A program made the position numbers and the translations under genes. DNA of 64,000 nucleotides, taken from contig CAVPDE010000001.1 in the NCBI GenBank assembly GCA_963702565.1, positions 6,104 through 70,103 on the forward strand. Direction: 5' to 3'. Numbering within the stretch: the stretch's first letter is position 1; each line of letters starts with the position of its first letter. This DNA is from an uncultured delta proteobacterium. Lineage in GTDB: Bacteria; Desulfobacterota; DSM-4660; Desulfatiglandales; HGW-15. The notes under the pieces are model-generated. The model was given only the letters and a program-made list of their open reading frames with translations. It had not been told where the DNA came from and made no database searches. Below, piece after piece: positions 1 through 64,000 of the stretch.

Positions 1-12
1 GCTCGGTTCAAG

Positions 13-2928
13 GTGTTTCACGAGCTGATGACCAACAAGATCCGCGAGATATTGTTGGTCTCGAGCCCCTATGACGCCTATGTGATGGAAGAGGACGGCC
101 GGCTTGCTTCAAGGATCATCAACGAGTATCGAGGCCTGAATCTCAGCCAGCCTCCCAGGGTGACCCGAACCTCTTCCGCCTACGCGGCCCTCGAATACCT
201 CAACGAGAAGAAGTTCGACATGGTCATCACCACACCCCATCTCGAAGAGTTGGACGCCTATTCCCTGGGCCGGGCCATCAAGAAAGTCAAACCCGACCTT
301 CCTGTGATCCTTCTGGCTCAGAGCCTGAGGGGGCTGCCTAACCAGCCCGAGCACACAAACGGCCAAGGCATTGATAAAGTTTTCATCTGGTCCGGGGTTC
401 CTGATTTCCTCCTGGCTTTGGTCAAGAATGCGGAAGACCGCCTCAATGTGGATTACGACACTAAGAAGGCGAATGTTCGCGTGCTATTGCTTGTCGAGGA
501 CTCCCCTCTTTACTATTCTTCTTTTCTTCCGCTGATCTATCAGGAAGTGGTGAAGCAGACTCAGGCGGTCCTTGAAGTGGGGCTCAACGAAGAACACCGG
601 CTCCTCACCATGCGGGCGAGACCCAAGATCCTCCTGGCCGTGAACTACGAAGAGGCCCTGGCCCTCTACGAGCGCTACCAGCCTTACCTCTTCGGGGTCA
701 TGTCCGACTCCCGCCTGCCAAGGGCTCAAAAACTGGACGACGACGCGGGCTTTTCCCTGCTTGCCCAAATCAGAAAGGACATCCCGGATCTTCCCCTGCT
801 GCTCATGAGTTCTGAATCCGGCAATCAGGAAAAGGCGAAAAAGATTCCGGCGGTGTTCCTGGACAAGAACTCGCCCAACCTGCTTTCCGAGATTCACCAT
901 TTCTTCTTGAATCACCTCGGATTCGGCCACTTTGTTTTCCGCATGCCCGACGGTACGGAAGTGGACCGGGCATCGAACCTTCGGGAACTTGAGGAAAAAG
1001 TAGCGCGCATTCCCGAGGAATCTCTCTGGTTTCATGCGAGGCGAAACCACTTCTCGAACTGGCTCATGGCGCGTTCTGAAATCGGACTTGCATCCGCCTT
1101 CCGGGCCGTCCAGGCCTCTGAGTTCTCCAGCGCTGAGGAGATGCGCCGATACATTGTTTCAAACCTCCACGGCTTGCGCCGGTGGCGGCAAAAAGGGGTG
1201 GTCGCCCAGTTCAACACGGCCTACTTCGACCCGGATGTGAGCGATTTCGTCAAGATCGGTCAGGGATCCCTCGGAGGAAAAGCGAGAAGCCTTGCCTTCA
1301 TGTCGGCCCTCCTTCAGGAGGATCCGGCGATTTACGAGAAGTACAAGGACATCCACATTGAAATTCCCAAGACCCTGGTCATCAGCACCGACGCTTTCGA
1401 GTCTTTTGTCTCCAGGAACCATCTCCAGCATTTCGCTGTAGAAGATGTTCCGGACCAGGAAATCGCAGATGCTTTTCTAAAGGCGCAGATGCCGGACTGG
1501 CTGGTCCAGGAACTTGACTTTTACGTGTCCCAGGTGAACGATCCTCTTTCTGTTCGCTCTTCCAGTGCCCTCGAGGACCTCCAGTTTCAGCCCTATGCCG
1601 GGCTTTACCAGACTTACATGATTCCGAACAATCATCCTGATCCCTCGGTCCGGCTCAAGCAACTGACCAAAGCCGTCAAGCTGGTCTATGCCTCGACCTA
1701 TTATGAAAGCCCCAAGGCCTTCGCCCGCCACACCTCCAACCGACCCCAGGAAGAAGCCATGGCGGTTATCGTCCAGAAGCTTACCGGCGAGGAATACGGG
1801 AACTATTATTACCCCGCCATCTCCGGGGTTGCCCAGTCTCACAACTTCTATCCCATCCCCCCCATGAAGCGTGAGGACGGGATTGCCTACATCGCCCTCG
1901 GGCTTGGGAAGACGGTGGTGGAAGGGGAAAGGGCCCTGCGCTTCTCTCCCAGGCACCCCACTTCCATGCCCCAGTTTTCCACAGTGGACGACATTCTGTC
2001 CAATGCCCAGCGGTATTTCTACGCTTTGAAAATCAGAAGCTACCCGGAGGACTTGTCCTTTTACCTGTATTCCAATCTTGAACGAAGAGAGGTGGAGGAG
2101 GCCGAAGAGGAGTTCCCTGTCCGAGCCCTTGCGAGCACCTACATTCCCGATGAACACCGCATCCGGGATTCTGGATACTTGAAAGGCCCCAAGATCCTGA
2201 CCTTTGCCCAGGTCCTCAAGTACAACGCCTTTCCCCTCCCTTCCCTGCTGAGCGACTTCCTGGAACTCGGGCGGAGGGCCATGGGCTGCCCTGTGGAAAT
2301 CGAGTTCTCGGCCACTCTCAGCCCTGACCCGGGACAGAAGAGCAGTTTCTTCTTCCTCCAGATGAGACCCATGGTCGCGGATCTCGAGACTTTGGACGTG
2401 AAGATCACGGCCGAGGAGGTGCAGAAGGCTTTCTGTTTTTCCAACCAGGCCCTGGGTAACGGCAGGAACAAGGACATCGCCGACATCATCTATGTCAAAC
2501 CCGAGGACTTTAAACCCGAGGCCACCGTGGCCATGGCCAAGGAAATCGGCCGCCTCAACGCGGAGCTTGTCAAAGAGAAGCGGCCTTACTTGCTGGTAGG
2601 GCCTGGACGGTGGGGCAGTGCCGACCGATGGCTCGGAATCCCTGTTCAGTGGCACGACATATCCGGCGTTGGCGCCATCATTGAACTCAGAAGCGCTTTG
2701 CTCAAGGCGGATCCCTCTCAGGGGACCCACTTTTTTCAGAACATCACCTCTCTGGGCATTCACTATGTGACGGTCAGCGAAGGATCTGAAGATCGCTTTG
2801 ATTGGGAACGGATTCGATCTTTTCATGCGGTCCAAGAAACCCGGTTCTTGAGGCACGTACGATTGGACCAGCCGTTCCTTTTGAAGATTGACGGCAAAAC
2901 GTCTCAGTGTGTGATGATTGCCGCTTGA
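13..2928 (+). CDS. PEP/pyruvate-binding (PpsA/PPDK N-terminal-like) protein with N-terminal receiver-like domains. The frame is open to the window edge, so the 5' end may be truncated.
   Basis: 971-aa ORF. The N-terminus has a CheY-like pattern (ILLVSSPYD..DMVITT..PVILLA). The central and C-terminal part has PPDK_N-like motifs (SVRSSSALEDL, AVIVQKL, GRWGSADRWLGIPV). Confidence 0.65.
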   Translation: MFHELMTNKIREILLVSSPYDAYVMEEDGRLASRIINEYRGLNLSQPPRVTRTSSAYAALEYLNEKKFDMVITTPHLEELDAYSLGRAIKKVKPDLPVILLAQSLRGLPNQPEHTNGQGIDKVFIWSGVPDFLLALVKNAEDRLNVDYDTKKANVRVLLLVEDSPLYYSSFLPLIYQEVVKQTQAVLEVGLNEEHRLLTMRARPKILLAVNYEEALALYERYQPYLFGVMSDSRLPRAQKLDDDAGFSLLAQIRKDIPDLPLLLMSSESGNQEKAKKIPAVFLDKNSPNLLSEIHHFFLNHLGFGHFVFRMPDGTEVDRASNLRELEEKVARIPEESLWFHARRNHFSNWLMARSEIGLASAFRAVQASEFSSAEEMRRYIVSNLHGLRRWRQKGVVAQFNTAYFDPDVSDFVKIGQGSLGGKARSLAFMSALLQEDPAIYEKYKDIHIEIPKTLVISTDAFESFVSRNHLQHFAVEDVPDQEIADAFLKAQMPDWLVQELDFYVSQVNDPLSVRSSSALEDLQFQPYAGLYQTYMIPNNHPDPSVRLKQLTKAVKLVYASTYYESPKAFARHTSNRPQEEAMAVIVQKLTGEEYGNYYYPAISGVAQSHNFYPIPPMKREDGIAYIALGLGKTVVEGERALRFSPRHPTSMPQFSTVDDILSNAQRYFYALKIRSYPEDLSFYLYSNLERREVEEAEEEFPVRALASTYIPDEHRIRDSGYLKGPKILTFAQVLKYNAFPLPSLLSDFLELGRRAMGCPVEIEFSATLSPDPGQKSSFFFLQMRPMVADLETLDVKITAEEVQKAFCFSNQALGNGRNKDIADIIYVKPEDFKPEATVAMAKEIGRLNAELVKEKRPYLLVGPGRWGSADRWLGIPVQWHDISGVGAIIELRSALLKADPSQGTHFFQNITSLGIHYVTVSEGSEDRFDWERIRSFHAVQETRFLRHVRLDQPFLLKIDGKTSQCVMIAA

Positions 2929-2980
2929 TTGCAATACGTTTCCATTTAATCCATTATTCTAAACGGACGGGAGGAAAGTC

Positions 2981-4330
2981 ATGACGGAAATCTTGAAAGC
3001 GATTAAAACGCGCGACCCCCATGAGAGGGAATTTCATCAGGCTGTGGAAGAAGTGGTGGATTCGGTGAAACCGGTCCTGGACCGCAACCCGCAATACCGT
3101 GAAAACGGCGTGCTCGAGAGGCTGGTCGAGCCGGAGCGAGTGGTCATGTTCCAGGTTCCCTGGGTGGACGACGAGGGGCAGGTGCAGGTGAACCGGGGAT
3201 ACAGGATCCAGATGAGCAGCGTCATCGGGCCTTACAAGGGCGGACTTCGATTTCACCCCTCGGTGAATCTGAGCATCCTCAAGTTCCTCGCCTTTGAGCA
3301 GGTCTTCAAGAATGCCCTCACCACCCTGGCCATGGGAGGGGGAAAAGGAGGCTCTGACTTCGATCCCAAAGGCAAATCCGACAACGAAGTGATGCGGTTC
3401 TGCCAGAGCTTCATGATGGGACTCTTCCGGCACATCGGTCCGAACACGGATGTTCCGGCCGGCGACATCGGCGTGGGGGCAAGGGAAATCGGATATCTCT
3501 TCGGCATGTACCGCAAGCTCGCCAACGAATTCACAGGCGTTTTGACCGGCAAGAGCCTGGGTTGGGGAGGGAGCCTCATCCGGCCGGAAGCCACGGGGTA
3601 CGGCACCGTTTACTTTGCCTCTGAAATGCTGGCGGTTCGGAATCAAACTCTGGAAGGCAAAGTGTGTCTCGTCTCCGGATCCGGAAACGTAGCCCAGTTC
3701 ACGGTGGAAAAGCTGATCGAACTGGGAGCGAAAGTGGTTACCCTGTCCGACTCCTCAGGTTACATTTACGACGGGGAAGGCATCAATCAGGACAAGTTGG
3801 CTTTTGTGAAGAGGCTCAAGAACATCCGCAGGGGAAGGATCAAGGAGTATGTGGACAAGTATTCCCAAGCGGTGTACACCGAAGCGGATTCCTCTCTCGA
3901 CTACAATCCCCTCTGGAACCACAAAGCGAACTGTGCGTTTCCAAGTGCCACCCAGAACGAAATCACCGGCAAGGATGCACAGCACCTCATGAAGAACGGC
4001 ATCACCCTGGTCGCGGAAGGCTCGAACATGCCTTCGACCCCGGAGGCGATCCACACCTTCCTGGACAAGAAGATCCTGTATGCGCCCGGCAAGGCGTCCA
4101 ACGCCGGGGGGGTCGCGGTCTCAGGCCTCGAGATGGCGCAGAACAGCATGAGGCTGAGCTGGCCCAGGGAAGAAGTGGATGCCCGCCTGAAGATCATTAT
4201 GAAGAGCATCCACAAGGCGTGCCTGGATGCGGCGGCGGAATACGGAGTTCCCGGGAACTACATGGCCGGAGCCAACATCGCCGGGTTCGTCAAGGTCGTG
4301 AACGCCATGCTGGACCAGGGTCTGGTGTAG
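2981..4330 (+). CDS. gdhA: NADP-specific glutamate dehydrogenase
   Basis: 449-aa ORF with hallmark Glu/Leu/Phe/Val dehydrogenase motifs (LAMGGGKGGSDFDPKG, GDIGVGAREIGYLFG, SGSGNVAQ Rossmann). An SD-like gggagga precedes the ATG. Confidence 0.93.
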   Translation: MTEILKAIKTRDPHEREFHQAVEEVVDSVKPVLDRNPQYRENGVLERLVEPERVVMFQVPWVDDEGQVQVNRGYRIQMSSVIGPYKGGLRFHPSVNLSILKFLAFEQVFKNALTTLAMGGGKGGSDFDPKGKSDNEVMRFCQSFMMGLFRHIGPNTDVPAGDIGVGAREIGYLFGMYRKLANEFTGVLTGKSLGWGGSLIRPEATGYGTVYFASEMLAVRNQTLEGKVCLVSGSGNVAQFTVEKLIELGAKVVTLSDSSGYIYDGEGINQDKLAFVKRLKNIRRGRIKEYVDKYSQAVYTEADSSLDYNPLWNHKANCAFPSATQNEITGKDAQHLMKNGITLVAEGSNMPSTPEAIHTFLDKKILYAPGKASNAGGVAVSGLEMAQNSMRLSWPREEVDARLKIIMKSIHKACLDAAAEYGVPGNYMAGANIAGFVKVVNAMLDQGLV

Positions 4331-4354
4331 CGCTTCTTCGCTTGAAAGGAGATA

Positions 4355-4385
4355 AAAAGGGGCCTCTCTTTCAGGGGCCCCTTTT
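4355..4385. terminator. Bidirectional rho-independent terminator between convergent gdhA and the HD-domain gene
   Basis: AAAAGGGGCC (4355-4364) pairs with GGCCCCTTTT (4376-4385). The A-run and T-run flanks would work on both strands. Confidence 0.6.
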
Positions 4386-5023
4386 CATTTCGCCTTCAGA
4401 CGGGGCAAGGGCGTTTGCCGGCCCTTCACTTGATTCAAACGTTCTTTCAAGGCGGCAAGATTAGCTGCATGCTGGGGAGCGTATTTGGATCGGGCATAGT
4501 CGGTGTGAAACTGATGGCCGGCCACGAAAAGGGTGTTCATGGTCAGCCACTCCGCCTCCGAGAGTTTCCGGCCCATGCGATGCTCGATTTCCAGCCGAAT
4601 CAGTTCCGAGACTTCAAGAAAATCCCTGCTGGCCAGATGGGAGATGTCCGCATCGCAAAGAACCCGCTCCATGAGATTCCTGGGGTTCTGCGGCATTTTC
4701 GTGGCGCGGATACATCCCGCCACCTTGGCGATCCGTTTGGGAGGATACCCTGTTTCCCGGAGGAAAGCGCTCGCGATGTCAATGCTTCTCTCCTCGTGGC
4801 CTTCGATCGCTTCCACATACCCCGCATCGTGGAACCATGCCGCAAGAATCACCTCTTCGAGTTCTTCGGCACTGAGGCCACAGGCGGTGCCTATGGCCTT
4901 ACTCGCCTTGGCCACAGCCTTGGCGTGCTCGAAATTGTGATAGGTCACCCATTGCGGCTTGGCCGCTTGGATAAGCGCCTCGACATGAGCGCGAGCTTTT
5001 TGGATTATAGGTTCCCTAGGCAC
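4385..5023 (-). CDS. HD-domain phosphohydrolase
   Basis: 212-aa ORF with H..HD metal-binding signature (NFEHAKAV, AAWFHDAGY, LCDADISHL). Confidence 0.75.
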   Translation of the reverse strand: MPREPIIQKARAHVEALIQAAKPQWVTYHNFEHAKAVAKASKAIGTACGLSAEELEEVILAAWFHDAGYVEAIEGHEERSIDIASAFLRETGYPPKRIAKVAGCIRATKMPQNPRNLMERVLCDADISHLASRDFLEVSELIRLEIEHRMGRKLSEAEWLTMNTLFVAGHQFHTDYARSKYAPQHAANLAALKERLNQVKGRQTPLPRLKAK

Positions 5024-5068
5024 GCTACGTGTCGACAGAGAAGATGCAACGACCGCAACGAGGGCCCT

Positions 5069-5413
5069 TTATTGAGCTTTCTTGAACACCAGCTCCTTTT
5101 GCCCCGGCAGGTCGATGGTGATGGCACTGCCCTTGATCTTCCCTACGATGACACCGCCCTCTTTGGTGTTGATTCGGAGGTCCCCGGCCTTGATGTGCCA
5201 GGAAAAGGCGACCTCCTGGTTTCCGGCGATCCAAGCGCCCTGCCCGTTGGCTTTCAATTCCAGGCGGACTTCTCCGGTTTTGCCCTGCGCTTCATAGGCG
5301 CCGGCATATCTGTCGTTGGATTCACAGGCCCAGCCAAAGGCCAAGACCAAACACACCAGGGACACGACCAGGATTCGTGCGGTTCTTTTCCTCGATGCCA
5401 TGTCATTCTCCAT
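5069..5413 (-). CDS. Small secreted/lipoprotein-like hypothetical protein
   Basis: 114-aa ORF with an N-terminal hydrophobic signal ending in a lipobox-like FGWAC. Its ATG overlaps the upstream stop (TAATG), suggesting translational coupling. Confidence 0.5.
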   Translation of the reverse strand: MENDMASRKRTARILVVSLVCLVLAFGWACESNDRYAGAYEAQGKTGEVRLELKANGQGAWIAGNQEVAFSWHIKAGDLRINTKEGGVIVGKIKGSAITIDLPGQKELVFKKAQ

Positions 5414-5910
5414 TAAGAGGCGGCAGAAAGAGCGCTCTTCCTGAACCTCTTGGGCAGAAGCCCTCCCCCGTAGAACACGAAGATGCGGTCAAAGAAGAAC
5501 ACGTGAATCGTCATGAGCAGCCACATCATGTCCTCGCCCACCTTCCCCCAGCCCAGTTCCTCGCCCACCGAGTCGAAACACCCGCAGGAGATCGGCGCAT
5601 CGCGATAGATGTTGATGATGAGCATGACGATGAACATGATCAGCATGAGGGAGGTCACCACCGCCGCCGCGCGGGTCCTGAGCCCGATGATAAGGAACAG
5701 GCCGCACATGAATTCCACCCACGGCAGGACCAGGGAGCCTGCATTCAGGAAAAAGTAGGGGATCAGCTGGTAGGCGGCCACGGATTCGGCAAACACCGCA
5801 GGATAGGTGATCTTGTAGATGCTCGCATAGATGAACACATACCCGATGTAGACCCGGAAACCGAGGGCCAGGTATTCGCTGGTCGCAAGGCGCTTCAACA
5901 GTTCTTTCAT
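5413..5910 (-). CDS. MauE/DoxX-family integral membrane protein
   Basis: 165-aa ORF with about four hydrophobic helices and the CGCF motif typical of MauE-like proteins. There is an ATGA start/stop overlap with the upstream gene. Confidence 0.6.
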
Positions 5911-6818
5911 GGCTCCACCGGATATCCTTTCTTTTCCCAGTCGCCGAGGGTGCCTTCCAGCACCCGGGTGTTCTTGTACCCTTTCTCTGCGAACTTCTTC
6001 GCCACCTCGAGATCAAAGAGCCTGCTGAACGTCTTTCCATACACAATGATTTTCTTGGTTTTGTCCTCTTCGTCAAAGGTCGTGAGGTACACGATGTCAA
6101 AGAGCGCCATGGGTATGTTCACCGCGCCTTTGATGTGTCGCTTTTTGTAGAAGCCCGCGGGCATGGCATCCACGAAAACCGTGTGCCCCTGCTTGTATTC
6201 CTCCACTGCGGCGAAGAGCGTGACGGAGGGGATCGCCGCTTTGGAAGGCAACTCCGGGAAAAGAGGAATGCTGTTGGGATTCGACGCGTTGAACAGCATA
6301 GAGAGAAGCACGCTGATGCCGATGAGAAGGACAAAATCGAACCAGGACATCTGGGGAGGCGTGGCCATGCGCCTCGCCTCTGTCTCCAGGGCCTGCTCAT
6401 CCCGTTTCAGCCACCCGGAGAGCTGTTTGATGAAGGTCAGGGACACTTCAGGATGGCCCTTCAGCACCTGCTCGAACTGCTCCTTGGTCAGGACCAGGGC
6501 CCGCGTCTCTTCCTGGGTCTCCACGCTGGCGGATCGGGATTCCCCGGTCAGCAGGGCCACCTCCCCGAAGCTCTGTCCAGGCCCGAGTTCCGAGAGCGTG
6601 ATCTCCACCCCCTGGTCATCGCTGCGGAACACTCGCACCTTGCCGGACAGGATGACCCAGAAACTGTCTCCCGGATCTCCCCGTTTGAAGATCAGGCTGC
6701 GGGCCGGCAGCGCTCGGTCCTCCACGACCCTCGAGATCTCGTCCAGCATCTCCACAGGCATGTCCCGGAAGACAGCCGTCTCAGAAAGCTTCTTCTTCTT
6801 TTCGTCGTGGGGTGTCAT
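5907..6818 (-). CDS. Cyclic-nucleotide-binding domain / transmembrane / rhodanese-domain protein
   Basis: N-terminal cNMP-binding fold ([32 protein letters not shown]), one TM segment and a C-terminal rhodanese-like domain. The start is uncertain: ATG at 6818 or TTG at 6854. Confidence 0.7.
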
Positions 6819-7041
6819 GCTGTTATCTTCCGAAGTCAGGGTCGGTTGGGACAAGAAAACGGGTCATTCACGAAAAGCTTTGGCTCCTTCTCTACTCGGC
6901 TTTCTTGGAAAAGTCAAGGTTGACGGCTTCATGAGAAATCCGCTAGGCCGTCACCCGGCAAAACCCGGGGAAGGAGCCGGCGAAAATTACCAGCCTCTGG
7001 CTGCGCAACACCGCAGATGATGCTTGATGGTGGATCAGGGC

Positions 7042-8337
7042 TTATTTGAGCTTTATCCACAGAAGCTTGGCCGGTCCGGGCCCAGGGTTTTTCCACTGGG
7101 TCGGGACGTCCCGGGTCAGGCAGATCACGTCCCCGCTCCTTAGCCTGTAAGTCACGTTTCTCATCTTGAACCGAAGCGTCCCTGTCAGAAGATACCCCAG
7201 CTCTTCGCCCTTGTGCATGAAGAAGTGAGACGAGAGGCTCTTCTTGGGCGGGATTTCGAGAAGGTAGGGCTCGCCTTTGGCCTCCAGATCCAGCGGAATG
7301 AGAAGTTTCGCTTCGACTTCGCCTTCGGTCAGGCCGGGGAGTTTCACCTTCGCGGCCTCTCTGGTCGAGAACACCGGCCCGGCCATTGACTTGGTCGGAT
7401 CCCGAAACAAAGAGCTCACCTCCACGGAGAGGACTTCCGCCAGCTTGAGGAGCGCAGGCAATGAGGGGTAGATGAGGTCGCTCTCGATTTGGGAAATGGT
7501 GCTCGACGTCACCCCCACGAGATCGGCCAGCTCTTTCTGAGGGAGCCCTCGTTTGGTCCGAAGATCCCTCAGCCGGGTGCCCAGATCGATTCCGCCCCGC
7601 TTGGGCCGGTCTGTTTCAAAAGCGACGTCCAGCCCTCTGCTCCAGTAGGGGTAGGGCCGGTTCTGGGTCGCAAGATCCCGGTTTTCCGCCTTCAGAATCG
7701 TGAGCGAACAGGTTCCCCGCCTGACGGAAACATCCATCGCGACCTGGGCGATCTGATTGATCTGAGCCCTGAGACGGGCCGTGTGGGCGCGTTTTTCCAG
7801 GATCCAGTAGGCGATGGTGTTCAATTCATAGAGCCGGGCGCAGGAGTGGGCGTAGAATTGAATGATGGGCTCTTCTCCGCCCCAGAGTTCCCCCATGCCC
7901 GTCAGGCTTTCAAACACGAAACGCACATCCCCTTTCATGGCCGCATGAATCCCGTAGAGGGCGTCCATCACCTGATGCGGATCCCGGGGTTGCTCGACTC
8001 TCGCGACCCGGCAGATTCTCTTCTTCTTGCCCTCGTAGAACTTGAGGAACACGGGGGAACCCGCTCCTTTCCCATGGGTGAAGCAGTCGAGGAGGGTCAG
8101 GGCCGGGTAGTCCGCGAGACGGCCGAGCTTGTCGAGAAGGTTTTTGGGCGATCGGTCAAAGGTCACATAAATAATCGGTTTTCCCTGAGCCTGCGAGGTT
8201 CGGATGAAATTGAGGCAGAAGACAGAGGCAAGACTGCCGGCGGCGTCATGCCAGACCACGTTGTCCCCGATGAAAAGCCCGCCCAGCAGGCGGTCCAATT
8301 CGCTCACCCCTGATGAAACGCGCAATGCCTCTCCCAT
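7042..8337 (-). CDS. Transcriptional regulator: KaiC/RecA-like domain (degenerate P-loop) + XRE-type HTH + cupin
   Basis: N-terminal GVSELDRLLGGL..VVWHD resembles the KaiC/RAD55 ATPase fold but lacks a GxxGxGKT Walker A. The middle has HTH_3 (RTKRGLPQKELADLVGVTSSTISQIE) and the C-terminus a cupin (HFFMHKGEELGYLLTG). The ATG at 8337 has the SD aaagggg, whereas the longer ORF to 8397 does not. Confidence 0.7.
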   Translation of the reverse strand: MGEALRVSSGVSELDRLLGGLFIGDNVVWHDAAGSLASVFCLNFIRTSQAQGKPIIYVTFDRSPKNLLDKLGRLADYPALTLLDCFTHGKGAGSPVFLKFYEGKKKRICRVARVEQPRDPHQVMDALYGIHAAMKGDVRFVFESLTGMGELWGGEEPIIQFYAHSCARLYELNTIAYWILEKRAHTARLRAQINQIAQVAMDVSVRRGTCSLTILKAENRDLATQNRPYPYWSRGLDVAFETDRPKRGGIDLGTRLRDLRTKRGLPQKELADLVGVTSSTISQIESDLIYPSLPALLKLAEVLSVEVSSLFRDPTKSMAGPVFSTREAAKVKLPGLTEGEVEAKLLIPLDLEAKGEPYLLEIPPKKSLSSHFFMHKGEELGYLLTGTLRFKMRNVTYRLRSGDVICLTRDVPTQWKNPGPGPAKLLWIKLK

Positions 8338-8417
8338 AGAAACCCCTTTCTCAGTGACGAGTGAATTGTGACAAGACAAAAAGATTGCAATCCTCACTCG
8401 TCACTTGTCACTCTCTT

Positions 8418-10898
8418 TTATTGAAGCACCCCTAGGATCTCCCGTCTTACCCTCTCGATCAGGGATTTCTCATAAAGCTTCTGACCGCTCGCATCCCGAA
8501 CATAGAACACGCCGGTCATTTTCTCCTTGTCGCTGTTCACCTTGGCAAACCGGATATCCAGACCGAGGGCAAAGATTCTCTTGGCCAGATCATAGAGCAA
8601 GCCCATGCGGATCCCGCCTCCTACCTCCAGAATGGTGAAAAAGTCGGATCCTTCATTGTCCACCCGGATTTTTTGCGCCGGATGATAGGGGGAGAGGATC
8701 TCCTCAAAGGAGATCATCTGGGCCTTTTTGCTAATCAGCTCATCCAGAGGGAGCTTGTCCTCGATCGCCTGCCGCGCGTCCTCCAAAACCTTTGACCACA
8801 TCTCCTCTTCCCGCAGAGGATCCAGAGGGTTTGTGACGTCATAGAGGTCAAACGCGAGGCCGTTCTTCAGCGTGAAGATGTTCCCGGAAAGCACATTGAT
8901 GTTGTGTAGGGTAAATACCCCGACCATTTTGCTGAAGAGCCCGGGCCGGTCCCGGGTGCACAAGATGACGCGGGTGACCGGCGCATGCTTCACCTTCTTC
9001 AGCGCCCAGGACAGCTTTTGATCCTCCATCCCTAGGGCCATCCGGAAGTGCTCGACCATGTCCTCCAGAGGCACATTCAGGAAGTACCGGGTCGACACCT
9101 GATCCATGAGTTCGGCGATCTCCGTCCCTGAAAAAGCACCCACCAAAGACCGCGACAGGGCGGCCTTGTTTTCTTCCACGGTCCTTGTGGCATCCGGCGA
9201 GGCCAGGGTACCGCTCTGCAGAATGCGCCTGACCTTGAAGAAGAGCTCGATGAGGAGCATGATCTTCCAGTCACTGCTTGCGATGGGCCCCGTGGCGAGG
9301 CTGTCGGCGACCGTGAGCAGGAAAAGAAGCCGCAACCTTTCAAGACCTCCCACAACCTGGGCGACTTGGACGGCCGTCTTTTCGTCGTTCAGATCTCTGC
9401 GTTGAGAGACGTTGGCCAGGAGAAGGTGGTGCTGGATGAGAAAAGGAATAACCCGTGCGGCCTTTTCGCTGAGGCCAAGCCGCTTCAAAATCCGGGCAAC
9501 GATCTCCGCCCCTCTGACCGGATGCTCCCCTCGATATCCTTTTCCCACGTCGTGCAGAAGCCCGACCAGAAAGAGCCACTCGGGATTCTTCAGCTCATCG
9601 TAAACTTGCTTGAACATGGGCCACCGATCGCCGTACAAACCCCGTGCGATCTGGTGGAGGGTCTCGAGTGTTTTCAGGGAGTGAAGATCCACGGTCTCAG
9701 AGTGGTAGATCGTGAACTGAGCCAAGTTCCTGATTTTCTTGAACTCGGGAATGAACAGGGTGATGAGCCCCAGTTCCATGGCCAGTTTGAGGATTTTCGG
9801 ATCGGCAGGCTGATACAGGAGGTTCAGAAAGAGTCTTTTCGCTTCCGAATTATGCACAAGCGTCTTCCCTTTTTCCTCGATCTTCTTGCTTGCCTCCCAA
9901 ATGAGCCCGGACCCCAAAGACAGCCCTCTCCGATTCGCCTCGTCCAGCGCCTTGAGGACCAGCAGAGGACTGAGCTCTTCCCCCTTCAGAACGAGGTTCC
10001 CCTTCACCGCTTGGAACTCAGGCGAGATCTGCTCGGGAGAAGGTTCTTCGGACTGCGGATCAATGAGTTCCATGGCTTTCAAATGAAATTCTTCGCTTCT
10101 GTACCGGATTCGGTTCAGGTGACCGTGGAGATCCCTCATGAATTTCTCCGGCCCTGTGTTGTAAGCTCCGTTCGTGAAGCCCAGGCTCTTGGCAACCTTG
10201 GGCTGATACGGGAGAAGGAGTCGATCCTCCCGCCGGCCCCCGGCCATCAGGTGAAGCTGGTTTCTCACCTTGAGAAGGAAACTCTCGGATTCATGGAGCC
10301 TGTCGAGGCCGAAATGAGAAAAGACGGAGAAGCGTTTCACATCGCGGAGATGCTTTGACTTGAAATAGAGCTTGGCCGCCCAGGCCATGAAGTGGATGTC
10401 CCTGAGGCCGCCCAATCCCTCTTTGATGTCCGGTTCTGCAAAATATTCCTGGTTCCCGAATTTTTCTTGCCTCTTTTGCTGATAGAGAAGGAACTGCCTG
10501 CGGATAGCCTCTTTCTCCCGGTCGATCTTCGACCAGAACGCCGCTTCAAACAGGCGGTAGAAGTCTCTGGCCCCCAACAGGAATCGGGAATCCATCACAG
10601 AGGTGAGAAACCGGAAGTCGCTCAGGGCCAGCCGGTTGCACTCCTGAAAGGTCAAAACCGAGTGACCGACTTCGAGCTTGACATCCCACAGGGTATACAA
10701 GACCCGGCGGATCATCTCGCTCGTTTCGCGAGAGAGCCTGCCCTGGTGAATCACCAGGAGATCCACATCCGATCCCAGGCAGAGCTCCCGGCGTCCATAG
10801 CTGCCCAGCGCGGCCAGGGCGACGCTTCCCTCATGGATTTCTTCGGCCTTGTCGCTGAATGCGGCCTCCAGGAACAAAGACCGGATGAACCGGTCCAT
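8418..10898 (-). CDS. glnD: [Protein-PII] uridylyltransferase/uridylyl-removing enzyme (copy 1)
   Basis: 826-aa ORF with a nucleotidyltransferase motif (GSYGRRELCLGSDVDLLV), an HD domain (LLHDVGKG) and two C-terminal ACT domains. N-terminal homology seems to continue upstream of the first canonical start (see findings). Confidence 0.85.
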   Translation of the reverse strand: MDRFIRSLFLEAAFSDKAEEIHEGSVALAALGSYGRRELCLGSDVDLLVIHQGRLSRETSEMIRRVLYTLWDVKLEVGHSVLTFQECNRLALSDFRFLTSVMDSRFLLGARDFYRLFEAAFWSKIDREKEAIRRQFLLYQQKRQEKFGNQEYFAEPDIKEGLGGLRDIHFMAWAAKLYFKSKHLRDVKRFSVFSHFGLDRLHESESFLLKVRNQLHLMAGGRREDRLLLPYQPKVAKSLGFTNGAYNTGPEKFMRDLHGHLNRIRYRSEEFHLKAMELIDPQSEEPSPEQISPEFQAVKGNLVLKGEELSPLLVLKALDEANRRGLSLGSGLIWEASKKIEEKGKTLVHNSEAKRLFLNLLYQPADPKILKLAMELGLITLFIPEFKKIRNLAQFTIYHSETVDLHSLKTLETLHQIARGLYGDRWPMFKQVYDELKNPEWLFLVGLLHDVGKGYRGEHPVRGAEIVARILKRLGLSEKAARVIPFLIQHHLLLANVSQRRDLNDEKTAVQVAQVVGGLERLRLLFLLTVADSLATGPIASSDWKIMLLIELFFKVRRILQSGTLASPDATRTVEENKAALSRSLVGAFSGTEIAELMDQVSTRYFLNVPLEDMVEHFRMALGMEDQKLSWALKKVKHAPVTRVILCTRDRPGLFSKMVGVFTLHNINVLSGNIFTLKNGLAFDLYDVTNPLDPLREEEMWSKVLEDARQAIEDKLPLDELISKKAQMISFEEILSPYHPAQKIRVDNEGSDFFTILEVGGGIRMGLLYDLAKRIFALGLDIRFAKVNSDKEKMTGVFYVRDASGQKLYEKSLIERVRREILGVLQ

Positions 10899-11016
10899 CA
10901 GGTCGGCGTAGCGCCGGGTGATGAGAAATCCAGAACTCTGGGCGAGCTCTTTCTTGATGAGGGTGTTTCTGGAATCCAGAAAGTCCTGGACAAGGGTGTG
11001 GGAGGACTTGCGATGA

Positions 11017-11603
<587 letters not shown>

Positions 11604-11671
11604 TTACCATGACATCTGATCTCTCAATCGCAACACCCTGTTTTATCGGGAAAACAAGTCGCGGATCCCAA

Positions 11672-11686
11672 TGGCACGCTCCTTGC
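11672..11686 (+). promoter_or_regulatory. Sigma-54 (-24/-12) promoter for amtB-glnK-glnD2
   Basis: TGGCAC-GCTCC-TTGC matches the TGGCAC-N5-TTGC consensus, about 35 nt upstream of the amtB ATG at 11722. Confidence 0.6.
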
Positions 11687-11721
11687 CATGGGAAAAGGAG
11701 ATCAACGAAAGGAGAGGACTC

Positions 11722-12942
11722 ATGAATACAGGAGACACCGCATTTGTACTTGTTTCGTCAGCGCTGGTCATGCTCATGACCCCTGGGCTAGCTCTTTTCT
11801 ACGGAGGGATGGTCAGAGGGAAGAACGTGCTGGGCACGATCATGCAGAGTTACATCATCCTCGCCCTCATCACCCTGGAATGGGTGCTGTGGGGGTACTC
11901 TTTGTCGTTCGGTCCGGACCACGGCGGCATCATCGGAGGCTTGGACTGGTTCGGTCTCCGGGGGGTCGGCATGGAACCCCACGAAACCTACGGTCCGACC
12001 GTCCCCCACCTGGCGTTCATGATTTTTCAGTGCATGTTCGCCGTTATCACCCCGGCGCTGATCACCGGCGCCTTTGCTGAGAGAATGAGATTCATATCCT
12101 TCTTGCTTTTTACCCTTCTTTGGGCAACCTTTGTCTATAATCCCCTGGCTCACTGGGTCTGGGGTTCGGGAGGATGGATGTCCAAGTTCGGAGCCCTGGA
12201 CTTTGCTGGCGGCACGGTGGTGCACATCAGCTCCGGAGTCTCTGCCCTTGCGGCTGCGCTGGTCGTGGGGAAGAGACTCGGCTTTGGGAGCACGGCCTAC
12301 ATCCCCCACAATTTGCCCATGACCATCACCGGAGCCGCACTTCTGTGGTTCGGGTGGTTCGGTTTCAACGCGGGCAGCGCCCTCGCGGCGAACGGTCTCG
12401 CAGCGAGCGCTTTCGTGGTGACCCACATCGCCTCTGCCATGGCCGCCTTGTCCTGGCTTCTCGTGGAATGGGTTCACAGGGGGAAGCCTACCACCCTGGG
12501 CGCAGCCAGCGGCGCCGTAGCCGGACTCGTCGCCATCACGCCAGGATCCGGGTTTGTAGGGCCTGTCTCCGCCATTCTCATCGGAGGGTTGGCCGGCGTC
12601 ATCTGCTACGGGGGCGTCATGTTGAAGGCCAAATTGCGGTATGACGATTCTCTGGATGTGGTCGGCATCCACGGCTTCGGCGGCACCTGGGGGGCCCTGG
12701 CCACCGGCCTCTTTGCCAGCAAGGCCGTGAATCCTGCCGGTTCCGACGGCCTCTTCTTCGGCAATCCGGGCCAGCTGGGCGTTCAGTTCGTCGCCGTTCT
12801 CGCCACGATCGTGTTTGCCTTTGTCATGACCCTGATCCTCCTCAAGGTTGTGGATTGGGTGGCCGGCGTCCGTGTGACTGATGAGGACGAGGAGAAGGGC
12901 ATGGACATCAGCATGCACGATGAAAAGGGTTACAGTTATTAG
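11722..12942 (+). CDS. amtB: Ammonium transporter
   Basis: Amt/MEP family signatures (MTPGLALFYGGMV, DFAGGTVVHISSG, VGIHGFGGTWGAL). The start at 11722 has the SD aggaga and lies downstream of the sigma54 promoter, which sits inside the longer ORF call starting at 11671. Confidence 0.92.
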   Translation: MNTGDTAFVLVSSALVMLMTPGLALFYGGMVRGKNVLGTIMQSYIILALITLEWVLWGYSLSFGPDHGGIIGGLDWFGLRGVGMEPHETYGPTVPHLAFMIFQCMFAVITPALITGAFAERMRFISFLLFTLLWATFVYNPLAHWVWGSGGWMSKFGALDFAGGTVVHISSGVSALAAALVVGKRLGFGSTAYIPHNLPMTITGAALLWFGWFGFNAGSALAANGLAASAFVVTHIASAMAALSWLLVEWVHRGKPTTLGAASGAVAGLVAITPGSGFVGPVSAILIGGLAGVICYGGVMLKAKLRYDDSLDVVGIHGFGGTWGALATGLFASKAVNPAGSDGLFFGNPGQLGVQFVAVLATIVFAFVMTLILLKVVDWVAGVRVTDEDEEKGMDISMHDEKGYSY

Positions 12943-12953
12943 AAACAGCCCTT

Positions 12954-13049
12954 GAGGGACAAAGGGACAGAGGGGCAAAGCTGAAAAAACATTCTATCCT
13001 ATCTTTTTGTCCCTTTCTTTGTGCCTATGTGCCTTTGCAACTTTGTGCC
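12954..13049. repeat. Inverted arrays of 8-bp periodic words (GGGACAAA type versus TTTGTSCC type) downstream of amtB
   Basis: GGGACAAA GGGACAGA GGGGCAAA at 12956-12979. The complementary words TTTGTCCC, TTTGTGCC, TATGTGCC, TTTGCAAC, TTTGTGCC lie at 13006-13049. Confidence 0.6.
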
Positions 13050-13146
13050 TGCATCGTGGCGCAAAACCGGAACGAACGTTTTCGCCTGAAAACGAGTATT
13101 TTCCTCTCATTTCTGTAGCGGGACGATAAGCAACGATGGGTCGTGA

Positions 13147-13509
<363 letters not shown>

Positions 13510-13517
13510 CGCAGTCC

Positions 13518-16121
13518 ATGACATCTCCTGCCAATGAACTGAAGCATGAAAGGGGCGAGCTGATCTCCCTCTTCTCCGCCGGAGAGGTTTCAGAGACCTT
13601 CCAGGAGACCTGCACGGAGATCGTGGACCATTACTTCCGACGGAGTGTTCAAGAGAGCGACACAGGGCAGAGACTCTTCAGAGACAAAAACCCTTTTGCC
13701 CTGGTCGCTTTGGGAGGATACGGTCGCAGGGATCTTTGCATTCACTCCGACATCGACGTCCTGATCCTCTTTGACTCGAAGGTTCCCTCTTCGGCCAAGA
13801 AACTGGCCGAAGATTTCTTCTATCCTCTTTGGAACCTGGGTCTTGACCTCGGCCATGCGATCCGGGGGATCAAGGACTGCCTCAGCCTGGCGAGCGAAAA
13901 TCTCGAAGGCCTCACTTCCCTGATGGATGCCCGCTTCATTTGCGGAGACTCCCCCCTCTTCCTCGCTCTCATGGAGAGACTGGAGAAAAAGATTCTTCCC
14001 AAAAAGGGATTGACCTTGAGCCGATGGCTTGAGGAACAGAATGAGATGCGCTTGGCCGTGTTCGGAGATGCGAGTTGTCTCCTTGAACCCAACCTCAAGG
14101 AGGGAATCGGCGGTCTGAGGGACTACCATCACCTTCTCTGGTTGGGAAAGGCCTTTTTCCACCTCAGGACGCCGAAGGACCTCGAGACCTCGGGACTCCT
14201 CTCCCACAAGGAATATGCAGACCTGGAAAGCCATCTCAACTTCATCCATCTCGTCCGGAACCACCTTCACCGGGAATCCGCCAGAAAGAACGACCGGCTC
14301 ACCTTCGACCATCAGGAAAGCATTGCCCAGGCCCTCGCGTTCAAAGATCAGGACAGCCTTCTGGCCGTGGAGCAGTTTCTGGGTCAGATCCACGCGTCCA
14401 TGGCTTCGATCAAGTCCTTGCGCCATTCTTTTGTCTTTACCCACTTTCCGGGCTCCCGGAAGAACGGCACCGGCGCACCCGGCTCGGAAAGCCTCAGCGC
14501 CCCGTTCTTCATGGATCAAGGGGAAATCCATTTCCCTTCGGCCACCGCCATTCTCAGGGACCCCCTTCTGCTGCTGGACATCTTCGTGGAAGGGGCAAAG
14601 GCCGGACGCCCCCTTTCCCTGGAATCCAAAAGGCTCGTCCGGGAATTCCTGTATCTGGTGGATGAGCCTTTCAGGGCCTCTGAGAGAGCCGCTCGCGGCT
14701 TTCTGTCCGCTCTGAGCGCACCCAATGCCTCTGAGGCGCTCGATCAGATGCTGGAGACCGGCTTTCTCTGTGCTTTTATCCCTGAGTTCGAACCGATCCA
14801 GGACCGGGTTCAGTTCGACAACTACCACCTCTTTCCCGTGGGCCGACACTTGCTCCAAACCGTCAGACACCTGAAGGCTCTCCATCAGGAAAGGGACATT
14901 CTTCTGGCAGACATCTTTTTGGACCTCCCCGATCCCGAGCCACTTTTTGTGGCTGCGCTCTTTCATGACATCGGAAAAACCGGAAAGGATCATGCGGCCA
15001 AGGGAGCCGCGCTGGTCAGAAAAATCCTGAAGCGCTTCGGGTACGATCGAAAGAGAATGGAGGACGTTTGCTTCCTCGTCCACCGCCATCTGCTCTTGGC
15101 CGAGACTGCAAGCCGGCGGGATCTCAACGACGAGAAGATCGTGGTTCAGTGTGCCGGAACCGTGGGGACCATGGAACGGCTGAAGATGCTCTATCTTCTC
15201 TCCTGGGCGGATGGAAAAGCCACAGGGCCGAGAGCATGGAACGATTGGATTGCCAACTTGGTGCTCGAGCTCTTTTTCAAAATCCTTCACATCCTGGAAA
15301 AAGGGGAACTGGCGACACCCGATGCTTCCAAAAGGATGAAGCTCTCCCTACAGCAGGTCCGGAGCCGGAGCGGCGATCAGCTTTCCACGGTGGATCAGGA
15401 AGCGCTGTTTGATGGGATGCCTCCAAACTACCTGATCGAGACCAGCCCGCGGGCCATCGTTCGGCACATCGCCCTTTATAAAACCCTCCGGGACGCAGGG
15501 TCAAAGGGGCTTAAAAGCGCCTTCTGTCTTGAAGCCGAAGCGGCGCCGTCCAGCGGAACCTATGAAGTCACGTTCTTGGCCAGGGACAGGGCCGGCCTTT
15601 TCTCCGATGTGGCGGGCATCATGGCTCTGAACAATATCAACATCCTCTCCGCCCGCATCTATACGTGGCGCGATGGAACGGCCGTGGACATTTTTACGGT
15701 GACGCCTCCGCTGGACCCCCTCCACCCGGAGGAAATCTGGGAGAGGATCAAAGGAGATCTGGCGGAGACCTTTGAAGGCAGGCTCCCCCTCCCAGAACGT
15801 CTTCAGCAGAAGGCCGAACCTTCCATTCTTTTCCGCATGAAGAGCCCCGGTCGCCAACCCCAGGTGCATGTGGACAACGAGGCCTCCGACTTCTTCACGC
15901 TCATCGAGGTCTTCGCCGATGATCGCATCGGGCTCCTCTACCGGATCACGCACGCCCTCTTCACCCTTGGCGTTGATATCCGGATTGCCAAAATCGCCAC
16001 CAAAGGCGACCAGGTTGCCGATGTCTTTTACGTGCTGGATCTGGAAGGGCAGAAAGTCATGGAGCAGGAAAAGGTCGAAAAGATCAGGGACGTCTTACTT
16101 AAAGATCTTTCTGCAACCTGA
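13518..16121 (+). CDS. glnD: [Protein-PII] uridylyltransferase/uridylyl-removing enzyme (copy 2)
   Basis: 867-aa ORF with an NTase motif (GGYGRRDLCIHSDIDVLILF), an HD domain (LFHDIGKTG) and two ACT domains at the C-terminus. Confidence 0.85.
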   Translation: MTSPANELKHERGELISLFSAGEVSETFQETCTEIVDHYFRRSVQESDTGQRLFRDKNPFALVALGGYGRRDLCIHSDIDVLILFDSKVPSSAKKLAEDFFYPLWNLGLDLGHAIRGIKDCLSLASENLEGLTSLMDARFICGDSPLFLALMERLEKKILPKKGLTLSRWLEEQNEMRLAVFGDASCLLEPNLKEGIGGLRDYHHLLWLGKAFFHLRTPKDLETSGLLSHKEYADLESHLNFIHLVRNHLHRESARKNDRLTFDHQESIAQALAFKDQDSLLAVEQFLGQIHASMASIKSLRHSFVFTHFPGSRKNGTGAPGSESLSAPFFMDQGEIHFPSATAILRDPLLLLDIFVEGAKAGRPLSLESKRLVREFLYLVDEPFRASERAARGFLSALSAPNASEALDQMLETGFLCAFIPEFEPIQDRVQFDNYHLFPVGRHLLQTVRHLKALHQERDILLADIFLDLPDPEPLFVAALFHDIGKTGKDHAAKGAALVRKILKRFGYDRKRMEDVCFLVHRHLLLAETASRRDLNDEKIVVQCAGTVGTMERLKMLYLLSWADGKATGPRAWNDWIANLVLELFFKILHILEKGELATPDASKRMKLSLQQVRSRSGDQLSTVDQEALFDGMPPNYLIETSPRAIVRHIALYKTLRDAGSKGLKSAFCLEAEAAPSSGTYEVTFLARDRAGLFSDVAGIMALNNINILSARIYTWRDGTAVDIFTVTPPLDPLHPEEIWERIKGDLAETFEGRLPLPERLQQKAEPSILFRMKSPGRQPQVHVDNEASDFFTLIEVFADDRIGLLYRITHALFTLGVDIRIAKIATKGDQVADVFYVLDLEGQKVMEQEKVEKIRDVLLKDLSAT

Positions 16122-16136
16122 TCCCCTTAAAGAGCA

Positions 16137-17096
16137 TCACCCCTTGGACATCCAGGGCAGGCGGTCCAGATCCACGTTTCCTCCTGAAACGATGAGGCCG
16201 GCTCGCCGGCCCGCCACATCCAGCCGCCGGCTGAGGATGGCGCCGAGGGGCACAGCCGCTGAGGGCTCCACCAGGATTTTCATTCTTTCCCACAGGCACC
16301 GCATGGCCTCGACAATCGCCTCTTCGCTCACCAGCACAATGTCTCTCACATACCGCTGAATGATCGGAAACGTCAGATCCCCCAGGGAAGTGCGCAGGCC
16401 GTCGGCGATGGTGTTCGGATCGAGGGAAGGAACAATGTGGCCGCTCTTGAAGGAGCGGTAGGCATCATCGGCCCTCTCGGGTTCAGCCGCAATCACGGCC
16501 GTGCCCGGGGATACGAGCGAAACCGCGACCGCCGTGCCGCTCAGAAGTCCGCCCCCGCCCACGGGCGCGACAACCAGATCCAGGGTCTGCACCTCCTCGC
16601 ACAGTTCTATCGCGGCGGTGCCCTGCCCCGTGATCACACGAAGATCATTGTAAGGGTGGACAAAGGCGGCCCCTGTTCGCGCCACGACCTCGGCCAGCGC
16701 CCTTTCACGGGCTTCAAGGGTCGGTTTGCAGAAGACGATTTCCGCTCCATAACCGGCCACGGCGAGTTTTTTGACATGGGGAGCCGTCTCCGGCATGACG
16801 ACATAGGCGGGGATGCCTCGCCATCGCGCCGCGAGGGCCAAAGCGGCCGCATGGTTTCCTGAAGAGTGCGTGGCCACCCCCCGGTTCGCTTCCTCGTCAC
16901 TCAAGGAGAAAACCGCGTTGCAGGCGCCTCGAATCTTGAAAGCCCCTGCTCTCTGGAAATTCTCGCACTTGAAAAAGATCTCGCCGCCTGCCATCCGGTT
17001 GATCGTGGCGGAGGTCAAGACGGGGGTTCGATGGATGAAGGGTTCGATCCTCTGGTGTGCCTCTCGGAGGTCTTCCAAAGACGGTTCTGCTTTCAT
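16137..17096 (-). CDS. PLP-dependent threonine/serine dehydratase (serine racemase-like)
   Basis: Motifs FKCENFQRAGAFKIRGA (PLP lysine), SSGNHAAALA and GGGGLLSG. The ATG at 17096 has the SD ggag, and the longer ORF to 17144 is less likely. Confidence 0.8.
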   Translation of the reverse strand: MKAEPSLEDLREAHQRIEPFIHRTPVLTSATINRMAGGEIFFKCENFQRAGAFKIRGACNAVFSLSDEEANRGVATHSSGNHAAALALAARWRGIPAYVVMPETAPHVKKLAVAGYGAEIVFCKPTLEARERALAEVVARTGAAFVHPYNDLRVITGQGTAAIELCEEVQTLDLVVAPVGGGGLLSGTAVAVSLVSPGTAVIAAEPERADDAYRSFKSGHIVPSLDPNTIADGLRTSLGDLTFPIIQRYVRDIVLVSEEAIVEAMRCLWERMKILVEPSAAVPLGAILSRRLDVAGRRAGLIVSGGNVDLDRLPWMSKG

Positions 17097-17191
17097 ATCC
17101 GTTCCGCTCCTTCGGGATTCAGGAGGGCTGGCAATCGGCCCCAAGAATGCTTAGTTTTGTTTTTAAATTAAACACAGGGGGAGGATATGTC

Positions 17192-17932
17192 ATGGGAAAT
17201 GAAATAACAAGAAGAGACATGATGAAGGGTCTGGGCCTTGCAGGCATGCTGATCGGCATGGAAGGCCTTCATGCGTCGGCACAAAGTCAAACCGCAACCG
17301 GAGGCGCAGCCCCACGCCAGATCGGTGAGTGCAAGCTGCCTCCCCTGCCTTATGCTCACGACGCCCTCGAGCCCTACATCGACAAAGACACGGTCGCCCT
17401 TCACCACGGCAAGCATCATGCCGCCTATGTCAGTGGCTTCAATGGGGCCATGAAAAAACTGGAGGAGGCAAGAGCGTCGGGGGATTACAGCCTGATCAAG
17501 CACTGGTCCAGGGAGTTTGCCTTCCACGGCTCGGGACATGTTCTGCATTCCCTTTACTGGGCCAACATGTCCACCAAGGGAGGGGAACCCAAGGAGGATC
17601 TCTTGGAGGCATTGAAGAGAGGCTTCGGGAGCCTGGATCAATTCAGGAAGCAATTCGTCGCCGCCACCAACAGTGTTGAAGCAAGCGGCTGGGGCGTTCT
17701 GGCCTATGAACCCTACATGGGGCATCTCGTCGTGCTTCAGGCCGAAAAACACCAGGACCTGACCGTCTGGGGCGTCTGCCCTCTCCTGGTCTGCGACGTT
17801 TGGGAGCACGCCTACTATCTGAAGTACCAGAACCGCCGGCCGGAGTACGTGGACAACTTCATGAAAATCATCAACTGGGAAGAAGTCGCGAAGCGATACA
17901 CCAAGGTCAAGGGCCTGGTGGGATACCGTTGA
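17192..17932 (+). CDS. Fe/Mn superoxide dismutase with twin-arginine signal peptide
   Basis: Tat motif TRRDMMKGLG, then LPPLPYAHDALEPYID..HHGKHH and DVWEHAYYL. The ATG at 17192 follows gggggagga. Confidence 0.9.
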   Translation: MGNEITRRDMMKGLGLAGMLIGMEGLHASAQSQTATGGAAPRQIGECKLPPLPYAHDALEPYIDKDTVALHHGKHHAAYVSGFNGAMKKLEEARASGDYSLIKHWSREFAFHGSGHVLHSLYWANMSTKGGEPKEDLLEALKRGFGSLDQFRKQFVAATNSVEASGWGVLAYEPYMGHLVVLQAEKHQDLTVWGVCPLLVCDVWEHAYYLKYQNRRPEYVDNFMKIINWEEVAKRYTKVKGLVGYR

Positions 17933-17960
17933 CCGAAGAAGTAGGCAGTATTCAGTCGGC

Positions 17961-18013
17961 AGTATACAGTAAAACCATGAGCCGAAGAAAGGCCGCTCTA
18001 CTGTATACTTTTT
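17961..18013 (+). terminator. Possible terminator hairpin after sod
   Basis: AGTATACAGTA (17961-17971) pairs with TACTGTATACT (17999-18009) and is followed by TTTT. The loop is long (27 nt), so confidence is modest. Confidence 0.4.
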
Positions 18014-18057
18014 GGTGGCTGTCGTTACTGCTTACTTCTTACTGCTTACTTTTTTTG

Positions 18058-18529
18058 TTACTGCTTGCTTCCAAAGACTTTCTTGAGAAGGTCCGTGGTT
18101 CGGGCCACGGGGTCCTGGCGGATCTTCTTTTCTTCTTCAGCCACCATGAGAAAGAGCCCGTCCAAGGCCTTGTCGGTCACGTACTGATCCAGGTCAAAAG
18201 AGAAGGCCCCGGCAAAGGGTACGGAACGGGCCGACTGCTCCAGGTCCTGGTAGGACTTGGTCGCGCCCACTTCGCCCATCGACTTATGGACAATGGGCTT
18301 TGCAATTTCTCTCAAGCGAGGAGAAGTTTTGTCCTTGAAGTAGAGCGTGGCTTCGTTCTCTCGTCCATTGAGGATTTTCTTGGCATCCGTGAAGGTCATC
18401 TGCTTGATCGAATCCACGAAGAGCCCCTTCGGTCGAGATGACAAGCTTACCCTTAAAGCTAGGCTTTCCCATGGCCCAAGTCCAGGGCCCAAGTCCAGCC
18501 TTTTCCTCGGATTGCTTTGGCCTTGACAT
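18058..18529 (-). pseudogene. DUF4197-family protein, N-terminally shortened and frameshifted by a 13-bp tandem duplication
   Basis: The C-terminal 120 aa match the DUF4197 pattern (FVDSIKQMTFTDAKKIL..YFKDKTS..VGATKSYQDL..YVTDKALDGLF). The ATG at 18529 is out of frame unless one copy of the 13-bp repeat is removed. No signal peptide is present. Confidence 0.5.
18473..18498. repeat. Perfect 13-bp tandem duplication GGCCCAAGTCCAG x2
   Basis: Read directly at 18473-18485 and 18486-18498. Confidence 0.95.
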
Positions 18530-18595
18530 CACTCCGGCTCTTCCCTATATTCCCCAAGGATTGCAAACGATCGACCAAAGAAAGGGATAGGATTC

Positions 18596-19156
18596 ATGTA
18601 CAATGCCAGCAACTTGAGAAAGGGTCTCAAGATCCTTATTGATAAAGAACCTTATGTCGTCGTCGATTTCCAGTTTACAAAACCCGGCAAGGGCCAGGCG
18701 CTCTATCGATGCAAGCTCCGAAACATGATCAACGGCATTATTCTGGATCGGACCTACCGCTCTGTGGATTCCTTTGAATCGGCCAACCTCGAGCAGCGAA
18801 AAATGCAGTATCTCTACAGCCAGGAGGGCCATTTTCACTTCATGGATAATCAAACCTACGATCAGTCGGCCCTGTCCGCCGAACAGGTCGGGGATGCCAA
18901 GAACTACCTCATCGACAATCTTGAAGTGGACGTGCTTCTTTTTGATGGAAGGCCCATCGGGCTGACTCTGCCCAATTTTGTCGATCTCCTGGTGACCCGC
19001 GCGGATCCTTGGGCCAAGGGGGATTCCGTCGCCGGGGACAGCAAACCCGTGACCCTTGAAACCGGGTACACCCTTCGAGTCCCTCCCTTTATCGATGAAG
19101 GGATCAAAATCACCGTGGACACACGGACCGGGGAGTATGTCACCCGGGTCAAATGA
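18596..19156 (+). CDS. efp: Elongation factor P
   Basis: 186-aa ORF MYNASNLRKGLKILIDKEPYVVVDFQFTKPGKGQA (conserved KPGKG loop). Confidence 0.95.
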   Translation: MYNASNLRKGLKILIDKEPYVVVDFQFTKPGKGQALYRCKLRNMINGIILDRTYRSVDSFESANLEQRKMQYLYSQEGHFHFMDNQTYDQSALSAEQVGDAKNYLIDNLEVDVLLFDGRPIGLTLPNFVDLLVTRADPWAKGDSVAGDSKPVTLETGYTLRVPPFIDEGIKITVDTRTGEYVTRVK

Positions 19157-20090
19157 TCCTTCCTCCCTGCTGGAAAGGGAGACCTTAGCCGCCAAGAAAC
19201 CGAACCTCCGGTTACGAGCCGGATTGGTCCAGGCCATCAGGCATTTTTTCACTGACAGAGACTATCTCGAAGTCGAGACCCCCTATCTCATTCCGGCGCC
19301 GGCTCCTGAGCTCCACATTGACGCGATCCGGGCAGGCGAAGGATTTTTGCACACGTCGCCGGAGTTGTGCATGAAACGCCTTGTTGCCGCAGGCTACCCC
19401 AAGATCTTCCAGATCTGCAAGTGCTTCCGGCAAGGGGAAAGAGGCAGCCGCCATCTTCCCGAGTTCACTCTGCTGGAATGGTACCGCGCAGGGACGGACT
19501 ACCTGGGCCTGATGGAGGAGAGTGAGGAAATGGTCGCTTTTGTTTTGGAGGAACTCGGGTTGCCTCCTCGGCTGGAGTTTCAGGGTAGGGCCCTGGATCT
19601 GCAGCGACCATGGGACCGGCTCACGGTTCAGGAAGCTTTCGAGCGATATGCTTCGACCTCTCTGGAACGAGCCATGGAAAGCGGGCGTTTCGATGAAATC
19701 TTGGCCTTTGAAATTGAGCCCTCCCTCGGATTCCCGAAACCTGTTTTCCTTTACCATTATCCTTCAGCCCTCGCTGCGCTTGCGCGGCTGAGCCAGGGCG
19801 CTCCCGGTTATGCCGAGAGATTTGAACTCTACGTGGCCGGTGTTGAATTGGCCAACGCTTTTTCCGAGTTGACAGACCCTGTCGAACAGAAGGCCAGATT
19901 TGAGAAAGAACTGGCCAAACGAGACGAGCAGGGCAAAAGCGTCTACCCTATGCCTGAGAAGTTCCTCCGCACACTCCCTTTCATGCCGAAGTCGGCGGGC
20001 ATCGCTCTCGGAGTGGACCGGTTGGTCATGCTCCTGAGCAATCAGAAGGAGATCGATCCCGTGGTCTCCTTCACTCCCGAAGAACTATGA
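19137..20090 (+). CDS. epmA: EF-P--(R)-beta-lysine ligase (truncated LysRS paralogue)
   Basis: Class II aaRS motifs (DYLEVETPYL, FQICKCFRQGERGSRHLPEFTLLEWY, GIALGVDRLVML). It lies immediately after efp. The ATG start at 19137 overlaps the efp end, and the exact start is uncertain. Confidence 0.85.
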   Translation: MSPGSNDPSSLLERETLAAKKPNLRLRAGLVQAIRHFFTDRDYLEVETPYLIPAPAPELHIDAIRAGEGFLHTSPELCMKRLVAAGYPKIFQICKCFRQGERGSRHLPEFTLLEWYRAGTDYLGLMEESEEMVAFVLEELGLPPRLEFQGRALDLQRPWDRLTVQEAFERYASTSLERAMESGRFDEILAFEIEPSLGFPKPVFLYHYPSALAALARLSQGAPGYAERFELYVAGVELANAFSELTDPVEQKARFEKELAKRDEQGKSVYPMPEKFLRTLPFMPKSAGIALGVDRLVMLLSNQKEIDPVVSFTPEEL

Positions 20091-20530
20091 TCAAGCTCGC
20101 CCTCGTCATGCTTCTGGCTTTGGTCGCCTTTCCCTGTCCGGCCGCCGGACAGCCCTCCAAGGAATCACAGAAAACCAATACGAAAACAACGTCGGACCTC
20201 GAGATCTCCGAAATCACCTTCAAACTCAAGAGCCCGGGCAAGGAGGTCGTGTGGATTCAAGGCAACCGATTTTTCACCCCAACGGCCTTTGCCATGGAAG
20301 AGGACAAACCTCGGTTCGTCATCGACCTCAAGGATGCCCGGCCTGTGAAACGGGAACTGTCCCGGATAGCGGCGGACGGTCAATTCATTGAGAGGATACG
20401 GACCTTCTACCACCGGGAGAACCGGACCCTCAGGGTGGTCCTAGATCTCCATCCCTCCAAGAAGTACCGGATCAGCCAGTTCTTCTATCAGGCCCAGAAC
20501 ATCTACGCAGTGGAAGTGGAAGGCGAGTAG
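20087..20530 (+). CDS. Secreted AMIN-domain-like protein
   Basis: Signal peptide MIKLALVMLLALVAFPCPAAG, then AMIN-like strands (RFVIDLKDARP, LRVVLDL). There is an ATGA overlap with the epmA stop. Confidence 0.55.
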   Translation: MIKLALVMLLALVAFPCPAAGQPSKESQKTNTKTTSDLEISEITFKLKSPGKEVVWIQGNRFFTPTAFAMEEDKPRFVIDLKDARPVKRELSRIAADGQFIERIRTFYHRENRTLRVVLDLHPSKKYRISQFFYQAQNIYAVEVEGE

Positions 20531-20661
20531 TGCTGCCTCTGGTTCTTATGGGCAAGTCCAATACTGCAACCGAACCGCCGTCCAGCCGTTAGGTTCAACC
20601 AGGGCACTTCTGGGATATCTCCTTCACTCTATATCGAGAACCATACCTGATCAAATGCGGT

Positions 20662-21489
20662 TTACTCACACATCCAAATTTTCCTCCAGACAGCTAAGTG
20701 AATACAACGATGAGCAGGATGTGGACAATCCATCTGTCCCGCCCCCATTTCCGGAGACGGTATCCCCGGTGGATACTCCCCCTCCACGGCCAGCCTATAC
20801 CATTGCAGACCTGCATCCCACACAACCCAGCGTGCAGTTCCGGTGCAAACGCATCCCTGCGCGAATTCATCGTATTTGAAGATCCCTGAATACTGATCAG
20901 GTGGGTCAGCGTTCTCGCAGCCCGCTCCTCCCCCCATACATGAATAGCTCGAACAATTATTATGAAGAGGGTTCCCTCCGTATTCGCATCTGACACCGAC
21001 AAACAGATTATGCCCCCAATATCCGTAAGACTGTACCCTCAAACCTCCCCAACCATGAGTCCCGACGGAATCATCCATCGTGACAACGGCTGAGCCGCAA
21101 GCCGTGCTCCCTGCACATAGCTCGATCTTTTGATAATCTCCGTTCACTATCGCAGTCTGGCTAGGTCCTCCTTGCGTATTGAAATAGAAGCCACTCCCGT
21201 GGGCCGCGACGAGTTGGAGTGTGTAGGTCGGTTTTCCCCAGCCTCCCGAATCGACCCATATCTCTACACACTGACCACGAGATAGCGTGCCTTCCTCTAA
21301 GCTGTCCCAATCCACGCCCATTGTAAGAACGACGGCAGACTTCCAGTTCACAGGGTACGTCAACGCCTGCCCTGAACCCGTAGGCACGACACACATGTTC
21401 TCCTGAGCCCATACCATCGAACTCATGCTCATAAAGAACACCAAGAACAGCCAACAAAAAGCCAGCCTATTCACAGCCCATCTTCTCAT
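20662..21489 (-). CDS. Cys-rich secreted protein, paralogue P3 (unknown family)
   Basis: ATG at 21489 preceded by aaaaaaaagggg. Signal peptide MRRWAVNRLAFCWLFLVFFMSMSSMVWAQENMC. Here it is in frame with the upstream RHS fragment, which gives the 466-aa ORF call 20662..22062. Confidence 0.55.
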   Translation of the reverse strand: MRRWAVNRLAFCWLFLVFFMSMSSMVWAQENMCVVPTGSGQALTYPVNWKSAVVLTMGVDWDSLEEGTLSRGQCVEIWVDSGGWGKPTYTLQLVAAHGSGFYFNTQGGPSQTAIVNGDYQKIELCAGSTACGSAVVTMDDSVGTHGWGGLRVQSYGYWGHNLFVGVRCEYGGNPLHNNCSSYSCMGGGAGCENADPPDQYSGIFKYDEFAQGCVCTGTARWVVWDAGLQWYRLAVEGEYPPGIPSPEMGAGQMDCPHPAHRCIHLAVWRKIWMCE

Positions 21490-22062
21490 GGCATTCCGCC
21501 CCTTTTTTTTCCTGTTCACTCGAAGTGACTCCCAATCTCCGCCCCGCCCAAACGTTATTCCATTCCTGTTTGGCTCATACCCATACGTCTGCTCCCTCGG
21601 CCGCCCTGGATTGGATACGGTCACACAATCACACTCCCCTGCCTGGTTGTTCACCGTACCACCAAACCCGTTGGTCAACCCCTTCGGTCCCCCAAACGGG
21701 TTGTAGGTCAGCCCGCTCACAAGATTGCCAAATCCACTCGCGCTGACCGAAGCGATCTTCCCAAGCTGGCTGTCCCTCGTATTCGTCACCACCCTCCCGC
21801 TCGGGTACGTCACCGAAGCCACTCTCCCTCCCGGTCCATAGGCGGAGGTAACCGCGTAGCTGACGTTGTTGATCGTGCTCGTCTTCTGCACCAGCCTTCC
21901 CCTGGGATCATAGCCGAAGGCGATAGCCCCAGAGGGGTCGGTCATGTCCGTCAGGCGACCCTTTCCATTGGTCCGCAGATCGTAGGTGTAGCCAACATCG
22001 TCAGTCGTCCCCGGATAGTCTGCCAGAGTGACCCTGTTCAGGTTGTCATAAGTGTATTCCAC
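21490..22062 (-). pseudogene. Orphan RHS core fragment (EYTYDNLNRV .. NPGRPREQTYGYEPNRN) plus conserved leader
   Basis: About 90% aa identity to the distal core of the main RHS gene. It lacks an N-terminus and lacks the PxxxxDPxGL core end. Confidence 0.7.
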
Positions 22063-22420
22063 CGCACCCTTGGCACAGAGGCCGTCACAAATGTCTTGAA
22101 CTGGCAGCTATCCAGGTGCCGCCACCGCCGACTCTCCCATCCATGCACGTGCATGCATTGCCCGCACTCCGGGCATGCCCAGACCGCCTCTGCACACGCC
22201 ACTTCGACCTCGATCTCCCCGGCCTCCTTCCTCTTCTTCACCTTCTGCACCGACCACGGCGGCTGAAGCCCCAGGATCTGCTCATAAAGTTTGGTATCGT
22301 TCATGGCCAGAGTCTATCAGGCCCAAGAAGAAATCACACGGAAAAGCCGGAAGGACCTTTCTTATTGACAAGTTCACAAACATACATCCAGGGATGTAGC
22401 TTTGACATAAGTGAAGAGCC
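22063..22420 (-). mobile_element. Truncated ISL3-family insertion sequence (left IR + 5' UTR + first ~80 codons of the transposase)
   Basis: The terminal IR GGCTCTTCACTTATGTCAAAGCTAC reads inward from 22420. ORF 22038..22304 has the ISL3 zinc-finger N-terminus (ILGLQPPWSV..CPECGQ..RRWRHLD..VPRV), then runs out of frame into RHS sequence. Confidence 0.7.
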
Positions 22421-22576
22421 AAATAGCCACTTGTGCCTCGCCAGAGTGCTGATACTCTCATCTATCATGCAATTCTTCCCATGTACGGCTCTTCACAGCT
22501 AACTTGCACATGGCACATCATCCGAGGATGTCAGGACGAGCAACCAAAGTCTGACCAAGTTTGTCATAAAGACACC

Positions 22577-23320
22577 CTACGGCACCGGCACGCATTGCCA
22601 TTCGTACTTAAATACATCGGACGTAGGAACGAAACACCCTGAAGTCGGTATAGTACAACTGAGATCTGAGAAATGAACTGCTGCACATTGCTCAGGAGTT
22701 CCGCATGGGGGATCCGGGGACGCATCCCAATTACCCCCGCCTCCCGGTGACATACACTGCGTCTCAGCCTGAACGCGAAATCTCCAAAATATCGCCCCAT
22801 CATCAACGTCAGAGTAATAGTAATGAGGCCAATTCCCCGGAACATTGCTCGGAGCACAACCTATTTCGTTAACTGCACTGGCTTGCCAGACAAGTTCCCA
22901 TTGACCACCTGCATATCGTATCTTTACTGTATCTGTGGAAAGGCAGGCGTCCGTCACCGTAACTACAGCAAATACATCGTGGTCTTCTCCGCAGGTGCCA
23001 CTAGCTACAGTCAGCACTGTGTAATCCAAGTCCCCGTTCGTCGTCGTCTTGCTCAGGCTGTAACCCGTTCCCTGTACCTGCCAGGTGTATTCGAAAGGAG
23101 AACACCCCCATGCTGCGCGAAGAGAAACCGGCTGTGCGGGGCTGATCTCCTCAGCGCTCGCAATGATCGTCAAGGCAGAGTCCAACTGATTCAACGTCTG
23201 CCCTGAACCCGTAGGCACGATGCACATGTTCTCCTGCGCCCAGGCCCCCGCGCTCGTGCTCATGAACACCAACAGAAACAGCCCACAAAAGGAAAGCCTA
23301 ATCGCCCCTTCTCTTCTCAT
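22577..23320 (-). CDS. Cys-rich secreted protein, paralogue P2 (unknown family)
   Basis: 247-aa ORF with signal peptide MRREGAIRLSFCGLFLLVFMSTSAGAWAQENMCIVPTGSGQ. It has many Cys residues and shares GNW.H.Y and DPPCG.P..CA motifs with P1. Confidence 0.6.
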   Translation of the reverse strand: MRREGAIRLSFCGLFLLVFMSTSAGAWAQENMCIVPTGSGQTLNQLDSALTIIASAEEISPAQPVSLRAAWGCSPFEYTWQVQGTGYSLSKTTTNGDLDYTVLTVASGTCGEDHDVFAVVTVTDACLSTDTVKIRYAGGQWELVWQASAVNEIGCAPSNVPGNWPHYYYSDVDDGAIFWRFRVQAETQCMSPGGGGNWDASPDPPCGTPEQCAAVHFSDLSCTIPTSGCFVPTSDVFKYEWQCVPVP

Positions 23321-23394
23321 GGCATTCCCCCCTTTTCTTCCTGTTCACTCGAAGTGACTCCCTATCTCCGTCCCGCCCAATCGCTATCACGTTC

Positions 23395-23774
23395 CTATTT
23401 GGCTTATACCCATAAGTCCGCTCCCTCGGCTGCCCTGGATTGGATACGGTCACACAATCACACTCGCCAGCCTGGTTGTTCACCGTTCCCCAAACCCATT
23501 CGTCAATCCCTTTGGCCCTCCGAAGGGGGTGTAAGTCACCCCGCTCACGAGATTGCCAAACCCAGTCGCGCTGACCGAAGCGATCTTCCCAAGCTGGCTG
23601 TCCCTCGTGTTGGTCACCACCCTCCCGCTCGGGTAGGTCACCGAAGCCACTCTCCTCCCGGTCCATAGGCGGACGTAACCGGGTAGTTTATGCTGTTAAT
23701 GGTGCTCGCCTTCTGCACCAGCCTTCCCCTCGAATCATACCCAAAGGCGATGATTCCCGATGGATCGTAAACCG
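23395..23774 (-). pseudogene. Orphan RHS core fragment (DPSG .. TYGYKPNRN), frameshifted
   Basis: Homologous to the distal RHS core. It is split between frames (ORF 23298..23666 changes from nonsense to GTVNNQAGECDCVTVSNPGQPRERTYGYKPNRN). Confidence 0.65.
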
Positions 23775-23830
23775 GTAGGTTTTAAGGTTGCTGGTGCGAA
23801 ACCTAAAAACCTTAGAACGTCCCTATTCTC
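23775..23830 (-). repeat. Cassette-boundary hairpin element, copy E3
   Basis: GTAGGTTTTAAGGTTGCTGGTGCGAAACCTAAAAACCTTAGAACGTCCCTATTCTC. Same family as 29009-29073, 32432-32495 and 40322-40396. Confidence 0.85.
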
Positions 23831-23959
23831 CAACAACCGCCTTGTGAGTCTGAGTGGGGAGCTTCAAAGGCTCACAACATTTAGCGGTTCATCACGCTGA
23901 CCATCATACAGAGCTACTGACTTTAGGACACGCTTCATCAAAAGTAGTAAGTCGCCAAT

Positions 23960-24238
23960 CTAATATAGAATCACCAAGATTGTTACGAACCACATAGCGG
24001 GGATACTGATTTTCACAACGATTCCCTTATAAAAGTGAAGCATGATTCCCGTGATGATCACTGAGCACCCAAACGTAAGAACGTTCCCTATTATGAAGGC
24101 AAGATCTCCTCGTGGAGAACCAAGGACCCTCTTGCCCACAAACACAAGGAAGAGCCAGACAGTGAAGAACAACACTACTCTGATTATCCTCCCTGGCTGA
24201 TTTTCCTCACCTGGCAAAACTCTTTGCTTTACTCGCAT
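23960..24238 (-). CDS. Small membrane protein, candidate immunity protein for toxin CT4
   Basis: 92-aa ORF with 3 hydrophobic helices in a visibly AT-richer stretch. Its ATG sits inside the last codons of the upstream ORF (ATGCGAGTAA). Confidence 0.5.
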   Translation of the reverse strand: MRVKQRVLPGEENQPGRIIRVVLFFTVWLFLVFVGKRVLGSPRGDLAFIIGNVLTFGCSVIITGIMLHFYKGIVVKISIPAMWFVTILVILY

Positions 24239-25641
24239 GGATTAGAACTCCATTTTTCCCATACATTTATATTTTCGTCTGGCATCCAAAGGAGATCAAA
24301 AACCTTTGGGGGTGGGTCGAAGTGGTCCTTGTAGTGCAGGAAAATCAGGAAGTCCTCGTTCGGAACACCGGCTTCCGATGGATTTAAGTAATCATAGGCT
24401 AAGATAGCAGCAGGAGTGATGGGGGTGTTCAATCCTTTCTCAATGATCGGGGCAATTACATCTCCCCCTCTAACGTACTTCTTCAGAGTATCTAGAATGG
24501 GGATAATAATTCCCCCCCTTTAACCCGGAAGGGTCCGTCCAATTAGTGGGGTTGTTTTGGACGTAGGCATAGAGATTCAGGCTTTGGGGAGTTACCAAGG
24601 TGTAGTGGTGCAGTGCATCCGCGATTACGAAACGCTGAAGTTCACGTAAACTCGTGAGCGCAGCCGGGGCTTGTACGATTTTGCCGAGTGACGATTGCCT
24701 GCCCATCTGAATCTGCGAAAGGTTAAGAGGATCAGGGGTGATGTACCTCCCAGTCTTTGGATCATAGTAACGGTTGTGGTTGTAGTGGAGGCCGGTCTCC
24801 GTGTCGTAATACTGGCCGGGCAGCCTGATGTTGTTCACCACGCTTGAGCTGGGATGGATATGGGCCTCACCAAATGGCTCATACCAGGCTTCCCAAGCCA
24901 CAGTCCCGTTGCATTCGTGAGGATTTCGGGAGTGCCGAGGCGGTCATTCAGGTAGTGGTAAAGCGCTTGCCACCAGCCACATCCACCATGGCAACACGGA
25001 CTTTGCCCATGTAGAGGTATTCCTTCGTCATGGTGCCGTTGGGCAGGCTCTCGGCAATCAGCTTCCCATCAAGGTCGTAATGGTAAACCGTGGTTACTCC
25101 CACCAGCGACCTTCTTCACCCTCTGTCCTAATCCGTTGTAGGTGTACGTGGCTATTGTGTTTGCTCCCTCCTTCACCTCCTTCAGCTGGTTGTTCTGGTC
25201 GTAAATGAAGGTCAGAGTGCCATCACTCGTGGGATTGCCGTTGGCATCATAGCTGAAGGTTCTCGGGTTTTGTCCCCCGGTGATCTGGTAAAGGCTGTTG
25301 GTTCCTGCATAGTAACGTGTAGTTCTCAACCGACTCCGTTGGTGTTCCTCGTGAGCCTGTTTCCCACATCATCATAGGTGTAGGCGATGGTGCCGTATCT
25401 TCCCGGGCAGAAGTCAAGCCTGTTCAGCTCATCATACCCGAAGGTCTGGTTGTACCAGGGAGTAGTCGTGCCGGTGATGGATGTGAGGTTGCGGTTTGAG
25501 TCATACCCATAGGTCCTCTCCCTCGGTTGTCCCGGATTGGACACGGTCACACAGTCGCACTCCCCCGCCTCGTTGTTCACCGTCCCCCAAACCCATTAGT
25601 CAAACCCTTTGGGCCTCCAAACGGGTTGTAAGTCAGTCCGC
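24229..25641 (-). pseudogene. Frameshifted continuation of the chimeric RHS copy B: distal core, PxxxxDPxGL end and toxin domain CT4
   Basis: ORF pieces 25326..25580, 25069..25329, 24470..24901 and 24229..24432 together reconstruct the RHS core end (GRYITPDP..NNPTNWTDPSGL) and a ~97-aa C-terminal domain if 1-nt indels are corrected. Confidence 0.65.
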
Positions 25642-28600
25642 TTACGAGATTGCCAAATCCGGTCGCGCTGACCGATGAGATCTTCCCGAGCGGCTGTTCC
25701 TCGTGTTCGTCACCACCCTCCCGCTCGGGTACGTCACCGAAGCCACTCTCCCTCCCGGTCCATAGGCGGAGGTAACCGGGTAGCTGATGCTGTTAATGGT
25801 GCTCGTCTTCTGCAACAACCTCCCCCTGGCATCATAGCCGAAGGTAATAGTCCCAGAGGGGTCGGCCATGTCCGTAAGATGACCTTTTCCGTTGGTGCGC
25901 AGATCATAGGTGTAGGCAATGTCATCAGCCGTCCCCGGATAGTCTGCCACAGTGACCCTGTTCAGGTTATCATAGGCGTATTCAACCGTCACAGCCTTGG
26001 CGTCCTTCTTATATCTCAGGTTCCCCGCCTCGTCATATGCATACCTCGTAATCCCCGTATCCGGAGAAGTCGTGGACACCACCCTCCCCAAATCGTCATA
26101 CACGTAGGTCGTGACGTGCGAGTTGGCATCCGTGACACTGGCGAGATTCCCCTGACCGTCATATCCGTATCCCGTTACCAGGTCCCTCAGGCTCGGATCA
26201 TTCACCCATTGCGCCACCTCCTCGATCCTATCCATGAAGTCATACCCGTAGGTCGTCAGATTCCCGTTCGGGTCTTCCATGGAACTCACATTCCCGGCAT
26301 CGTCATACCCGTATTCACGGTATGTGTCATCCGGCTGAATCTCCCGGTACAGCCTCCCAGGATAGCTGGGATGCTCATAACTCCACCGCGTCCTCGATTT
26401 GCGCTCATCACCGCTCGTGTACTTGCCCCTCTCAACCACGTTACCCCGGGGGTAAACTTCATAATCGTGCCTGATGTAGTTCGCCCCTTGATCGAGGATC
26501 TTCCAGAGCCTTGCGTAGTTATCATACTGGAACCCCTGGATTACACCGTCAGGGTCCGTCACCGAAACCAGCAGCCCTCCGACATAGGCAAACTGGGTGG
26601 AGCTGTCCGGATCATCGGCAAAATTCGTGATGGAGGTGATTCTTCCCCGGCCATCATAGGAAAAGCCCTTGGCCTGGCTGTTCACGTCCGTTATCGTCCC
26701 CGGCCTTCCCGCGTTATCGTAAACCGCAAAATAGGTGCTCCCGATATGAGGCTGGGTAACGGATTCCAGGTTGCCCGTGGAGCCGTTGTAGGTGAAGGTC
26801 GTCATATCCCCGCTGCCGGCCCTCGGACCGTCCACGGAGAGAACCTGGCCCTTGGCATTATAGGTGAAGGTCGTCACATATTCATAGGCCTGGGTCGTAT
26901 TGTTGATATCCTTCGTGTGTCCCTGCTCCACGATCCTGGAGAGCAGCAGGGTGGGGCTTTCATTGGCCGTGGCATCATAATCGTTGTCATAGTCCCAGAT
27001 CGTCACCTTGTTCCCGCCGCCAAAAACGCTCGCCTCTGTCCGCGTCAGGGGCACGTTCATGTCCGGATGAAAGGTGTAGTAAATGGTCCGCTGCTCGGGT
27101 GATCCGTAAGCCAAAATGACGGTTCCCGGATTCCCTCTCTCATCGTAATTCTGGTAGCGGTCTATTCTCCCTCCCCCGTATTCCACCTCGGAGAGCCTTC
27201 CCCACTCATCATAAACCCACTCCACGGCATTGCTCTCTGCATAGGGCGCATTGGTGGTCCCCGTCATTGAGCCCAGTCTTTTCAGCCCATCGACGGTCAC
27301 CAGAGCGTAGGTTCGGGTAATGTCATAGACATCCTTCACCTGCACCTGGTTGGGTTGATAAGTGACCAGCTCCACCCCCTTCCCGTCGGGCGATCGGCAG
27401 ACAGTAGCCTGGTCATTCGTGTTGTAGGACCACTCCCGGAGGATATGATTGAGGGAGTCCTTTTTCTGGGTAAGATTGTGAACGTCATTGGCGTCGTTGT
27501 AGACATAAGTGATTCCCGACCCGTCAGCATAGGTCACCGTGGTCAGGTTCTGGTTCCCGTCATAGCCGTATTCCACCCATATCCCGTCATCTACAGCAGC
27601 CGTGACAGGCCCGGTGATGCTTGTCAGCAGCCCGCTGGTGTAATTAAAAGTGAGCACCCGGCCGCTGGCATTGTCGGTCACGGTCTGGAGCCGTCCCTCG
27701 CCGTCATAGGCAAGGGCCAGGGCATTCCCCTTTTCGTCCTCCATCGAACTGAGCCGGCCTGCACTCGTGAATGCGTACCGGCTTCCGTCAAGCCGGTACC
27801 AGGAATACCCTCCTCCCTCGGCCAGGACAAAGCTTCGCTCCCCAAACACTCCTGCATAGTATCCCGTGACCTCTTGAATGAAATACGAGGCTTTGCCGGT
27901 TCCGTCGATGATCTTCAGGAAAGTCCTGCTCCCGAGTTGAGAGGAGGGGTTGAGCGCAGCGCCAAAACTGTGGAACCAGCCATAACCGAGCATCCCGGTC
28001 TGAGTCGCCCGGCTGTTGTAGGCGGCTCTGAAGTTGAAGCTAAGGCTGTTGGGTGAGGGAAAGCTCAGATCTTCCCTGTACTCCAGTGCATTTCCGTTCG
28101 TGATCCTGATGGAGCCTGCCACCAATCCCGCCTCGCCTTGCTGTTCCTCCGGAGCGTAACCCAAGCCCTCGTCCTGGTAGGAATCCGAAGAGGGCGGCAC
28201 TTCGTTTTGGTTGCCAGGGTCTGTGTTGAAGACGTATTCCAGGTAATTTGAAAAGCCGTCACCGTCGTGATCGCCGTTCCTCCCCTGGCTCAGGTCAGGG
28301 AAGTACGCAAGCTCCCACCAGTCAGGAAGCTCGTCACCATCATCATCCCTGCCATAAGGGATGCTCGTTACAGCGACTGTGGCACTATCCGTTGCCGTGC
28401 CCCCTGGGCCGACAGCGGTAATCACATAGGTAGTGGTCACCTCAGGAGTCACCTTGTAGCTCTCAGTGACCCCGTTGGTGTTCCTCGTGACCCTGTTCCC
28501 CACATCGTCATAGGTGTAACCGATGTTTCCGTATCGCCCGCTGGCACTAGTCAACCTGTTCAGTTCGTCATACCCGAAGGTCTGGTTGTACCAGGGGGTA

Positions 28601-28953
28601 GTTGTGCCGGTGATGGAAGTGAGGTTGCGGTTTGCATCATACCCGTAAGTGCGCTCTCTCGGCTGTCCAGGGTTGCACACGGTCACGCAATCACACTCCC
28701 CAGCCTGGTTGTTCACAGTACCTCCGAAGCCATTCGTCAATCCCTTGGGGCCTCCAAACGGGTTGTAGGTCAACCCGCTTACGAGATTGCCGAACCCACT
28801 CGCGCTGACCGAGGCGATCTTCCCAAGCTGGCTGTCCCTCGTATTCGTCACAACCCTCCCGCTGGGATATGTCACCGAAGCCACTCTCCCTCCCGGTCCA
28901 TAGGCGGAGGTAACAGGGTAGCTGATGCTGTTAATGGTGCTCGTCTTCTGCAC
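25642..28953 (-). CDS. RHS/YD-repeat protein, chimeric copy B (orphan core end fused to a duplicate of the main gene from its Ig-like domain onward); no signal peptide
   Basis: 1103-aa ORF. The first ~160 aa are distal-core sequence ending NTNGVTESY, joined to KVTPEVTTTYVITAVGPGG and then many YD repeats nearly identical to 34731-37210. Confidence 0.75.
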   Translation of the reverse strand: MQKTSTINSISYPVTSAYGPGGRVASVTYPSGRVVTNTRDSQLGKIASVSASGFGNLVSGLTYNPFGGPKGLTNGFGGTVNNQAGECDCVTVCNPGQPRERTYGYDANRNLTSITGTTTPWYNQTFGYDELNRLTSASGRYGNIGYTYDDVGNRVTRNTNGVTESYKVTPEVTTTYVITAVGPGGTATDSATVAVTSIPYGRDDDGDELPDWWELAYFPDLSQGRNGDHDGDGFSNYLEYVFNTDPGNQNEVPPSSDSYQDEGLGYAPEEQQGEAGLVAGSIRITNGNALEYREDLSFPSPNSLSFNFRAAYNSRATQTGMLGYGWFHSFGAALNPSSQLGSRTFLKIIDGTGKASYFIQEVTGYYAGVFGERSFVLAEGGGYSWYRLDGSRYAFTSAGRLSSMEDEKGNALALAYDGEGRLQTVTDNASGRVLTFNYTSGLLTSITGPVTAAVDDGIWVEYGYDGNQNLTTVTYADGSGITYVYNDANDVHNLTQKKDSLNHILREWSYNTNDQATVCRSPDGKGVELVTYQPNQVQVKDVYDITRTYALVTVDGLKRLGSMTGTTNAPYAESNAVEWVYDEWGRLSEVEYGGGRIDRYQNYDERGNPGTVILAYGSPEQRTIYYTFHPDMNVPLTRTEASVFGGGNKVTIWDYDNDYDATANESPTLLLSRIVEQGHTKDINNTTQAYEYVTTFTYNAKGQVLSVDGPRAGSGDMTTFTYNGSTGNLESVTQPHIGSTYFAVYDNAGRPGTITDVNSQAKGFSYDGRGRITSITNFADDPDSSTQFAYVGGLLVSVTDPDGVIQGFQYDNYARLWKILDQGANYIRHDYEVYPRGNVVERGKYTSGDERKSRTRWSYEHPSYPGRLYREIQPDDTYREYGYDDAGNVSSMEDPNGNLTTYGYDFMDRIEEVAQWVNDPSLRDLVTGYGYDGQGNLASVTDANSHVTTYVYDDLGRVVSTTSPDTGITRYAYDEAGNLRYKKDAKAVTVEYAYDNLNRVTVADYPGTADDIAYTYDLRTNGKGHLTDMADPSGTITFGYDARGRLLQKTSTINSISYPVTSAYGPGGRVASVTYPSGRVVTNTRNSRSGRSHRSARPDLAIS
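25975..28454 (-). repeat. 2.48-kb near-identical direct repeat, copy 2 (partner 34731-37210, offset 8756 bp)
   Basis: Shadow ORFs 27355..28056, 28065..28262 and 27336..27530 are identical in sequence to 36111..36812, 36821..37018 and 36092..36286. Only a handful of aa substitutions occur across the RHS frame. Confidence 0.9.
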
Positions 28954-29008
28954 CAGCCTCCCCCTCGAATCATACCCAATGGCGATGATTCCCGATGGAT
29001 CGTAAACC

Positions 29009-29073
29009 GGGACGCCAGTAGGTTTTAAGGTTGCTATTGCGAAACCTTAAAACCTTAGGATGTCCCCATTCTC
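29009..29073 (-). repeat. Cassette-boundary hairpin element, copy E2
   Basis: GGGACGCCAGTAGGTTTTAAGGTTGCTATTGCGAAACCTTAAAACCTTAGGATGTCCCCATTCTC. It has a perfect 13-bp stem, 29020-29032 with 29043-29055. Confidence 0.85.
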
Positions 29074-29245
29074 TCTCGTGGCATTTCTAAATGTCAATGG
29101 TCCCTATAATGAAAGTCTTGGGGAACGTTTCAAACTGCGCCGGGCCAAGAGCTTGCTCCCTATCGGAAGGCTGAAGGAGAGGCGCGGGCTGAGAAAAGAG
29201 GGATTTGGTCTCTCGGCGACAATTACTTGAGCCCTAGGGATAGGG

Positions 29246-30019
29246 TTATTGACATGTCCAAGCCTGGTAGGTCACCCAGCTGTAGTAAGGATACCCGTTG
29301 CCGAAACTGCACGAACAGGCAGACCAATCCGCACAAGCCGAAGGACCACCACACGGCGGGTTTGGTTCATACCAGTGGCTCCAGTTTCCTATAGGTTGGT
29401 TAGCGCATTGGTCCTGGTAATGGTAAAAATCTGTCTGAAGCAACCATCTATGGGCATTTCCGTTGTAAATATATCGAGCACGAGGATTGGGGGGATCGCC
29501 ACAAATACTAAGCCCCGGAATCATAAGGTTAACATCATCCCTCCAAACTGGTTTCCAATCTCCATTGCTGCTCCTCAGGTCGCTGGTAGCCCTCATTCCA
29601 GCCTCATCCGAAATGCTTACTGCGACTGTTCCACAAGCATTATTTTCAGCGCATAGGTCAATACTTTCACCATCGCGATCAGTTACTGCAATCTGGCTTT
29701 GGCCTCCTTCGGTATTGAAATAGAAATTATCTCCAGATACTATTTCTAAGGTGAAAGGAGGTTTTGCGAAGCCGTCGGAGTTCACCTTAACCCCCACGCA
29801 TTGGCCACCAGGAAGCGTGCCTTCCACCAAACTACCCCAATCCACGCCCATTGTAAGAACGACCGTAGACTCCCAGTTCACAGGGTACGTCAACGCCTGC
29901 CCTGAACTCGTAGGGACAATGCACATGTTCTCCTGCGCCCAGGCCCCTGCGCTCATGCTCACGAACACCACCAAGAACAGACAACAAAAAGCCAGCCTAT
30001 TCACAGCCCATCTTCTCAT
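29246..30019 (-). CDS. Cys-rich secreted protein, paralogue P1 (unknown family)
   Basis: ATG at 30019 after aaaaggggggg. Signal peptide MRRWAVNRLAFCCLFLVVFVSMSAGAWAQENMC. The N-terminal ~130 aa are close to P3 and the C-terminal Cys-rich part is divergent. Confidence 0.6.
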   Translation of the reverse strand: MRRWAVNRLAFCCLFLVVFVSMSAGAWAQENMCIVPTSSGQALTYPVNWESTVVLTMGVDWGSLVEGTLPGGQCVGVKVNSDGFAKPPFTLEIVSGDNFYFNTEGGQSQIAVTDRDGESIDLCAENNACGTVAVSISDEAGMRATSDLRSSNGDWKPVWRDDVNLMIPGLSICGDPPNPRARYIYNGNAHRWLLQTDFYHYQDQCANQPIGNWSHWYEPNPPCGGPSACADWSACSCSFGNGYPYYSWVTYQAWTCQ

Positions 30020-30094
30020 GGCCTTCCCCCCCTTTTCTTCCTGTTGACTCGAAGTGACTTTCGATCTCTGCCCCACTCAATCGCCATCACGTTC

Positions 30095-30418
30095 CTGTTT
30101 GGCTCATGCCCATACGTCCGCTCCCTCGGCTGCCCCGGGTTGGATACGGTCACACAATCACACTCCCCAGCCTGGTTGTTCACCGTTCCCCCGAACCCAT
30201 TCGTCAAACCCTTGGGCCCTCCGAAGGGGTTGTATGTAAGGCCGCTCACGAGATTGCCAAATCCGGTCGCGCTGACCGAAGCAATCTTCCCAAGCTGGCT
30301 GTCCCTCGTATTCGTCACCACCCTCCCGCTGGGATATGTCACCGAAGCCACTCTCCCTCCCGGCCCATAGGCGGAGGTAACCGGGTAGGCTACGCTGCTG
30401 ATGGTGCTAGTCTTCTGC
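30095..30418 (-). pseudogene. Orphan RHS core fragment (QKTSTISS .. TYGHEPNRN), not preceded by the hairpin element
   Basis: ORF 30016..30351 reads MASVTYPSGRVVTNTRDSQLGKIASVSATGFGNLVSGLTYNPFGGPKGL..NPGQPRERTYGHEPNRN, then the conserved leader. Confidence 0.65.
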
Positions 30419-30480
30419 TTAGGCGGACACCGCCCTCAGAAGGGGTAGCTGTCAGACGAAATCTTAGCAACTACAGTTTA

Positions 30481-30762
30481 TCAAAGCCCTTTGCCACACT
30501 TAGTGCATTTCTTCGGAATCCAAGAAGTCCAGATACGCAGTTCGGTCCCGAAAACCTTTATGGGATTGGATAAGACTGGCTTCCCGCAATTCGGACACTT
30601 AAGTTTTAGACAGCATCCTCCAAGCACAAAAGCCACCACAATTAGAGGAACTAAGAAGTATTCTGTGAGGTATACTGTGCCGAACAACAAAATGAAGCCA
30701 CTCACCATCCAAACCAACAGTATTATCCGAAATTTTGCTCTTACAGTCATTTGCACCTGCAT
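30481..30762 (-). CDS. Small membrane + zinc-ribbon protein, candidate immunity protein for toxin CT2
   Basis: 93-aa ORF with two hydrophobic helices and CPNCG..CTKCG. It is AT-richer than its surroundings and starts 1 nt after the CT2 stop (TAGGATG). Confidence 0.55.
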   Translation of the reverse strand: MQVQMTVRAKFRIILLVWMVSGFILLFGTVYLTEYFLVPLIVVAFVLGGCCLKLKCPNCGKPVLSNPIKVFGTELRIWTSWIPKKCTKCGKGL

Positions 30763-30763
30763 C

Positions 30764-32431
30764 CTATTCGCACGGATTCAATTGAGTTGCCTCCCAAAAT
30801 CGATTGTTCTCTTGTGCCAAGGATTTCAAAAGGCGGAGTAAGTCTCGAAGGGTGAATGTCCCGGTAAGGCTAACCGTGCCAGAGGCTCCAATCGGGGTAG
30901 CGCTGGGACCGAAACCTATCGTACCACCGATGATCTCCTTCGATGTCGGGTCACCAATTAGTGTAATGCTAATAGGGCCAGCGACAATGTTAATATTTGT
31001 CGTTAATCCACGGACGTTTCCGATGCCTCCGCGAACAAATCCAGCAAAGATGTCAGCTGAGATATTTACTCCTCCTCCAGAGCCGACTGAGCCAAACACC
31101 CCTACATCAGCTTTATCTTTCCCTAAGCCAGGATTGATTACAACACCTCCACTTCCTTCTATTCCAGTGGGGGCTACGGCACTCCCGCCAATCCCTAGCA
31201 AAAAGTCTATAAGCCCAAGAGGATCAATGGAGTTCACTGGATTGTTTCTCACATAAGCGAAAAGGTTTATTCCCCCTACCTGCCCAATCGGATCAGGTGT
31301 GATGTATCTCCCAGTCTTGGGATCCTGGTAACGATGCAGGTTGTAATGGAGGCCCGTCTCGGCATCGTAATACTGGCCGGGCAACCGGATGTTGTTCACC
31401 ACGCTGGAGCTGGGATGAACATGGGCTTCGCCAAATGGCTCATACCAGGCTTCCCAGGCAACAGTTCCGCCCGCATTGGTCAGGATTTCGGGGGTGCCGA
31501 AGCGGTCATTAAGATAATGATAAATCGCATTGCCTCCAGTCACATCGACCATTGCAACCCTAACCTTGCCCATGTACAGGTATTCCCGGGTCATGGTGCC
31601 GTTGGGCAGGCTCTCGGCTATCAGCTTCCCATCAAGGTCGTAATGGTAAAGCGTGGTTATCCCACCAGCGACTTTCTTCACCCTCTGTCCAAGGCCGTTA
31701 TAGGTGTAGGTGGCTATCGCAGTCTGGCCCTCTTTCGCCTCTTTGAGCTGGTTGTTCTGGTCATAGATGAAGGTCAGAGTTCCGTCGCTCGTAGGATTGC
31801 CGTTGGCATCGTAGCTGAATGTTCTCGGGTCTTGTCCCCCGGTGATCTGGTAAAGACTGTTGGTTCCCGTGTAGTAACTGTAGCTCTCAGTGACCCCGTT
31901 GGTGTTCCTCGTGACCCTGTTCCCACATCATCATAGGTGTAGGCAATGGAGCCATACCTGCCTGATGCACTGGTCAACCTGTTCAGTTCGTCATACCCGA
32001 AGGTCTGATTGTACCAGGGCGTGGTTGTTCCCGCGATGGATGTGAGGTTGCGGTTTGGGTCATACCCATACGTCCGCTCCCTCGGCTGTCCTGGATTGGA
32101 TACGGTCACACAATCGCATTCCCCAGCCTGGTTGTTCACCGTTCCCCGAACCCATTCGTCAGCCCCGTCGGCCCTCCAAACGGCTTGTAAGTCAACCCGC
32201 TTGCCAGGGGTGTAGCAATTCCGCTCGCTGTCAGTTCCGAGATCTTTCCAAAAGCGTTCCTACCGTATGTCGTCACCCTCCCGCCCGGATAGGTCACAGA
32301 ACCGACCTTCCCTCCAAGCGTGTAGGAATACGTCACCGGGTAGTTGATGCTGTTGATCGTGCTCGTCTTCTGCACCAGCCTTCCCCTCGCATCGTAGGCG
32401 AATGCGATCAGTCCCGATGGATCGTAAACCT
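30764..32431 (-). pseudogene. Orphan RHS core end + glycine-rich C-terminal toxin domain CT2 (frameshifted in the core part; the last ~380 codons are open)
   Basis: ORF pieces 32136..32570, 31774..32139 and 30764..31681. The core end GRYITPDPIGQVGGINLFAYVRNNPVNSIDPLGL is followed by a Gly-rich domain (GIGGSAVAPTGIEGSGGVVINPGLG..GSVGSGGGVN). Confidence 0.7.
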
Positions 32432-32495
32432 GGGCGCCGGTAGGTTTTAAGGTTAATGGTGCGAAACCTAAAAGCCTTAGAACGTCCCCATTCTC
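32432..32495 (-). repeat. Cassette-boundary hairpin element, copy E1
   Basis: GGGCGCCGGTAGGTTTTAAGGTTAATGGTGCGAAACCTAAAAGCCTTAGAACGTCCCCATTCTC. Confidence 0.85.
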
Positions 32496-32553
32496 CTCAC
32501 GCCCGCCTCCTGTGATGGCCGTTCCTTCATCCGCATTCCGTATATCTGAATGA

Positions 32554-32940
32554 CTATTTGCTTTTCTCATAGTAGTAACCTAGGTCAGCATCAATATACA
32601 GCCGAAGGTTCCCTGCGAATGACCTCTTCACTTCCACGACCCAAAAACCAGCTTGCGTGGATCCGTATCCAGGTAACCCAAAAACAAAGCCGTGAAAAGT
32701 GAGCGTGGATCGGCCCTCAGAATATTCAAACTCCCACTTGTTGGCGTTCTTGATCTCTTTACCATCAAACGCCTTGTAATCGTAGGTGTAGGTTCCATCT
32801 GGCTTCAGATCGAGTGAATCAATACCCTTTTGATGGTTTGCCTTGTATTTCCCAAGGACCATCGGCCTTTCAATTGGCTTTTCACACCCGAAACAAATTA
32901 ATAGTAAAGCAAAGAGCATGGCAATTCCGATTCTGTTCAT
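32554..32940 (-). CDS. Lipoprotein, candidate immunity protein for toxin CT1
   Basis: 128-aa ORF with signal/lipobox MLFALLLICFGC in an AT-richer stretch. Its ATG overlaps the toxin stop (ATGA). Confidence 0.55.
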   Translation of the reverse strand: MNRIGIAMLFALLLICFGCEKPIERPMVLGKYKANHQKGIDSLDLKPDGTYTYDYKAFDGKEIKNANKWEFEYSEGRSTLTFHGFVFGLPGYGSTQAGFWVVEVKRSFAGNLRLYIDADLGYYYEKSK

Positions 32941-34736
32941 CGCTTAATGGCCTCCGTCCATGTGTAAGTCTGAGTCATGTTTCCACCAGGGCGAAAGGCT
33001 GAGCGACCCCAAGACGGGCCAATACCATAGAGGAATGAAGTCATGCTGGTTGTATTAGTGATTAAAAAAGCGGATAGAGCTGCCGTCAGGGGTGGGAATG
33101 ACATCAACCCGATAATTGCCAACAAACTGCTCCGTTGGGTCAAACCCTGCTTGCCAAAGCCCTTTGAGTCCAAAACCGGGGCTGTAGTTCAAGAGTGGTT
33201 CCAGATTTGGAGATTGGTCGCAAGGGTCACGTGAACCTAAAATCTTTGCGGCATTTTTGGCATAAAAAGCTTCTCTAGCCTTCTTGACACCGGGTGCGTC
33301 CATGAGGTCAGTTACTTGATTACTACCAGGGCTAAATGTTCGGACATCAGGACCCGTTCCAGTTAACCAAGCCGAGAACATGTTGAGTGACTCTGCCCAA
33401 GTCAACCCTGAAGGGTCTACAAGCCCGATCGGGTTGCCACGAACATAAGGATACAGATTAATCCCTCCGGCTTGCCCAATCGGGTCCGGCGTCAAGTACC
33501 TCCCTGTCTTTGGATCATAGTATCTGTGGTAGTTGTAGTGGAGCCCGGTTCTTGGTCGAAGTACTGTCCCGGCAACCTAATGTTGTTAACCACACTGGAA
33601 CTCGGATGGATGTGGGCTTCGCCGAAAAGGTTCATACCACGCCTCCCAAGCTACAGTCCCACTCGCGTTCGTGAGGATCTCAGGGGTGCCAAGGCGGTCA
33701 TTCAGGTAGTGGTAAAGTGCGTTGCCGCCAGCCACGTCCACCATTGCAACCCGCACTTTCCCCATGTACAGGTATTCCTTCGTCATGGTGCCGGCAGGGA
33801 GGCCCTCCGCAATCAGCTTCCCGTCCAGATCATAATGGTAGATCGTGGTTACTCCGCCTGCAACCTTCTTCACCCTCTGTCCCAAGCCGTTGTAGGTGTA
33901 CGTGGCTATTGTGTTCGCTCCCTGCTTCACTTCCTTCAGCTGGTTTTGCTGATCGTAAATGAAGGTCAGAGTTCCATCACTCGTGGGATTGCCGTTGGCA
34001 TCGTAGCTGAAGGTTCTGGGGTCTTGTCCCCCGGTGATCTGGTAAAGACTGTTGGTTCCCGTGTAGTAACTGTAGCTCTCATTGACTCCGTTGGTGTTCC
34101 TCGTAAGCCTGTTTCCCACATCATCATAGGTGTAGCCGATCGTTCCGTACCTTCCCATTGCAGAAAGTAAGCCTGTTCAGCTCATCATACCCGAAGGTCT
34201 GGTTGTACTGGGAGTAGTCGTCCCGGTGATGGATGTGAGGTTGCGGTTTGAGTCATACCCATAGGTCCTCTCCCTCGGTTGTCCCGGATTGGAAACGGTC
34301 ACACAGTCGCACTCCTCAGCCTGGTTGTTCACCGTCCCTCCAAACCCATTGGTCAAACCCTTTGGGCCGCCAAACGGGTTGTAGGTCAACCCGCTTACGA
34401 GATTGCCAAATCCGGTCGCGCTGACCGATGCGATCTTCCCAAGCTGGCTGTCCCTCGTGTTCGTCACCACCCTCCCGCTCGGGTACGACACCGAAGCCAT
34501 TTCCCTCCCGGTCCATAGGCGGAGGTAACCGGGTAGCTGATGCTGTTAATGGTGCTCGTCTTCTGCAACAACCTCCCCCTGGCATCATAGCCGAAGGCAA
34601 TAGTCCCAGAGGGGTCGGTCATGTCCGTCAGGCGACCCTTTCCATTGGTGCGCAGATCGTAGGTGTAGGCAATGTCATCAGTCTGTCCCCGGGATAGTCT
34701 GCCACAGTGACCCTGTTCAGGTTGTCATAGGCGTAT
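32937..34736 (-). pseudogene. Frameshifted 3' continuation of the main RHS gene: distal core, PxxxxDPxGL end and toxin domain CT1
   Basis: ORF pieces 34177..34500, 33586..34158, 33055..33495 and 32937..33173 follow colinearly on the 1713-aa ORF. The core end is TPDPIGQAGGINLYPYVRGNPIGLVDPSGL. Confidence 0.7.
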
Positions 34737-37210
34737 TCAACCGTCACAGCCTTGGCGTCCTTCTTCATATCTCAGGTTCCCCGCCTCGTCATATGCATAC
34801 CTCGTAATCCCCGTATCCGGAGAAGTCGTGGACACCACCCTCCCCAAATCGTCATACACGTAGGTCGTGACGTGCGAGTTGGCATCCGTGACACTGGCGA
34901 GATTCCCCTGGCCGTCATATCCGTATCCCGTTACCACGTCCCTCAGGCTCGGATCATTCACCCATTGCGCCACCTCCTCGATCCTATCCATGAAGTCATA
35001 CCCGTAGGTCGTCAGATTCCCGTTCGGGTCTTCCATGGAACTCACATTCCCGGCATCGTCATACCCGTATTCACGGTATGTGTCATCCGACTGAATCTCC
35101 CGGTACAGCCTCCCAGGATAGCTGGGATGCTCATAACTCCACCGCGTCCTCGATTTGCGCTCATCACCGCTCGTGTACTTGCCCCTCTCAACCACGTTAC
35201 CCCGGGGGTAAACTTCATAATCGTGCCTGATGTAGTTCGCCCCTCGATCCAGGATCTTCCAGAGCCTAGCGTAGTTATCATACTGGAACCCCTGGATTAC
35301 ACCGTCAGGGTCCGTCACCGAAACCAGCAGCCCTCCGACGTAGGCAAACTGGGTGGAGCTGTCCGGATCATCGGCAAAATTCGTGATGGAGGTGATTCTT
35401 CCCCGGCCATCATAGGAAAAGCCCTTGGCCTGGCTGTTCACGTCCGTTATCGTCCCCGGCCTTCCCGCGTTATCGTAAACCGCAAAATAGGTGCTCCCGA
35501 TATGAGGCTGGGTAACGGATTCCAGGTTGCCCGTGGAGCTGTTGTAGGTGAAGGTCGTCATATCCCCGCTGCCGGCCCTCGGACCGTCCACGGAGAGAAC
35601 CTGGCCCTTGGCATTATAGGTGAAGGTCGTCACATATGCATAGGCCTGGGTCGTATTGTTGATATCCTTCGTGTGTCCCTGCTCCACGATCCTGGAGAGC
35701 AGCAGGGTGGGGCTTTCATTGGCCGTGGCATCATAATCGTCGTCATAGTCCCAGATCGTCACCTTGTTCCCGCCGCCAAGCACGCTCGCCTCTGTCCGCG
35801 TCAGGGGCACGTTCATGTCCGGATGAAAGGTGTAGTAAATGGTCCGCTGCTCGGGTGATCCGTAAGCCAATATCACGGTTCCCGGATTCCCTCTCTCATC
35901 GTAATTCTGGTAGCGGTCTATTCTCCCTCCCCCGTATTCCACCTCGGAGAGCCTTCCCCACTCATCATAAACCCACTCCACGGCATTGCTCTCTGCATAG
36001 GGCGCATTGGTGGTCCCCGTCATTGAGCCCAGTCTTTTCAGCCCATCGACGGTCACCAGAGCGTAGGTTCGGGTAATGTCATAGACATCCTTCACCTGCA
36101 CCTGGTTGGGTTGATAAGTGACCAGCTCCACCCCCTTCCCGTCGGGCGATCGGCAGACAGTAGCCTGGTCATTCGTGTTGTAGGACCACTCCCGGAGGAT
36201 ATGATTGAGGGAGTCCTTTTTCTGGGTAAGATTGTGAACGTCATTGGCGTCGTTGTAGACATAAGTGATTCCCGACCCGTCAGCATAGGTCACCGTGGTC
36301 AGGTTCTGGTTCCCGTCATAGCCGTATTCCACCCATATCCCGTCATCTACAGCAGCCGTGACAGGCCCGGTGATGCTTGTCAGCAGCCCGCTGGTGTAAT
36401 TAAAAGTGAGCACCCGGCCGCTGGCATTGTCGGTCACGGTCTGGAGCCGTCCCTCGCCGTCATAGGCAAGGGCCAGGGCATTCCCCTTTTCGTCCTCCAT
36501 CGAACTGAGCCGGCCTGCACTCGTGAATGCGTACCGGCTTCCGTCAAGCCGGTACCAGGAATACCCTCCTCCCTCGGCCAGGACAAAGCTTCGCTCCCCA
36601 AACACTCCTGCATAGTATCCCGTGACCTCTTGAATGAAATACGAGGCTTTGCCGGTTCCGTCGATGATCTTCAGGAAAGTCCTGCTCCCGAGTTGAGAGG
36701 AGGGGTTGAGCGCAGCGCCAAAACTGTGGAACCAGCCATAACCGAGCATCCCGGTCTGAGTCGCCCGGCTGTTGTAGGCGGCTCTGAAGTTGAAGCTAAG
36801 GCTGTTGGGTGAGGGAAAGCTCAGATCTTCCCTGTACTCCAGTGCATTTCCGTTCGTGATCCTGATGGAGCCTGCCACCAATCCCGCCTCGCCTTGCTGT
36901 TCCTCCGGAGCGTAACCCAAGCCCTCGTCCTGGTAGGAATCCGAAGAGGGCGGCACTTCGTTTTGGTTGCCAGGGTCTGTGTTGAAGACGTATTCCAGGT
37001 AATTTGAAAAGCCGTCACCGTCGTGATCGCCGTTCCTCCCCTGGCTCAGGTCAGGGAAGTACGCAAGCTCCCACCAGTCAGGAAGCTCGTCACCATCATC
37101 ATCCCTGCCATAAGGGATGCTCGTTACAGCGACTGTGGCACTATCCGTTGCCGTGCCCCCTGGGCCGACAGCGGTAATCACATAGGTAGTGGTCACCTCA
37201 GGAGTCACCT
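34731..37210 (-). repeat. 2.48-kb near-identical direct repeat, copy 1 (partner 25975-28454)
   Basis: See the partner entry. The constant 8756-bp offset is verified at several ORF boundaries. Confidence 0.9.
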
Positions 37211-39851
37211 GAAGGGAGCCGCTCGGAGCGACGCTGCCGATCCCGGGTTCGATAGAGCATGACTCGGCATGAGTAGACGTCCACGACAGGTTGGCCGATT
37301 CCCCGGCGTGAATGGTCTGAGGGGTCGCCGTTATGCTGGCCGTTGGCATTGGCGCAGACCCCAGGGAGACGACCAGGTCAACCAGTGAGCCTCCTGCCAC
37401 AGAGGTTCCGGCTGCCGGATTCTGGCTGATCACCAGGCCCTCTGCAACCGTGGCGCTGTATTGATGCGACGTTGTTCCAACAGCGAGTCCTGCCGCGGTG
37501 ATGGTCGCTCCCGCATCCATCTGGGAAAGCCCCACCACATCAGGGACCTGAATCGTTCCCGGGAGAGTCACGATGGTTACAGAATTGACCTGTCCAGCAA
37601 CAATGCCACTCGCACCACTCCAGTACTGACCGCCTTGATAATCAGCCCTGAAGTCGTATGTGCCCCCAGGGAGGGTGAAGAATGCCTTGCCGCTCCCGTT
37701 TGTCGTTCCGGACACTCCCACATACGCACCCGCTGCCGAAAAAACATACACGTTCACTCCGGGCAAAGGAAGTCCTGAGCCGGTGACTGTAACCTCCGCA
37801 TCCCCCATAGGGATGCTGACCGTGGCGTTCTGCCATTGGAACACCTCGGACCAGTAATGCTGGCCCAGGTAATCCGCTCTCACCTTGTAAGCCTGAATGG
37901 GCAGATGGAAGGTGACCTGTCCGTTGCCGTCGGTCAGCTGGGACTGGCCCAGGTAAGCGCCCGATGCCGTGAAGAGGTAAACCGGCACTCCTGCCATGGG
38001 GCTGGATCCCTGGTTCACCCCCTGCACACTGATCACGACGTCCTGGTGGGGGATCGTAAGCGTTCCGGACAAGGACGCTGGAACGGAAAAAATGTCGCTC
38101 CAGAACTGGTATCCGAGATGGTCAGCACGGAATTTATAGCTGCCATTGGAAAGATTGAAAGAGACCCCCCCGGTACTATTGCTGGCGCCGCTCATGCCGA
38201 GATAACTGCCCGCTCCGCTGAATACGTAACAATTCACTCCGCTAATAGGAGCTGCCGGGCCCTTCTGGATGGTCAGGGCGAATGCTCCGCCCCCGGTGGA
38301 TACGGTGACAGGATTTATTTGCCCTGCGATGAGAGACTCCACCCCGCTCCAATACTGGCTGGACTGGTAGTCGGCTCGATACTTGTAGGAGCCTGCGGGG
38401 AGACCGAAAACAACTTTCCCGCTGGAGTCGGTCGAACTGGAGATTCCAAGATAGGCGCCGGCCTCTGAGAACACGTACACATTCACACCGGGCAAAGGGA
38501 GCCCTGAGCTGGTCACCGTCACCTCAGAATCCCCCATCGGGATGGTAACGGTCTTGTCCTGCCACGTGAAGGGTTCTGACCAGAACTGCTGGCCAAGATA
38601 ATCGGCCCGAATCTTGTAAGCGCTCTCAGGGAGGTTGAAGATCACTTCCCCGCTGCTGTTTGTCACGAGGGATTGGCCGAGGTATGAGCCGGAAGCCGTG
38701 AAAAGATAAACACTTAGGCCCTGCATCGGATAGGGGCTTCCCTGGTTCAAGCCATCCACTCTGACCGTCACATCCTGATGCTGTATTGTGAGCGCGCCTG
38801 ACAGGGACGCCGGAACGGAATAGACATCGCTCCAGAACTGGTACCCGAGATAGTCCACCCGGAACTTGTAGGTGCCATTGGATAGATTAACGGAGACCAA
38901 GCCGCCTGAATCGGTCGTTCGGCTGATGCCCAAGTAAGTCCCCGCTTCATTGAACAGATAGCAGTTCACTCCGGCCAGAGGATCTGACGCACCTCTTTGG
39001 ACGGTCAAGCTGAACGATCCGCCTCCGGTCGATATGGCGACGGGGTTGGTTTGACCGCCAACGATAGGCTCCTCGCTGCTCCAGAATTGGCTGGCCTGGT
39101 AGTCGGCCCGGTACTTGTAAGACCCTGCTGGAAGGGTGAAAACCGCCTTGCCGCTGGAGTCAGTAGTACCGTGGACTCCGAGATATGCACCTGCCGGCGA
39201 GAAGACGTACACATTCACACCGGGCAAAGGGAGCCCTGAGCCGGTCACTGTTATCTCCGCATTCCCCATGGAAATAGTGACTGTCTCGTCCTGCCACTGG
39301 AAAACCTCTGACCAGTACTGTCGGCCAAGGTAGTCCACCCGTGCTTTGTAAGATTTCTCGGGAAGGTTGAAGACCGCCTCTCCGTTGCTATCAGTTACCC
39401 GGGATTGCCCCATGTAAGACCCCGAGCCCGTGAAGAGATAAACTTTCAACCCTTGCATCGGGTACGGGGTTCCCTGGTTCAAGCCCTCCACCCCAATCAC
39501 TACCTCCTCATGGGGGATCGTCAGAACGCCGGACACGGAAGTGGGAACCGAATAGATCTGGCTCCAGAACTGGTACCCGAGATAGTCTATGCGGAATTTG
39601 TAAGAGCCGTCGGCAAGATCGAACGTCACATCCCCACTGCTGTTGGTGGCTCCCGCTTTGCCCAGATAGCTGCCCCCTCCGCTGAATACATAACAGTTCA
39701 CCCCGACCAGCGGCTCCGTCTCGCTCTTATTCACTGTCAGGGTGAACGGAGTGCCAGGGTCGCCGTAGACAGGCAGAGCGCTGAGGTTCACAAAACAAAA
39801 CAGGGCCAGAAGGCAGAAGAGATTCCTAGTCGAGGTTGTCTTTGGGGCCAT
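34737..39851 (-). CDS. Main RHS/YD-repeat polymorphic toxin: Sec signal, nine beta-sandwich repeats (3x3), PASTA, Ig-like, Ca-binding D-rich linker, RHS core (open part up to the first frameshift)
   Basis: The ATG at 39851 follows GGGAGGAGG. Signal peptide MAPKTTSTRNLFCLLALFCFVNLSALPVYG. Repeats are of the type GVNCYVFSG.GSYLG..SSG.V.F.L..GSYKFR.DYLGYQFWS. PASTA is VPDVVGLSQMDAGATITAAGLAVG..GLVISQNPAAGTSV, and many YD repeats follow. Confidence 0.85.
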   Translation of the reverse strand: MAPKTTSTRNLFCLLALFCFVNLSALPVYGDPGTPFTLTVNKSETEPLVGVNCYVFSGGGSYLGKAGATNSSGDVTFDLADGSYKFRIDYLGYQFWSQIYSVPTSVSGVLTIPHEEVVIGVEGLNQGTPYPMQGLKVYLFTGSGSYMGQSRVTDSNGEAVFNLPEKSYKARVDYLGRQYWSEVFQWQDETVTISMGNAEITVTGSGLPLPGVNVYVFSPAGAYLGVHGTTDSSGKAVFTLPAGSYKYRADYQASQFWSSEEPIVGGQTNPVAISTGGGSFSLTVQRGASDPLAGVNCYLFNEAGTYLGISRTTDSGGLVSVNLSNGTYKFRVDYLGYQFWSDVYSVPASLSGALTIQHQDVTVRVDGLNQGSPYPMQGLSVYLFTASGSYLGQSLVTNSSGEVIFNLPESAYKIRADYLGQQFWSEPFTWQDKTVTIPMGDSEVTVTSSGLPLPGVNVYVFSEAGAYLGISSSTDSSGKVVFGLPAGSYKYRADYQSSQYWSGVESLIAGQINPVTVSTGGGAFALTIQKGPAAPISGVNCYVFSGAGSYLGMSGASNSTGGVSFNLSNGSYKFRADHLGYQFWSDIFSVPASLSGTLTIPHQDVVISVQGVNQGSSPMAGVPVYLFTASGAYLGQSQLTDGNGQVTFHLPIQAYKVRADYLGQHYWSEVFQWQNATVSIPMGDAEVTVTGSGLPLPGVNVYVFSAAGAYVGVSGTTNGSGKAFFTLPGGTYDFRADYQGGQYWSGASGIVAGQVNSVTIVTLPGTIQVPDVVGLSQMDAGATITAAGLAVGTTSHQYSATVAEGLVISQNPAAGTSVAGGSLVDLVVSLGSAPMPTASITATPQTIHAGESANLSWTSTHAESCSIEPGIGSVAPSGSLQVTPEVTTTYVITAVGPGGTATDSATVAVTSIPYGRDDDGDELPDWWELAYFPDLSQGRNGDHDGDGFSNYLEYVFNTDPGNQNEVPPSSDSYQDEGLGYAPEEQQGEAGLVAGSIRITNGNALEYREDLSFPSPNSLSFNFRAAYNSRATQTGMLGYGWFHSFGAALNPSSQLGSRTFLKIIDGTGKASYFIQEVTGYYAGVFGERSFVLAEGGGYSWYRLDGSRYAFTSAGRLSSMEDEKGNALALAYDGEGRLQTVTDNASGRVLTFNYTSGLLTSITGPVTAAVDDGIWVEYGYDGNQNLTTVTYADGSGITYVYNDANDVHNLTQKKDSLNHILREWSYNTNDQATVCRSPDGKGVELVTYQPNQVQVKDVYDITRTYALVTVDGLKRLGSMTGTTNAPYAESNAVEWVYDEWGRLSEVEYGGGRIDRYQNYDERGNPGTVILAYGSPEQRTIYYTFHPDMNVPLTRTEASVLGGGNKVTIWDYDDDYDATANESPTLLLSRIVEQGHTKDINNTTQAYAYVTTFTYNAKGQVLSVDGPRAGSGDMTTFTYNSSTGNLESVTQPHIGSTYFAVYDNAGRPGTITDVNSQAKGFSYDGRGRITSITNFADDPDSSTQFAYVGGLLVSVTDPDGVIQGFQYDNYARLWKILDRGANYIRHDYEVYPRGNVVERGKYTSGDERKSRTRWSYEHPSYPGRLYREIQSDDTYREYGYDDAGNVSSMEDPNGNLTTYGYDFMDRIEEVAQWVNDPSLRDVVTGYGYDGQGNLASVTDANSHVTTYVYDDLGRVVSTTSPDTGITRYAYDEAGNLRYEEGRQGCDG

Positions 39852-40321
39852 CTTTTCCTCCTCCCAATATGTGGTCAATGAGCCCAGTTTCTTCTTCTGT
39901 TATTTCAACCGCGTCTGAGAAAACCTGCTTAAGTCTTAATCCGATGGAGCCAGTTAGGGTTACTGTTGGCAATCTGGAATTTGACTTCTTGCTGGGACTG
40001 GAACTGAAAGCAAGGGATGAAGAAACACTTCTCGCATTTCTGTACGCAATTGCGGTGCCAGAACTTGGTCTTCCGGAGAGTAATTTCTCTTAGGAAACGT
40101 AGCTAAACGAGAACACGGCCCTATGTATTCACTGCCTCGCCTTCCACAGCAAGGTGAGCCGGCATTTTGCGGAGCTCTTGCTCCGAGGGATTGCACAATT
40201 CCTTGTGCTGCACTGCACAGAAAAGAGTGCAGAGGGAACGCAGAAGTCGGCTTCAAGGGTTTGTACTTACGGCTACTCCGTCTTCATTTCCGACAGATGA
40301 TCCTTCCACGTATGATAAACT

Positions 40322-40396
40322 GGGACGCTGTTAGGTTTTAAGGTTGCTAGCGATCGTCTCTTGGAAACCTAAAAACTATAGGATGTCCCCATTCTC
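40322..40396 (-). repeat. Hairpin element, copy E0 (enlarged loop), ~470 bp upstream of the main RHS start
   Basis: GGGACGCTGTTAGGTTTTAAGGTTGCTAGCGATCGTCTCTTGGAAACCTAAAAACTATAGGATGTCCCCATTCTC. Confidence 0.8.
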
Positions 40397-40433
40397 CCAC
40401 CCAGGCACTTCTTCTTGCCCCCTGCTCTCCGCT

Positions 40434-41196
40434 CTACGCTCTGCGCTGGTTCACCTTCACCAAAAAGATGAATTTGGAAGTCGCCGGACCGATAATCACC
40501 TGGTTCTCCTGCTTGTCAAGCCGCTCTCGCGTCACGCTGGTCCGGTGTCCGATCTCCTTGCCGTTCACGATGGTGCCGAACGCGCTCCCGCGGTCAATGA
40601 CCCAAACCCCTCCCCTTTCATTCTGAATGGCAAGGTGATTCCTCGACACCCTGTACGGCTCCTTCTCCTTGAGGAAGAGATCATTGTTGTAGAAAACGTC
40701 GGTGTCCGTGTTCTTCGAATCCCTCCCGATCAGAAAAGGGAACTTTGAAATGGTTCTCTTGCAGTCTCCCAGCGCTTTCCGCGCTTCTGCCGTTTGCCCC
40801 TCCAGGATCACTTCAAAAGCCTGCTCCCTGGTCTCTCCTGCCGCACTCCGCTCGGCAAGCCTGTCGCTCGCCTGCCTCAGCCTTTCAAACAGGCTTTTGA
40901 TGATGGGGATCAGAACCGAGGGCTTTTTCTGAAGCAGTTCATTGAACCCCTCGCGGCTGATGACCCGAAGTTTCAGCTCCGTCATCGCCCTGACCGTGGC
41001 CGAACGAGGGCGATCCTCGATCAGACCCATCTCGCCGAAAACCTGGCCTTCCCCCAGGGTGGCCACCACGATCTCCTTGTCGCCGGACTTCTTGAGGATT
41101 TCCACAGACTCCGGAAAGTACAATGAAGGCGGACGTGCCCTTGGTCCCCTCTCGGATAACGATTTCTCCCGGTCCAAAAACCTTGATGTCTTCCAT
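40434..41196 (-). pseudogene. cNMP-binding domain + FHA domain protein with an apparent 1-nt frameshift near 41107
   Basis: ORF 40939..41196 (MEDIKVFGPGEIVIREGTKGTSAFIVLSG) is the first half of a cNMP-binding fold. The second half (VEILKKSGDKEIVVATLGEGQVFGEMGLIEDRPRSATV) continues in the 311-aa ORF frame. The C-terminus is FHA-like (FPFLIGR..VSRNHLAI..VIDRGSAFGTIVNG). Confidence 0.65.
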
Positions 41197-41423
41197 TCCT
41201 TACTCCCTGACCCCTTCTTTGCAGGGTTCCTTGATATCATACTCGCAGGTTTCTTGACAGCCTGCGTTCTCGAAGCGGGTTTGAGAGCGTTCCCGGCCCT
41301 CTCCCGGCCGGAATCACACGGTATCGTTGGTCCTTGACGGATAAGGGGTATTTTCATATACTTACCCATTCGGTCGGCTCCACTGCTCGATCAGCTATTA
41401 AGGCAGTCAGAAGAGGTTCGGCC

Positions 41424-42725
41424 ATGCTCGACGAAATCATCCACAACAAGGATCTTCAGAAGTATCTCAAAACCTATCAAAAGGGCGACTCCCTTTTTGT
41501 GGAAGGGGATGAATCTCAGGACCTCTACTTCCTGGTCTCCGGCCACCTTGAAGTGCTCAAGGGGGACAAGAAGATCGCGGAAATCACGGAACCCGGCGCT
41601 CTTTTCGGGGAACTCTCCTTCCTGCTGGGAGCAAAAAGAACGGCGACGGTTCAGGCTGAGAACGAAGTCAGGGTTCTTCGCATTCCTAAGAACGAGGTGT
41701 CCACCTTCCTCAAAGAATTCCCCACAGTCGCCGAGAAGATTACCGAAATCATCGCTCGCAGGCTCGATGAATCGAGCCAGGCCGTCTATGGGCTGAGACA
41801 AATCTGTGACAAGCTGCCGGATGCCGTGATGCTCACGGACCTGGGCGGTAAAGTGGTCGCATGGAACGCCGCCGCCGAAAAGCTCTACGGCAGAAACTGG
41901 CATCACATGCGTGGGACTTCTGCCGAAGACATCTACGAACAACCGCAGGTTTACCGGGAGCTTTTACAGGAGATACAAAGCAAAACATCGGTTCCGGAGA
42001 GGGTCCTCAAAGTCAGACACCCTGAAAAAGGAACCCGTTACGTCTCGACCAGCACCACGCTTCTCCATGACAGCCAGAACAACATCCAGAGTCTCCTGTG
42101 GCTGGGCCGTGACGTCACGGCTGCACACCGGATGGAACGCAGGTATCGCCGGGCCCGTTACTGGCTCATTCCTTCGCTGATCCTGCTGGTCCTATTAGCC
42201 ACGACGGTCATTGTGGGATTCCCCTATTTCTCAAAGGGCGTCCAAACCATGGACACCAGGAAACTGGAGCTCAGGAACCTTCTGGCCAAGGACTATCTCC
42301 TTCTGAAGTCTTTGTTGGCCGAGCCGTTGGCGCAAGGGGATCGGACGAACACGACGAAGGTTCTTAAGGAGTTCTTCGACATTCAGGTCACCAAGCAGTG
42401 TCCCTACAGCGGAATCGTTTTGCTGGACAGGCAAAGAAAGGTGTTTGACGCTTTATCCTTACGGCCCGGTTTCGATGCTCAGACCGTGATCGGCACCCCT
42501 TACACGGGAATAGAATTCCAGGGCTCGGAAAAATCCCTGTACCGCGTCCTGGTCCTCTACCGTGCAGACAAAGACAACCCCATGGGCCGCAAAGGCATCG
42601 AGATCGCCTTTGACCTCAGAGAGAACGAGCGGACGATCGGATGGTTGCTCTTCCAAATGGATATGGATTGCATGAAAACCAACTACGACGTGGATGAGGA
42701 AGGATTGAGAAACCTTCAATCCTAG
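41424..42725 (+). CDS. cNMP-binding + PAS + transmembrane sensor protein without a recognisable output domain
   Basis: cNMP fold (LFVEGDESQDLYFLVSGHLEV..FGELSFLLGAKRTATV), PAS-like segment (AVMLTDLGGKVVAWNAAAEKLYG), one TM segment and an extracytoplasmic C-terminal domain. The ATG at 41424 is preferred over 41334. Confidence 0.7.
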   Translation: MLDEIIHNKDLQKYLKTYQKGDSLFVEGDESQDLYFLVSGHLEVLKGDKKIAEITEPGALFGELSFLLGAKRTATVQAENEVRVLRIPKNEVSTFLKEFPTVAEKITEIIARRLDESSQAVYGLRQICDKLPDAVMLTDLGGKVVAWNAAAEKLYGRNWHHMRGTSAEDIYEQPQVYRELLQEIQSKTSVPERVLKVRHPEKGTRYVSTSTTLLHDSQNNIQSLLWLGRDVTAAHRMERRYRRARYWLIPSLILLVLLATTVIVGFPYFSKGVQTMDTRKLELRNLLAKDYLLLKSLLAEPLAQGDRTNTTKVLKEFFDIQVTKQCPYSGIVLLDRQRKVFDALSLRPGFDAQTVIGTPYTGIEFQGSEKSLYRVLVLYRADKDNPMGRKGIEIAFDLRENERTIGWLLFQMDMDCMKTNYDVDEEGLRNLQS

Positions 42726-42729
42726 GGCC

Positions 42730-43875
42730 ATGCACAGTTCAAAGGGCCAAGAATCATGGGCTTACGAGACCTCGGACGACCGCAAAGGGGGATTGATCCT
42801 GCACCTTACGGGCCGGATGGATTCCGCAAATGCCGGGGCCATGTTGCGCGATCTCGGGCCTCTCATTCACACCAAGGCCCCCGTCTCTCTCACCGTGGAC
42901 CTCTCTGAAGTGACGTATGTGGACGACTTCGGTGTGCTCGTCCTGATTCAGCTGAGGCACATGATGACCGATCAGAGCGGTGCGTTTTCCCTCCTTCATG
43001 CCTCCGACAAGATCAGGGAAATCCTCTCTCTTCTCCACTTCGATGACCTGACGGAAAAAGTCCCCCTGACCAAGAAACAGATCCCAAACATCTTTATCCG
43101 CCTCGGAGATGCGACCCTCCGCCACATCAATGATTTACGGTACCTCACCTCTTTCACCGGATCGGTTTTTCTTGCCCTTCTCTACGTCCTTCGACATCCC
43201 CGTTCCTTGAGGAGGGAAGACACGGTCCTCGCCATGCAAAAGACAGGGGTGGATGCTTTGCCCATCGTGGGCTTGATCAGTTTCCTGCTGGGGTTGATTA
43301 TCGCGTTCATGTCTTCGGTCCAGCTCCGGCAGTTCGGCGCGGACATTTACGTCGCCTCCCTTGTGAGCCTGGCCATGACCCGGGAGTTGGGGCCTATCAT
43401 GACGGCGATCATTGTCGCCGGCCGGTCAGGGTCTGCGTTCGCCGCCGAAATCGGCACCATGCGAATATCGGAGGAAATCGACGCTCTCTTCACCATGGGA
43501 TTTGACCCGACTCGATTTCTGGCCATCCCCAAGGTCATCGCCTCCCTCGTCGTGGTCCCCCTTTTGACCCTGTTTTCCGACGTTTTCGCCATTCTGGGCG
43601 GCCTGGTCGTCGGCGTTTTGATGCTCGATCTGACCGCTAATGCTTACATGGCTCAGACTTTTATGACCCTCACGCCTTTTGACGTTTTCCTGGGTGTTCT
43701 CAAGAGCGCGGTGTTCGCCTTCCTGATTTCCTGGATCGGCTGTTTTCGAGGCTTTCGAGTGCGGGGAGGCGCGGCAGGCGTTGGAGAAGCCACGACCTCT
43801 GCGGTGGTGAGCAGCATTTTCCTGATCATCCTGACGGACTCCGTCTTCTCCGTGATTCTTCGATACTGGGGGTAG
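42730..43875 (+). CDS. mlaE: STAS domain fused to MlaE-type ABC permease
   Basis: N-terminal STAS-like ~100 aa (LTVDLSEVTYVDDFGVLVLIQL), then the MlaE permease pattern (RELGPIMTAIIVAGRSGSAFAAEIGTMRISEEIDAL). Confidence 0.8.
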   Translation: MHSSKGQESWAYETSDDRKGGLILHLTGRMDSANAGAMLRDLGPLIHTKAPVSLTVDLSEVTYVDDFGVLVLIQLRHMMTDQSGAFSLLHASDKIREILSLLHFDDLTEKVPLTKKQIPNIFIRLGDATLRHINDLRYLTSFTGSVFLALLYVLRHPRSLRREDTVLAMQKTGVDALPIVGLISFLLGLIIAFMSSVQLRQFGADIYVASLVSLAMTRELGPIMTAIIVAGRSGSAFAAEIGTMRISEEIDALFTMGFDPTRFLAIPKVIASLVVVPLLTLFSDVFAILGGLVVGVLMLDLTANAYMAQTFMTLTPFDVFLGVLKSAVFAFLISWIGCFRGFRVRGGAAGVGEATTSAVVSSIFLIILTDSVFSVILRYWG

Positions 43876-43876
43876 C

Positions 43877-44058
43877 ATCAGACATTGAGCATTCAACAGT
43901 GAGAGAGGACAGAATACAGCGTACAGAAAGCAGTAGAAAAAGCCAGTGATCAGTAATCAGTCGGAAGTGAACAGCGGGAGAAGACAGAAGACGGGAGTAA
44001 AACCAGTAAGCAGGGAACACTAATCGGAGCACGGTGAACGATCAACGGTGAACGGTTA
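43877..44058. repeat. Intergenic block of 7-8 bp periodic words (CAGTA / ACAGA / GGTGAACG types) between mlaE and mlaF
   Basis: CAGTAATCAGTCGG (43951-43964) matches CAGTATTCAGTCGG at 17946-17959. AGTAAAACCA (43996-44005) matches 17968-17977. GAAGACAGAAGAC is the complement of words at 49488-49510. Confidence 0.6.
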
Positions 44059-44832
44059 ATGATGAACAGGCAGCCGATCATTCAGGTGAAAGACCTTGTC
44101 GCGCGGTACGGAGAGGAGACGATTCTGGAAGGCGTCTCCTTTGAGGTTTACGAAGGAGAGATCTTTGTCATCCTCGGAGGAAGCGGGTGCGGCAAGAGCA
44201 CACTTCTCAAGCACTTGATCGGGCTCATCCGGCCTTATCGAGGGCAGGTCATCGTTGACGGCGAGGATATCACGCATGCGGACTCTCAGGGCTATCACCG
44301 CCTTTTGAGAAAAATCGGCATCCTCTACCAGGGCGGCGCCCTCTTCGGTTCCATGACGCTTGCCGAGAACGTCGCTCTCCCCATCATGGAATACACCGAT
44401 CTCTCCTCGGACCTCGTGTCTGCTCTCGTTCGGATGAAGCTGAACCTCGTCCAGCTGGAAGGGTATGAAGACTACCTGCCGTCTGAGATCAGCGGCGGGA
44501 TGAAAAAGCGGGCCGGCCTTGCCCGAGCCATGGCTCTCAACCCGAGAATCCTTTTCTTTGACGAGCCTTCGGCAGGACTCGATCCGGTCACTTCGGCAGG
44601 GCTGGACCGTCTTATCTTGCACTTGAACAAAAGTCTGGGAACCACCATGGTCATCGTCACCCATGAACTCCAAAGCATTCTCACCGTGGCTCAGAGGGTG
44701 ATCATGCTGGATAAAGGAACCAAGGGAATTGTCGCGGAAGGGGATCCCGTCCACCTTCGCGAGACCAGCCGCAACCCTCTGGTCTGGCGGTTTTTCAATC
44801 GCCAGCCCGAGGAGAGCGCACACCCGGCATAA
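44059..44832 (+). CDS. mlaF: ABC transporter ATP-binding protein (MlaF-like)
   Basis: Walker A GGSGCGKST, signature LSGGM-like ISGGMKKR and Walker B ILFFDEP. Confidence 0.88.
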   Translation: MMNRQPIIQVKDLVARYGEETILEGVSFEVYEGEIFVILGGSGCGKSTLLKHLIGLIRPYRGQVIVDGEDITHADSQGYHRLLRKIGILYQGGALFGSMTLAENVALPIMEYTDLSSDLVSALVRMKLNLVQLEGYEDYLPSEISGGMKKRAGLARAMALNPRILFFDEPSAGLDPVTSAGLDRLILHLNKSLGTTMVIVTHELQSILTVAQRVIMLDKGTKGIVAEGDPVHLRETSRNPLVWRFFNRQPEESAHPA

Positions 44833-44845
44833 AGGGGCATGATTC

Positions 44846-45832
44846 ATGGCTTCACAAAAAACCAAATTCGTCGTCGGCCTGTTTCTTGTTTGCGGGATCG
44901 GGATCGCCCTTCTCGCTTTCATCTGGCTCGGGATGTCCCGATATTTCGAGAAAGGCCGGTTCTACGTCACCTACTTCAACGAATCCGTGCAAGGCCTGGA
45001 CAAGGATTCCCCGGTCAAGTACAGGGGCGTGTCCGTGGGCCGCGTCCACAGCATCAGCGTGGCTCCGGACTCCAAGCTGGTGAAGGTGGTTCTGAAGATC
45101 GAAACCGTAATGGGGCTCGATACGAACATGGTCGCCCAGTTGAGGTCCGTGGGCATCACCGGAAGCGTTTTCATCGAGCTCGATCAAAAAAAGCGGGACG
45201 AGCCGGACCGCTCGCCTCCGCTCAGTTTCCCTTCCGAATACCCCATTGTCGCCTCCAAGCCGTCGGAGCTCGGGGAGATCCTGCGCGGCATTGACGACAT
45301 TCTGAACAAGATCAAGGCCGTCGACCTGGAAGGGATCTCTGCGAAAGTGAAGTCCAACCTGGATACCATTGAAACGGCGGTTCAGGAGGCCAATGTGAAA
45401 GGACTGTCCAGAAAGGTCGAGCGATCTCTGGATCAGCTCAATCAAATCCTGGACGGGCAGCAGTGGGACAAGATCATGGCCTCCACCCAGGAAACAATTC
45501 GGGCAGCCAATGAATTCTTCGTGAGGGGCAATGCCACCTTGACTCATGCGGAAAACGCTTTCGCCCAAGCCCGGGGGATCATCGCCGACAAAGAGCAAGC
45601 CATCCGGGAGGCTCTGGAAAACATCAACAAGGTCATTGAGAAGAGCGCTTCTTTAACCACGGGAGCGGATGAAACCTTCTCCCACATGAGACAAAACCTC
45701 CTGGTGTCGGCGCAGAACCTTGAAAGGGCCAGTGAAAACCTCAACCGGTTCCTGGAGGTTCTGGCCGATCAACCCTCCCAGCTCGTTTTCGGAGAGCCCT
45801 TGCCTCGCCGTGAGATGGACCCTGAATTCTGA
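44846..45832 (+). CDS. mlaD: MCE/MlaD-family substrate-binding protein
   Basis: N-terminal TM anchor plus MCE domain (VQGLDKDSPVKYRGVSVGRV), with a long helical C-terminus. Confidence 0.8.
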   Translation: MASQKTKFVVGLFLVCGIGIALLAFIWLGMSRYFEKGRFYVTYFNESVQGLDKDSPVKYRGVSVGRVHSISVAPDSKLVKVVLKIETVMGLDTNMVAQLRSVGITGSVFIELDQKKRDEPDRSPPLSFPSEYPIVASKPSELGEILRGIDDILNKIKAVDLEGISAKVKSNLDTIETAVQEANVKGLSRKVERSLDQLNQILDGQQWDKIMASTQETIRAANEFFVRGNATLTHAENAFAQARGIIADKEQAIREALENINKVIEKSASLTTGADETFSHMRQNLLVSAQNLERASENLNRFLEVLADQPSQLVFGEPLPRREMDPEF

Positions 45833-45847
45833 TCAAGGAGATTGACC

Positions 45848-46465
45848 ATGACCCGCACACAACGATCGCTCATCTTCCTGGTTCTCCTGTCCTGCTGCGC
45901 CTGTTCAAGCCTGAAACAGCCCGGCCAGAAGGTCGACTATTTCACCCTGGAATATGAGCCGCCCCAGGTTCAGGGGCTCACGGCGCTGCCTTTCGTCCTG
46001 AGGATAGAACGATTCAGTGTGTCACCCCTTTACAACACCCATCAGATCATCTACCGGGATCGGTCGTTCAGACGAGAAGCCTACCCTTACGAGAAGTGGC
46101 GTGCCGCTCCGGGCGAACTGGTCACCTATTACCTTTCGAGAGATTTCAAGCACGCCGGCCTGTTCAAAGCCGTGGCTCCCTACGAGAGCAGGGTCGAGCC
46201 TTCCCTGATCATGGAAGGATCTGTGGATGAGTTTTTCGAATGGGACTCGGAGGACGGATGGAAAGCCGTGCTGACCGTGAGCACGGTTCTTTTGTCTCAC
46301 CCTCAGCCCGACCTGAGCAAACGGATTATTTTCCAGAAGACTTTTCATGCGGTGAAGCCTTGCAAGAAGAGAAACGTCGCAAGCCTTTCCGAAGCCATGA
46401 GCGAGGCGATGGCCGAGGTTTCCGCTCAAGTGATCCGGGCGACCTATCAGCATCTGGTGAAGTGA
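45848..46465 (+). CDS. ABC-transport auxiliary lipoprotein (DUF330/PqiC-like)
   Basis: Lipobox LLSCCAC. Its position directly after the MCE gene is typical for this family. The ATG at 45848 follows aggag. Confidence 0.6.
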   Translation: MTRTQRSLIFLVLLSCCACSSLKQPGQKVDYFTLEYEPPQVQGLTALPFVLRIERFSVSPLYNTHQIIYRDRSFRREAYPYEKWRAAPGELVTYYLSRDFKHAGLFKAVAPYESRVEPSLIMEGSVDEFFEWDSEDGWKAVLTVSTVLLSHPQPDLSKRIIFQKTFHAVKPCKKRNVASLSEAMSEAMAEVSAQVIRATYQHLVK

Positions 46466-46505
46466 AGCAAAGAGCATGGAGCTAAGAGCGAGGAGATCAC
46501 CCTTC

Positions 46506-47387
46506 ATGGAACCGGAACTTATAGAGATCAAGCAGGACCGGCCGGGGTTTGATCGCTTTATCGGATCGTGGTTGTGTCCGTTCGACAAAATCATGGTCAT
46601 CGATGTCGGACCTTCCCGATCCTTGCCGAAACTCATCGCCGCCCTCACCGCCAGGGGTGTTCACCGAGTGGACTATGTTCTCCTCACCCACATCCACATG
46701 GATCACGCAGGAGGACTGGCGGAATTCCTCGATCACTTTCCCATGGCTCGCGCCGTGTGCCACAGCAAAGCGATCTCTCACCTCCTGGACCCCTCCAAGC
46801 TCTGGCTGGGGAGTCAAAAGACCCTGGGAGATCTGGCGGAGGCCTATGGCCCCATCAAGCCGGTCAAAAGAGAACGCCTCATTCCGCACACCGAAGCGCA
46901 GGCCGAAGGCATCGACCTCATCGAGACTCCCGGCCATGCGGTTCACCATCTCAGTTACATTGTCAGGGGAAACCTCTTTGCAGGCGAGGCGGGCGGCATT
47001 TACGTCAGAGGGGAAGGCTGGGAGTATCTGCGACCCGCGACCCCTCCTGTCTTCTTTCTGAAGCAATTTCTTGAAAGCATGGATCGCCTCCTGAACGCGA
47101 GGGATCTGACCATGTGCTACGCGCATTTCGGCAGAGCGGACAGTTCGCACCACATGCTACAAAGAGCACGGGCGCAACTCCTTTTCTGGGAGCGGATCAT
47201 CCGGGAAGAGATGGCCAAGGGCGATCCGCTTCTGATGGAACGATGCATGGCTAAGCTCCTGGGTGAAGACCAGGAGCTCACCGCTTTTCAAGCCATGTCT
47301 TCTGCGGACCAAGACAGAGAAAGATTCTTCATGGGAAATTCGATCAACGGTTACCTGGGGTTTCTCCAGGAAAACCCTAATCCATGA
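46506..47387 (+). CDS. MBL-fold metallo-hydrolase
   Basis: HIHMDHAGG motif plus downstream TPGHAVHH. The ATG at 46506 has an upstream aggag. Confidence 0.75.
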   Translation: MEPELIEIKQDRPGFDRFIGSWLCPFDKIMVIDVGPSRSLPKLIAALTARGVHRVDYVLLTHIHMDHAGGLAEFLDHFPMARAVCHSKAISHLLDPSKLWLGSQKTLGDLAEAYGPIKPVKRERLIPHTEAQAEGIDLIETPGHAVHHLSYIVRGNLFAGEAGGIYVRGEGWEYLRPATPPVFFLKQFLESMDRLLNARDLTMCYAHFGRADSSHHMLQRARAQLLFWERIIREEMAKGDPLLMERCMAKLLGEDQELTAFQAMSSADQDRERFFMGNSINGYLGFLQENPNP

Positions 47388-47439
47388 GAAGCCTCCCCGT
47401 CATCACCGGGCCCCAGGCGCCGCCTGGCGGTTCCGGGGA

Positions 47440-48123
47440 TCACGCCACTTTCTGCAGAAGGCCTCTTGCCCGGTCCCGCAGCTTTCTGACGGTTCTTTCC
47501 GCCAAGCTTCGGTTCTGATACCGGCGCAGGTCTTCAGGGTCTACGGCCTCCGGGCAGTGCCTGAGCTGGAGCTTGATGACCGCGTGGCGGTCATCGACGA
47601 GAAACCTTCTGTAAATCAGACGGGCCGGGAAAAATCTGAACTCCCGTTCCAGAATAGCCGCAGACCAGTCGATAAGGTAAGGGCTTCCGTCTTCCCCCAC
47701 CAGGACATTGGCCGCTCTCTTGAGATCGCAGTGACACAGGCCTCTTCGGTGAACCCGCTCTACAAGGTCGCGCAAGGTTTCAAAGAATTGGACCGGAAGT
47801 CTCTCCGTCTTCTCAAGTCCTTCGATGCTCCTGCCCTGGATTTCCTCAAGGACCAGCGCAAGGCCTCCCACAACGCCATAAAGCGCAGGCACGCCCTTCA
47901 GTCCCTTGAGCCTCCGGTAGGCTTTCTTTTCTCTCCAGATCAGGAAGCGGCCGATGAGATTTCTGAACACCCGGCCATTGACGCTGAAATCCTTGACGAC
48001 CGCTCGGGCATCGCCTTCTTCGATCCGGTACAGAGCCGGCCTTGTGGAAGACGGCTTCCGGAGGGTGGCAGTTTTGTTTTCTGTAAGATCCAGGAGTGTT
48101 AGGGACTCAACCTTGAGATTCAT
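47440..48123 (-). CDS. Protein-kinase-like fold protein (Kdo/WaaP/RIO-type)
   Basis: Catalytic-loop-like CHCDLKRAANVLV and YLIDWSAA. Confidence 0.6.
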   Translation of the reverse strand: MNLKVESLTLLDLTENKTATLRKPSSTRPALYRIEEGDARAVVKDFSVNGRVFRNLIGRFLIWREKKAYRRLKGLKGVPALYGVVGGLALVLEEIQGRSIEGLEKTERLPVQFFETLRDLVERVHRRGLCHCDLKRAANVLVGEDGSPYLIDWSAAILEREFRFFPARLIYRRFLVDDRHAVIKLQLRHCPEAVDPEDLRRYQNRSLAERTVRKLRDRARGLLQKVA

Positions 48124-48787
48124 TCTTGAAGGCCTGCGACTTCTCCTTTACCCTTTCCTGCAACCACCGACACCAGTTTCCCAACCCCTCTCCGGTCTTG
48201 CAGGAGATCTGAAAGATGACCAGGTCCGGATTGATGTTCAAGGAGTCCTTCATGATCTTCTCCACGCTGCAATCCACATAGGGGAGGAGATCGATCTTGT
48301 TGATCAGGAGCACCTTGGACTCGTGGAACATGAGAGGGTACTTGGACGGCTTGTCATCCCCTTCCGCAACGCTCAGAATCATCACCTTGAAGTCCTCCCC
48401 CACTTTGAATTCCGCGGGGCAGACCAGGTTTCCGACGTTCTCGACCACCAGAAGATCCAATCGGTTGAAATCGAACTCAGGAAAAGTCTCCCGGATCATG
48501 TTCCCGTCCAGGTGGCATGCCCCTCCCGTGTTGATCTGCACCGCGGGAACGCCCTTTCGGGCAATCCTTTCTGCATCGCTCGTGGACTGAATGTCTCCTT
48601 CGATCACACCGATGCGAAGGTCCTTTTTCAGGGCATCAATGGTTTTTTCCAGGAGGCTCGTTTTTCCGGCACCCGGGGAGCTCATGAGATTGATGACCAG
48701 AAGATGATGCTGCTGAAACAGCGCCTTGTTCTGTTCAGCGATCCGCTCGTTCGCTTCCAGGATATTCCTCACTACAGAAACTTTCAT
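48107..48787 (-). CDS. hypB: Hydrogenase nickel-incorporation GTPase HypB
   Basis: P-loop SSPGAGKTSLLEK, CH motif GGACHLD, ENVGNLVCP and NKIDLL. The ATG at 48787 follows ggaggg, and the Arg-rich extension to 48925 is judged non-coding. Confidence 0.88.
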   Translation of the reverse strand: MKVSVVRNILEANERIAEQNKALFQQHHLLVINLMSSPGAGKTSLLEKTIDALKKDLRIGVIEGDIQSTSDAERIARKGVPAVQINTGGACHLDGNMIRETFPEFDFNRLDLLVVENVGNLVCPAEFKVGEDFKVMILSVAEGDDKPSKYPLMFHESKVLLINKIDLLPYVDCSVEKIMKDSLNINPDLVIFQISCKTGEGLGNWCRWLQERVKEKSQAFKNESQG

Positions 48788-48921
48788 TAAATCCCTCCAC
48801 CAAATCGTTGACAGCTTGCCCGCCCTCCAGAGGCGAGTAACCCTCTGGCGGGTCACCGTCACTGTTGACCGCGCACCGTTTACTGATCTGACTGGCTTCT
48901 TCTTCTGTCTTCTCTCTTTTC

Positions 48922-49263
48922 TCACTCCACCTCCATCTCGACGATGGATAACTCCTGGCCTTCGATCGTTTCAATCGCTGTGCTGGCGCAGGTCGGGCAG
49001 ACAAAGACAAAGTCCTTGATATCGAAGGCCTCGTCACACTGGGCGCAGTACCCTTTGAGGGCAATCCGGTCCATCAGGAGTTTAGCCCCTTCGAGAGGAG
49101 TCCCCTGGATGATAATTTCAAAACAGAAGGACAAAGACTCCGGCACAATAGCGGACATCTCTCCGATGCTCAAACGCACAGAGCGGAGCGTCGTAGCCCC
49201 ATGCTTTGACATCTCCTCCTGGAGAATGCTGACCAGACTCTGCGCAATAGACATTTCATGCAT
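48922..49263 (-). CDS. hypA: Hydrogenase maturation nickel metallochaperone HypA
   Basis: N-terminal MHEMSIAQSL and a zinc site CAQC..CPTC. Confidence 0.9.
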   Translation of the reverse strand: MHEMSIAQSLVSILQEEMSKHGATTLRSVRLSIGEMSAIVPESLSFCFEIIIQGTPLEGAKLLMDRIALKGYCAQCDEAFDIKDFVFVCPTCASTAIETIEGQELSIVEMEVE

Positions 49264-49282
49264 ATTTAGGCACTCAACACCT

Positions 49283-49406
49283 TGGAGTAACGGAGCATTG
49301 GAGTCCTGGAGTGTTGGAGTATTGGAGTTATGGAGTGCTGCGATAACTCCTTTTTAGCGGCCTCCTTTTCATTTCTCCATTACTCCAGTACTCCAACACT
49401 CCATTC
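49283..49406. repeat. Seven direct 8-bp TGGAGTNN units followed by four inverted CTCCANNA units (long imperfect hairpin)
   Basis: TGGAGTAA CGGAGCAT TGGAGTCC TGGAGTGT TGGAGTAT TGGAGTTA TGGAGTGC (49283-49338), then CTCCATTA CTCCAGTA CTCCAACA CTCCATTC (49375-49406). The ~29-nt arms are complementary with 3 mismatches. Confidence 0.85.
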
Positions 49407-49544
49407 TTGATTTCGTCCACCTTCACGCTTTTTTTCGTGCTTTCCTTATTTCGTGTTTTCGTGGTTGCTGTTTTGCCTTTTCATCCTGTCTTCTGTCTAC
49501 TGTCTTCTGTATTCTTACAATTTTGACACTTTAGGCACTTCTTC

Positions 49545-50501
49545 TCACCCTTGCGTCAACGCCACGGTCAGGGAATTCATCTTCTGCCTGGCATCATTGA
49601 AGATGCCTGAGAGATTCAAGGAATGGTTTGCGAAAATGCTGTCCGGGTCCCCGTTGAAAACGATCAGGGGCTCGAAATGGCATCGGCCGAGAATCTCCAG
49701 GATCTTGTCCACGAGGGTCACGGAGTTCTTGTCCATGAGAACTTCGTGGAAGTCCACCCGAATCGCCCGGAAGGACTCATGCAGTGCATACGCCACACCC
49801 TGGGCGTAGTAAAAGTTGTCATCGATCTGGCGCCATGGAATATCGATGTCCACGCTTGGAGCCGGCGATGCCTTATCCTTTTGCTCCTCGATGCTTAGAG
49901 TGGATTTCATATCTCGTGGTGCATTGATCAACCGGGTGTTCACTCCGCCCATAAGGGACAGATATTGGTTGAGGAGTTCTGTCAGGTTGTCGGCCCTGGC
50001 ATAGAAATGCGACTTCCCTGCCGCGAGATTCTGGCTGTAGGTCTCCAGCTGCGTGAGGGCCGATTTCCATTTGCTTTCCGCAGAAGGGAACCACCACTTG
50101 AAGGGGTCATTGGACAGGTTCGTGAAAGCGGCTTCCGCGCTCGGATCCAGCCGGTCTGTGGTTCGCATGCGAGAGAGGTTGTCCCTCACCACCCTCACAT
50201 TGTAGCGGACCACCTCGAGCACACCCAACTGAAAATTGGGCATGTTGTCCAGAAAAGCCGTGGGCCAGAACAGATCGTTGGGCAGCCAGTTGTCAGCCAT
50301 CTCCTTGACCAGGATCTCATTGACCTTGATGAAGTGAGCTCCCTTGACCTTCTTGTCCAGCCCCTCTAAGGTTTGATACTGGGGCTTTCTGGAGTTGATC
50401 ACCATGACCACCACACAGAAAACGACAAGGAGGAGGAGCACCAAAACTCCGATGCGGCCGCGTCCTCTCATGTGAGATTCATCCTGTTTCATTTCTTGCA
50501 T
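49545..50501 (-). CDS. DUF2333-family membrane-anchored protein
   Basis: 318-aa ORF with one N-terminal TM helix and a family-like pattern (WLPNDLFWP, FYARADNL). Confidence 0.6.
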   Translation of the reverse strand: MQEMKQDESHMRGRGRIGVLVLLLLVVFCVVVMVINSRKPQYQTLEGLDKKVKGAHFIKVNEILVKEMADNWLPNDLFWPTAFLDNMPNFQLGVLEVVRYNVRVVRDNLSRMRTTDRLDPSAEAAFTNLSNDPFKWWFPSAESKWKSALTQLETYSQNLAAGKSHFYARADNLTELLNQYLSLMGGVNTRLINAPRDMKSTLSIEEQKDKASPAPSVDIDIPWRQIDDNFYYAQGVAYALHESFRAIRVDFHEVLMDKNSVTLVDKILEILGRCHFEPLIVFNGDPDSIFANHSLNLSGIFNDARQKMNSLTVALTQG

Positions 50502-50700
50502 TTCTCATCTCCTTCGGCTTTCGTTCAAAAAAGAGGGGGATCTCCTGCCGGTGCAAGGATCGTCGATGCAATCATACGGGCAAGCTCAAAGCATTGTCAA
50601 CCCGAGATTCCGCAGACTTACGGCCTGAAAAAGATTGACACCACCCCCTCTTTATCCTAGTTTTGATGGCTGGCCTTCTCATTTCATCGGAGGTTTGAAA

Positions 50701-51186
50701 ATGGCTGAGAATCTTCTGAAAGGCAAAACCGTTCTGATCGTGGATGATGAGCGTGACATCCTTGAAACTCTCGAAGATCTGCTTCCCATGTGCGAGGTGG
50801 TGAAAGCTTCTACCTTTGAAGAGGGCAAGCTGGCGCTGGAAACCCAGGCTTTGGACATAGCGGTTCTGGATATCATGGGCGTGGATGGCTACAAGCTGCT
50901 CGATATTGCACGAAATAGAAAAGTGGTCCCTGTGATGCTCACCGCTCACGCTTTGAGCCCTGACCACACGATCAGTTCCTACAGGAGGGGAGCCGCCCTC
51001 TATGTGCCTAAGGACAAGATTGCAAACATCCCAGAGTATCTCAATGACGTGTTGCAGGCGATCAAGGCAGGGAAAAGCACCTGGTGGCGTTGGCTTGATA
51101 AATTCGAGTCCTATTACAACAAGAAATTCGAGGCGAAATGGAAGGACAAGGACGAGGAATTCTGGCGTTCTTTCCCTTACACTTGA
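50701..51186 (+). CDS. Single-domain response regulator (receiver) with a short Trp/Lys-rich tail
   Basis: KTVLIVDDERDIL..LDIAVLDIMGVDGY..PVMLTAHA. The ATG at 50701 follows ggaggtttgaaa. Confidence 0.8.
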   Translation: MAENLLKGKTVLIVDDERDILETLEDLLPMCEVVKASTFEEGKLALETQALDIAVLDIMGVDGYKLLDIARNRKVVPVMLTAHALSPDHTISSYRRGAALYVPKDKIANIPEYLNDVLQAIKAGKSTWWRWLDKFESYYNKKFEAKWKDKDEEFWRSFPYT

Positions 51187-52075
51187 GCCTCTGCTCCTTT
51201 CCGATCTTCAGACCGCTCGATTAGGCCAGGCCCCGAAAAAGGCTTTTTTTGAATTTCTTTAGATATTTCAACTATTCTCTTGCTTCCCCTAATGTTGTGT
51301 TCTAGGTTTCCTTGCGAAGGGCTCAACCTTCCTAGGGCTATCCCAAGACAAAGAGATCTGTTGTCGATATGCGCCATCCTTACCGAGCCACAACGAATTA
51401 CTTGGCCCTCTTGATCGGATTCCTCGGGATCGCCGCCTTGATCGTTCTGCTGATGCTCTGAACTCGTCCTCAAAGCCTCGCCCTGTTCTGTTCGGAGGCC
51501 ATCCTAGCTTCTCTCAAATAGACTTCTAATACCGGCCCTAACTGCATAGTAGACTGTGCAAAGGCGCACAATTCTAAGTGCATTCTTAAGGCTGCATGTT
51601 TGATGTTATGGGCAAGCGTTTGCATTCCCTCCGCTTCTCATGAGACACAACTCCAGCATCCCCTTAGGGAAAAAGGGTTGGTAGTTTCTTACCCATGTTT
51701 GCTCCAACACGCTGCACGTGCTGGCGTGTAAATTGCAGATTATTTGGATTAAACCTTTCGCGTAACCTACTGAGAGAGCTAAGAGAAGAAATTCTTTCGG
51801 CAAGAACAGCGTAGCTTCCAACCGTCAAAAAAACCTCAAGCGCTTTCGAATTTCTTTAAAAGGTAGAACGCCCTTTGGGTGGTGCTCGTATTGAATTTGC
51901 TTTGAGCGGTTTAGTCTATTGAAGCCTCCTGCACTACCGGAGGACCATGACGGCTCACAATGAAAGATCGTCGGCCGACGGGCCAGTGAGGACCGAAAAG
52001 TGGAGAACCGCAAGGGACTGGTTTCCGGAAAGCGACAATTAGATCTTTAATTTCACTGGAAAAGGAGGATTCATC

Positions 52076-52912
52076 ATGGCGACAGGAATGGCATTGACAC
52101 TTGGACTTAATTCGGTGAATCCGAAGCATTACGGAGGCTGGTCTGGAGAGCTGAGTGCCTGCGAGGCGGATGCTGAGGATATGGCCAGCATCGCCAAAGG
52201 GAATAAATTTAAAGTGACCATCCTAATGACCAAAGCGGCAACTCGTGCACGGATGGTGGCCGAAATCACAAAGGCAGCGCGTACGCTGAAATCCGGGGAC
52301 ATCTTCATGCTGAGTTATTCGGGGCACGGGGGCCAGCTGCCGGATATCAACGACGACGAGCCCGATGCAGAAGACGAGACATGGTGCCTCTATGACGGGG
52401 AATTTGTGGACGATGAACTCTATGTGCTGTGGAGGAAATTCGCTCCGGGGGTCCGGATCTTGATGTTCTCCGACAGTTGCCACAGCGGCACGGTTGCCAA
52501 ACTCGCCTATTACCAAGGGACCGTAAGCCTACGAGCTGGGGCCGTCGGCCCGAAGGAAGTGAAATACCGGGCCATGCCGCCCGATGTGGCCCTCCGCACC
52601 TACCGGAAGAACAAAGCCTTTTACGACAGGATTTTGAAAGCAAAAGTCCCCAAAGAAAAGCAGCCGACCGTCAAAGCGAGTATCCTGCTCATCTCAGGCT
52701 GCCAGGACAACCAGCTTTCGTCCGATGGGAATTTCAACGGGCTCTTTACGGCTCAACTCCTCAAGGTATGGAAGAACGGGTCCTTCAAAGGGAACTACAA
52801 AACCTTCTACAAGGAGATCCTCAAGCGGATGCCTCCCGACCAAACACCGAACTACTTCTGGGTAGGAGCCCCCAATCCCAAGTTCGAAAGCCAGAGGCCC
52901 TTCACGGTTTAA
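52076..52912 (+). CDS. Stand-alone caspase-like (peptidase C14) protease
   Basis: Catalytic His context FMLSYSGHGGQ and catalytic Cys context MFSDSCHSG. A strong SD aaggagg precedes the ATG. Confidence 0.8.
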   Translation: MATGMALTLGLNSVNPKHYGGWSGELSACEADAEDMASIAKGNKFKVTILMTKAATRARMVAEITKAARTLKSGDIFMLSYSGHGGQLPDINDDEPDAEDETWCLYDGEFVDDELYVLWRKFAPGVRILMFSDSCHSGTVAKLAYYQGTVSLRAGAVGPKEVKYRAMPPDVALRTYRKNKAFYDRILKAKVPKEKQPTVKASILLISGCQDNQLSSDGNFNGLFTAQLLKVWKNGSFKGNYKTFYKEILKRMPPDQTPNYFWVGAPNPKFESQRPFTV

Positions 52913-52966
52913 ACGGATTTCCGGGTCCGACGCGTTGGCCATGAGCAGAGAGAAGGAGGATGAGCA

Positions 52967-55066
52967 ATGGGCGTCACACTGAGAATCCGGTTCAACGGGC
53001 GCAAGAAAGATCTTAGCCTTTCTTGGGTGCCTGTTGTTTTTGAGCTTAAGCGGGTTGGTTCCAGAAAGCCTCTGCGCTTTGTCGTGAAGAATTTGGGCCG
53101 CGACGTCAAAGATGAAAAAGACCGGAGGATGAGTTACTTCAAAATCTCTAACCTAGCCGCAGGCCGTTACACCCTGAGCATCCTGGAATTCCACACGGGC
53201 CACCCCATCGTTCGAGGAAAGCGCCTAGAGCTGAAGGGAAAGGAGGTGGAGTTCGGGCTGGTGAAGGACTACCGGGCAGCCAAACAACCCAATACCTTCG
53301 GCATGGACCTCGTGGCCGATGCCCCCTACCGGGTCGAAGGCTCCTACCCCTACCTCCCGGTTGTGGTATTCATCCAGGATGTGAAGCCTGGCGAGATCAA
53401 GGTCAGTTCCATCGATTTTTTCGATTATCCCTCAGCCGAGGAATTCGATCCCAAGAAACCATTGCCCCGCGATGTGATCTACCGGGTCCTAGACATGGAT
53501 GGAAATCCGGTGGAAGAGAATGGACGGCCTGCCTTGTTGAAGCTTGACCCGGGCGAGAAATGTGAAACGGTCAGCACCGATCCGTGGTACCGGATCATCC
53601 TCCTCCATAAAGACCGGCTCCCGGTCTACCAGGGGGACTATTGGGGATACAAGAAAGCCCGTTTCCTGCAGTACCTGGTGAACATCCGTTTTCGCAGGTT
53701 CCTATACGACAGCAAGCAGTTTGTGCTGCGCACCCGGGTCCCGGACTGCGATCTTCCGAAGGTTGCGGACTGGTATTACGGGGATACCCACTATCATTCG
53801 GAATACACCCGGAATCCCTTTGAGTACGGAGGGCCCCTTTACATGACCGCCGAGGTAGCAAAAGCTATCGGCCTTTCTTGGGTCACGGTGACCGATCACT
53901 CCTACTGCCTTAGCCATCCAAAGACTCCGGCTGAGATGCAGCTTGGGAACCGGTGGCAGTCCTACCAGCAGGCGGTGAAGAGGACCAATGACTTGTACGA
54001 GGGTGTCCTCTTTGTGGGCGCCGAGGAGGTCACTGTCCGTCATGGCTTCTACGGGCTGCACATGCTCTCTTTCGGCAATCCATTCATAGAAGACCATCAC
54101 CCGGTGGGGTTTGGGTCTCTGAGGATGAAGACGGTGCTCGAAAGGATAAGAAAGAATACCGAAGCTGACCGGGGTTTCATTTATGCCGCCCACCCCTCCT
54201 GTTCTGGTTATGTCTGGGAAGAAGAGAACTACCGTCTGGCTTGTGATTCACGGTATGACAAGATCTTCCTGGGGCTTCAGCTTTTCAACGAGAAGATCCT
54301 CTACACACAAACCACCCAGTCCTCCATGGACCGGTACTTTCTGGATCCCTTTGCCCTGCTCGGCGAAGCCGATCGGCAGGCCCGCTGGTCCAAGGAGCTG
54401 GATGAAGGGGTGCGCAAGCACTGGGTGGATGGGCTCCTGATCCCGTCCCTGCAGGAATGGAAGGAGAAAGGAACCCTGCGGAAGTTCTTCATCCTGGGCG
54501 GCTCCGACGCCCATATGGATTTCAACTACGCTTTCCGACCCCACATGGCCTTCCTCATCTATTACCTTAACGACAATGCCTTCGGCAAGGTGCGCACCGC
54601 GGCTTACCTGCCCGAAAGCAACGGGCGGGCACTGACTGAGGAAAATCTTTACCGGGCTTTTCGGAACGGAAAAGCTTTGGCAACCGATGGGCCCGTGGCT
54701 TTTTTCACGCTCCGTATAATGAACAGCGGGAAAACCTATCGACTGGGAGATACCGTGCCGCTTCAGGCGGGAGAGGCTTTGGAGTTGACCATAGATTGGA
54801 AGAGCACTGCTGAGTTCGGTCCGGTTGAGAAGATCGACCTTTATCTCGGCACAACCAAGGGCGAGAAGGATATTACCGATCAGATACGTTTTCCCCGAAG
54901 CCGAAAGAAAGGGTATGGCCTCGAAGGGTCTATCAAGCAGGCCCTTCCTAAATGGGAAGCGATGCCCTGTTATCTGCGCCTGGAAGCCGCTTCTTGCATT
55001 GACCCGAAAACCGGCGAAGCTCTATTCCGCTGCGTCACTAATCCGATTTGGATCCTTGAGGCATAA
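52967..55066 (+). CDS. Large protein with N-terminal beta-sandwich-like region and PHP (polymerase/histidinol-phosphatase) metal-hydrolase domain
   Basis: PHP-type motifs in order: GDTHYHS, VTVTDHSY, GAEEVTV, LHMLSFG, YAAHP, GGSDAHMD. The SD gaaggagga precedes the ATG. Confidence 0.65.
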   Translation: MGVTLRIRFNGRKKDLSLSWVPVVFELKRVGSRKPLRFVVKNLGRDVKDEKDRRMSYFKISNLAAGRYTLSILEFHTGHPIVRGKRLELKGKEVEFGLVKDYRAAKQPNTFGMDLVADAPYRVEGSYPYLPVVVFIQDVKPGEIKVSSIDFFDYPSAEEFDPKKPLPRDVIYRVLDMDGNPVEENGRPALLKLDPGEKCETVSTDPWYRIILLHKDRLPVYQGDYWGYKKARFLQYLVNIRFRRFLYDSKQFVLRTRVPDCDLPKVADWYYGDTHYHSEYTRNPFEYGGPLYMTAEVAKAIGLSWVTVTDHSYCLSHPKTPAEMQLGNRWQSYQQAVKRTNDLYEGVLFVGAEEVTVRHGFYGLHMLSFGNPFIEDHHPVGFGSLRMKTVLERIRKNTEADRGFIYAAHPSCSGYVWEEENYRLACDSRYDKIFLGLQLFNEKILYTQTTQSSMDRYFLDPFALLGEADRQARWSKELDEGVRKHWVDGLLIPSLQEWKEKGTLRKFFILGGSDAHMDFNYAFRPHMAFLIYYLNDNAFGKVRTAAYLPESNGRALTEENLYRAFRNGKALATDGPVAFFTLRIMNSGKTYRLGDTVPLQAGEALELTIDWKSTAEFGPVEKIDLYLGTTKGEKDITDQIRFPRSRKKGYGLEGSIKQALPKWEAMPCYLRLEAASCIDPKTGEALFRCVTNPIWILEA

Positions 55067-55363
55067 AAGGGGCCAGAAATGGGATGCGGGTTGAAAGGAA
55101 TGGGTGCCCGCACCATATCCATTGACCAGGCCGCTTGCAGCCTCTAAACCTCTATGATAGAAATGAGAAAAACGCTGTCGGTTGCGTTTCCGGTGACCGA
55201 GCGAAACGAATCGGCATTAGCACCATCCTCATCCCCCCGTTTTCGGTTTTTTGGGGCCTGAACGTTTATGCTCTTCCCGAGAATTCATCAGATTTTTGTT
55301 CGGGCGGCCCAGCGTTTTGGTGATTTTCGGGTCTTTCTATTCCATCAAATCGGGAGGTTGATT

Positions 55364-55690
55364 ATGGCAGACTATTTGAAAGCAAGTGAAGCTTTGGTGG
55401 CCATGCCCTTGCCTGAAATGATCAAGGGTTTGGGTTTTGCGGTCGCCGCCGCAAACAGGGAACTCTCAGCCCAAGATGCAGGAAACGGTCATGTTCTTAC
55501 GGTCCACTCCGCGGTCATCGAGATCAACGTCGCCATCTCGGTCAATACTGCGGAAGAGTTCAAGGTGGGAGGGTCCCTGGGGATTAATGTTTTCAGCCTC
55601 AACGCCTCTTACGCCAAATCATTCAACTTCAAAGAGGAAGCCTCAAGCAAGATCCGTCTGGAGCTGAGCGTCAAACCCAAATCGCCCTAA
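55364..55690 (+). CDS. Small protein, paralogue 1 of a three-member tandem family (trypco2-like pattern, unverified)
   Basis: The ATG at 55364 follows gggagg. It shares three blocks with the next two ORFs: PLPEMIKGLGFAVAAANRELS, AVIEINVAISV and SSKIRLELSVKP. Confidence 0.6.
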   Translation: MADYLKASEALVAMPLPEMIKGLGFAVAAANRELSAQDAGNGHVLTVHSAVIEINVAISVNTAEEFKVGGSLGINVFSLNASYAKSFNFKEEASSKIRLELSVKPKSP

Positions 55691-55714
55691 GGCGAAATAG
55701 AAGAGGATTCTGCC

Positions 55715-56515
55715 ATGGTTGAGAAAAAGACGGCCAGTGGGACTGAGGCAACGGTTCGCCTCAGCCGGTTCCGTGGAGCGAAAGGGCTTGTCACACCGAG
55801 GGTGCTCAGGGAGACGGAACAGCCGGTCACCCTTGAAGAGATGCTGACCGCTTTCCAGAAAAGCCTGGGCCGCGCAAACCGGAGCAGCTATGAGGCAAGC
55901 CGCAGCGAAGCAGAGTTTCTTCTCGGCATTCGCGCGCTCTACGTTATTGAAGGTTTGAACGTCACGCTCAGGGTCGGTGTCAGAGCAGCATCCTTTGAAG
56001 GCTCAAAGGATAAAAGGGTTATTGTCGACTTCGATGCACCGGAGAAGGAGCGGTCCGAGGTCCAGTTCCGGGTCCAGTCCAAGCCGCTCGAAGCGGCCAA
56101 GGCGAACGAACTCCTGCTCGCGGACGCAGATCCTCTTGGGAACAATCGCCCGCGATTTCAACTCATCGCCACATTGATCGGAGCCCCCTCCGAAAAACCC
56201 CCTCTTCCACCGCGACCGCTCAGGGACCAGACCCTGCATTTTAAGATTGTGGGTGGGGACAGCGGAACAATGGATGTGGTTACTCTGCGCACCAACAAGC
56301 TCGGGCAGGTCAACCTTACGATCGATGCAGCCCACAACACGCTTGAGAGCAGCGGTTGTAGAGGAACTCTCAATAAGGTAGACCTGATTCAGGAGAACGA
56401 CGACTTCTTCGTTTTCGTGACGGGCGAGGACGCTTCCCTTTCTTCCCCTGTTCTGCACTTCAGTATTGACCGGAGCAAAGAGGTGAAACCCTCTGGAAAA
56501 ATGAAAAGGAGATGA
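55715..56515 (+). CDS. Paralogue 2 of the small-protein family with an extra ~140-aa beta-rich C-terminal domain
   Basis: Blocks VTLEEMLTAFQKSLGRANRSS, LYVIEGLNVTLRVGV and RSEVQFRVQSKP, then LHFKIVGGDSGTMDVVTLRTNKLGQVNLTI. Confidence 0.6.
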   Translation: MVEKKTASGTEATVRLSRFRGAKGLVTPRVLRETEQPVTLEEMLTAFQKSLGRANRSSYEASRSEAEFLLGIRALYVIEGLNVTLRVGVRAASFEGSKDKRVIVDFDAPEKERSEVQFRVQSKPLEAAKANELLLADADPLGNNRPRFQLIATLIGAPSEKPPLPPRPLRDQTLHFKIVGGDSGTMDVVTLRTNKLGQVNLTIDAAHNTLESSGCRGTLNKVDLIQENDDFFVFVTGEDASLSSPVLHFSIDRSKEVKPSGKMKRR

Positions 56516-56521
56516 GGCGCA

Positions 56522-56857
56522 ATGTCCAACGGTGATCTCTTAGATGTCCGAGTTCCCATGCCCAGCGAGAGCGGGGCAAAGGTTGAGACGGAATTGTCCC
56601 TTACAGACCTCCTCCAGGAAATGACAAGGGCCTGCACACAGTCCGCCAAGCAGTTGAACGACCAGATGCAGCCCCCCCAATGGCCCGAGGAGGTCCCCTA
56701 CGTCTACACGATACCCCAAATAAGTCTGGAACTTCGTCTTCAGCTCAGCCAAAAGGAAGGAAAGATCAAGAGCCTGTTCGGATCGACCACTGAGACCAGG
56801 TCGTTAAGCACCATCAAATTGGACTTGGTGGCGGTCCCGCGCAACATCCCAAAATAG
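56522..56857 (+). CDS. Small protein, paralogue 3 of the tandem family
   Basis: Blocks LSLTDLLQEMTRACTQSAKQLN, VYTIPQISLELRLQL and LSTIKLDLVAVP. Confidence 0.6.
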   Translation: MSNGDLLDVRVPMPSESGAKVETELSLTDLLQEMTRACTQSAKQLNDQMQPPQWPEEVPYVYTIPQISLELRLQLSQKEGKIKSLFGSTTETRSLSTIKLDLVAVPRNIPK

Positions 56858-57066
56858 ATTTTTCACTCAGCTGTGCATAACCGGTTAACTGAACTCAGCC
56901 GTTCTGAAATAGGCCATGCATGAGCGGACATCCTGCACTCTGGAACCGGACAAATCCTCAAACATCTCTGCGCCTTATTTTATCTGGTCGGCACGATCCT
57001 GTCTTGACAAAAGAGACCGGTTCTTTACGAACGATTTAACTGCAGATCGAAGAAGTGAGGAGTCAG

Positions 57067-57378
57067 ATGATAATCGACATGCACTTGCATGTGGTCGGAA
57101 GGGGAAAGGATATCGATCAAGTGGACGACCAGGTGTTCTTTTATCCGGAAGACAACAATACGCTTCTCACGAGAGTTCTCTACAGGCTCGTGGAGAAGTA
57201 TCTTGGAAAGGCCGGCGCGGACTTCGACCAGAGCGGCACGATCGACACCGATGAGTACTCTCCACTGCAAAGTGCTTTCGATTCCCACCTGTCTCCTTCA
57301 TCTGCGGCAACAATCATGCCAAAAAACTGTCACAAACCCGCACCGGTTTTCGGGTGGGAGGCAAATGAATTCCCTTGA
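57067..57378 (+). pseudogene. Probable 5' fragment of an amidohydrolase-type metal hydrolase
   Basis: MIIDMHLHVVGRG is a typical amidohydrolase N-terminus with the SD gtgaggag, but the ORF ends after 103 aa with a low-complexity tail. Confidence 0.35.
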
Positions 57379-57652
57379 CTTAAAGGGCTCTTTTTGTAAT
57401 GTATTCCTGAAACCCACCGGAGTAACGCATCATCGTGTCCAACATACATGAGGAGGTTGCTCCCATGAAAGATGAAAAGGTCCTCAAAATGTGCCAGTGC
57501 CACTCCTGATGGAACGATGCCGTTCTATTGGGAGTCACAGTAATCTGCCGGGCTAACAAAGTCTACCGATCAGGAAGCATTGCCTCATCTGCAGAGGGAG
57601 ATTTCCTCCTTGTTCTCTCTGGGTGCGGGTATTTTCACAACAGAGGTGGGAG

Positions 57653-59038
57653 ATGCGATTGAAGCTTCTTGCCATATCCGACACCCATCTTGGCGAGGAA
57701 ACCTCTGTGCTCACTTTTCCTCAGGGACGGTGGCATCTTTGGCAACAGCTTCGACGCTTCTTTGGAGGAGGGGAAGGCCCTGAAGAAAGATTCCAGGTGA
57801 ACGAGTTGATTCTACTTGGGGACATTCCGGACCGGACCCTCTCCTCCACTTCCCAGATCATTACCCACACAAATGCCTTTACCTGCATGCTTGGAAGTGT
57901 TGCCGAAATAAGAAAAGGCGTGTACGTCCCAGGGAATCACGACCACACGCTCTGGACCAATTACAGACGTGTTCGATACGGTGAAAACCACCTTTACGGT
58001 ATCACCGCTCGAGAAGGTGAAGAGATCATCAAGAATGGGAATCCCTGCGCGCCCAACCTGCTGAATACTGAAATCATGTCAACCTTCTTCGGATATCCGT
58101 GTGGGTCACCGTGGAGGGAGTGGGTAAAACCAGGGAACCGGCCGCCCGCATTCGATTTCTCAGTCGCGAATCCTCTTTATGTTACGCATACAAATAGTAG
58201 AATTTATGCTTTCACCCATGGAGCGCATTTCGCGCCGGCAGTCACGTGTCCCAAGTGGGCAAAAAGACTGGGTGACTACCTGCAACTGGATCTTCTGTTT
58301 GGCGGCATCGAGATCGAATCAGATTGTGATGTGAACCAAGCCCGTGACCTGAGGAGCCTTGAGCTGATCACCGCCCCTTTCATGGACTCCCTCTGGCCAA
58401 GCTCAAAGAATTGCCCCACGTCAACGTCGGACGAACTTTGGTATGTTTTGTGCAGATTGAGCCATAGATTTCGAAACAGACGACCTCACCCCCAGGACAC
58501 ACAGCGCTTCAGTTGGGAGATGTTGCAAGGCGTCAGCGACAAAAGGATAAAGCGACTGACACCTGCCAACGCCCAGGTCCACCCTTCCATTCAAAGATGG
58601 CAAAGACACTTTCGCGACCATATGCTCCGCTGCCTGGAAGATTACAGGGATGACAATAACATAGACCACAAGAATCTCACTTTTGTCTACGGGGATACAC
58701 ACGCGGGCGGGTGGGGAGAGATCCGCAACTGTTCTGGCTGGGATATCCGCCTTTACAATTGCGGAGGTTGGGTTGTCGATAAATTCAAGGATCATCCGGC
58801 CTGTCACCTCTTTGCCGTGGATACCGACGGTGAAGAATACTTGCTCGACGTCTCGTTTAAAGACAGATGCGTTGACGAAGAATTCTTGCTAGCTTTGGCG
58901 TCCGCGGACGTGGAAAATCGTGGACACGAGATGCAATTCTTCTTGGCGCCTCTCTTCAACCTCTCGAAGCTCTTGAGGAGAAGAGCAAGGTCCCGGATGA
59001 AGTGCCACAATCCGGTTTGTCATCCCAATCGAAGTTAG
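57653..59038 (+). CDS. Calcineurin-like metallophosphoesterase with long C-terminal extension
   Basis: Motifs LLAISDTHLG, LLGDIPDR and VPGNHDH. The ATG at 57653 follows gaggtggga. Confidence 0.7.
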   Translation: MRLKLLAISDTHLGEETSVLTFPQGRWHLWQQLRRFFGGGEGPEERFQVNELILLGDIPDRTLSSTSQIITHTNAFTCMLGSVAEIRKGVYVPGNHDHTLWTNYRRVRYGENHLYGITAREGEEIIKNGNPCAPNLLNTEIMSTFFGYPCGSPWREWVKPGNRPPAFDFSVANPLYVTHTNSRIYAFTHGAHFAPAVTCPKWAKRLGDYLQLDLLFGGIEIESDCDVNQARDLRSLELITAPFMDSLWPSSKNCPTSTSDELWYVLCRLSHRFRNRRPHPQDTQRFSWEMLQGVSDKRIKRLTPANAQVHPSIQRWQRHFRDHMLRCLEDYRDDNNIDHKNLTFVYGDTHAGGWGEIRNCSGWDIRLYNCGGWVVDKFKDHPACHLFAVDTDGEEYLLDVSFKDRCVDEEFLLALASADVENRGHEMQFFLAPLFNLSKLLRRRARSRMKCHNPVCHPNRS

Positions 59039-59088
59039 CCTTCGGGGGACCAATGGTCATGTAACCTCGTCAGTGAGTGGGGTATGCC

Positions 59089-62000
59089 ATGATGCTCTGC
59101 TTCAGCCACAACACCTTCATCCACAGAAACAAGGAAGGTCTACTCAATTTCATCATCCTGAGTCTGGTTCTGGCCCCGACCATTATCATTCTTTCACTGA
59201 GCCCCTGTACAGAGAGCCTCCGTTACTTCACCCTTCCTATTCTTATGGGGTTCATAACGGCGGTCTGGATCGGATGGCACGCGCACACCCGACGTGTGAT
59301 CGGTCTGGTACTCTGCGGTGCGCTCGTCGGGTTGGCGACCGAGTACACCGCATCATTTGCTAAGCTTTGGACCTACAAGGGGTACTTGAATCACAATTAT
59401 GCCTACGTTGGTGCCTTCATCCACTCCCTCATGGCCGTAGTCATTTTCGGTTTGGCCTATTTCCTCGACCGGATGATTTCTTTCTGCCGATTTTCGCGTA
59501 TCACCGGTTGGCCCAATGCCTTCTTGCTGTTAACCTTGTTCCTCACCCTGTTTGCTTTCACCGAAGGCGCTTACGTAAATAACATGGCAGAAAACAATTG
59601 GGCCCCTCTGTACTATTACTCCATCCTTTTTGCTTTGGCAGTCACATTGGCCTTTTGCTTGCGGGTGGGTAGGCTCATCTCCATCATCCTTGCCGCCATG
59701 CTGGTCGGTCTCATCGGCGAATATGCCGGAGGGACTAAGGCCCACATCTGGTGGTGGCTCGGGGAGTCCACCGCCGCCGAATCCTTTCCTCCCCTCTTTC
59801 TGATTCTGGCTCTCTGGCCTATGGAAGGTATTATAGAGTATAGCCTTTCCGCCTTATATGCGGACTGGATCGTCAGTCGAACCAAGGTCAAAAGAAGGCT
59901 TAAAATCGAGCGGGGAGAAGCGCCTGAACCAGGAACCAATGGGCCCTTGATCGACCTAAAAACTGCTCTAGAACCGGATGATATTCTCTTCTGGGGCCAT
60001 GCGCTGCCGGGCGAGGGCCGGCTGGAGCATATGCTTCGAATAGGGAAGCGCTCCCTCCTTAAGACCCTGCGAAACACTCCCGAAAAGGGTGAACTGCTCG
60101 TACTTTTCTTCGGCCTCCTGACGGGTCTCCTGATCGTGTTCGAACAAAAGTTACCTGGCGCTTCTCAACCCGACCTTCTCTCTATGAGTTGGGCGACCGC
60201 AGCCGTCCTGTCTGCTGCGTTCCTGCTTGCGCTGATGGTCGCACCCAAGCCTTACTGGAATCGCACTCTGTGGTTCGGCCTCTTCTCCCTTGTGTTCGGC
60301 TACGGAATGCAAGCCGCCCTTCAGCTGGCCTTCAATGATTTCGAGAAGGACTCTCCTTGTTTTGGAAACCCTTTCTGGGGACCCTTGTGGGTAACCGTCT
60401 TCTTCGTTGTTTACGGTGCGGCTTACCTCGTGACACGAGCCGTAGCCTCGTTGTCTGGGAGTGAAAAGGATAGGAAGGATAAGGAAGAACCCAGCGTCCA
60501 GGTCGCCGTCACAGTCACAGTACTTGCTCTTATCTTCTTGGCTCTATTTGTGATCCGCCCTGACTTTCTTATGCCTCTTGAGAGTTCAACTAAGCAAATC
60601 CTAATTCGCAACCCTTTTCTCCTCTATATTCTCTTATCGGTATTAGCCGTCTTCTGCTTTTGGTGGTTCTTTTTTCGAATCAGGCTGCTTCGTTCCCTGT
60701 GCCAGTTCTTCAGTGCTATAGCGATCATAGCGGGATTGCTCCTTCTGATCCAAGAGTGGTGCCAAATTTCGGCCTGGAAACATCTTCCGGAAGGTATTCC
60801 GCCCTGGCTTGTCGGGGCCGCAGCCCTCTCTCTAGCGTACCTTTTCTCTTACACGGCGAGTGCCCACGTTTCAGGAGAACCCCTGGCGAAGGCATTTCGT
60901 GTTACCTACAGTCGTAGACCGCTCGTCAAGAATAAGAAGCCCCTGAAGGTGGTTTTTCACCCGAGGCCCCACCCAGAAGGGCGACGTCGCATGATGATAG
61001 ACACCACACTCTACACCTACCCGCCCAAGGAAAGCGGTGTAAATGTAACCTACGCGAAGGATCCGAAAAACCACGGTCAAGAGCTTTCTTTGGAGCAGTC
61101 AATCGAGAAGGCTTTACAAGGGCTGGTCGGTTGCTGGCATAATCCGGAAACGCGTGAAGTCACAGACTCTCTTAAAGATGCGGTCAAGAAAAGAAAAGTA
61201 TTCATCAAGCCGAACGTGGTCGTACCGTTTGGTAGCCCTTATACAACCGATCCCATGCTGGTGGCAGCGGTTGTCAAGTTTTGCCTAAGCGCCGGCGCAT
61301 CCAGCGTCTCCATAGGGGAAATAGCGATAAGCAACATCACCTCAAGGTTGGCATTGGAATCTACCGGCCTAAGGGACCTTTGGGAAAGCATTAACCCAAA
61401 GAAAGAGAAAAAGAAGGTGGAAGTTCTCTTCCTGGACGAGCTTCCGTTTCGCAAGGTGGACTTGGAAGGGACCGGTGTGCTCATGAGGGATTTCCACATG
61501 CCTGAAGCCCTTCTTGAACCAGACACATTCTACATCAACATCCCCAAGATGAAGACCCATGTGCAGTCTTCGGTCACCCTCGGCATCAAGAACTCCCATG
61601 GGCTAGTCCCTGAGATCGATCGGGGTCTCTACCATCAGAGGATTTCACAAAAAGTCGTGGACATCACCAAGGTGTGGGTGCCGGACCTCACAATTGTCGA
61701 CGGCTATGACGCATTAGAAGGCATCGGACCCTGGCCTGGAGATCTCGTCCCTCTTCGTGTCCTTGTCCTTTCGGATGACGTCGTCCTGGCCGACCTCGTT
61801 TCCTCTCAGTTGATGGGAAAGGAATCGATCCCCGCGGATTTCACGCAACCGATAGACTTTGCCCGGAAAACGGTTAAGTCCACCTGGCTCGCTTATGTAC
61901 AACGCCTGGGGCTTCTCCATCCTGATGCAACAACGAGAACGATTGGAGATGATCGCCATCCCATTCAACCAAGAGCCTGGGACGATAGTATACGCAAGCA

Positions 62001-62571
62001 CAAAAAACACTTTGCCCCCCCGGCCTACGAGGACGAAGGGCTAATCCGAAACATCGGGGCCCGATTCGGTAAGGTGCCTGATCTCACCATGCAGGTCAAG
62101 GAACCTTTTCCTCATAAATGCGCCTGGGAGGATTGGGACCCGGCCACTGAGTTCCTTCTCCCCCTAGATGCTCATGACCCGACGAGCAACTGGGGTCCGA
62201 TCCAATTGATATCCGATGAATGGCGTTTTCCGGACCTGGGCTCCTCAGTCATGTTTTCCGGCGTGTTCGGCCTCATGAAAACGATCATGGAGTCCCACTT
62301 CCAGCGATCTCTGGATATTTTCGAGGGCTATGTCATCGTCTATGGCCCCTTGAGAAAACCCCTTGTTTGCGAAGGAGCAATTCTTTTCGGCGATCGCGCC
62401 ATTGAGACAGAGCAACTGGTTTTTGCTCCTAGGGTCTATCAGTTGCCGGGGCACGGGAGGCCCCCGAATTACTATTCAGACGTTTTCGAACGTCTCTCCC
62501 ACGATGTGGGCGGCGATCTGATGGCTTTTTGCACCGAGGCGATCACCCTATCAAGAGGATGGTACTGGTGA
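59089..62571 (+). CDS. Polytopic membrane domain (~560 aa, many hydrophobic helices) fused to a DUF362 domain
   Basis: The C-terminal half has the DUF362 pattern (VFIKPNVV, PKMKTHVQSSVTLGIKNSHG, IVDGYDALEGIGPWPG). The start could be GTG 59077 or ATG 59089. Confidence 0.7.
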   Translation: MMLCFSHNTFIHRNKEGLLNFIILSLVLAPTIIILSLSPCTESLRYFTLPILMGFITAVWIGWHAHTRRVIGLVLCGALVGLATEYTASFAKLWTYKGYLNHNYAYVGAFIHSLMAVVIFGLAYFLDRMISFCRFSRITGWPNAFLLLTLFLTLFAFTEGAYVNNMAENNWAPLYYYSILFALAVTLAFCLRVGRLISIILAAMLVGLIGEYAGGTKAHIWWWLGESTAAESFPPLFLILALWPMEGIIEYSLSALYADWIVSRTKVKRRLKIERGEAPEPGTNGPLIDLKTALEPDDILFWGHALPGEGRLEHMLRIGKRSLLKTLRNTPEKGELLVLFFGLLTGLLIVFEQKLPGASQPDLLSMSWATAAVLSAAFLLALMVAPKPYWNRTLWFGLFSLVFGYGMQAALQLAFNDFEKDSPCFGNPFWGPLWVTVFFVVYGAAYLVTRAVASLSGSEKDRKDKEEPSVQVAVTVTVLALIFLALFVIRPDFLMPLESSTKQILIRNPFLLYILLSVLAVFCFWWFFFRIRLLRSLCQFFSAIAIIAGLLLLIQEWCQISAWKHLPEGIPPWLVGAAALSLAYLFSYTASAHVSGEPLAKAFRVTYSRRPLVKNKKPLKVVFHPRPHPEGRRRMMIDTTLYTYPPKESGVNVTYAKDPKNHGQELSLEQSIEKALQGLVGCWHNPETREVTDSLKDAVKKRKVFIKPNVVVPFGSPYTTDPMLVAAVVKFCLSAGASSVSIGEIAISNITSRLALESTGLRDLWESINPKKEKKKVEVLFLDELPFRKVDLEGTGVLMRDFHMPEALLEPDTFYINIPKMKTHVQSSVTLGIKNSHGLVPEIDRGLYHQRISQKVVDITKVWVPDLTIVDGYDALEGIGPWPGDLVPLRVLVLSDDVVLADLVSSQLMGKESIPADFTQPIDFARKTVKSTWLAYVQRLGLLHPDATTRTIGDDRHPIQPRAWDDSIRKHKKHFAPPAYEDEGLIRNIGARFGKVPDLTMQVKEPFPHKCAWEDWDPATEFLLPLDAHDPTSNWGPIQLISDEWRFPDLGSSVMFSGVFGLMKTIMESHFQRSLDIFEGYVIVYGPLRKPLVCEGAILFGDRAIETEQLVFAPRVYQLPGHGRPPNYYSDVFERLSHDVGGDLMAFCTEAITLSRGWYW

Positions 62572-63896
62572 TGAGCGCCCAGCGAAAATTCAATGATGAC
62601 AAGGAACTGAAGGATTGGTTTCGCACCTATTACATCAAGTGGATGGAGACGTGCGACAATTTGAGGTGGGTCTCATCCGGAAGAGGGGAGAAACATCCGC
62701 AAGCCCTGCTGCCTTTTATCCCCTTTGGCTATGTGCCCGGCCTTCCCTACGCAGAGGTGCTGACCAGATTGATTGACGTGCTCTTCGGTCGAATACCAGA
62801 CCAAACCGCGGATCCGCTGGGCAACCCGGCGCACATGGCCTCGATCATCGTGGATCCGGACACCGACGTCCGGCCATACATATTGGTGGAGTACGTGTAC
62901 GGCGGCGTTGTCCAAGAGCACCGACTGTTCAGGGACAGCACTTGGAGCGATGTGGAGCATGCGCTCAGCCGTAGCAAGCATTTTTCCCCGGGTAAACCGA
63001 TCTACAAGAAAACGGTCAAAACGGCATTCCTTCGAAAAATGTACGAACTGCACCAGCAGTGGCTTGTCCATGGGAACAATGCACGGTATCTCATCGATTT
63101 CTTGTTCAACATCCTGCGAGCTCTTCGGGATGGGGAAGCTACTTTCGAGCCCGAGATGCCCATTCTTTCAAACCTCCGGAGCATCCTGAGGCAGATTCGT
63201 TTCCATTCGCAGGGCATGGAAGAGGAAGCCCGTGATTTAGCCATTCGATTTTCCTCTCAAGTGCCCAACCTCCTCATACGGACCCGCGGAGAGGAGGTCC
63301 CCATCGATTTGGGCGGCAAGCGCACGATATCCATATCAGATGAGGCGATGTTCGCTCTACTGGACGGGCTCAAGCTCCATGCCACCCTAGCCGGCTTAAC
63401 CGACTATCTGCTGGAACTCACCGAACGCGGATTGAGTTGCGGATGGTTCAAGATCTCCGGACTGGAGTGGCTCTCAAGGACGTCCATCTGGTGGTTCAAA
63501 CCACGGGTTCGGGCTCTTTCCGGAAAAATGCGGCTTTTGTGCAAGATCATGGCCAACCCGTATCGTATCGCGATGATCTTCGGCACGCGGAAGATCCTCA
63601 TTACTGTGAAAGAAGGTGGCCTGGAAAGTATCGAGGTAGATGATCTGAGAACGGCCCGCGAGCCGACGCTGAGAGACCAATGGTTGTCGTTATGCAATCA
63701 GCATGGTTTCGTTCATCTGGCCATCACTTTGAGGCGTGATCCTCAATCCAAGCACTGGACGCTTAGAGCACCTGGGGATTTTTCGATTTTGCAGCGCATT
63801 GACTTTTTTCCAAACAGCGACTTCATTCGGTTTATTTTGCGAAAGGGGCCGCTTCAACTATTCTTCAATGTCCTTATGCCATTTCTCTCGGCTTAA
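62571..63896 (+). CDS. Hypothetical protein, translationally coupled to the DUF362 fusion
   Basis: 441-aa ORF whose ATG overlaps the upstream TGA (TGATG). No domain was recognised by eye. Confidence 0.55.
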   Translation: MSAQRKFNDDKELKDWFRTYYIKWMETCDNLRWVSSGRGEKHPQALLPFIPFGYVPGLPYAEVLTRLIDVLFGRIPDQTADPLGNPAHMASIIVDPDTDVRPYILVEYVYGGVVQEHRLFRDSTWSDVEHALSRSKHFSPGKPIYKKTVKTAFLRKMYELHQQWLVHGNNARYLIDFLFNILRALRDGEATFEPEMPILSNLRSILRQIRFHSQGMEEEARDLAIRFSSQVPNLLIRTRGEEVPIDLGGKRTISISDEAMFALLDGLKLHATLAGLTDYLLELTERGLSCGWFKISGLEWLSRTSIWWFKPRVRALSGKMRLLCKIMANPYRIAMIFGTRKILITVKEGGLESIEVDDLRTAREPTLRDQWLSLCNQHGFVHLAITLRRDPQSKHWTLRAPGDFSILQRIDFFPNSDFIRFILRKGPLQLFFNVLMPFLSA

Positions 63897-64000
63897 AGGG
63901 ATCGGAAAAGAATCGGCACACCACCCGTGTGAGTTTTCTCCAAAGAAAGAGAGTGATATACAAAATCAATCATGCGATGTTCAAGATGCCAATGCGAAAA

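Follow-up and report, generated by a model that had tools for sequence, protein, structure and literature searches.

The minus strand at positions 20,662-40,396 of the window (the whole 64,000-nt stretch of DNA analysed here) carries a chromosomal rhs (YD-repeat) polymorphic-toxin locus. It is probably an rhs island that comprises a full-length gene with a Sec signal, two silent alternative tips and three units in which a stump of the rhs core adjoins a gene of another family (P), the array having largely been derived by reuse or duplication of modules. Its host is an uncultured bacterium, probably related to Desulfobacteraceae. This kind of locus is already known, as an rhs array, and the present one is genuine but fairly ordinary.

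Organization of the locus

The elements listed in a first-pass annotation, which was made from the sequence alone, are all present at or near their listed positions (Table 1). That annotation had described a chain of six orphan modules; the rhs-derived modules downstream of the main gene number five, to which an IS remnant is added. Its view of the modules as a reservoir of displaced tips fits O1 and copy B, which possess a C-terminal toxin domain (CT) and an immunity gene, but does not apply to the units with P1-P3, so that six was an overstatement.

Table 1. Features of the rhs locus (positions in the window)
Feature	Position	Strand	Remarks
E0	40316..40396	-	imperfect palindrome
Main rhs gene	32937..39851	-	from domain searches and second-assembly comparison
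CT1 toxin domain	32937..33402	-	after DPSGL, ~154 aa
I1, candidate immunity	32554..32940	-	128-aa predicted lipoprotein, invariant G-C lipobox
E1	32425..32495	-	joined at GTTTA/ to the core at the 'DPSG' position
O1 orphan	30764..32424	-	distal core 32424-31211, Gly-rich CT2 31210-30764
I2, candidate CT2 immunity	30481..30762	-	small membrane protein, CxxC...CxxC zinc ribbon
F1/P1 unit	29246..30418	-	stump 30418-~30098, ~80-nt P leader, P1 gene 30019-29246
E2	29003..29073	-	sole copy whose hairpin is clearly stable, z = -4.2
Copy B	24229..29002	-	core stump 29002-28455, copy of main from 37210, ends in CT4 24520-24229
I4, candidate CT4 immunity	23960..24238	-	92-aa polytopic membrane protein
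E3	23768..23830	-	8-nt deletion relative to E1/E2
F2/P2 unit	22577..23767	-	stump 23767-~23398, P leader, P2 gene 23320-22577
ISL3 transposase remnant	22038..22304	-	Zn_ribbon_ISL3, 1.7e-12
F3/P3 unit	20662..22074	-	stump 22074-~21569, P leader, P3 gene 21489-20662

The locus is flanked by housekeeping genes, and the flanking single-copy genes are intact. A look-up of the cNMP/FHA flank gene for the chromosomal junction in other assemblies gave no match, and scans of the window with Rfam (gathering threshold) and for tRNAs found nothing. A plasmid or phage nature of the island was considered and rejected: a megablast against PLSDB returned no match, and P had none in phage records or IMG/VR. 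Direct repeats or att-like sites at the island flanks were likewise discarded, as local alignment of the two ends did not exceed shuffles.

The reported absence of PAAR, VgrG, Hcp, Tc and two-partner secretion genes was confirmed by a domain scan of the main protein and the window ORFs of at least 150 aa. Since the main protein has no PAAR N-terminus and none of the scanned sequences contains a T6SS domain, the main protein does not classify as a T6SS-delivered Rhs effector. The same sequences contain no recombinase or integrase domain.

Main rhs gene and comparison of assemblies

The main Rhs protein consists of a Sec-type signal peptide, repeated CarboxypepD_reg/prealbumin-like domains, PASTA, a Ca-binding-like DDDGD motif, a DUF6531 plug, the YD shell and a core that terminates in DPSGL. 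Domain searches agree with the initial assignment to rhs polymorphic toxins. Pfam RHS_repeat (8.7e-44 in the main gene, 4.2e-61 in copy B), the DUF6531 plug ahead of the shell (1.3e-09 and 7.9e-10, respectively) and Pfam RHS were matched, as was NCBIfam Rhs_assc_core (TIGR03696, 1e-11 to 1e-13), which ends at the DPxGL motif (DPSGL or DPLGL) for CT1, CT2 and CT4. TEN_YD-shell is recorded (precomputed) for genes of a second assembly, ENA contig_70210 (L001).

The Sec signal and the CT1 end of the main gene had been read correctly from the start, but the gene is not a single ORF in the window, and its frameshifts had been overlooked. The window copy is broken by nine 1-2 bp indels (34766, 34691-90, 34502, 34213, 34166, 33628, 33551, 33069); its ORF stops at 34737, beyond which the gene continues as four ORF pieces. 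The second assembly is colinear with the window over 16.7 kb at 98.85% identity. A total of 33 indels differ between the two, and each breaks an ORF in one of them only. The main-gene indels are missing from ENA contig_70210 and from two Logan contigs, which may share reads and would in that case be partly dependent on one another. Both Logan contigs, L006 and L022, match L001 at 100% identity; compared to the window, L006 shows three indels and no mismatches, and L022 one indel and five mismatches. In a hybrid (the window with L001 sequence at the indels) the main ORF comprises 2,303 aa without internal stop and ends in CT1, with I1 overlapping. Most of the window frameshifts thus appear to be assembly errors. 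More generally, the frameshifts of rhs "pseudogenes" in long-read MAGs can arise as polishing artefacts limited to repeats.

Toxin tips and candidate immunity genes

CT1 has about 20 homologues, and in all of those with retained upstream sequence a DPxGL-like Rhs-core motif directly precedes the CT1 domain. Its AF2 model reached a pLDDT of 78.5; the sole structural match by Foldseek (9jdi_A, E 0.029, TM 0.41), to the C-terminal domain of a Bacteroides T6SS effector, was too weak to be used for an assignment. I1 begins before CT1 ends, the overlap being 4 bp. In contigs of other metagenomes (L018 and L019/L020) 128-aa homologues of I1 follow CT1 homologues with the same 4-bp overlap and the invariant lipobox, and this conservation of pair and overlap in unrelated contigs supports the assignment of CT1/I1 as toxin and immunity protein. 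As I1 is a predicted lipoprotein, CT1 probably acts in the periplasm.

O1 is a classical orphan rhs-CT/immunity module, that is, a core without N-terminus which runs through DPxGL into a distinct CT and is followed by an immunity gene. It contains two homopolymer frameshifts, which may be real because both assemblies have them. The CT2 family comprises 12 homologues on other metagenome contigs, all of which, where upstream sequence is retained, show a DPxGL-like motif before CT2. I2 starts 2 nt past the CT2 stop. Rhs tips of the Tse5/RhsP1 type are glycine-zipper, pore-forming domains with membrane immunity. The Gly-rich CT2 is likewise paired with a small membrane protein, a resemblance in composition only; CT2 shows no sequence similarity to PDB chains.

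The claim that each orphan retains only the distal core does not hold for copy B, whose shell is almost entire. Its core stump is joined in frame to the main-like shell at 28455/28454, and positions 28454-24743 are 96.2% identical to main 37210-33496, the first ~1.3 kb being free of mismatches. Copy B lacks a signal peptide and is open over 1,605 codons in the window/L001 hybrid. It nevertheless has the properties of an orphan module, namely DPxGL, a distinct CT and an immunity gene, although the motif region of CT4 is interrupted by an insertion of ~45 aa. I4 overlaps the CT4 stop by 10 nt.

A candidate immunity gene is located directly downstream of CT1, CT2 and CT4 alike. The higher AT content ascribed earlier to I2 and I4 was verified and extends to I1: GC is 0.444 for I1, 0.436 for I2 and 0.444 for I4, compared to 0.55-0.58 for the core, with the CTs (0.45-0.50) also below the core. 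The suggested HMM check of CT1, CT2 and CT4 matched no Pfam or NCBIfam toxin domain, CT1 matched no family of either library at all, and neither these domains nor I1, I2, I4 or P belong to a known toxin, immunity or defence family according to Pfam, NCBIfam, PADLOC and PDB sequences. The locus thus offers three unannotated candidate toxin-domain families with candidate immunity partners, which are directly testable. Because I2 and I4 are membrane proteins, the membrane is the probable target of CT2 and CT4.

Core stumps and P genes

P1-P3 had been taken for Cys-rich C-termini of orphan Rhs fragments. They are autonomous genes with their own leader, ATG (30019, 23320 and 21489, respectively) and signal peptide, and the reported fusion of P3 to an orphan fragment is a single ORF merely because an intervening stop codon is missing. 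The stumps F1, F2 and F3 end in mid-core at YGYxPN, where they abut the leader of the independent gene, and are not orphan rhs-CT modules. The same leader and gene occur without an rhs core in a Desulfobacteraceae MAG (CAZOLJ010000133.1). The core/P junction of F2/P2 is preserved in L008 at ~90% nucleotide identity and that of F3/P3 in L002 at 90%.

P1 is composed of a signal peptide, an Ig-like domain and a Cys-rich tail. No Pfam model exists for the P family (309 representatives), which combines an Ig-like domain with a variable Cys-rich tail. The N-domain is a beta sandwich, which in P1 matches generic Ig-like or macroglobulin folds only. The locus draws attention to this family of secreted Ig-like/Cys-rich proteins, large and so far unannotated, that is found repeatedly inside rhs arrays. 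Here the P genes may be passengers that were captured between core repeats.

E elements and module junctions

The four E elements are copies of one imperfect palindrome of 63-81 nt, as originally described. E0 lies between the cNMP/FHA gene, which stops 38 nt before it, and the main rhs gene, whose ATG follows ~465 nt later. A 15-nt E query found five matches versus 0.07 expected from shuffles, namely the right arms of E0-E3 (four) and, on the opposite strand, the left arm of E2 (one). A structured RNA or a terminator was rejected as identity of E, since folding exceeds the shuffles in E2 alone (E0: z = +0.75) and no T-tract follows; promoter-like matches equal the shuffle expectation and terminator-like matches fall below it. 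One promoter-like match, TTGACA-18-GAGAAT, lies ahead of copy B at 29097-29068. E is not a widespread REP/MITE either: an exact-pattern scan of JGI metagenome contigs yielded six matches, none of them similar to the window. It is also absent from a second rhs locus (L007). An integron-like cassette array was dismissed, given that the scanned sequences of the window contain no recombinase domain and that E was found in this locus only.

Truncation of the ISL3 gene was confirmed, the N-terminal Zn_ribbon_ISL3 alone being left. The ORF runs into core stump F3 at ~22075, after 80 codons, and does not represent a full ISL3.

The distal core is present in seven copies, which are 74-89% identical among themselves. 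The junction of E with the core (at DPSG) and that of the core with the P leader (at YGYxPN) each recur three times at the same nucleotide, and because of this recurrence we infer that most of the array arose from a few modules that were reused or duplicated, not from six separate displacements.

Proposed mechanism and alternative explanations

By analogy to established Rhs biology, the shell would enclose the CT, which autoproteolysis at DPxGL would set free, and the immunity proteins would protect sibling cells. Homologous recombination of the main gene with copy B (3.7 kb, 96-100% identical) or with O1 could exchange the tip that is expressed. A role as right-hand homology arm or as recombination hot spot is possible for the short E element, a proposal drawn from four copies of which only E2 folds stably.

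The window could stem from a genuinely decayed strain. In a decaying pseudogene array the frameshifts would be real and no functional Rhs would be made; main gene, copy B and O1 are indeed each split into several window ORFs, about half of the indels do not lie beside homopolymers, and the O1 frameshifts occur in both assemblies. Yet every one of the 33 differing indels is missing from the other assembly, choosing the intact version restores full-length ORFs, and the Logan contigs side with that version. The indels moreover cluster in repeated DNA and leave the single-copy flank genes unbroken, which makes decay quite improbable. An array produced by the assembly itself, through expansion or collapse of rhs repeats, would fit the repeat-rich locus, the many window indels confined to repeated cores and the self-closing ENA contig, a sign of a tangled assembly graph at this place. 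We consider it highly improbable, for two assemblies are colinear across the 16.7 kb, and the paralogous cores differ by 11-26% and each carry unique cargo, so they do not derive from duplicated reads. Short separate contigs confirm I1-E1-O1 (L006), CT4-I4-E3 (L022), F3/P3 (L002) and F2/P2 (L008). The path of ENA contig_70210 raises another question: it leads from 37206 to 20452, jumps to 40355 in the E0 loop and ends at 37208, thus forming a 19.9-kb cycle, with 20452 joined to 40355, one nucleotide short of closure. Some cells of the population might accordingly contain the interval 40355..20452 in tandem duplicate or as an excised circle. This is conceivable but doubtful, as the junction shows GATC-level microhomology only, the two ends share no repeat exceeding shuffle level, the interval contains no integrase, replication or mobilisation gene and has no plasmid or phage similarity, and one contig of one assembly may reflect chimeric reads or a graph artefact.

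The P genes may alternatively be functional partners of rhs instead of passengers, either as orphan periplasmic immunity or decoy proteins or as a second polymorphic secreted family, for which core stump, leader and signal peptide would act as 5' homology arm. Such a role would fit the three P genes in this locus, a further one in L007, the second rhs locus, and the core/P junction kept on two additional contigs. The Sec signal implies a periplasmic or extracellular location of the P proteins, and across the family the N-domain is conserved and the Cys-rich tail hypervariable. At 130-220 nt inside the P ORFs, the nucleotide identity of ~87% abruptly ceases to be detectable, resembling a recombination breakpoint. 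No CT precedes any P gene, however, and no immunity-like ORF follows; P homologues also occur where rhs is absent and the neighbours are a Y1 transposase, a GpA terminase or ordinary flank genes, P matches nothing in PADLOC or Pfam, and passive duplication between core repeats accounts for the three copies. A partner role therefore seems unlikely. Still less probable is a reading in which core stumps and E together form a general recombination scaffold that shuffles Rhs tips and also P as a second, undescribed polymorphic Sec-exported family, and in which the whole 19.9-kb island amplifies or excises through breakage at the E0 hairpin. We favour a chromosomal rhs island built mostly from reused or duplicated modules, with the P genes as possible passengers.

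Comparison with known Rhs systems

The locus is a well-resolved, T6SS-independent Rhs array with a Sec signal; in the sulfate-reducer lineage to which it belongs, systems of this type have barely been studied. In its signal peptide, adhesion-type N-terminal domains, YD shell around a small polymorphic CT and adjacent immunity gene, the main Rhs resembles Sec-dependent surface YD/Rhs toxins, namely WapA of Firmicutes and bacterial teneurin-like proteins (PMC13018210; Zhang et al. 2012, PMC3482391). In contrast to these it has no cell-wall or S-layer anchor domains, and its host is probably diderm. Bacterial teneurin-like proteins are defined by FN-plug, NHL propeller and YD shell (PMC13018210); classification of the main protein among them was rejected, as no NHL match was obtained at E ≤ 0.01.

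Bee-gut symbionts possess long orphan arrays of T6SS Rhs toxins (Steele et al. 2017, PMC5727410). Both kinds of array contain several modules of displaced Rhs tips with immunity genes, which are read as recombination reservoirs. The bee-gut arrays are T6SS-linked and consist of CT/immunity modules, whereas here no T6SS genes occur within 64 kb and two of the five modules are CT/immunity cassettes.

Enterobacterial rhs loci (E. coli, Salmonella, Dickeya) carry orphan rhs-CT/rhsI modules (Poole et al. 2011, PMC3150448; PMC7043789). Common to them and the present locus are a full-length rhs gene followed by core fragments with different CTs and cognate small immunity genes, the lower GC content of tips and immunity genes, and a core homology which permits tip switching. 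The enterobacterial proteins have a PAAR/VgrG-linked N-terminus, while the protein described here combines a Sec signal with a long Ig-like stalk. Moreover, in this locus one "orphan", copy B, has almost the whole shell, modules begin with the recurrent 63-81 nt E element, and three units carry a gene for a non-rhs secreted protein in place of a CT.

Organization of the rhs island

The minus strand of window positions 20,662-40,396 is densely packed with ORFs and repeats (see table), and the locus is a genuine rhs island of an already known kind. Pfam searches identified ORF 39878-34737 (1,713 aa) as an Rhs protein with RHS_repeat (8.7e-44), a DUF6531 plug, five CarboxypepD_reg stretches and PASTA, and assigned ORF 28953-25642 to another Rhs shell (copy B). 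An Rhs-associated core ending in DPSGL or DPLGL (NCBIfam) directly precedes each of the three variable C-termini, and the distal ~330-550 bp of the rhs core occur seven times with 74-89% identity. According to self-BLAST, main gene 37210-33496 and copy B 28454-24743 are 96.2% identical; the first ~1.3 kb are free of mismatches and divergence grows toward the 3′ end. The N-terminal stalk of the main gene is made of ~730-bp internal DNA repeats (37669-39705, ~73% identity; CarboxypepD_reg units). A ~45-aa insertion between 'TPDP' and 'LNLYAYVQNNPTNWTDPSGL' splits the core end of copy B just before CT4 (24735-24535; ~12470-12680 in L001, on ENA contig_70210).

Features of the rhs island in array order (E, palindrome copies; CT, putative toxin tips at the C-terminus; I, candidate immunity genes; O1, orphan module; F, rhs core stumps; P, genes for secreted Ig-like/Cys-rich proteins)
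Feature	Coordinates	Strand	Remarks
E0	40396-40316		
main rhs	39851-32937	minus	ends in CT1; ~465-nt leader between E0 and gene
CT1	33402-32937	minus	C-terminus of main rhs
I1	32940-32554	minus	4-bp overlap with CT1 end
E1	32495-32425		
O1 core, then CT2, then I2	31210-30764 (CT2)	minus	3′ of E1
F1 core stump, then P1		minus	between I2 and E2
E2	29073-29003		
copy B		minus	after E2; core stump joined in frame at 28455/28454 to a copy of the main gene from 37210 onward
CT4	24520-24229	minus	end of copy B; followed by I4 with 10-nt overlap
E3	23830-23768		
F2 stump, then P2		minus	3′ of E3
ISL3 Zn-ribbon remnant, then F3 stump, then P3		minus	last in array

The first-pass annotation had the anatomy essentially correct: main Rhs, second shell, E0-E3, repeated distal core, ISL3 remnant and small downstream ORFs were all found, and the immunity genes are indeed AT-richer than the core (GC 0.436-0.444 vs. 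0.55-0.58). Its interpretation as a toxin locus with a chain of six orphan modules was right in part, as the rhs island is genuine but F1-F3 carry autonomous P genes instead of CTs. The flanks consist of housekeeping genes (GlnD paralogues, AmtB, GDH, Mla system, cNMP-binding proteins). As already stated in that annotation for T6SS, Tc and TPS, none of these domains was found in the main protein or in the scanned window ORFs of at least 150 aa, nor was any recombinase domain. The regions 8418-16121 and 52076-55066 contain two GlnD-like uridylyltransferase paralogues on either side of amtB and, further to the right, a gene for a caspase-like Peptidase_C14 with a 699-aa ORF lacking a Pfam match after it.

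The E elements all represent one imperfect palindrome of 63-81 nt, which is confined to these four sites of the window. Their junction to the core, GTTTA/CGATCCATCGGG at the 'DPSG' position, falls on the identical nucleotide in O1, the copy B head and F2. The left end (GAGAATGGGGAC) adjoins four unrelated sequences. Judged from the sharp boundaries of the four copies, E may act as a short arm of homology on the right-hand side or as a hot spot of breakage. The best sigma-70-like match of the region (29097-29068, minus strand; TTGACA-18-GAGAAT, 10/12 positions) is located immediately before E2 and copy B; overall, matches of this type are as frequent as expected by chance.

P genes

The P genes each begin at an ATG of their own, show a Shine-Dalgarno-like run of purines and encode a signal peptide (...AWA/QENMC), and they occur in differing contexts elsewhere, which makes P an autonomous gene. 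The proposed fusion of P3 to an orphan fragment was rejected, since the apparent F3-P3 fusion reflects merely an absent stop codon. A word-indexed search returned three close relatives, and an exhaustive profile search extended the family to 309 cluster representatives, 85 of them at E<=1e-10; most are 230-280 aa in length. The N-domain is conserved, with no Pfam model for it in any of them, and the Cys-rich tail is hypervariable, ending in W-x-C-[EQP]. AlphaFold confidently predicts a beta-sandwich at residues ~55-165 (pLDDT >90) and the tail poorly; Foldseek matches are generic Ig-like or macroglobulin folds only. Both CT2 and CT4 end in ...NPCE* (30764-30780, 24229-24245), and many CT2 homologues in PC[EHP]; taken with the P-family endings, these may reflect either a common Cys motif at the C-terminus or coincidence.

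The junction of core and P leader follows YGYxPN at the identical nucleotide in F1, F2 and F3. JGI contigs L002 and L008 keep it at ~90% nt identity, and in a MAG titled 'uncultured Desulfobacteraceae bacterium', where the same leader and P gene follow a Y1 transposase, homology to the window starts at, or a few bases from, this junction. It is read as a single ancestral event, triplicated later, for which unequal recombination of the core repeats is the simplest route. Between P units, an identity of ~87% is abruptly lost 130-220 nt into the ORF, beyond which none is detectable; this leaves room for allele exchange via the conserved 5′ part. On contig L009 a P gene adjoins a homologue of a gene from the flanks of the window locus. 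P-family genes also lie beside a lambda GpA-type terminase ATPase (L003 1229-1930, P gene upstream) and an IS200-like Y1 transposase (L011 2-1039), which hints at mobility independent of rhs. A fourth P gene lies within a second rhs locus (L007; ENA ERZ25039459 contig_73734; ~75-78% nt identity to the window locus), which further contains orphan tips and genes for an HNH protein and a full-length Rhs. The latter has just a signal peptide plus ~80 aa at its N-terminus, without CarboxypepD_reg stalk.

Putative toxin tips and candidate immunity proteins

CT1, CT2, CT4, I1, I2 and I4 had no match in Pfam, NCBIfam, PADLOC or PDB sequences. CT1 has about 20 homologues, and a DPxGL-like Rhs-core motif, degenerate in some, directly precedes CT1 in all that retain upstream sequence. 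On contigs L018 and L019/L020 the same 4-bp overlap links the CT1 homologue to a downstream ORF for a 128-aa protein, which has 84% or 26% identity to I1 and an invariant G-C lipobox. Nothing else supports CT1/I1 as a putative toxin/immunity pair as well as this conserved neighbourhood, and the lipoprotein nature of I1 suggests that CT1 acts in the periplasm. The sole Foldseek hit of the CT1 model (pLDDT 78.5), a weak one, is the C-terminal domain of a Bacteroides T6SS effector (E 0.029, TM 0.41). In L019 (GCA_037025605.1 contig JBAIHC010003536.1) the homologous pair is located among Imm27, Ntox28 with a HEAT-repeat ORF, MazE/PIN and HicA, an array which looks like a mixed orphan toxin/immunity island. 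Gly-rich CT2 has 12 homologues, with a DPxGL-like motif before CT2 wherever upstream sequence is retained. Its partner I2 is a two-TM zinc-ribbon protein and the CT4 partner I4 a polytopic membrane protein; both toxins are inferred to hit the membrane.

Frameshifts and a cyclic contig

In the window the main gene is discontinuous, with a stop at 34737 and continuation in other frames, and copy B and O1 are likewise split. Through the exact P1 protein a second assembly of the locus was found, ENA contig_70210 (assembly ERZ25039459, 19,900 bp); it aligns colinearly to window 37206-20452, with 98.85% identity. Between the two assemblies there are 33 indel events, each breaking an ORF in just one of them. 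L001 is open from the main distal core into CT1 and from copy B into CT4, but has breaks of its own at sites that are intact in the window. Two Logan contigs (run ERR11561443) are 100% identical to L001; compared to the window, the one over CT1-I1-E1 shows 3 indels and 0 mismatches, the one over CT4-I4-E3 1 indel and 5 mismatches. A hybrid of window 39851-34767 and the L001 continuation forms a single 2,303-aa ORF, the equivalent copy B hybrid 1,605 open codons, and single-copy flanking genes contain long intact ORFs. On these grounds we conclude that most frameshifts are probably polishing errors restricted to repeated DNA; this sets aside two O1 frameshifts, both in homopolymer runs and common to both assemblies.

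Contig_70210 represents precisely this locus as a closed cycle of 19.9 kb, running from 37206 to 20452, joining 40355 and ending at 37208. The join (L001 16740-16770; end of L021, on the same contig) connects the inside of an AMIN-domain ORF (20452) to the E0 hairpin loop (40355), with microhomology only at the level of GATC, present in both partners. Mobility genes are absent from the island, and no similarity to plasmids or phages was found for it. The cycle could stem from a tandem duplication, from an excised circle or from chimeric reads. Together with the unannotated families of putative toxins and the rhs-associated P family it is worth follow-up, none of the three being established as new biology.

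Proposed mechanism and comparison with known systems

By analogy with characterised Rhs proteins, the shell would enclose the CT, and the aspartyl autoprotease at DPxGL would free it (PMC3150448; established structural studies). Kin cells would, by the same analogy, be shielded by the immunity proteins. Copy B has no signal peptide, so its delivery would require recombination with the main gene, which 3.7 kb of near-identity would make easy and which would delete 8.8 kb (CT1-I1, O1, P1). Because no NHL domain was detected in it, the main Rhs falls outside the teneurin-like definition. Nevertheless, its Sec signal and Ig-like stalk suggest a surface-displayed, contact-dependent weapon and liken it to WapA and bacterial teneurin-like proteins.

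Follow-up and report, generated by a model that had tools for sequence, protein, structure and literature searches.

Orphan-cassette-like units for predicted exported Ig-like, cysteine-rich proteins in a deltaproteobacterial rhs array

In an rhs array of an uncultured delta proteobacterium (GenBank assembly GCA_963702565.1, contig CAVPDE010000001.1), three genes for related cysteine-rich proteins, P1, P2, and P3, each stand behind an rhs fragment that breaks off at the same place. Why should genes for small proteins with export signals of their own follow a piece of rhs core, and what might their products do? The present analysis of a 64,000-nucleotide stretch of this contig (the window) suggests, on balance and with considerable room for doubt, that P1–P3 are orphan-cassette-like units of a signal-peptide rhs array and that their products are extracellular binding or targeting accessories.

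Organization of the array and of the P cassettes

All elements of the array lie on the minus strand. The ORFs of P1–P3 are present where the earlier note had placed them, and a family HMM search found exactly these three P-family genes in the window.

34737–39878, minus: main rhs gene, N-terminal 1713 aa (ORF list, Pfam)
33055–33495, minus: toxin module 1, C-terminal, from the Rhs core end into CT1 (TIGR03696 Rhs_assc_core match)
32554–32940, minus: candidate immunity gene 1, a 128-aa signal-peptide protein (immediately 3′ of CT1)
30764–31681, minus: orphan rhs core end and glycine-rich CT2 (PF03527, TIGR03696)
30481–30762, minus: candidate immunity gene 2, a 93-aa membrane protein (position and sequence; the order CT, membrane protein, P also in locus L011)
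30098–30418, minus: rhs homology arm of the P1 cassette, ~320 bp, CAAAC at its end (self-BLAST, 86–87% against other rhs copies; alignments)
30020–30097, minus: P1 leader, purine tract A4G7 (alignments, tract comparison)
29246–30019, minus: P1, 257 aa, with Sec signal peptide (..AGAWA↓QENMC), Ig-like domain, and Cys-rich C-domain (ORF list, alignments, family HMM)
24743–28454, minus: 3.7-kb duplicate, 96% identical to main rhs 33496–37210 (self-BLAST)
24470–24901, minus: Rhs core end and CT3 (TIGR03696)
23960–24432, minus: two small ORFs, candidate immunity gene(s) for CT3 (position only)
23397–23831, minus: rhs homology arm of the P2 cassette (DNA alignment, self-BLAST)
23321–23396, minus: P2 leader, purine tract A4G6 (alignments, tract comparison)
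22577–23320, minus: P2, 247 aa (near-invariant Cys 33, 110, 155, 189, 222, 243)
22038–22304, minus: truncated N-terminus (zinc ribbon) of an ISL3-family transposase, separating the P2 and P3 cassettes (PF14690, E = 1.7e-12)
21568–22074, minus: rhs homology arm of the P3 cassette (DNA alignment, self-BLAST)
21490–21567, minus: P3 leader, purine tract A8G4CGG; arm in frame in the window assembly only (ORF list, alignments, assembly comparison)
20662–21489, minus: P3, 275 aa, closing the array (90% nt identity with L001 of a different metagenome)

The N-terminal part of the main rhs gene comprises, in order, a Sec signal peptide, CarboxypepD_reg-like repeats, PASTA, DUF6531, and RHS repeats (Pfam); frameshifts disrupt the gene further downstream (34.7–33.5 kb). 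Pfam gave no family match for candidate immunity gene 1 or for the two small ORFs behind CT3.

DNA alignment places a single common junction in all three cassettes: the internal rhs fragments match canonical rhs copies as far as ...TATGGGYATRAGCCAAAY and then pass into one common leader, where canonical copies run on as NRNLTSITG. The common breakpoint proposed in the earlier note is therefore real, but its exact site is a CAAAC microhomology, the "RN" of the proposed "NRN" end coming from the leader (AGGAAC, versus CGCAAC in canonical rhs). The leader is likewise common to all three, although its length is ~78 nt and not ~100 bp; next come a purine-rich tract for ribosome binding and signal peptides that are nearly identical, and divergence begins after them. 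In self-BLAST the blocks of arm, leader, and signal peptide are 86–87% identical over 530–625 bp, and BLASTN detected no mutual similarity in the remainder of the genes, a pattern not to be put down to chance. Arm lengths range from 320 to 510 bp.

The leader had been read as a conserved translation, but its substitutions are mostly non-synonymous in the arm frame, and because its translation is not conserved as protein it is probably untranslated. A sigma-70 scan of the P leaders found no promoter. At locus L010 the leader is kept from CAGGRAC onward, but what lies upstream is a Y1_Tnp gene and unrelated sequence, which marks the leader as part of P and not of rhs. At P1 the arm-frame stop and the start codon of the gene overlap (ATGA); at P2 the arm frame terminates 23 nt into the gene, and the arm has 1-nt deletions in the window where the ENA assembly has none. 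The 466-aa ORF said to join rhs and P3 exists in the window (20662–22062) but is assembly-dependent, since in the ENA contig 1-nt indels that offset one another, together with a stop codon within the leader, leave no in-frame fusion. The purine tracts vary between cassettes as described and are identical in the window, the ENA assembly (L004), and, for P2 only, the Logan assembly (L005). We infer that the P proteins are translated independently, from their own Shine–Dalgarno-like tracts, and exported.

Origin, family, and fold of the P genes

The P junction descends from a single ancestral fusion, later copied inside a narrow Desulfobacteraceae-like clade, since the junction is identical and the leader is common to all copies; the picture of repeated grafting onto the same breakpoint given in the earlier note is thus not upheld. 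Sought in independent genomes, the junction is present in the metagenomes L001 and L006 (separate JGI contigs from other samples). More distant rhs-linked P relatives lack it. The P3-type body is found with three different signal peptides, and such mosaic alleles prove exchange at the signal-peptide/mature boundary; in addition, P2 and P0005 are 90% identical in DNA to about codon 111 and divergent beyond. The dN/dS ratios of the P genes (0.18–0.33; 0.33 for P3 versus L001) point to purifying selection and hence to real genes.

A profile search (E ≤ 1e-3) collected 631 clusters, and the family matched nothing in Pfam, NCBIfam, PHROGs, PADLOC, or PDB sequences, in agreement with the earlier description of Sec-signal proteins with no recognizable domain; it is large and previously undescribed. 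Its layout runs from a Sec signal through an Ig-like β-sandwich to a hypervariable C-domain with six near-invariant cysteines that ends in W-x-C-P. The bodies of P1–P3 do diverge after the signal peptide (identity 47% for P1/P3 and 32% for P1/P2), but they are homologous end to end, with the Ig domain and six conserved cysteines, and are not unrelated 3′ ends. The AF2 model of P2 has a pLDDT of 79 overall and of 94–98 across the Ig domain; in the C-domain confidence is only moderate, and Foldseek matched this domain to no known fold. Foldseek matches to the model were only generic (Ig, BIG2, intimin, phage tail or decoration).

Nine P relatives carry an in-frame TGA at the invariant Ig-domain Cys position, with a SECIS-like hairpin 13–31 nt downstream whose loop contains GU and which shows compensatory changes. 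The median MFE of this hairpin is −10 kcal/mol in TGA genes versus −1.75 in Cys genes, and some Cys forms retain apparent fossil hairpins. The TGA and the hairpin together indicate that the nine are selenoproteins. In this they resemble bacterial selenoprotein families with Cys homologues, where TGA likewise falls on an invariant Cys with a hairpin just 3′; in contrast to those families, the P forms are predicted to be exported and rich in disulfides, and their fold is Ig-like, neither thioredoxin-like nor any other known redox fold. The selenocysteine (Sec) form of P has no NCBIfam entry, and a 2026 selenoproteome review, searched by term, gave no secreted or Ig-like selenoprotein.

Linkage to rhs and phage genes

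Co-occurrence of the family with rhs loci elsewhere, raised in the earlier note, is found at nine further loci outside the clade (L007, L008, L011, L012, L026, L037, L039, L041, and L042), where short P forms lie beside signal-peptide-bearing rhs genes or rhs fragments. These loci differ in junction, gene order, and sequence (26–50% identity) and are all co-directional; L012 belongs to a second phylum, Planctomycetota. In L012, L039, and L041 the P gene precedes rhs, and one P subtype is found with different toxin types. The rhs-linked share, ~9 of 24 short-form loci, is a rough lower bound, as most family contigs are short; L010, L034, and L036 show no rhs within flanks of up to 6 kb. Because rhs genes are rare in genomes, chance adjacency is expected well under 1%. 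In L042, an Rhs core and glycine-rich C-terminal domain continue in frame into a mature P module, so that the statement that P could not be encapsulated is not absolute.

The family also belongs to the make-up of phage structural gene clusters, on the tail side. Long P forms adjoin major head and major tail genes, P0003 adjoins a terminase, and some members lie in phage modules without rhs. In P0141, a phrog_1101 tail protein, the Ig and six-Cys module forms the extreme C-terminus, as in phage receptor-binding and tail proteins with an Ig-like and a distal specificity domain, and the distal part is hypervariable as it is there. P1–P3, however, are small and free-standing, with an export signal and no tail-attachment domain, and Foldseek matched the C-domain to no solved receptor-binding protein.

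The closest genetic parallel is with rhs orphan toxin/immunity modules, which likewise appear promoter-less and lie downstream of the main rhs gene (Poole 2011, PMC3150448; Koskiniemi 2014, PMC3967940). Both kinds of unit begin with an rhs core fragment able to recombine with other copies, carry a variable payload past a fixed boundary, and form arrays that grow by duplication. The P units differ in that the arm stops ~260 codons before the PxxxxDPxGL core end, in that toxin domain and immunity gene are absent, and in that the payload stands as a gene apart, equipped with a ribosome-binding site and Sec signal peptide of its own. The main Rhs protein itself resembles Sec/T2SS-type polymorphic toxins, systems reportedly treated by Zhang and co-workers in 2012, and bacterial teneurin-like proteins in its signal peptide, N-terminal β-sandwich repeats, YD shell, polymorphic C-terminus, and downstream immunity gene. 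In a preprint on teneurin-like proteins (bioRxiv 10.1101/2025.11.11.687626), an immunity gene is the only downstream partner reported, and a term search of it turned up no P-like partner.

Possible functions of the P proteins

The constant 5′ arm with variable 3′ ends does recall polymorphic toxins, as the earlier note proposed. P1–P3 could themselves be secreted polymorphic toxins or bacteriocins, shuffled through the rhs arms, in which the Ig domain serves uptake or receptor binding and the disulfide-rich C-domain kills. The conserved N-terminal part, the displaced and hypervariable C-terminal part with its mosaic alleles, the location inside toxin arrays, and the in-frame module of L042 would all fit. 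We nevertheless consider this unlikely: no toxin domain is recognized, the C-domains are variants of one six-Cys scaffold and not unrelated folds, the same module terminates phage tail proteins, and no conserved small gene follows P1–P3 as an immunity partner, the gap to the next element being only 130–270 bp. Since no immunity-like partner was seen after the P genes of the array (ORF list), the analogy holds for genetics but not necessarily for function.

It is quite unlikely, in our view, that rhs linkage is mere hitch-hiking of phage-derived or unrelated secreted-protein genes amplified in a recombination hot spot. The junction as a single lineage-specific accident, the nearby IS remnants (ISL3 in the window, Y1_Tnp in L010 and L026), the phage modules without rhs, and the heavy rearrangement of the array speak for it, but the diversity and common orientation of the nine further loci and purifying selection on the P genes speak against it. 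A role in immunity or protection, in the periplasm or outside the cell, against externally acting Rhs toxins, the cassettes being orphan immunity genes, is improbable. P1–P3 are small proteins with export signals in an rhs array, and arrays of this kind often contain orphan immunity genes (PMC10539506, PMC3150448); P is not adjacent to the C-terminal toxin, however, other small membrane or exported proteins hold the immunity position, and neither the loci with P upstream of rhs, the pairing of one subtype with different toxins, the fusion to a toxin end in L042, nor the homologues that end phage tail proteins agree with such a role. That mis-assembled rhs repeats of a metagenome bin created the repeated junctions is scarcely credible: both assemblies have indel noise in repeats (24 small indels separate the window from the ENA assembly), and the ENA contig forms a self-closing 19.9-kb unit, but that assembly holds all three cassettes with their distinct tracts, the Logan assembly holds P2, the cassettes differ from each other by ~13% (self-BLAST), and the junction recurs on the JGI contigs.

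As a binding or targeting accessory, P would have a counterpart in logic in Myxococcus TraA, a recognition receptor of the cell surface that is polymorphic, rich in cysteine, and coupled to the polymorphic SitA toxins: in both, a polymorphic, cysteine-rich, exported recognition protein would be coupled to polymorphic toxin delivery. We know of no sequence or domain kinship between the two, and to our knowledge P has no PA14 domain, MYXO-CTERM tag, or TraB partner. Selenocysteine typically signals redox catalysis and not binding, and its presence in relatives counts against a binding role. In the model that we favor for P1–P3 as accessories of the rhs array, each unit would consist of an internal rhs fragment acting solely as a homology arm, an untranslated leader with a Shine–Dalgarno-like tract, and a free-standing gene for an exported protein. 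The fusion at CAAAC would have given the P gene a recombinational mobility like that of rhs toxin/immunity orphans, and further exchange points at the conserved signal-peptide end (WAQENMC[IV]VPTG) and close to the Ig-domain GTCG motif would allow mature parts to be swapped. The variable C-domain would then decide the binding target, and the invariant Cys of the Ig domain (Sec in some relatives) would serve as a reactive residue.

Anatomy of the P cassettes in the rhs array

Within the 64-kb window, rhs sequence is confined to one array, and the family HMM detects P1–P3 as the only members of their family. The array contains the following features.

~39.9 kb to 20.66 kb, minus strand: the rhs array (ORFs, domain matches)
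34737-39878, minus strand: main rhs gene, with signal peptide, CarboxypepD_reg-like repeats, PASTA, DUF6531, and RHS repeats
24743-28454 versus 33496-37210: 3.7-kb duplicate of the main rhs gene, 96% identical
29246-30019, minus strand: P1
22577-23320, minus strand: P2
22038-22304, minus strand: truncated N-terminus (zinc ribbon) of an ISL3-family transposase, between the P2 and P3 cassettes
20662-21489, minus strand: P3

Downstream of the main rhs gene lie three core-end/toxin modules, each with one or more small candidate immunity genes. A chimeric join, in which an rhs C-proximal fragment is fused to mid-gene sequence (KVTPEVTTTY), precedes the 3.7-kb duplicate, and the P3 rhs arm truncates the ISL3 transposase fragment. 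Single-nucleotide indels split both the main rhs gene and its duplicate into several ORFs (window 33500-34770 and 24900-25700); some of these indels are absent from the ENA assembly and may therefore be consensus errors in repeats rather than signs of pseudogenisation.

Each P gene follows an arm, an internal rhs fragment (~320, 435, and 507 bp for P1, P2, and P3, respectively) that is 86-89% identical to other rhs copies and, as in orphan cassettes, has rhs core homology without the rhs N-terminus. The earlier note had proposed that the three fragments end at one shared place, and alignment of the DNA to the canonical copies bears this out: the arms follow those copies up to ...TATGGGYATRAGCCAAAY, beyond which each of them continues into a common sequence, the leader. 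The junction had been placed at the motif NRN, with which canonical copies continue (NRNLTSITG). It is indeed shared, but the exact break is a CAAAC microhomology, and it is the leader that supplies the "RN" of NRN (AGGAAC versus the canonical CGCAAC). The arms end at ..YGYxPN, ~260 codons short of the core end, and the cassettes contain neither a core end (PxxxxDPxGL/Rhs_assc_core) nor a toxin domain; no conserved ORF, and no cognate immunity gene, was found in the 130-270 bp after P1–P3. The arm, leader, and signal-peptide blocks are 86-87% identical over 530-625 bp, and DNA homology ends 129 bp into the gene for P2 versus the others and 223 bp into it for P1 versus P3. The description of a constant 5′ arm with variable 3′ ends thus holds at the DNA level, but P1–P3 still belong to one family, with protein identities of 47% (P1/P3) and 32% (P1/P2).

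The leader measures ~78 nt, not the ~100 bp first estimated. Most of its substitutions are non-synonymous when read in the frame of rhs, and its consensus fold is weak (-7 kcal/mol, one covarying pair); we therefore infer that it is an untranslated 5′ region, in which the purine run AAAAGGGGGG, located 6-8 nt before the ATG of the P genes, would be the ribosome-binding site. A coding tail of the rhs fragment was rejected on the same substitutions and on the differing frame among copies; a structured or known RNA was likewise rejected on the weak fold and single covarying pair, and Rfam returned zero matches to the leader or any other part of the window. No leader promoter was found by a sigma-70 consensus scan, a result that is uninformative for this phylum.

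The least persuasive rival reading, that the cassettes are an assembly artefact, could appeal to the 24 small indels, nearly all in repeats, by which the two long assemblies (window and ENA) differ, and is met by the ENA contig L004 (98.65% identical), in which each of the three cassettes is present and has the same tract as in the window (A4G7, A4G6, and A8G4CGG). The Logan contig L005 also contains P2 with its tract, and the differences in tract length remarked on earlier are therefore reproducible. The ENA version has a stop in the leader, its P3 arm is out of frame with P3, and P3 itself is split, while the window's P2 arm and duplicated rhs have frameshifts that the ENA version lacks. Given this leader stop and the indel differences, the 466-aa in-frame RHS–P3 ORF of the earlier note deserves no weight. 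L004 (19,900 bp) contains the array in circularly permuted form, with its junction at 12872/12873; it joins window 20452 to 40355 with almost no homology, and the resulting unit of 19,903 bp corresponds to the length of L004. Either the entire rhs locus is duplicated in tandem or the closure is an assembly loop.

Spread of the junction and exchange among P genes

The earlier note had allowed for the junction being absent from independent genomes; the same arm/leader junction is present on two JGI contigs from other samples, L001, with a P3-like gene, and L006, with a P2-like N-half. On a Desulfobacteraceae MAG contig (L010), an L006-type gene keeps the leader from CAGGRAC onward, and a Y1_Tnp transposase-like gene and unrelated sequence stand upstream in place of the arm. 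All three contigs are close relatives (85-92% DNA identity), and more distant relatives do not have this junction. Among named relatives, the closest to the window is a Desulfobacteraceae MAG. The simplest reading of these alignments is that one ancestral arm/leader fusion was probably later copied and moved by rhs homology. Y1_Tnp (IS200-like) genes adjoin P genes in two lineages (L010:2-1039 and L026:2795-3808). In L010 the gene takes the place of the rhs arm, with the switch precisely at the boundary to the leader, and a 28-nt direct repeat comes after it; the copy in L026 has a further match, to a C-terminal helix-turn-helix of the DnaA type.

Modular exchange among the P genes is real. 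The P3-type mature protein is paired with three signal peptides, namely the window's own, a P2-type (L001), and an MGMKGK-type (database protein P0010); P2 and the database protein P0005 have 90% DNA identity to ~codon 111 and diverge thereafter. The breakpoints of the mosaic alleles lie at WAQENMC[IV]VPTG and near GTCG. The dN/dS ratios of the P genes (0.18-0.33) indicate purifying selection. On another contig (L024:561-2170), two tandem family genes have near-identical signal peptides and different mature parts, which suggests that cassette-like duplication of the family also occurs without rhs (none is present on this 2.2-kb contig). Variation of the DGR type was rejected because a template repeat is absent: self-BLAST over 20-41 kb found no repeat of any P 3′ region, and the variation is whole-domain and not adenine-specific.

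An Ig-like protein family and its putative selenoprotein members

Word-indexed searches retrieved only a handful of relatives of P1–P3. A profile search of 1.84 billion representatives returned 631 at E<=1e-3 and 198 at E<=1e-10, most of them 230-290 aa and aligned over their full length; the family thus comprises at least 631 clusters, all unannotated. In its architecture, a signal peptide precedes a short N-terminal strand that bears Cys33; next come a β-sandwich of Ig-like type (~100 residues; motifs CPPYxW, SGTCG, TVTVTDxCG, and IRNxGxW) and a very variable C-domain that terminates in (Y)(E)WxCP. Six cysteines (33, 110, 155, 189, 222, and 243 in P2 numbering) are 97-99% conserved. In an AF2 model built on a 150-sequence alignment (overall pLDDT 79.4, pTM 0.70), the Ig domain (residues 50-145) is all β with pLDDT 94-98, and the C-domain scores 56-85.

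That the proteins contain no recognised domain has held up. Pfam, NCBIfam, PHROGs, PADLOC, and a PDB sequence profile yielded zero family matches for P1–P3, and no Pfam family, including Big_1/2/3 and related curated models, matched them at E<=1. Seven further short- and long-form members (P-sized and N-terminally extended, respectively) matched no Pfam family at E<=0.1, and the two phage-type proteins matched unrelated domains only. The Foldseek search suggested in the earlier note, run with two AF2 models against PDB and BFVD, found generic Ig-like domains only (E ~1e-3 to 1e-2; TM-scores up to 0.5-0.6, to small single-domain targets), with no whole-protein or C-domain match. Thus, the P proteins resemble Big/BIG2/intimin-type proteins in their predicted β-sandwich fold, but a match to the corresponding sequence models is absent.

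In nine relatives the invariant Cys of SGTCG, which P1–P3 keep, is replaced by an in-frame TGA, after which the frame continues (L020:1373, L021:1662, L025:147, L026:2148, L028:337, L030:790, L034:1246, L036:564, and L039:2255). These relatives include both short rhs-linked and long forms and are 36-61% identical among the seven compared; their contigs are metagenome pieces of 1-7 kb. A reassigned genetic code was rejected, as the in-frame TGA is confined to one conserved position and TGA codons nearby in the same contigs act as normal stops. A SECIS-like hairpin with a GU-containing tetraloop lies 13-31 nt after the TGA. Its cells are paired in 90.5% of cases, versus 25-57% in slid controls, three cells are compensatory (changes G:C to U:A and G:C to C:G), and the hairpin is more stable in TGA genes (median MFE -10.0 kcal/mol) than in Cys genes (-1.75). 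It matches no Rfam family. Three Cys genes (L015:1576, L016:918, and L018:2150) retain such a hairpin (-5 to -10 kcal/mol), as if they were recent Sec-to-Cys conversions. Database entries of TGA members are truncated at the UGA; P0025 and P0143, for example, end exactly there. Collectively, the TGA members look like an unannotated family of exported Ig-fold selenoproteins, of which there is no entry in NCBIfam; term searches of a 2026 prokaryotic selenoproteome review likewise found no secreted or Ig-like selenoprotein. Judged from these genes, the putative Sec/Cys pair marks this Ig-domain residue as functionally critical.

Genomic company and possible role of the P proteins

When co-occurrence of the family with rhs loci was surveyed, as the earlier note advised, nine more loci proved to have a short form next to rhs genes, and the two are co-directional in every case.

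L011: Rhs (complete, 2129 aa, same architecture) → membrane protein (99 aa) → P
L012 (Planctomycetota MAG): P → ORF (51 aa) → Rhs (3148 aa)
L026, L037: Rhs C-terminal toxin → small genes → P
L039, L041: P → start of Rhs gene
L007, L008: P with rhs fragments downstream
L042 (731-1732): orphan Rhs core and glycine-rich C-terminal domain, read in frame into a P module at its mature start, ...DQEACIVPTIPG...

The last of these is a natural Rhs–P fusion, with no stop between the parts and no convincing internal start. All four rhs genes with visible N-termini (the window's, L011, L012, and L041) encode signal peptides. The P-linked Rhs proteins have a conserved CxC motif (GECDCV) 16 residues before the cassette junction (window rhs copies, e.g., the 28690-28700 region, GECDCVTV; L011 RHS aa 1714-1716; L012 RHS aa 2695-2697; L041 aa 1052-1054) and are otherwise Cys-poor, with 8-10 Cys in 2000-3000 residues. 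The motif is a weak lead and lies in a segment that does not align to solved T6SS Rhs structures.

Long forms have an extra N-terminal region of ~220 aa and, together with multi-domain proteins bearing the module, occur in phage structural gene clusters. In L044, for example, a gene for a major head protein lies upstream, L022 has a match to a major tail protein, a tail protein of phrog_1101 bears the P-family module at its end, and a terminase gene adjoins the gene for P0003. A viral contig scan with the family alignment returned zero matches. Downstream of one long-form member, L019:5758-9066 encodes a 1103-aa protein with a match to ART-PolyVal, the ADP-ribosyltransferase of polyvalent phage proteins.

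We infer that the P proteins are exported and that, outside the cell, they serve signal-peptide-bearing Rhs toxins as accessories for binding or targeting, because they combine an Ig fold with a hypervariable disulfide scaffold, because the module is found at the distal end of phage tail proteins, and because co-directional linkage to rhs is repeated and one Rhs fusion exists. Among the rival readings, P might itself be a toxin. Polymorphic toxins sensu Zhang et al. 2012 reportedly have a conserved N-part, C-parts replaced at a conserved boundary, a toxin domain, and a paired immunity gene; the mosaic alleles of the P genes show exchange of the C-part at a conserved boundary, but the P genes have no toxin domain (Pfam, NCBIfam, PHROGs, PADLOC, PDB) and no partner gene. 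P might instead be an immunity factor. Rhs immunity proteins are encoded right behind the toxin that they neutralise and are specific to its type; however, other small genes hold the post-toxin position, P precedes rhs in L012, L039, and L041, and the two are fused in L042. The linkage might also be hitch-hiking, against which stands the co-directional placement in nine further loci.

The genetic logic of the P cassettes is that of rhs orphan modules and as such is already known; the payload and the family are undescribed, with no earlier description in the curated libraries or literature searched. Beyond the accessory role, we consider it possible, albeit unlikely, that the P family is a new exported Cys/Sec class common to phage tails and signal-peptide Rhs toxins, in which the reactive Ig Cys/Sec links covalently to a partner or target and the hypervariable six-Cys domain specifies the receptor. 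The covalent link would be a disulfide or selenylsulfide, with the CxC of the Rhs shell as one candidate partner. If this is true, then P would be a targeting subunit that has so far been missing and that would account for how Rhs toxins reach their targets in the absence of a T6SS, and P cassettes would switch target range.

To our knowledge, how Sec-exported Rhs toxins, which use neither T6SS nor T7SS, find and enter diderm targets is not understood, and a conserved, polymorphic, exported partner gene provides a concrete candidate for the delivery of Sec-type Rhs toxins. Moreover, rhs arrays can mobilise payloads beyond toxin/immunity pairs, and the P family forms a connection between bacterial toxin loci and the tail modules of phages.

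What the first reader, a model, noticed from the sequence alone, without database searches (positions are those of the whole stretch)
23775..40396. Conserved 56-75 bp hairpin element upstream of the RHS gene and at three cassette boundaries, fused to the same RHS codon
There are four copies in the same orientation: 40322-40396, 32432-32495, 29009-29073 and 23775-23830. The minus-strand consensus is GAGAATGGGGAC.T.CTAAGG.TTTTAGGTTTCGC-loop-AACCTTAAAACCTAC.GGCGTCCC. The inner stem is up to 13 perfect bp (AGGTTTTAAGGTT/AACCTTAAAACCT), flanked in the longer copies by an outer GGGAC/GTCCC pair. In three copies the element is followed immediately by GTTTAC-GATCCATCGGGA, the start of RHS homology (V-Y-DPSG). 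Three orphan modules therefore share one identical illegitimate junction. The fourth copy sits in the 5' leader of the full-length gene, ~470 bp before its ATG. One copy is translatable and another contains an in-frame stop, so it acts as DNA or RNA, not protein. It was not seen anywhere else in the 64 kb. Candidate roles are a recombination or integration site for incoming rhs tips, a REP-like GTAG-headed structure, a promoter or leader that lets orphans be expressed, or an RNA processing or terminator element after the immunity genes.
Basis: seen in the sequence. Interest (0 to 1): 0.8.

Follow-up and report, generated by a model that had tools for sequence, protein, structure and literature searches.

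The report
Transposon-end mini-hairpin bounding rhs toxin cassettes
The repeated hairpin is real, but it is most likely a tiny remnant of a jumping gene: its two arms look like the two ends of an insertion sequence found at the same spot in a sister strain, and it became fused once to an rhs toxin-gene fragment and was then copied along with it, so there is no sign of a new recombination or RNA system.

Summary
There are four same-strand copies (A 40316-40396, B 32424-32495, C 29002-29073, D 23767-23830) and none elsewhere in the 64 kb. B, C and D are joined at the same nucleotide to the same rhs core segment (S). A fifth copy (E), with the same junction, follows a different toxin/immunity pair in a ~90%-identical strain.

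The element is not an RNA motif: no Rfam hit, no terminator, no covariation. It is not a canonical attC and not a dispersed REP. No recombinase lies in the window.

Both arms align to the terminal inverted repeats of an IS1182-like insertion sequence. That IS sits just downstream of the same immunity gene in a sister contig. The motif GGGAC[GA]-N4-8-GGTTTT occurs in 664 kb of held DNA only in the element arms and at that IS terminus.

Best reading (~0.55): a MITE-like pair of IS ends. One IS-mediated truncation fused it to S, and the element+S unit then spread and diverged (79-89%) with the cassettes by homologous recombination. A weak outward promoter (TTAAAA-N18-TAYSAT) is possible but untested. 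Related arrays have varied junctions and lack the element.

Side finding: in another assembly the whole locus is a 19.9-kb circularly permuted contig, with its junction in the loop of copy A.

The parts
40316..40396 (-). Element copy A. It has an 18-nt loop and degraded stems, lies 37 nt after the stop of the cNMP-binding/FHA gene, and is 471 nt before the rhs ATG. No S segment follows it.
   Evidence: The flanks are unrelated to those of the other copies. The conserved rhs leader only starts at ~40008.
32424..32495 (-). Element copy B, 61 nt after the stop of the 128-aa immunity gene of the main rhs and fused to S.
   Evidence: The sequence is identical in the short-read contig L025.
29002..29073 (-). 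Element copy C, the only copy with the perfect 13-bp inner stem. Its 5' part is A-like. It is fused to S.
23767..23830 (-). Element copy D. An 8-bp deletion has removed the right terminus (GGCGTCCC). It is fused to S.
31251..32423 (-). S segment of orphan B: rhs C-terminal core, homologous to main 33443-34617 at 79%.
28455..29001 (-). S fragment of orphan C (about main 34071-34617, 86%). At 28454 it is joined abruptly to a 96% duplicate of main 33496-37210.
23191..23766 (-). S fragment of orphan D, followed by a signal-peptide protein gene (22577-23320).
   Evidence: P0130
32940..39851 (-). Full-length rhs: signal peptide, CarboxypepD_reg repeats, PASTA, DUF6531, YD shell and toxin tip. Its in-line S starts at 34617. 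The frameshifts seen in the window are homopolymer assembly errors.
   Evidence: (2291-aa intact homolog)
32554..32940 (-). 128-aa lipoprotein-like immunity gene of the main tip. The same gene in sister contigs L028 and L030 is followed by an IS end or a full IS instead of element B.
24743..28454 (-). 3.7-kb duplicate of the main rhs core plus tip, forming the body of orphan C.
29796..30418 (-). 5'-truncated S copy that starts at a different position and has no element.
20662..22313 (-). Last orphan. Its rhs core is cut at ~22074 by an ISL3 transposase fragment (Zn_ribbon_ISL3, 22038-22313). This is a second IS-bounded orphan in the same array.
20446..20458 (-). Partner of the 20452|40355 junction seen in contig_70210 (microhomology GATC), inside the 3' end of the AMIN-domain gene.

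Best explanation
The element is a miniature, non-autonomous derivative of an insertion sequence, i.e. a MITE-like pair of terminal inverted repeats about 72-82 bp long. The 'outer stem' (GGGAC/GTCCC) and the 'inner stem' (AGGTTTTAAGGTT/AACCTTAAAACCT) are simply the conserved blocks of a left and a right IS end facing each other, which is why the DNA is palindromic. Inferred history: an IS or MITE copy lying downstream of an immunity gene and a copy (or its deletion endpoint) inside an rhs core produced one truncation junction, element|GAYCCATCGGG. That event created an orphan starting at codon DPSG. The element+S unit (0.4-1.2 kb) has since been carried along with different tip/immunity cassettes by ordinary homologous recombination between S repeats (unequal crossing-over, gene conversion, cassette replacement) and has diverged together with S. 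Copy A is a separate occurrence of the same mini-element behind an unrelated gene. Shown here: the existence of the copies, the shared junction, co-divergence with S, restriction to this lineage, and similarity of both arms to the IRs of an IS1182-like element at the equivalent position in a sister strain. Inferred: past mobility, the order of events, and any present function. Possible functions are a palindrome that promotes breakage and rearrangement, or an outward hybrid promoter TTAAAA-N18-TAYSAT for the orphan and immunity genes.
For: (1) Boundaries are sharp on both sides and there are two different right-hand contexts (S in B-E, unique DNA in A). Five unrelated left flanks each lie 37-175 nt after a co-directional stop codon. 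(2) L030 carries the same immunity gene (95% DNA identity, with homology ending 18 nt before where element B starts). It has a 1.9-kb IS there with an IS1182-like transposase. The IS inverted repeats, found independently by the repeat finder, begin with GGGACGT. (3) The reverse complement of the IS right end, GATAGAAGGGACGTACATGGTTTTAGATTCC, aligns to the element's left arm GGAGAATGGGGACGTTCTAAGGTTTTTAGGTTTC. The IS left end shares ATGGGGACGTTC with copies B and E. All 12 termini align in register at GGGAC. For the left arm, the best and second-best local matches in L030 are the two IS termini, both oriented outside to inside. (4) The motif GGGAC[GA]-N4-8-GGTTTT occurs in 664 kb (both strands) of all DNA held only in both arms of the element copies (five of the eight arms in the window) and at that IS terminus. 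(5) L028 and L029 (same immunity gene) have an IS-end-like GAGAAAGAGGGACGTCCATGAAAT directly after the gene. (6) Identity among B-E is 79-88% for the element and 76-89% for S (C-D, B-C and B-D; the pairs with E read lower, 63-77%, because E's S is interrupted), so they evolve as one unit. (7) Copy E in L018/L022 follows a different tip and a 198-aa immunity gene, so the unit persists across cassette exchange. (8) Another orphan in the same array is cut by an ISL3 fragment, so IS-mediated truncation demonstrably shapes this locus.
Against: Alignment scores between the element halves and the IS ends (20-24) are within the range of maxima seen in control DNA (16-25). A single 12-mer match is not significant on its own. 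The case therefore rests on positional coincidence and was noticed post hoc. The IS in L030 is not the parent: its inner IR (GATTCCTGAGAAGT) is absent from the element, and no IS with matching ends was found. No target-site duplication can be shown. There are only two independent contexts (A, and B-E), so mobility is unproven. No copies occur in the 44 kb of non-rhs DNA in the window. The right arms match the IS ends less well than the left arms.
Confidence: 0.55

Rival explanations
1. The element is an inert junction repeat with no transposon origin. One illegitimate deletion fused a piece of intergenic or leader DNA (like copy A) to the rhs core. The fused unit then spread by homologous recombination, and the similarity to IS ends is coincidence.
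For: The element and S co-diverge. There is no covariation. The IS-end alignment scores are not significant on their own. Related arrays show that orphan junctions are normally one-off illegitimate events.
Against: It does not explain why A and B-E share sharp boundaries on both sides with unrelated flanks. It does not explain why both arms begin exactly like the IRs of an IS located at the equivalent site in a sister contig.
Confidence: 0.15
2. The element is kept because it is a regulatory module: an outward promoter that drives the silent orphan and, above all, its immunity gene. The -35 TTAAAA lies in the right arm and the -10 TAYSAT at the junction. The palindrome may act as an operator or insulator. 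This is compatible with an IS/MITE origin.
For: Copy A scores 9/12 (TTAAAA-N18-TATCAT). B, C and E have TTAAAA-N18-TACGAT (8/12, read), and this spacing is unaffected by loop length. GTTTAYSAT is conserved in A beyond the palindrome. Internal promoters that express orphan rhs toxin/immunity pairs are documented in Salmonella (PMC7043789).
Against: The number of promoter-like sites in the region equals chance expectation (11 against 11.1). Copy D has lost the spacing. The rhs of strain L018 lacks copy A upstream. No expression data exist.
Confidence: 0.12
3. The element is a dedicated site-specific recombination site (attC-like or Xer-like) through which rhs tip/immunity cassettes are inserted and excised.
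For: It is a two-tier imperfect palindrome with a variable loop at cassette boundaries, all in one orientation. It has a sharp 5' boundary with five different upstream cassettes. The junction of the circularly permuted contig lies in the loop of copy A.
Against: No integrase or recombinase lies in the 64 kb. RYYYAAC/GTTRRRY boxes are absent, and 13-bp arms with a 10-20-nt spacer do not fit tyrosine-recombinase core sites (read). The same cassette in L028 and L030 lacks the element. Related arrays L021, L023 and L019 have varied junctions. The right junction is always the same S codon and co-diverges with S. The circular junction partner at 20452 has no element.
Confidence: 0.05
4. The element is an RNA-level feature: a 3'-end stabiliser, terminator or processing hairpin after the immunity genes.
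For: It always lies 37-175 nt downstream of a co-directional stop codon. Copy C forms a very stable hairpin.
Against: It has no U-tract and is not called by the terminator scan. There is no Rfam match. All stem variation breaks pairs and there are 0 compensatory changes. Minus-strand folds of A, B and D are no better than shuffles, and the antisense strand folds better.
Confidence: 0.05
5. The element is a generic REP/BIME-type repeat mobilised by a RAYT transposase.
For: It is a short palindrome in 3' intergenic positions. CCTAC (GTAG on the other strand) abuts the stem in B, C and D.
Against: There are 0 copies in about 44 kb of non-rhs DNA against 4 in 17 kb of rhs DNA. The GTAG head is not conserved (A has TTAG, E has GCAG). 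No RAYT is present in the window. The exact core was not found in 185,579 species genomes or the JGI metagenomes, although that pattern was too strict.
Confidence: 0.03

Closest known systems
MITEs / solo IS-end pairs (e.g. Neisseria Correia elements, enterobacterial ERIC/IRU, pneumococcal RUP)
   Same: It is short (about 70-80 bp) and consists essentially of two terminal inverted repeats that can fold into a hairpin. It has sharp ends, sits in intergenic 3' regions, resembles the ends of a full-length DDE insertion sequence present in the same population, and has a possible outward promoter.
   Different: No target-site duplication is demonstrable. Only two independent contexts are seen and no dispersed copies. 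The parent IS with identical ends was not found. Four of the five copies owe their position to co-propagation with an rhs segment rather than to transposition.
Rhs / CDI orphan arrays formed by C-terminal displacement (Jackson 2009; Poole 2011, PMC3150448; E. coli Rhs elements with H-rpt/ISAs1)
   Same: A full-length rhs is followed by tip/immunity orphans that retain part of the core. Strain-to-strain replacement of tip plus immunity happens between conserved flanks. IS elements are embedded in the locus.
   Different: In typical arrays, and in the related arrays L021, L023 and L019 examined here, each orphan has its own junction. Here three orphans in one genome and one in a second strain share a single junction capped by the same non-coding element.
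Conserved non-coding repeats flanking silent cassettes in antigenic-variation systems (e.g. the Neisseria pilE/pilS Sma/Cla repeat). This comparison is from my own knowledge and was not tested.
   Same: A short conserved non-coding repeat marks the edge of each silent cassette and extends the homology available for recombination with the expressed gene.
   Different: No evidence that the element is required for recombination. It lies at the 5' edge of the silent copies. The expressed gene has it in a different context, 470 nt upstream.
Integron attC sites and recombinase-associated immunity-gene arrays (rAID; from my own knowledge)
   Same: Imperfect palindromes with a variable loop between co-oriented cassettes.
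   Different: No integrase, no R/L box consensus, the element is fused to a coding segment, and it is absent from the same cassette in other strains.

Membership tests
MITE / IS-derived terminal-repeat pair | Two terminal inverted repeats facing each other with little or no internal sequence | tested here: met
   Left arm GGGACGTTCTAAGGTTTTTAGGTTTC and the reverse complement of the right arm GGGACGCCAGTAGGTTTTAAGGTTGC align in register in all copies.
MITE / IS-derived terminal-repeat pair | Ends homologous to the IRs of an autonomous IS in the same or related genomes | tested here: inconclusive
   The IRs of the IS1182-like element in L030 start GGGACGT, and its right end carries GGTTTTAG.TT.C as the element does. 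The motif is unique to these sites in 664 kb. However, alignment scores alone are within the control range, and the inner IR differs.
MITE / IS-derived terminal-repeat pair | Target-site duplication flanking each insertion | tested here: not met
   No direct repeat flanks any copy. For B-E this is expected if the left and right flanks come from different sites. For A only a displaced GTGG is seen.
MITE / IS-derived terminal-repeat pair | Multiple independent insertion contexts in the genome | tested here: inconclusive
   Two contexts are seen (A, and B-E). The rest of the genome was not available. There are no copies in 44 kb of flanking DNA.
Rhs orphan array (C-terminal displacement) | A full-length rhs followed by 5'-truncated core+tip modules, each with its own immunity gene | tested here: met
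Integron attC | R''/R' boxes (RYYYAAC ... GTTRRRY) and a nearby IntI integrase | tested here: not met
   Neither strand has the boxes (GTTTACG has pyrimidines at the RRR positions, and there is no 5' AAC box). No integrase is found in the 64 kb.
REP/BIME with RAYT | A conserved GTAG/CTAC head, many dispersed intergenic copies, and a tnpA-REP gene | tested here: not met
   The head is present in 3 of 5 copies. All window copies are in the rhs locus. No RAYT is in the window. Genome-wide copy number is not testable.
Intrinsic terminator | A GC-rich stem followed by a U-tract | tested here: not met
   The scan does not call any copy, and GGUUUAC is the only U-run.
Structured RNA family (Rfam) | A match to a covariance model, or covariation supporting the helix | tested here: not met
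   There are 0 gathering-threshold hits. Only E>2 noise appears around copies A and C. There are 0 compensatory pairs, and all 9 departures break pairs.
Sigma-70 promoter | -35 and -10 hexamers with 16-18 nt spacing | tested here: inconclusive
   A scores 9/12; B, C and E score 8/12; D is disrupted. The count in the region equals the shuffled expectation.

The most novel reading that the evidence does not exclude
The palindromic element is an active recombination hotspot that drives turnover of the rhs array. Hairpin or cruciform breakage at the element would mobilise whole cassettes, or the whole 19.9-kb locus, as circles or tandem amplifications. The evidence pointing this way is the circularly permuted contig whose junction lies in the loop of copy A. 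In this reading the conserved element-S junction is maintained because it is the entry point for incoming tips, i.e. an integron-like cassette system for polymorphic toxins that uses a domesticated transposon end.
Probability: 0.08. Interest if true: 0.75.

Novelty: new member of a known kind. Interest (0 to 1): 0.3.

Why it matters
The finding documents, in an uncultured Desulfobacterota-type genome, how insertion-sequence remnants define the 5' edges of silent rhs toxin cassettes. One such junction has survived about 20% sequence divergence and cassette exchange between strains. This is useful for annotating orphan modules, and it is a caution that a conserved hairpin at cassette boundaries need not be a recombination site or an RNA. 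If the palindrome turns out to promote breakage, amplification or orphan/immunity expression, it would add a concrete mechanism to rhs array dynamics. Nothing here yet requires that.

Tried and rejected
(1) I ran exact-pattern scans of the GTDB species genomes and the JGI metagenomes with AGGTTTCN{6,20}AACCTTAAAACCTA. They gave 17 hits, all chance: low-GC genomes with no outer GGGAC. Absence from those collections is therefore weak evidence.

(2) A protein search with a short profile of the translated element missed even known positives, so it is uninformative. An exhaustive HMMER search of 1.84 billion representatives found only P0133 (copy E) covering the element part.

(3) I checked for a degenerate element copy at the 20452 junction partner. 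nhmmer --max finds nothing there, so this is rejected.

(4) I tested whether A's downstream 315 nt is a decayed S. blastn and tblastx give no similarity, so this is rejected.

(5) I tested whether a conserved terminator, GGCGGTTGAGGA..., is a general cassette 3' end. It occurs only in L028 and L030.

(6) I looked for a right IS end in L028 just before its orphan. The resemblance seen by eye is not supported by alignment.

(7) Searches of the plasmid collection for the element and for a close parent IS found only a 20-nt chance match and IS1182 transposases at 29% identity or less.

(8) Rfam at permissive thresholds and the terminator scan gave nothing.

Full report
**Observation.** The four copies exist as described, all on the minus strand: A 40396-40322, B 32495-32432, C 29073-29009 and D 23830-23775. 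A degenerate core pattern finds them against 0.01 expected by chance. An nhmmer profile built from the copies, run with filters off, finds nothing else in the 64 kb; the next hit has E>2. B, C and D are each followed by GGTTTAC|GATCCATCGGGA. Homology to the in-line rhs core begins at GAYCC, equivalent to position 34617 of the full-length gene, where the in-line sequence reads ...ATGACC GACCCC.... GTTTAY therefore belongs to the element (A has GTTTAT), and the three orphans do share one non-homologous junction. The perfect 13-bp stem is found only in copy C (dG -30 kcal/mol, z -5). On the minus strand A, B and D fold no better than shuffled sequence.

**Locus anatomy.** The window comes from a MAG contig of 79,862 bp. 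P0001 is 100% identical to the main gene, and homologs carry names such as Thermodesulfobacteriota and Desulfobacterales. The main gene is a Sec-type Rhs with CarboxypepD_reg repeats, PASTA, DUF6531 and a YD shell. It is flanked by ordinary chromosomal genes. The frameshifts that break rhs in the window are homopolymer indels relative to a short-read contig, and homologs are intact (2291 aa in L018). They are assembly errors. A self-comparison shows one core segment, S (main 34617 down to 33443), present seven times. It occurs in-line in the main gene and in a 3.7-kb 96% duplicate of it (24743-28454). It follows elements B, C and D. It also occurs twice without any element: at 30418, with a different start point, and at 22074, cut by an ISL3 transposase fragment.

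**Comparative evidence.** The exact-core scans of the genome and metagenome collections returned only chance hits. That pattern later proved too strict. Related DNA was instead reached through proteins.

- L018 (identical to L022), about 90% identical in rhs, has an intact rhs with a different toxin tip and a 198-aa immunity gene. This is followed by a fifth copy (E, L018:8296-8367) fused to S at the same nucleotide.
- L018 has no copy A upstream. Homology with the window starts only at 40006-40008, and this is also where the more distant arrays L021 and L023 begin to match.
- L019, L021 and L023 (rhs 73-90% identical) have orphans with varied junctions and no element.
- An exhaustive HMMER search of 1.84 billion representative proteins with the translated element plus 24 residues of S found only the ORF of copy E covering the element part.

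The element is therefore lineage-restricted. It is not a general feature of these arrays. It is also not a recent duplication, since B-E are 79-88% identical to each other.

- RNA: there are no Rfam hits at gathering thresholds, and only noise at E<=10 around copies A and C. No terminator is called. Across five copies the right arm is invariant and every left-arm change breaks a pair, with 0 compensatory changes.
- Conservation: within B-E, 72% of element columns are invariant against 53% for S. S also contains a 15-nt invariant run, so the 13-nt invariant arm is not exceptional. Pairwise identities of the element and S track each other, while the 60 nt upstream are at random level.
- Recombination site: no integrase, invertase, RAYT or other recombinase lies in the 64 kb. 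attC boxes are absent. The 10-20-nt spacer between the 13-bp arms does not fit tyrosine-recombinase core sites.
- Promoter: TTAAAA-N18-TATCAT scores 9/12 in A, and TTAAAA-N18-TACGAT scores 8/12 in B, C and E. The regional count of such sites equals chance. This idea is left open. Internal promoters that drive orphan rhs toxin/immunity expression are known in Salmonella (PMC7043789).

**What the element most likely is.** The immunity gene that precedes copy B has relatives at 90% or more protein identity on other contigs.

- In L030 the DNA homology (95%) runs 44 nt past the stop codon and ends 18 nt before the point where element B begins. About 190 nt further on sits a 1.9-kb IS with an IS1182-like transposase (Pfam DUF772 + DDE_Tnp_1 + DDE_Tnp_1_6; NCBIfam NF033551).
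- Its terminal inverted repeats, located independently by the repeat finder (546-577 and 2394-2425), begin with GGGACGT. This is the element's 'outer stem'.
- Read from outside to inside, the IS right end is GATAGAA-GGGACGTACATGGTTTTAGATTCC. The element's left arm is GGAGAATGGGGACGTTCTAAGGTTTTTAGGTTTC. The IS left end shares ATGGGGACGTTC with copies B and E. The reverse complement of the element's right arm is GTAAACCGGGACGCCAGTAGGTTTTAAGGTTGC.
- All twelve termini align in register.
- In L028 and L029 the same immunity gene is followed directly by GAGAAAGAGGGACGTCCATGAAAT, another end of this type.
- The motif GGGAC[GA]-N4-8-GGTTTT occurs in 664 kb (both strands) of all sequence held only in the arms of the element copies and at the IS right terminus.

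A caveat applies. Local alignment scores (20-24) lie within the range of maxima from control DNA, and a lone 12-mer is not significant. The argument is positional: the best and second-best matches of the left arm in L030 are the two IS termini in the correct orientation. I estimate the probability of that under chance at roughly 1e-4, but the estimate is post hoc.

I therefore read the element as a MITE-like pair of IS ends. The hairpin is a by-product of terminal inverted repeats, not a designed structure. Copy D has lost its right terminus through an 8-bp deletion.

**How the shared junction arose (inference).** One IS- or MITE-mediated truncation fused the element to the rhs core at codon DPSG. 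The most likely routes are recombination or an adjacent deletion between a copy downstream of an immunity gene and a point inside an rhs core. The resulting element+S unit is the left edge of a 0.4-1.2-kb repeat. Cassettes are duplicated, displaced and exchanged between these repeats by homologous recombination. This explains three things: the co-divergence of the element and S, the different cassettes found upstream of each copy, and the L018/window difference in which tip plus immunity is replaced between conserved flanks. The 5' parts of the copies fall into two types (A and C against B, D and E, including 14-20 nt upstream), which do not follow the S relationships. This points to gene conversion within the unit. 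An ISL3-cut orphan in the same array shows that IS truncation really happens at this locus.

**Side finding.** contig_70210 of ENA assembly ERZ25039459 (19,900 bp; L024 plus L020) is an exact circular permutation of window 20452-40355. It starts at 37206 and ends at 37208. It is 98.8-99.7% identical to the window, and the differences are mostly substitutions. Position 20452 is joined to 40355 at a GATC microhomology, which lies in the loop of copy A. This could reflect a tandem duplication, an excised circle or an assembly chimera. There is no element copy at 20452. It keeps alive, at low probability, the idea that the palindrome is a breakage hotspot.

**Verdict.** The best explanation is a new, lineage-restricted MITE-like IS remnant that caps a propagated rhs orphan junction. 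This is a new member of a known kind and of modest interest.

Noticed in passing
window 20452 and 40355; L020:13272/13273; L024+L020 = contig_70210: In ENA assembly ERZ25039459 the whole rhs locus is a 19,900-bp contig that is an exact circular permutation of window 20452-40355. It starts at 37206 and ends at 37208. The novel junction falls at a GATC microhomology inside the loop of element copy A and inside the 3' end of the AMIN-domain gene. It could be a tandem duplication, an excised circle or an assembly chimera.
   Followed up: partly
window 33051-33649 (e.g. 33625, 33548, 33064) and S regions near 34500 and 23650: The window carries homopolymer indels relative to a short-read contig (L025: 3 gaps, 0 mismatches in 1.5 kb). 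The apparent frameshifts and pseudogenisation of the main rhs and several orphans are therefore largely long-read assembly errors.
   Followed up: yes
window 24743-28454 vs 33496-37210; junction 28454/28455: Orphan C is chimeric. A 548-bp S fragment is joined abruptly to a 3.7-kb, 96%-identical duplicate of the main rhs core plus tip. This gives a 1,100+-aa 'orphan' that contains a second, in-line S.
   Followed up: partly
window 22038-22313 (-) and 22074: An ISL3 transposase N-terminal fragment (Zn_ribbon_ISL3) is fused directly to the rhs core of the last orphan. This is a second IS-bounded orphan in the array.
   Followed up: partly
window 29249-30418, 22577-23767, ~21160-22074; L018:8590-9023: A module of 3'-truncated S followed by a 247-276-aa signal-peptide protein with no Pfam match occurs three times in the window and once in L018. 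Its function is unknown; it may be a lipoprotein- or immunity-like gene captured into the repeat.
   Followed up: no
L030:528-2443; L028:1342-1400: A full IS1182-like element lies downstream of the same immunity gene in a sister strain. In L028 an IS end is inserted in the loop of a canonical terminator (GGCGGTTGAGGATTTTTCT...), which suggests that this IS type targets terminator hairpins behind immunity genes.
   Followed up: partly
window 37669-39705: There are internal ~730-bp tandem repeats at ~73% identity in the 5' part of the main rhs, encoding the repeated CarboxypepD_reg-like domains.
   Followed up: no
window 8418-10898 (-) and 13518-16121 (+), flanking 11671-12942: Two paralogous GlnD-type uridylyltransferase genes flank an ammonium transporter gene. 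This is unrelated to the finding.
   Followed up: no

Follow-up and report, generated by a model that had tools for sequence, protein, structure and literature searches.

Five neighbouring genes of a Desulfobacteraceae-like chromosome: probably two separable conflict-type cassettes, a protease–PHP hydrolase pair and a Trypco2/Pepco-like gene trio

In the window (the whole stretch of 64,000 nucleotides that was analysed), genes for a caspase-like protease, a PHP-type protein and three small Trypco2-like proteins (the trio) follow one another, which raises the question of whether they constitute a single defence module, as a sequence-only reading of this DNA had proposed. Comparison with related loci demonstrated two independent cassettes, A (caspase and PHP) and B (the trio), which stand side by side only in the lineage of the window. 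On balance, we favour the reading that two separable conflict-type cassettes adjoin at a variable site in a Desulfobacteraceae-like chromosome, A encoding a protease with a latent hydrolase and B a pore made by the trio.

The gene order and orientation agreed with the sequence-only reading, and each of the five starts (Table 1) is preceded by a Shine–Dalgarno-like sequence, GAAAAGGAGGAT for the caspase gene, GAGAAGGAGGAT for the PHP gene and GGGAGG for the start of the 108-aa gene. That reading had overlooked a gap of 297 nt (55067–55363), which separates the PHP gene from the trio. The frame of trio gene 1 also stays open upstream to 55268 (140 aa in all); this upstream frame is open in most members of the gene 1 family, with a loosely conserved pattern. 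The two cassettes are flanked in the window by housekeeping genes; a response regulator and DUF2333, MPE-like and DUF362 proteins are encoded there. As had been stated for STAND, vWA and AAA partners, none adjoined, and no STAND or MoxR NTPase or vWA/VMAP core was found among the flanking genes. In PADLOC v2 (including the gasdermin, ppl and CHAT/caspase systems), the generic 'caspase' model gave the sole match (E=5e-8); neither the PHP protein nor any of the small trio proteins matched a model. The AlphaFold2 monomer models were of low confidence (pLDDT 45.8 and 29.9).

Table 1. Positions of the genes, cassettes and non-coding regions within the window
Feature	Position	Strand	Length or basis
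Caspase-like gene	52076-52912	+	278 aa
PHP gene	52967-55066	+	699 aa
Trio gene 1	55364-55690	+	108 aa
Trio gene 2	55715-56515	+	266 aa
Trio gene 3	56522-56857	+	111 aa
Cassette A (caspase and PHP, including leader)	about 51524-55053	+	comparison with L001 and L016
Conserved non-coding leader, left end of cassette A	51524..52075	+	nucleotide identity to L001
Junction of cassettes A and B	55067..55252	.	blastn breakpoints
Trio 5' region, presumed promoter and in-frame gene 1 extension from 55268	55253..55363	+	blastn
Cassette B (trio)	about 55253-56862	+	homology breakpoints, invariant three-gene unit

The five genes were found together only in the window and in two copies that are 98–99% identical to it (L022 and L023). 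In locus L016, the hypB-hypA-DUF2333-response regulator backbone (88.6% nucleotide identity) is followed directly by the trio (96%), with neither the caspase nor the PHP gene. Four relatives (L001, L002, L004 and L005) have the caspase and PHP genes and no trio, L001 carrying them together with the 550-nt leader in another context. The trio was detected in yet other contexts in L024 and L013–15, and none of the remaining 60 trio loci contained a caspase or PHP homologue. Because the trio occurs in L016 without the pair and the pair occurs in four relatives without the trio, the five genes do not form a single unit, and the proposed module failed the co-occurrence check. The boundaries were located with blastn: trio homology begins at 55253 against L016 and at 55242 against L024, and the junction has no sequence in common with L001, L016 or L024 and no significant structure in RNA folding. 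The cassette A leader (approximately 550 nt) is 81–88% identical to that of L001 and missing from the syntenic L016; it had no match in an Rfam search and its RNA folding was not unusual (z=-1.29).

Pairwise BLASTP among the three trio proteins gave no matches, but the paralogy suspected from the sequences was detected with family profiles. In hhalign, the 108-aa and 111-aa families scored 47.8 (E=2e-7, 88 columns, 93.5% probability), the 108-aa family and the N-terminal half of the 266-aa family 36.8 (E=6e-5), and the 111-aa and 266-aa families 22.4, against 7–15 for the reversed and column-shuffled controls. The best cross-family hmmsearch value for gene 3 was E=9e-9. For gene 1, of which 35 homologues were found, the Pfam Trypco2 model covered residues 23–102 of the window protein in a weak, full-length match with 14.8 bits (E=0.035; gathering score, 24.2). 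Eight of the 17 family members matched at E<0.1, and one of them, P0035 (27.6 bits), exceeded the gathering score; hence, the resemblance to Trypco2 noted earlier holds for the family, with the window protein itself below the threshold. Genes 2 and 3 are tied to Trypco2 by profile–profile comparison only; the N-terminal half of the L019 gene 2 orthologue matched the model with E=0.028. Judged by these homologies, both small trio proteins are predicted Trypco2/Pepco-like domains of common descent. Gene 2 joins a Trypco2-like N-domain (residues ~37–140) via a Pro-rich linker to a fast-evolving C-terminal half, with 42% identity in the N-domain versus 23% in the C-half among distant members.

Kaur et al. 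2020 (PMC7159879) named Trypco2 (PF19631) and based its definition on a link to peptidases. SsPepco of Streptomyces subrutilus, which occurs with Avs4-trypsin, was demonstrated experimentally to be a protease-gated β-barrel pore (bioRxiv 10.1101/2025.11.14.688446). Characteristic of Trypco2/Pepco is an SDS-resistant β-barrel of 9–10 subunits that permeabilises membranes, and the SsPepco tail (residues 85–117) is cut after Ile97. In our searches SsPepco scored 65.6 bits as a member of Trypco2, the Pfam model to which the gene 1 family was matched through eight of its 17 members; the trio-family HMMs gave no significant match to SsPepco directly. The small trio proteins (~110 aa) share with Pepco/Trypco2 the N-terminal amphipathic helix followed by amphipathic β strands, and the trio likewise occurs in conflict-type neighbourhoods, sometimes beside a trypsin or caspase. 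Unlike Pepco/Trypco2, it comprises three diverged paralogues that are always together, one with a variable C-terminal extension of 130–200 aa. Genes 1 and 3 have tails of 5–12 residues and lack the cleavable, charged, Pro-rich tail of ~33 residues seen in SsPepco; the Trypco2 match stops at residue 102 of 108 in gene 1, and only gene 2 has sequence past the domain. A protease adjoins the trio only in the window, L012 and L019; of the ~30 non-redundant contexts, most lack one, and the typical neighbours are peptidoglycan hydrolases, lipases and TIR. With proteases absent from the surroundings of most trio loci, the known activation route of Pepco may not apply to the trio.

It might still be argued that in the window lineage the five genes act as one system, in which the caspase would activate the Trypco2/Pepco-like trio and the PHP protein would be a second effector or a regulator. 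In the window, L022 and L023 all five genes lie next to one another in the same orientation, activation of Pepco-type proteins comes from a protease encoded beside them (trypsin or caspase domains in the case of Pepco), the definition of Trypco2 involves peptidase linkage, and basic residues (KPK, KP and VPR) follow the last conserved strand in all trio proteins. We consider such a system rather unlikely, however, since the combination is limited to one near-clonal lineage, the cassettes have separate boundaries, are set apart by the 297-nt gap and each possess a conserved 5' region, the trio lacks caspase and PHP partners in the 60 other loci, caspase/CHAT and PHP genes occur without a Trypco2-like ORF in at least seven other contexts, and genes 1 and 3 offer no long tail to cut off.

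The trio was found in 63 loci, with all three genes in 43; each incomplete locus runs into a contig end, L049 excepted, and in all loci with room, again other than L049, gene 3 follows gene 2. Start/stop overlaps of 4 nt between trio genes were seen in L009, L013, L018 and L019. Neighbouring effector-type genes encode Tle1-like lipase (four cases), patatin (three), TIR and CHAP (two each), GH19, GH108 and Amidase_2. Such enrichment is qualitative, because ordinary genes of metabolism or transport (such as MacB/FtsX, MFS and ETF-QO) account for many of the neighbours. In L019, TIR, nSTAND1 and GH108-TPR-S-trypsin border the trio at one end, TPR-S and patatin at the other. No N-terminal signal peptide was recognized by eye on the hydrolases beside the trio, no transmembrane helices were found in the trio proteins, and searches of IMG/VR viral contigs and of PHROGs did not recover the trio.

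Cassette B, probably a self-contained, tightly packed operon, is best read as encoding a predicted heteromeric membrane pore of the Pepco type. The three proteins would co-assemble into a hetero-oligomeric β-barrel that permeabilises the inner membrane, and the fast-evolving half of gene 2 may be the regulatory or trigger-sensing part. In other genomes, the pore could let the neighbouring signal-less peptidoglycan hydrolases and phospholipases reach the envelope, leading to suicidal lysis. The neighbourhoods suggest an analogy, though no more than that, with phage holin-endolysin cassettes, where a small permeabilising component lies beside signal-less peptidoglycan hydrolases; unlike these, the trio has no holin homology.

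The first gene of cassette A encodes a protein that matches PF00656 (Peptidase_C14) with 90.3 bits (gathering cut-off 21.4, E=1.9e-25). Its His/Cys motifs, SGHGG and DSCHSG, are both identical in the aligned structure 3BIJ, the metacaspase-like GSU0716 of Geobacter sulfurreducens, to which residues 2–278 align over residues 2–277 (E=8e-125). Homology over nearly the full length identifies the protein as a predicted stand-alone C14 protease of the GSU0716 type, orthologous to 3BIJ, and the intact dyad reported earlier was confirmed. The Pfam search revealed no sensor domain in it, and the papers found describe no function or partner for GSU0716.

For the 699-aa protein, Pfam gave no PHP match at E<0.1, NCBIfam NF038032 (CehA/McbA metallohydrolase) scored 64.5 bits, below its cut-off of 80, and a PDB sequence search returned no relative. 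The PHP metal-ligand motif set (HxH, DH, E, H, DxH, D) is complete, as had been read from the single sequence: GDxHYHS, TDHS, AEE, AAHP, GSDAHMD and TDGP are invariant across seven homologues of 31–85% identity, as are H275, H277, D310, H311, E353/354, H409, D514, H516 and D574 (7/7). These motifs characterize the protein as a predicted metal-dependent hydrolase of the PHP superfamily (CehA/McbA-like). The N-terminal ~260 aa are non-catalytic and contain an invariant Q107-x-N-T with a variable linker directly before it.

A caspase or CHAT gene adjoins the PHP gene in eight contexts; those with named records span at least four phylum-level lineages, and the sources are Desulfobacteraceae, other 'delta' MAGs, Thermoleophilia and Thermodesulfobacteriota. 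The two genes lie on the same strand, with gaps of 22–106 nt where adjacent. The partner is a caspase in the window, L001 and L002, a caspase on the 3' side plus a CHAT in L004, a caspase-TIR fusion in L005, and a CHAT in L006, the P0072 locus and L072; P0077, a fairly close PHP relative, has no protease neighbour. The PHP loci of L001 and L003 (Latescibacterota) also contain metzincin, C25-like protein, CHAT-SIR2 and nSTAND1. By its genomic associations, the PHP protein appears to behave as a conserved partner of the protease and not of the small proteins, and the idea of a PHP enzyme in place of an NTPase found no support. No description of the caspase/CHAT and PHP pairing was found in PADLOC or the searchable literature.

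Modules of a protease and a latent effector, in which a caspase or trypsin is combined with an MBL nuclease, α/β-hydrolase, MPE or EACC1, have been described (bioRxiv 10.1101/2025.11.14.688446; PMC7159879). They resemble cassette A in the same-strand caspase-family protease adjoining a hydrolase, and the cassette A pairing is likewise kept across distant taxa in protease-rich islands containing STAND, TIR or SIR2. The differences are a partner with the PHP fold, absent from the ten protease modules listed in bioRxiv 10.1101/2025.11.14.688446, and a window protease without a fused sensor. PHP-fold metal hydrolases also take part in phage defence in ppl and Ophion OpnB (bioRxiv 10.1101/2025.09.30.679545), but their partners are an ATPase, or rSAM and PRTase, with no protease, and the window PHP matches no ppl model. 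Cassette A is best read as a probable protease and latent-hydrolase module. The biochemical steps, which we infer for both cassettes from the observed gene content, homologies, boundaries and co-occurrence, would run here as follows. Cassette A would be a two-gene operon of a GSU0716-type protease and then a PHP-fold hydrolase, the latter most likely the latent effector of its partner. Cleavage could take place in the variable linker just ahead of Q107-x-N-T, a candidate site, by the logic of the protease modules with MBL, α/β-hydrolase or MPE. The linker tracks the protease type, being [KR]-Q in C14-linked and (I/L)D(T/A)DDPxLQ in CHAT-linked proteins of a small, phylogenetically clustered sample.

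Alternatively, the PHP protein might be a sensor or regulator of the caspase, activating it, e.g., by binding or hydrolysing a nucleotide signal, and the caspase would then cleave other cellular targets. Nucleotides and phosphoesters are common substrates in the PHP superfamily, which would suit this role, as would the stand-alone caspase without a sensor domain of its own, the non-catalytic N-region of the PHP protein and the adjoining caspase of L005, fused to TIR, a signal-generating domain. We regard this role as improbable: no ligand-binding domain was identified, the invariant metal ligands fit an enzyme in either role, and a linker motif that varies with the protease type fits a substrate better, within the limits of the same sample.

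Finally, one or both cassettes might lie outside defence or conflict: the caspase and PHP genes could be a housekeeping or catabolic pair (for example, an esterase resembling CehA and the protease that matures it), and the trio could serve as a benign structural module in the envelope or in stress. In favour of this reading, carbamate pesticides are hydrolysed by CehA and McbA, neither the PHP protein nor the trio is represented by a PADLOC model, metabolic or transport genes lie beside many trios, and housekeeping genes flank the cassettes in the window. We nevertheless consider it very unlikely: the conflict flavour noted at the outset is supported by the neighbours of both gene sets in other genomes, since the PHP-clade neighbours, mostly caspase, CHAT, C25-like, metzincin, SIR2, TIR, WD40-caspase and nSTAND1, the L019 trio within a TIR-nSTAND1-trypsin-patatin locus, the patchy presence among close relatives, the high identity of the trio (96% versus 88% for the backbone) and the fast-evolving C-terminal half of gene 2 are typical of conflict genes.

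All five ORFs between 52076 and 56857, which the sequence-only reading had joined into one conflict module, were found on the + strand at the proposed places, each with a Shine-Dalgarno-like sequence upstream of its start, and the parts list of that reading proved accurate. The 278-aa protein is a C14 caspase with an intact dyad (Pfam Peptidase_C14, E=1.9e-25; SGHGG and DSCHSG motifs) and is orthologous over nearly its whole length to GSU0716, a protein from structural genomics (PDB 3BIJ, E=8e-125). The 699-aa protein had no match in Pfam and no relative in PDB sequence and profile searches; the NCBIfam model for CehA/McbA metallohydrolases scored it at 64.5 bits, under the 80-bit cut-off. The complete set of PHP metal motifs ascribed to it was confirmed by an alignment of seven homologues (31-85% identity), in which the PHP-type ligands H275/H277, D310/H311, E353/E354, H409, D514/H516, and D574 were invariant. 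A gap of 297 nt separates the PHP gene from the gene for the 108-aa protein, which gave a weak, full-length match to Pfam Trypco2 (E=0.035).

Coordinates of the features in the window and in homologous loci (L-numbers) of other genomes
Source	Coordinates	Strand	Feature	Length
Window	51524-52075		Non-coding leader 5' of the caspase gene	~550 nt
Window	52076-52912	+	Caspase gene (cassette A)	278 aa
Window	52967-55066	+	PHP gene (cassette A)	699 aa
Window	55268-55363		Open frame upstream of gene 1	
Window	55364-55690	+	Gene 1 (cassette B)	108 aa
Window	55715-56515	+	Gene 2, middle gene (cassette B)	266 aa
Window	56522-56857	+	Gene 3 (cassette B)	111 aa
Window	56863-59038		Region downstream of the trio	
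L016	9541-11148		Trio	
L016	11149-16720		Region downstream of the trio	
L001	11082-17596		Multi-protease island (Desulfobacteraceae MAG)	
L003	2065-8054		Multi-protease island (Latescibacterota MAG)	
L002	8895-9686		Papain-family (C1) cysteine peptidase	
L013	3978-4826		Protein upstream of the trio	275-282 aa (L013-L015)
L019	1539-13024		Conflict locus around the trio	

The claim of a single module did not hold: the genes form two separable units, the caspase-PHP pair (cassette A) and the three small genes (the trio, cassette B). A scan for the PHP protein, with one genome per species, returned eight loci. Caspase and PHP genes are neighbours in L001 (97% and 86% identity to those of the window) and in L002, L004, and L005, all four without the trio. 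Gene-1 homologues led to loci with genes 1-2-3 together and the caspase and PHP genes absent. Trio genes were present in 63 loci, 43 of them with all three, and the incomplete ones all end at a contig edge with the sole exception of L049; among these loci, a caspase or PHP gene was found only in the window and in L022 and L023, which are copies of it at 98-99% identity; these are the only places where all five genes occur together. L016 decides the matter: its sequence follows window positions 44001-51480 collinearly (hypB, hypA, DUF2333, response regulator; 88.6% nt identity), is devoid of the window's 51481-55252, and resumes homology at 55253-56862, that is, at the trio. L024 is homologous to the window from 55242 onward only, and the window's 51524-55053, leader included, recurs in L001 in another genomic context. 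The trio is 96% identical between the window and L016 vs. 88.6% for their common backbone, which suggests that the cassette was recently exchanged independently of the chromosome. A repeat search at the cassette borders gave no convincing target-site duplication or terminal inverted repeats.

In the PHP-protease loci, whose source records name Desulfobacteraceae, 'delta proteobacterium', Thermoleophilia, and Thermodesulfobacteriota, a C14 or CHAT gene adjoins the PHP gene on the same strand, with gaps of 22-106 nt when immediately upstream. The adjacent protease is a caspase in the window, L001, and L002, a caspase-TIR fusion in L005, and a CHAT protein in L006, L072, and the locus of the homologue P0072; in L004, genes for caspase, CHAT, caspase-DUF7379, and TPR-CHAT come after the PHP gene. 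The L003 locus (Latescibacterota) ends inside the PHP gene. Metallophosphoesterases are also encoded in L072 and L001. Two PHP relatives have no protease neighbour: P0077, which lies next to a DpnII restriction-modification system, and the distant relative in L007. Among 1.84 billion clusters, the PHP catalytic core had 824 representative relatives at E<=1e-3 but only 71 at E<=1e-30; coverage of the N-terminal region was very rare. The idea that only protease-linked members possess the first ~100 residues was dropped, the alignment with P0074 and P0077 being too loose.

For both cassettes we infer a mechanism. Cassette A would be a protease plus latent-hydrolase module, in which processing by the caspase, probably within the linker that follows the N-terminal domain of the PHP protein, releases a metal-dependent phosphoesterase or esterase activity leading to cell arrest or death. 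This linker, of variable length, lies upstream of an invariant Q107-x-N-T; the residue directly before Q107 is K or R in C14-linked members, and CHAT-linked members read (I/L)D(T/A)DDPxLQ. The linker is thus a candidate processing site that may track the protease type, a weak indication because the CHAT-linked examples are mutually related. Alternatively, the PHP protein may regulate the protease instead of being processed by it.

The trio genes as called overlap by 4 nt or lie <25 nt apart, which argues for a single operon. Pairwise BLASTP between the three proteins gave no significant match; their paralogy emerged only when family profiles, gathered from the 63 loci, were compared by hhalign. 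Genes 1 and 3 aligned over 88 collinear columns (score 47.8, probability 93.5%, E=2e-7), the N-half of gene 2 matched gene 1 with a score of 36.8 (E=6e-5), and gene 2 matched gene 3 with 22.4, whereas the controls, eleven for each pair and either reversed or column-shuffled, reached scores of 7-15. Trypco2 was matched by 8 of the 17 gene-1 family members, P0035 exceeding the gathering score (27.6 vs. 24.2 bits), and by the N-half of the gene-2 orthologue from L019 (E=0.028). These scores and matches uphold the paralogy and Trypco2 resemblance read earlier from motifs, with solid support in the case of genes 1 and 3 and moderate support in that of the gene 2 N-domain. The three family consensuses have one layout: an amphipathic helix (ASExLxAxPLPxMIxGLGLAVAxAN / VTLEExLxAFQKSLARA / LLxxxxxAxTxAA), an amphipathic strand (AEIELNVAISV / LYVIDGLxxxLxAGV / YxxPxMxxSxRLxLS), a loop, and a last strand running to P-[KR]. 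AlphaFold2 models from alignments reached a pLDDT of 45.8 for the 108-aa and 29.9 for the 266-aa protein. A check against unrelated families (structural phage, gas-vesicle) gave no match: PHROGs matched none of the five proteins or of three middle-gene homologues, which ruled out a phage-structural identity of the small proteins, and Pfam returned no gas-vesicle or other structural family.

The Streptomyces subrutilus protein SsPepco forms 9-10-mer beta-barrels that become membrane-toxic once the adjacent protease cuts off the tail after Ile97 (bioRxiv 10.1101/2025.11.14.688446). Its sequence, taken from the supplement of that work, matched Trypco2 over residues 4-84 (65.6 bits); direct hmmsearch with the trio-family HMMs was not significant, and the link rests on the Pfam model common to both. 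Unlike SsPepco, gene 1 of the window has no comparable cleavable tail, since its Trypco2 match covers residues 23-102 of 108. Its Ile97-Arg98 was rejected as the counterpart of the SsPepco cleavage site: the numbering is a coincidence, and by Trypco2 coordinates the pair lies inside the last strand. Only gene 2 extends past the domain: a Pro-rich linker leads to a C-terminal half, much less conserved than the N-domain in distant (23% vs. 42% identity) and close members (61-71% vs. 84-94%), and proteins of this family are 216 to about 330 aa long.

Among 80 non-redundant ORFs flanking the trio, the recurrent Pfam families were Tle1-like lipase (4), Amidohydro_2 (4), patatin (3), TIR_2 (2), and CHAP (2), along with PG_binding_1, PG_binding_3, GH19, GH108, and Amidase_2. 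The neighbourhoods held no universal partner, and the peptidoglycan hydrolases and lipases had no obvious signal peptide as judged by eye. In L019 the trio separates TIR_2, nSTAND1-PASTA, and GH108-PG_binding_3-TPR-S-Trypsin_2 genes from TPR-S and patatin genes, in a complete-looking conflict locus bordered by transposase fragments. Searches of IMG/VR viral contigs and PLSDB plasmids returned no PHP-protein relatives and, at the sensitivity used, none of gene 1.

Cassette B would be a heteromeric Pepco-type barrel in which two minimal subunits co-assemble with a third, whose variable C-terminal domain gates or triggers the pore; its output would be membrane permeabilisation, which in other genomes may open substrates to leaderless envelope hydrolases. 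That the window's caspase acts on the trio too is possible, but has no support in co-occurrence. A joint reading of the two cassettes would have the PHP-fold hydrolase as a new class of caspase-/CHAT-activated zymogen effector, and the trio as a three-subunit Pepco-type pore that works independently of a protease and is gated by its middle subunit through the hypervariable C-terminal domain. In abortive infection this pore would act like a holin, letting leaderless peptidoglycan hydrolases and phospholipases out to attack the cell's own envelope. We regard this joint reading as rather unlikely.

PADLOC holds no model for the PHP protein, and no caspase/CHAT-PHP system was found in the searchable literature, where protease partners include MBL, alpha/beta-hydrolase, Pepco, EACC1, MPE, CATASP, gasdermin, and others, PHP not being among them. 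The defence systems ppl and Ophion also contain PHP domains, but with other partners than in the window. Cassette A is a variant among protease-effector modules and cassette B among Trypco2/Pepco effectors; neither is a new category or described as such in searchable sources. Protease-gated death effectors are an emerging major theme in bacterial immunity, with parallels to caspase/gasdermin biology. If true, the caspase/CHAT-PHP pair would introduce a new enzyme fold among the protease-linked effectors and provide a testable partner for the long-orphan GSU0716-type caspases. The trio raises the fresh idea that Pepco-type barrels can be heteromeric and controlled without a dedicated protease, and their possible cooperation with envelope-degrading enzymes would tie immunity by pore formation to an execution step resembling lysis. 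With two and three genes, the cassettes are compact; both are also conserved and directly testable, easily by heterologous expression.

Several minor features accompany the cassettes. The caspase leader is kept in L001 at 81-88% nt identity in a different context, with a ~150-nt insertion inside; Rfam and RNA folding gave no match and no unusual folding energy for the two long non-coding stretches. In L002 the C1 peptidase is inserted between the caspase and PHP genes. The island kept between L001 and L003 comprises the PHP hydrolase and, downstream, an astacin-like metzincin with a PPC domain, a C25-like protein (690-715 aa) with a C-terminal membrane segment, and CHAT-SIR2, with nSTAND1 also in L003. 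A protein without a Pfam match or caspase similarity is encoded ~350 nt 5' of the trio in L013, as well as L014 and L015, in the position held by caspase and PHP in the window. In most family members, the gene-1 frame is also open over the 30-50 codons before the conserved Met that follows the SD, with a loosely conserved basic/hydrophobic pattern (e.g., RIHQIFVRAAQRFG, RRLIERIFGAA) that is missing in some; it could reflect a dual start that yields a longer second isoform, or a conserved 5' element. Variability extends to the sequence behind the trio. There the window encodes a protein of 471 aa, faintly similar to metallophosphoesterase/PdeM (E=0.0012), followed by a DUF362 membrane protein of 1164 aa; L016 instead encodes another Metallophos protein, of 446 aa, and one of 1122 aa that combines DZR, guanylate cyclase, AAA_16, and TPR domains.
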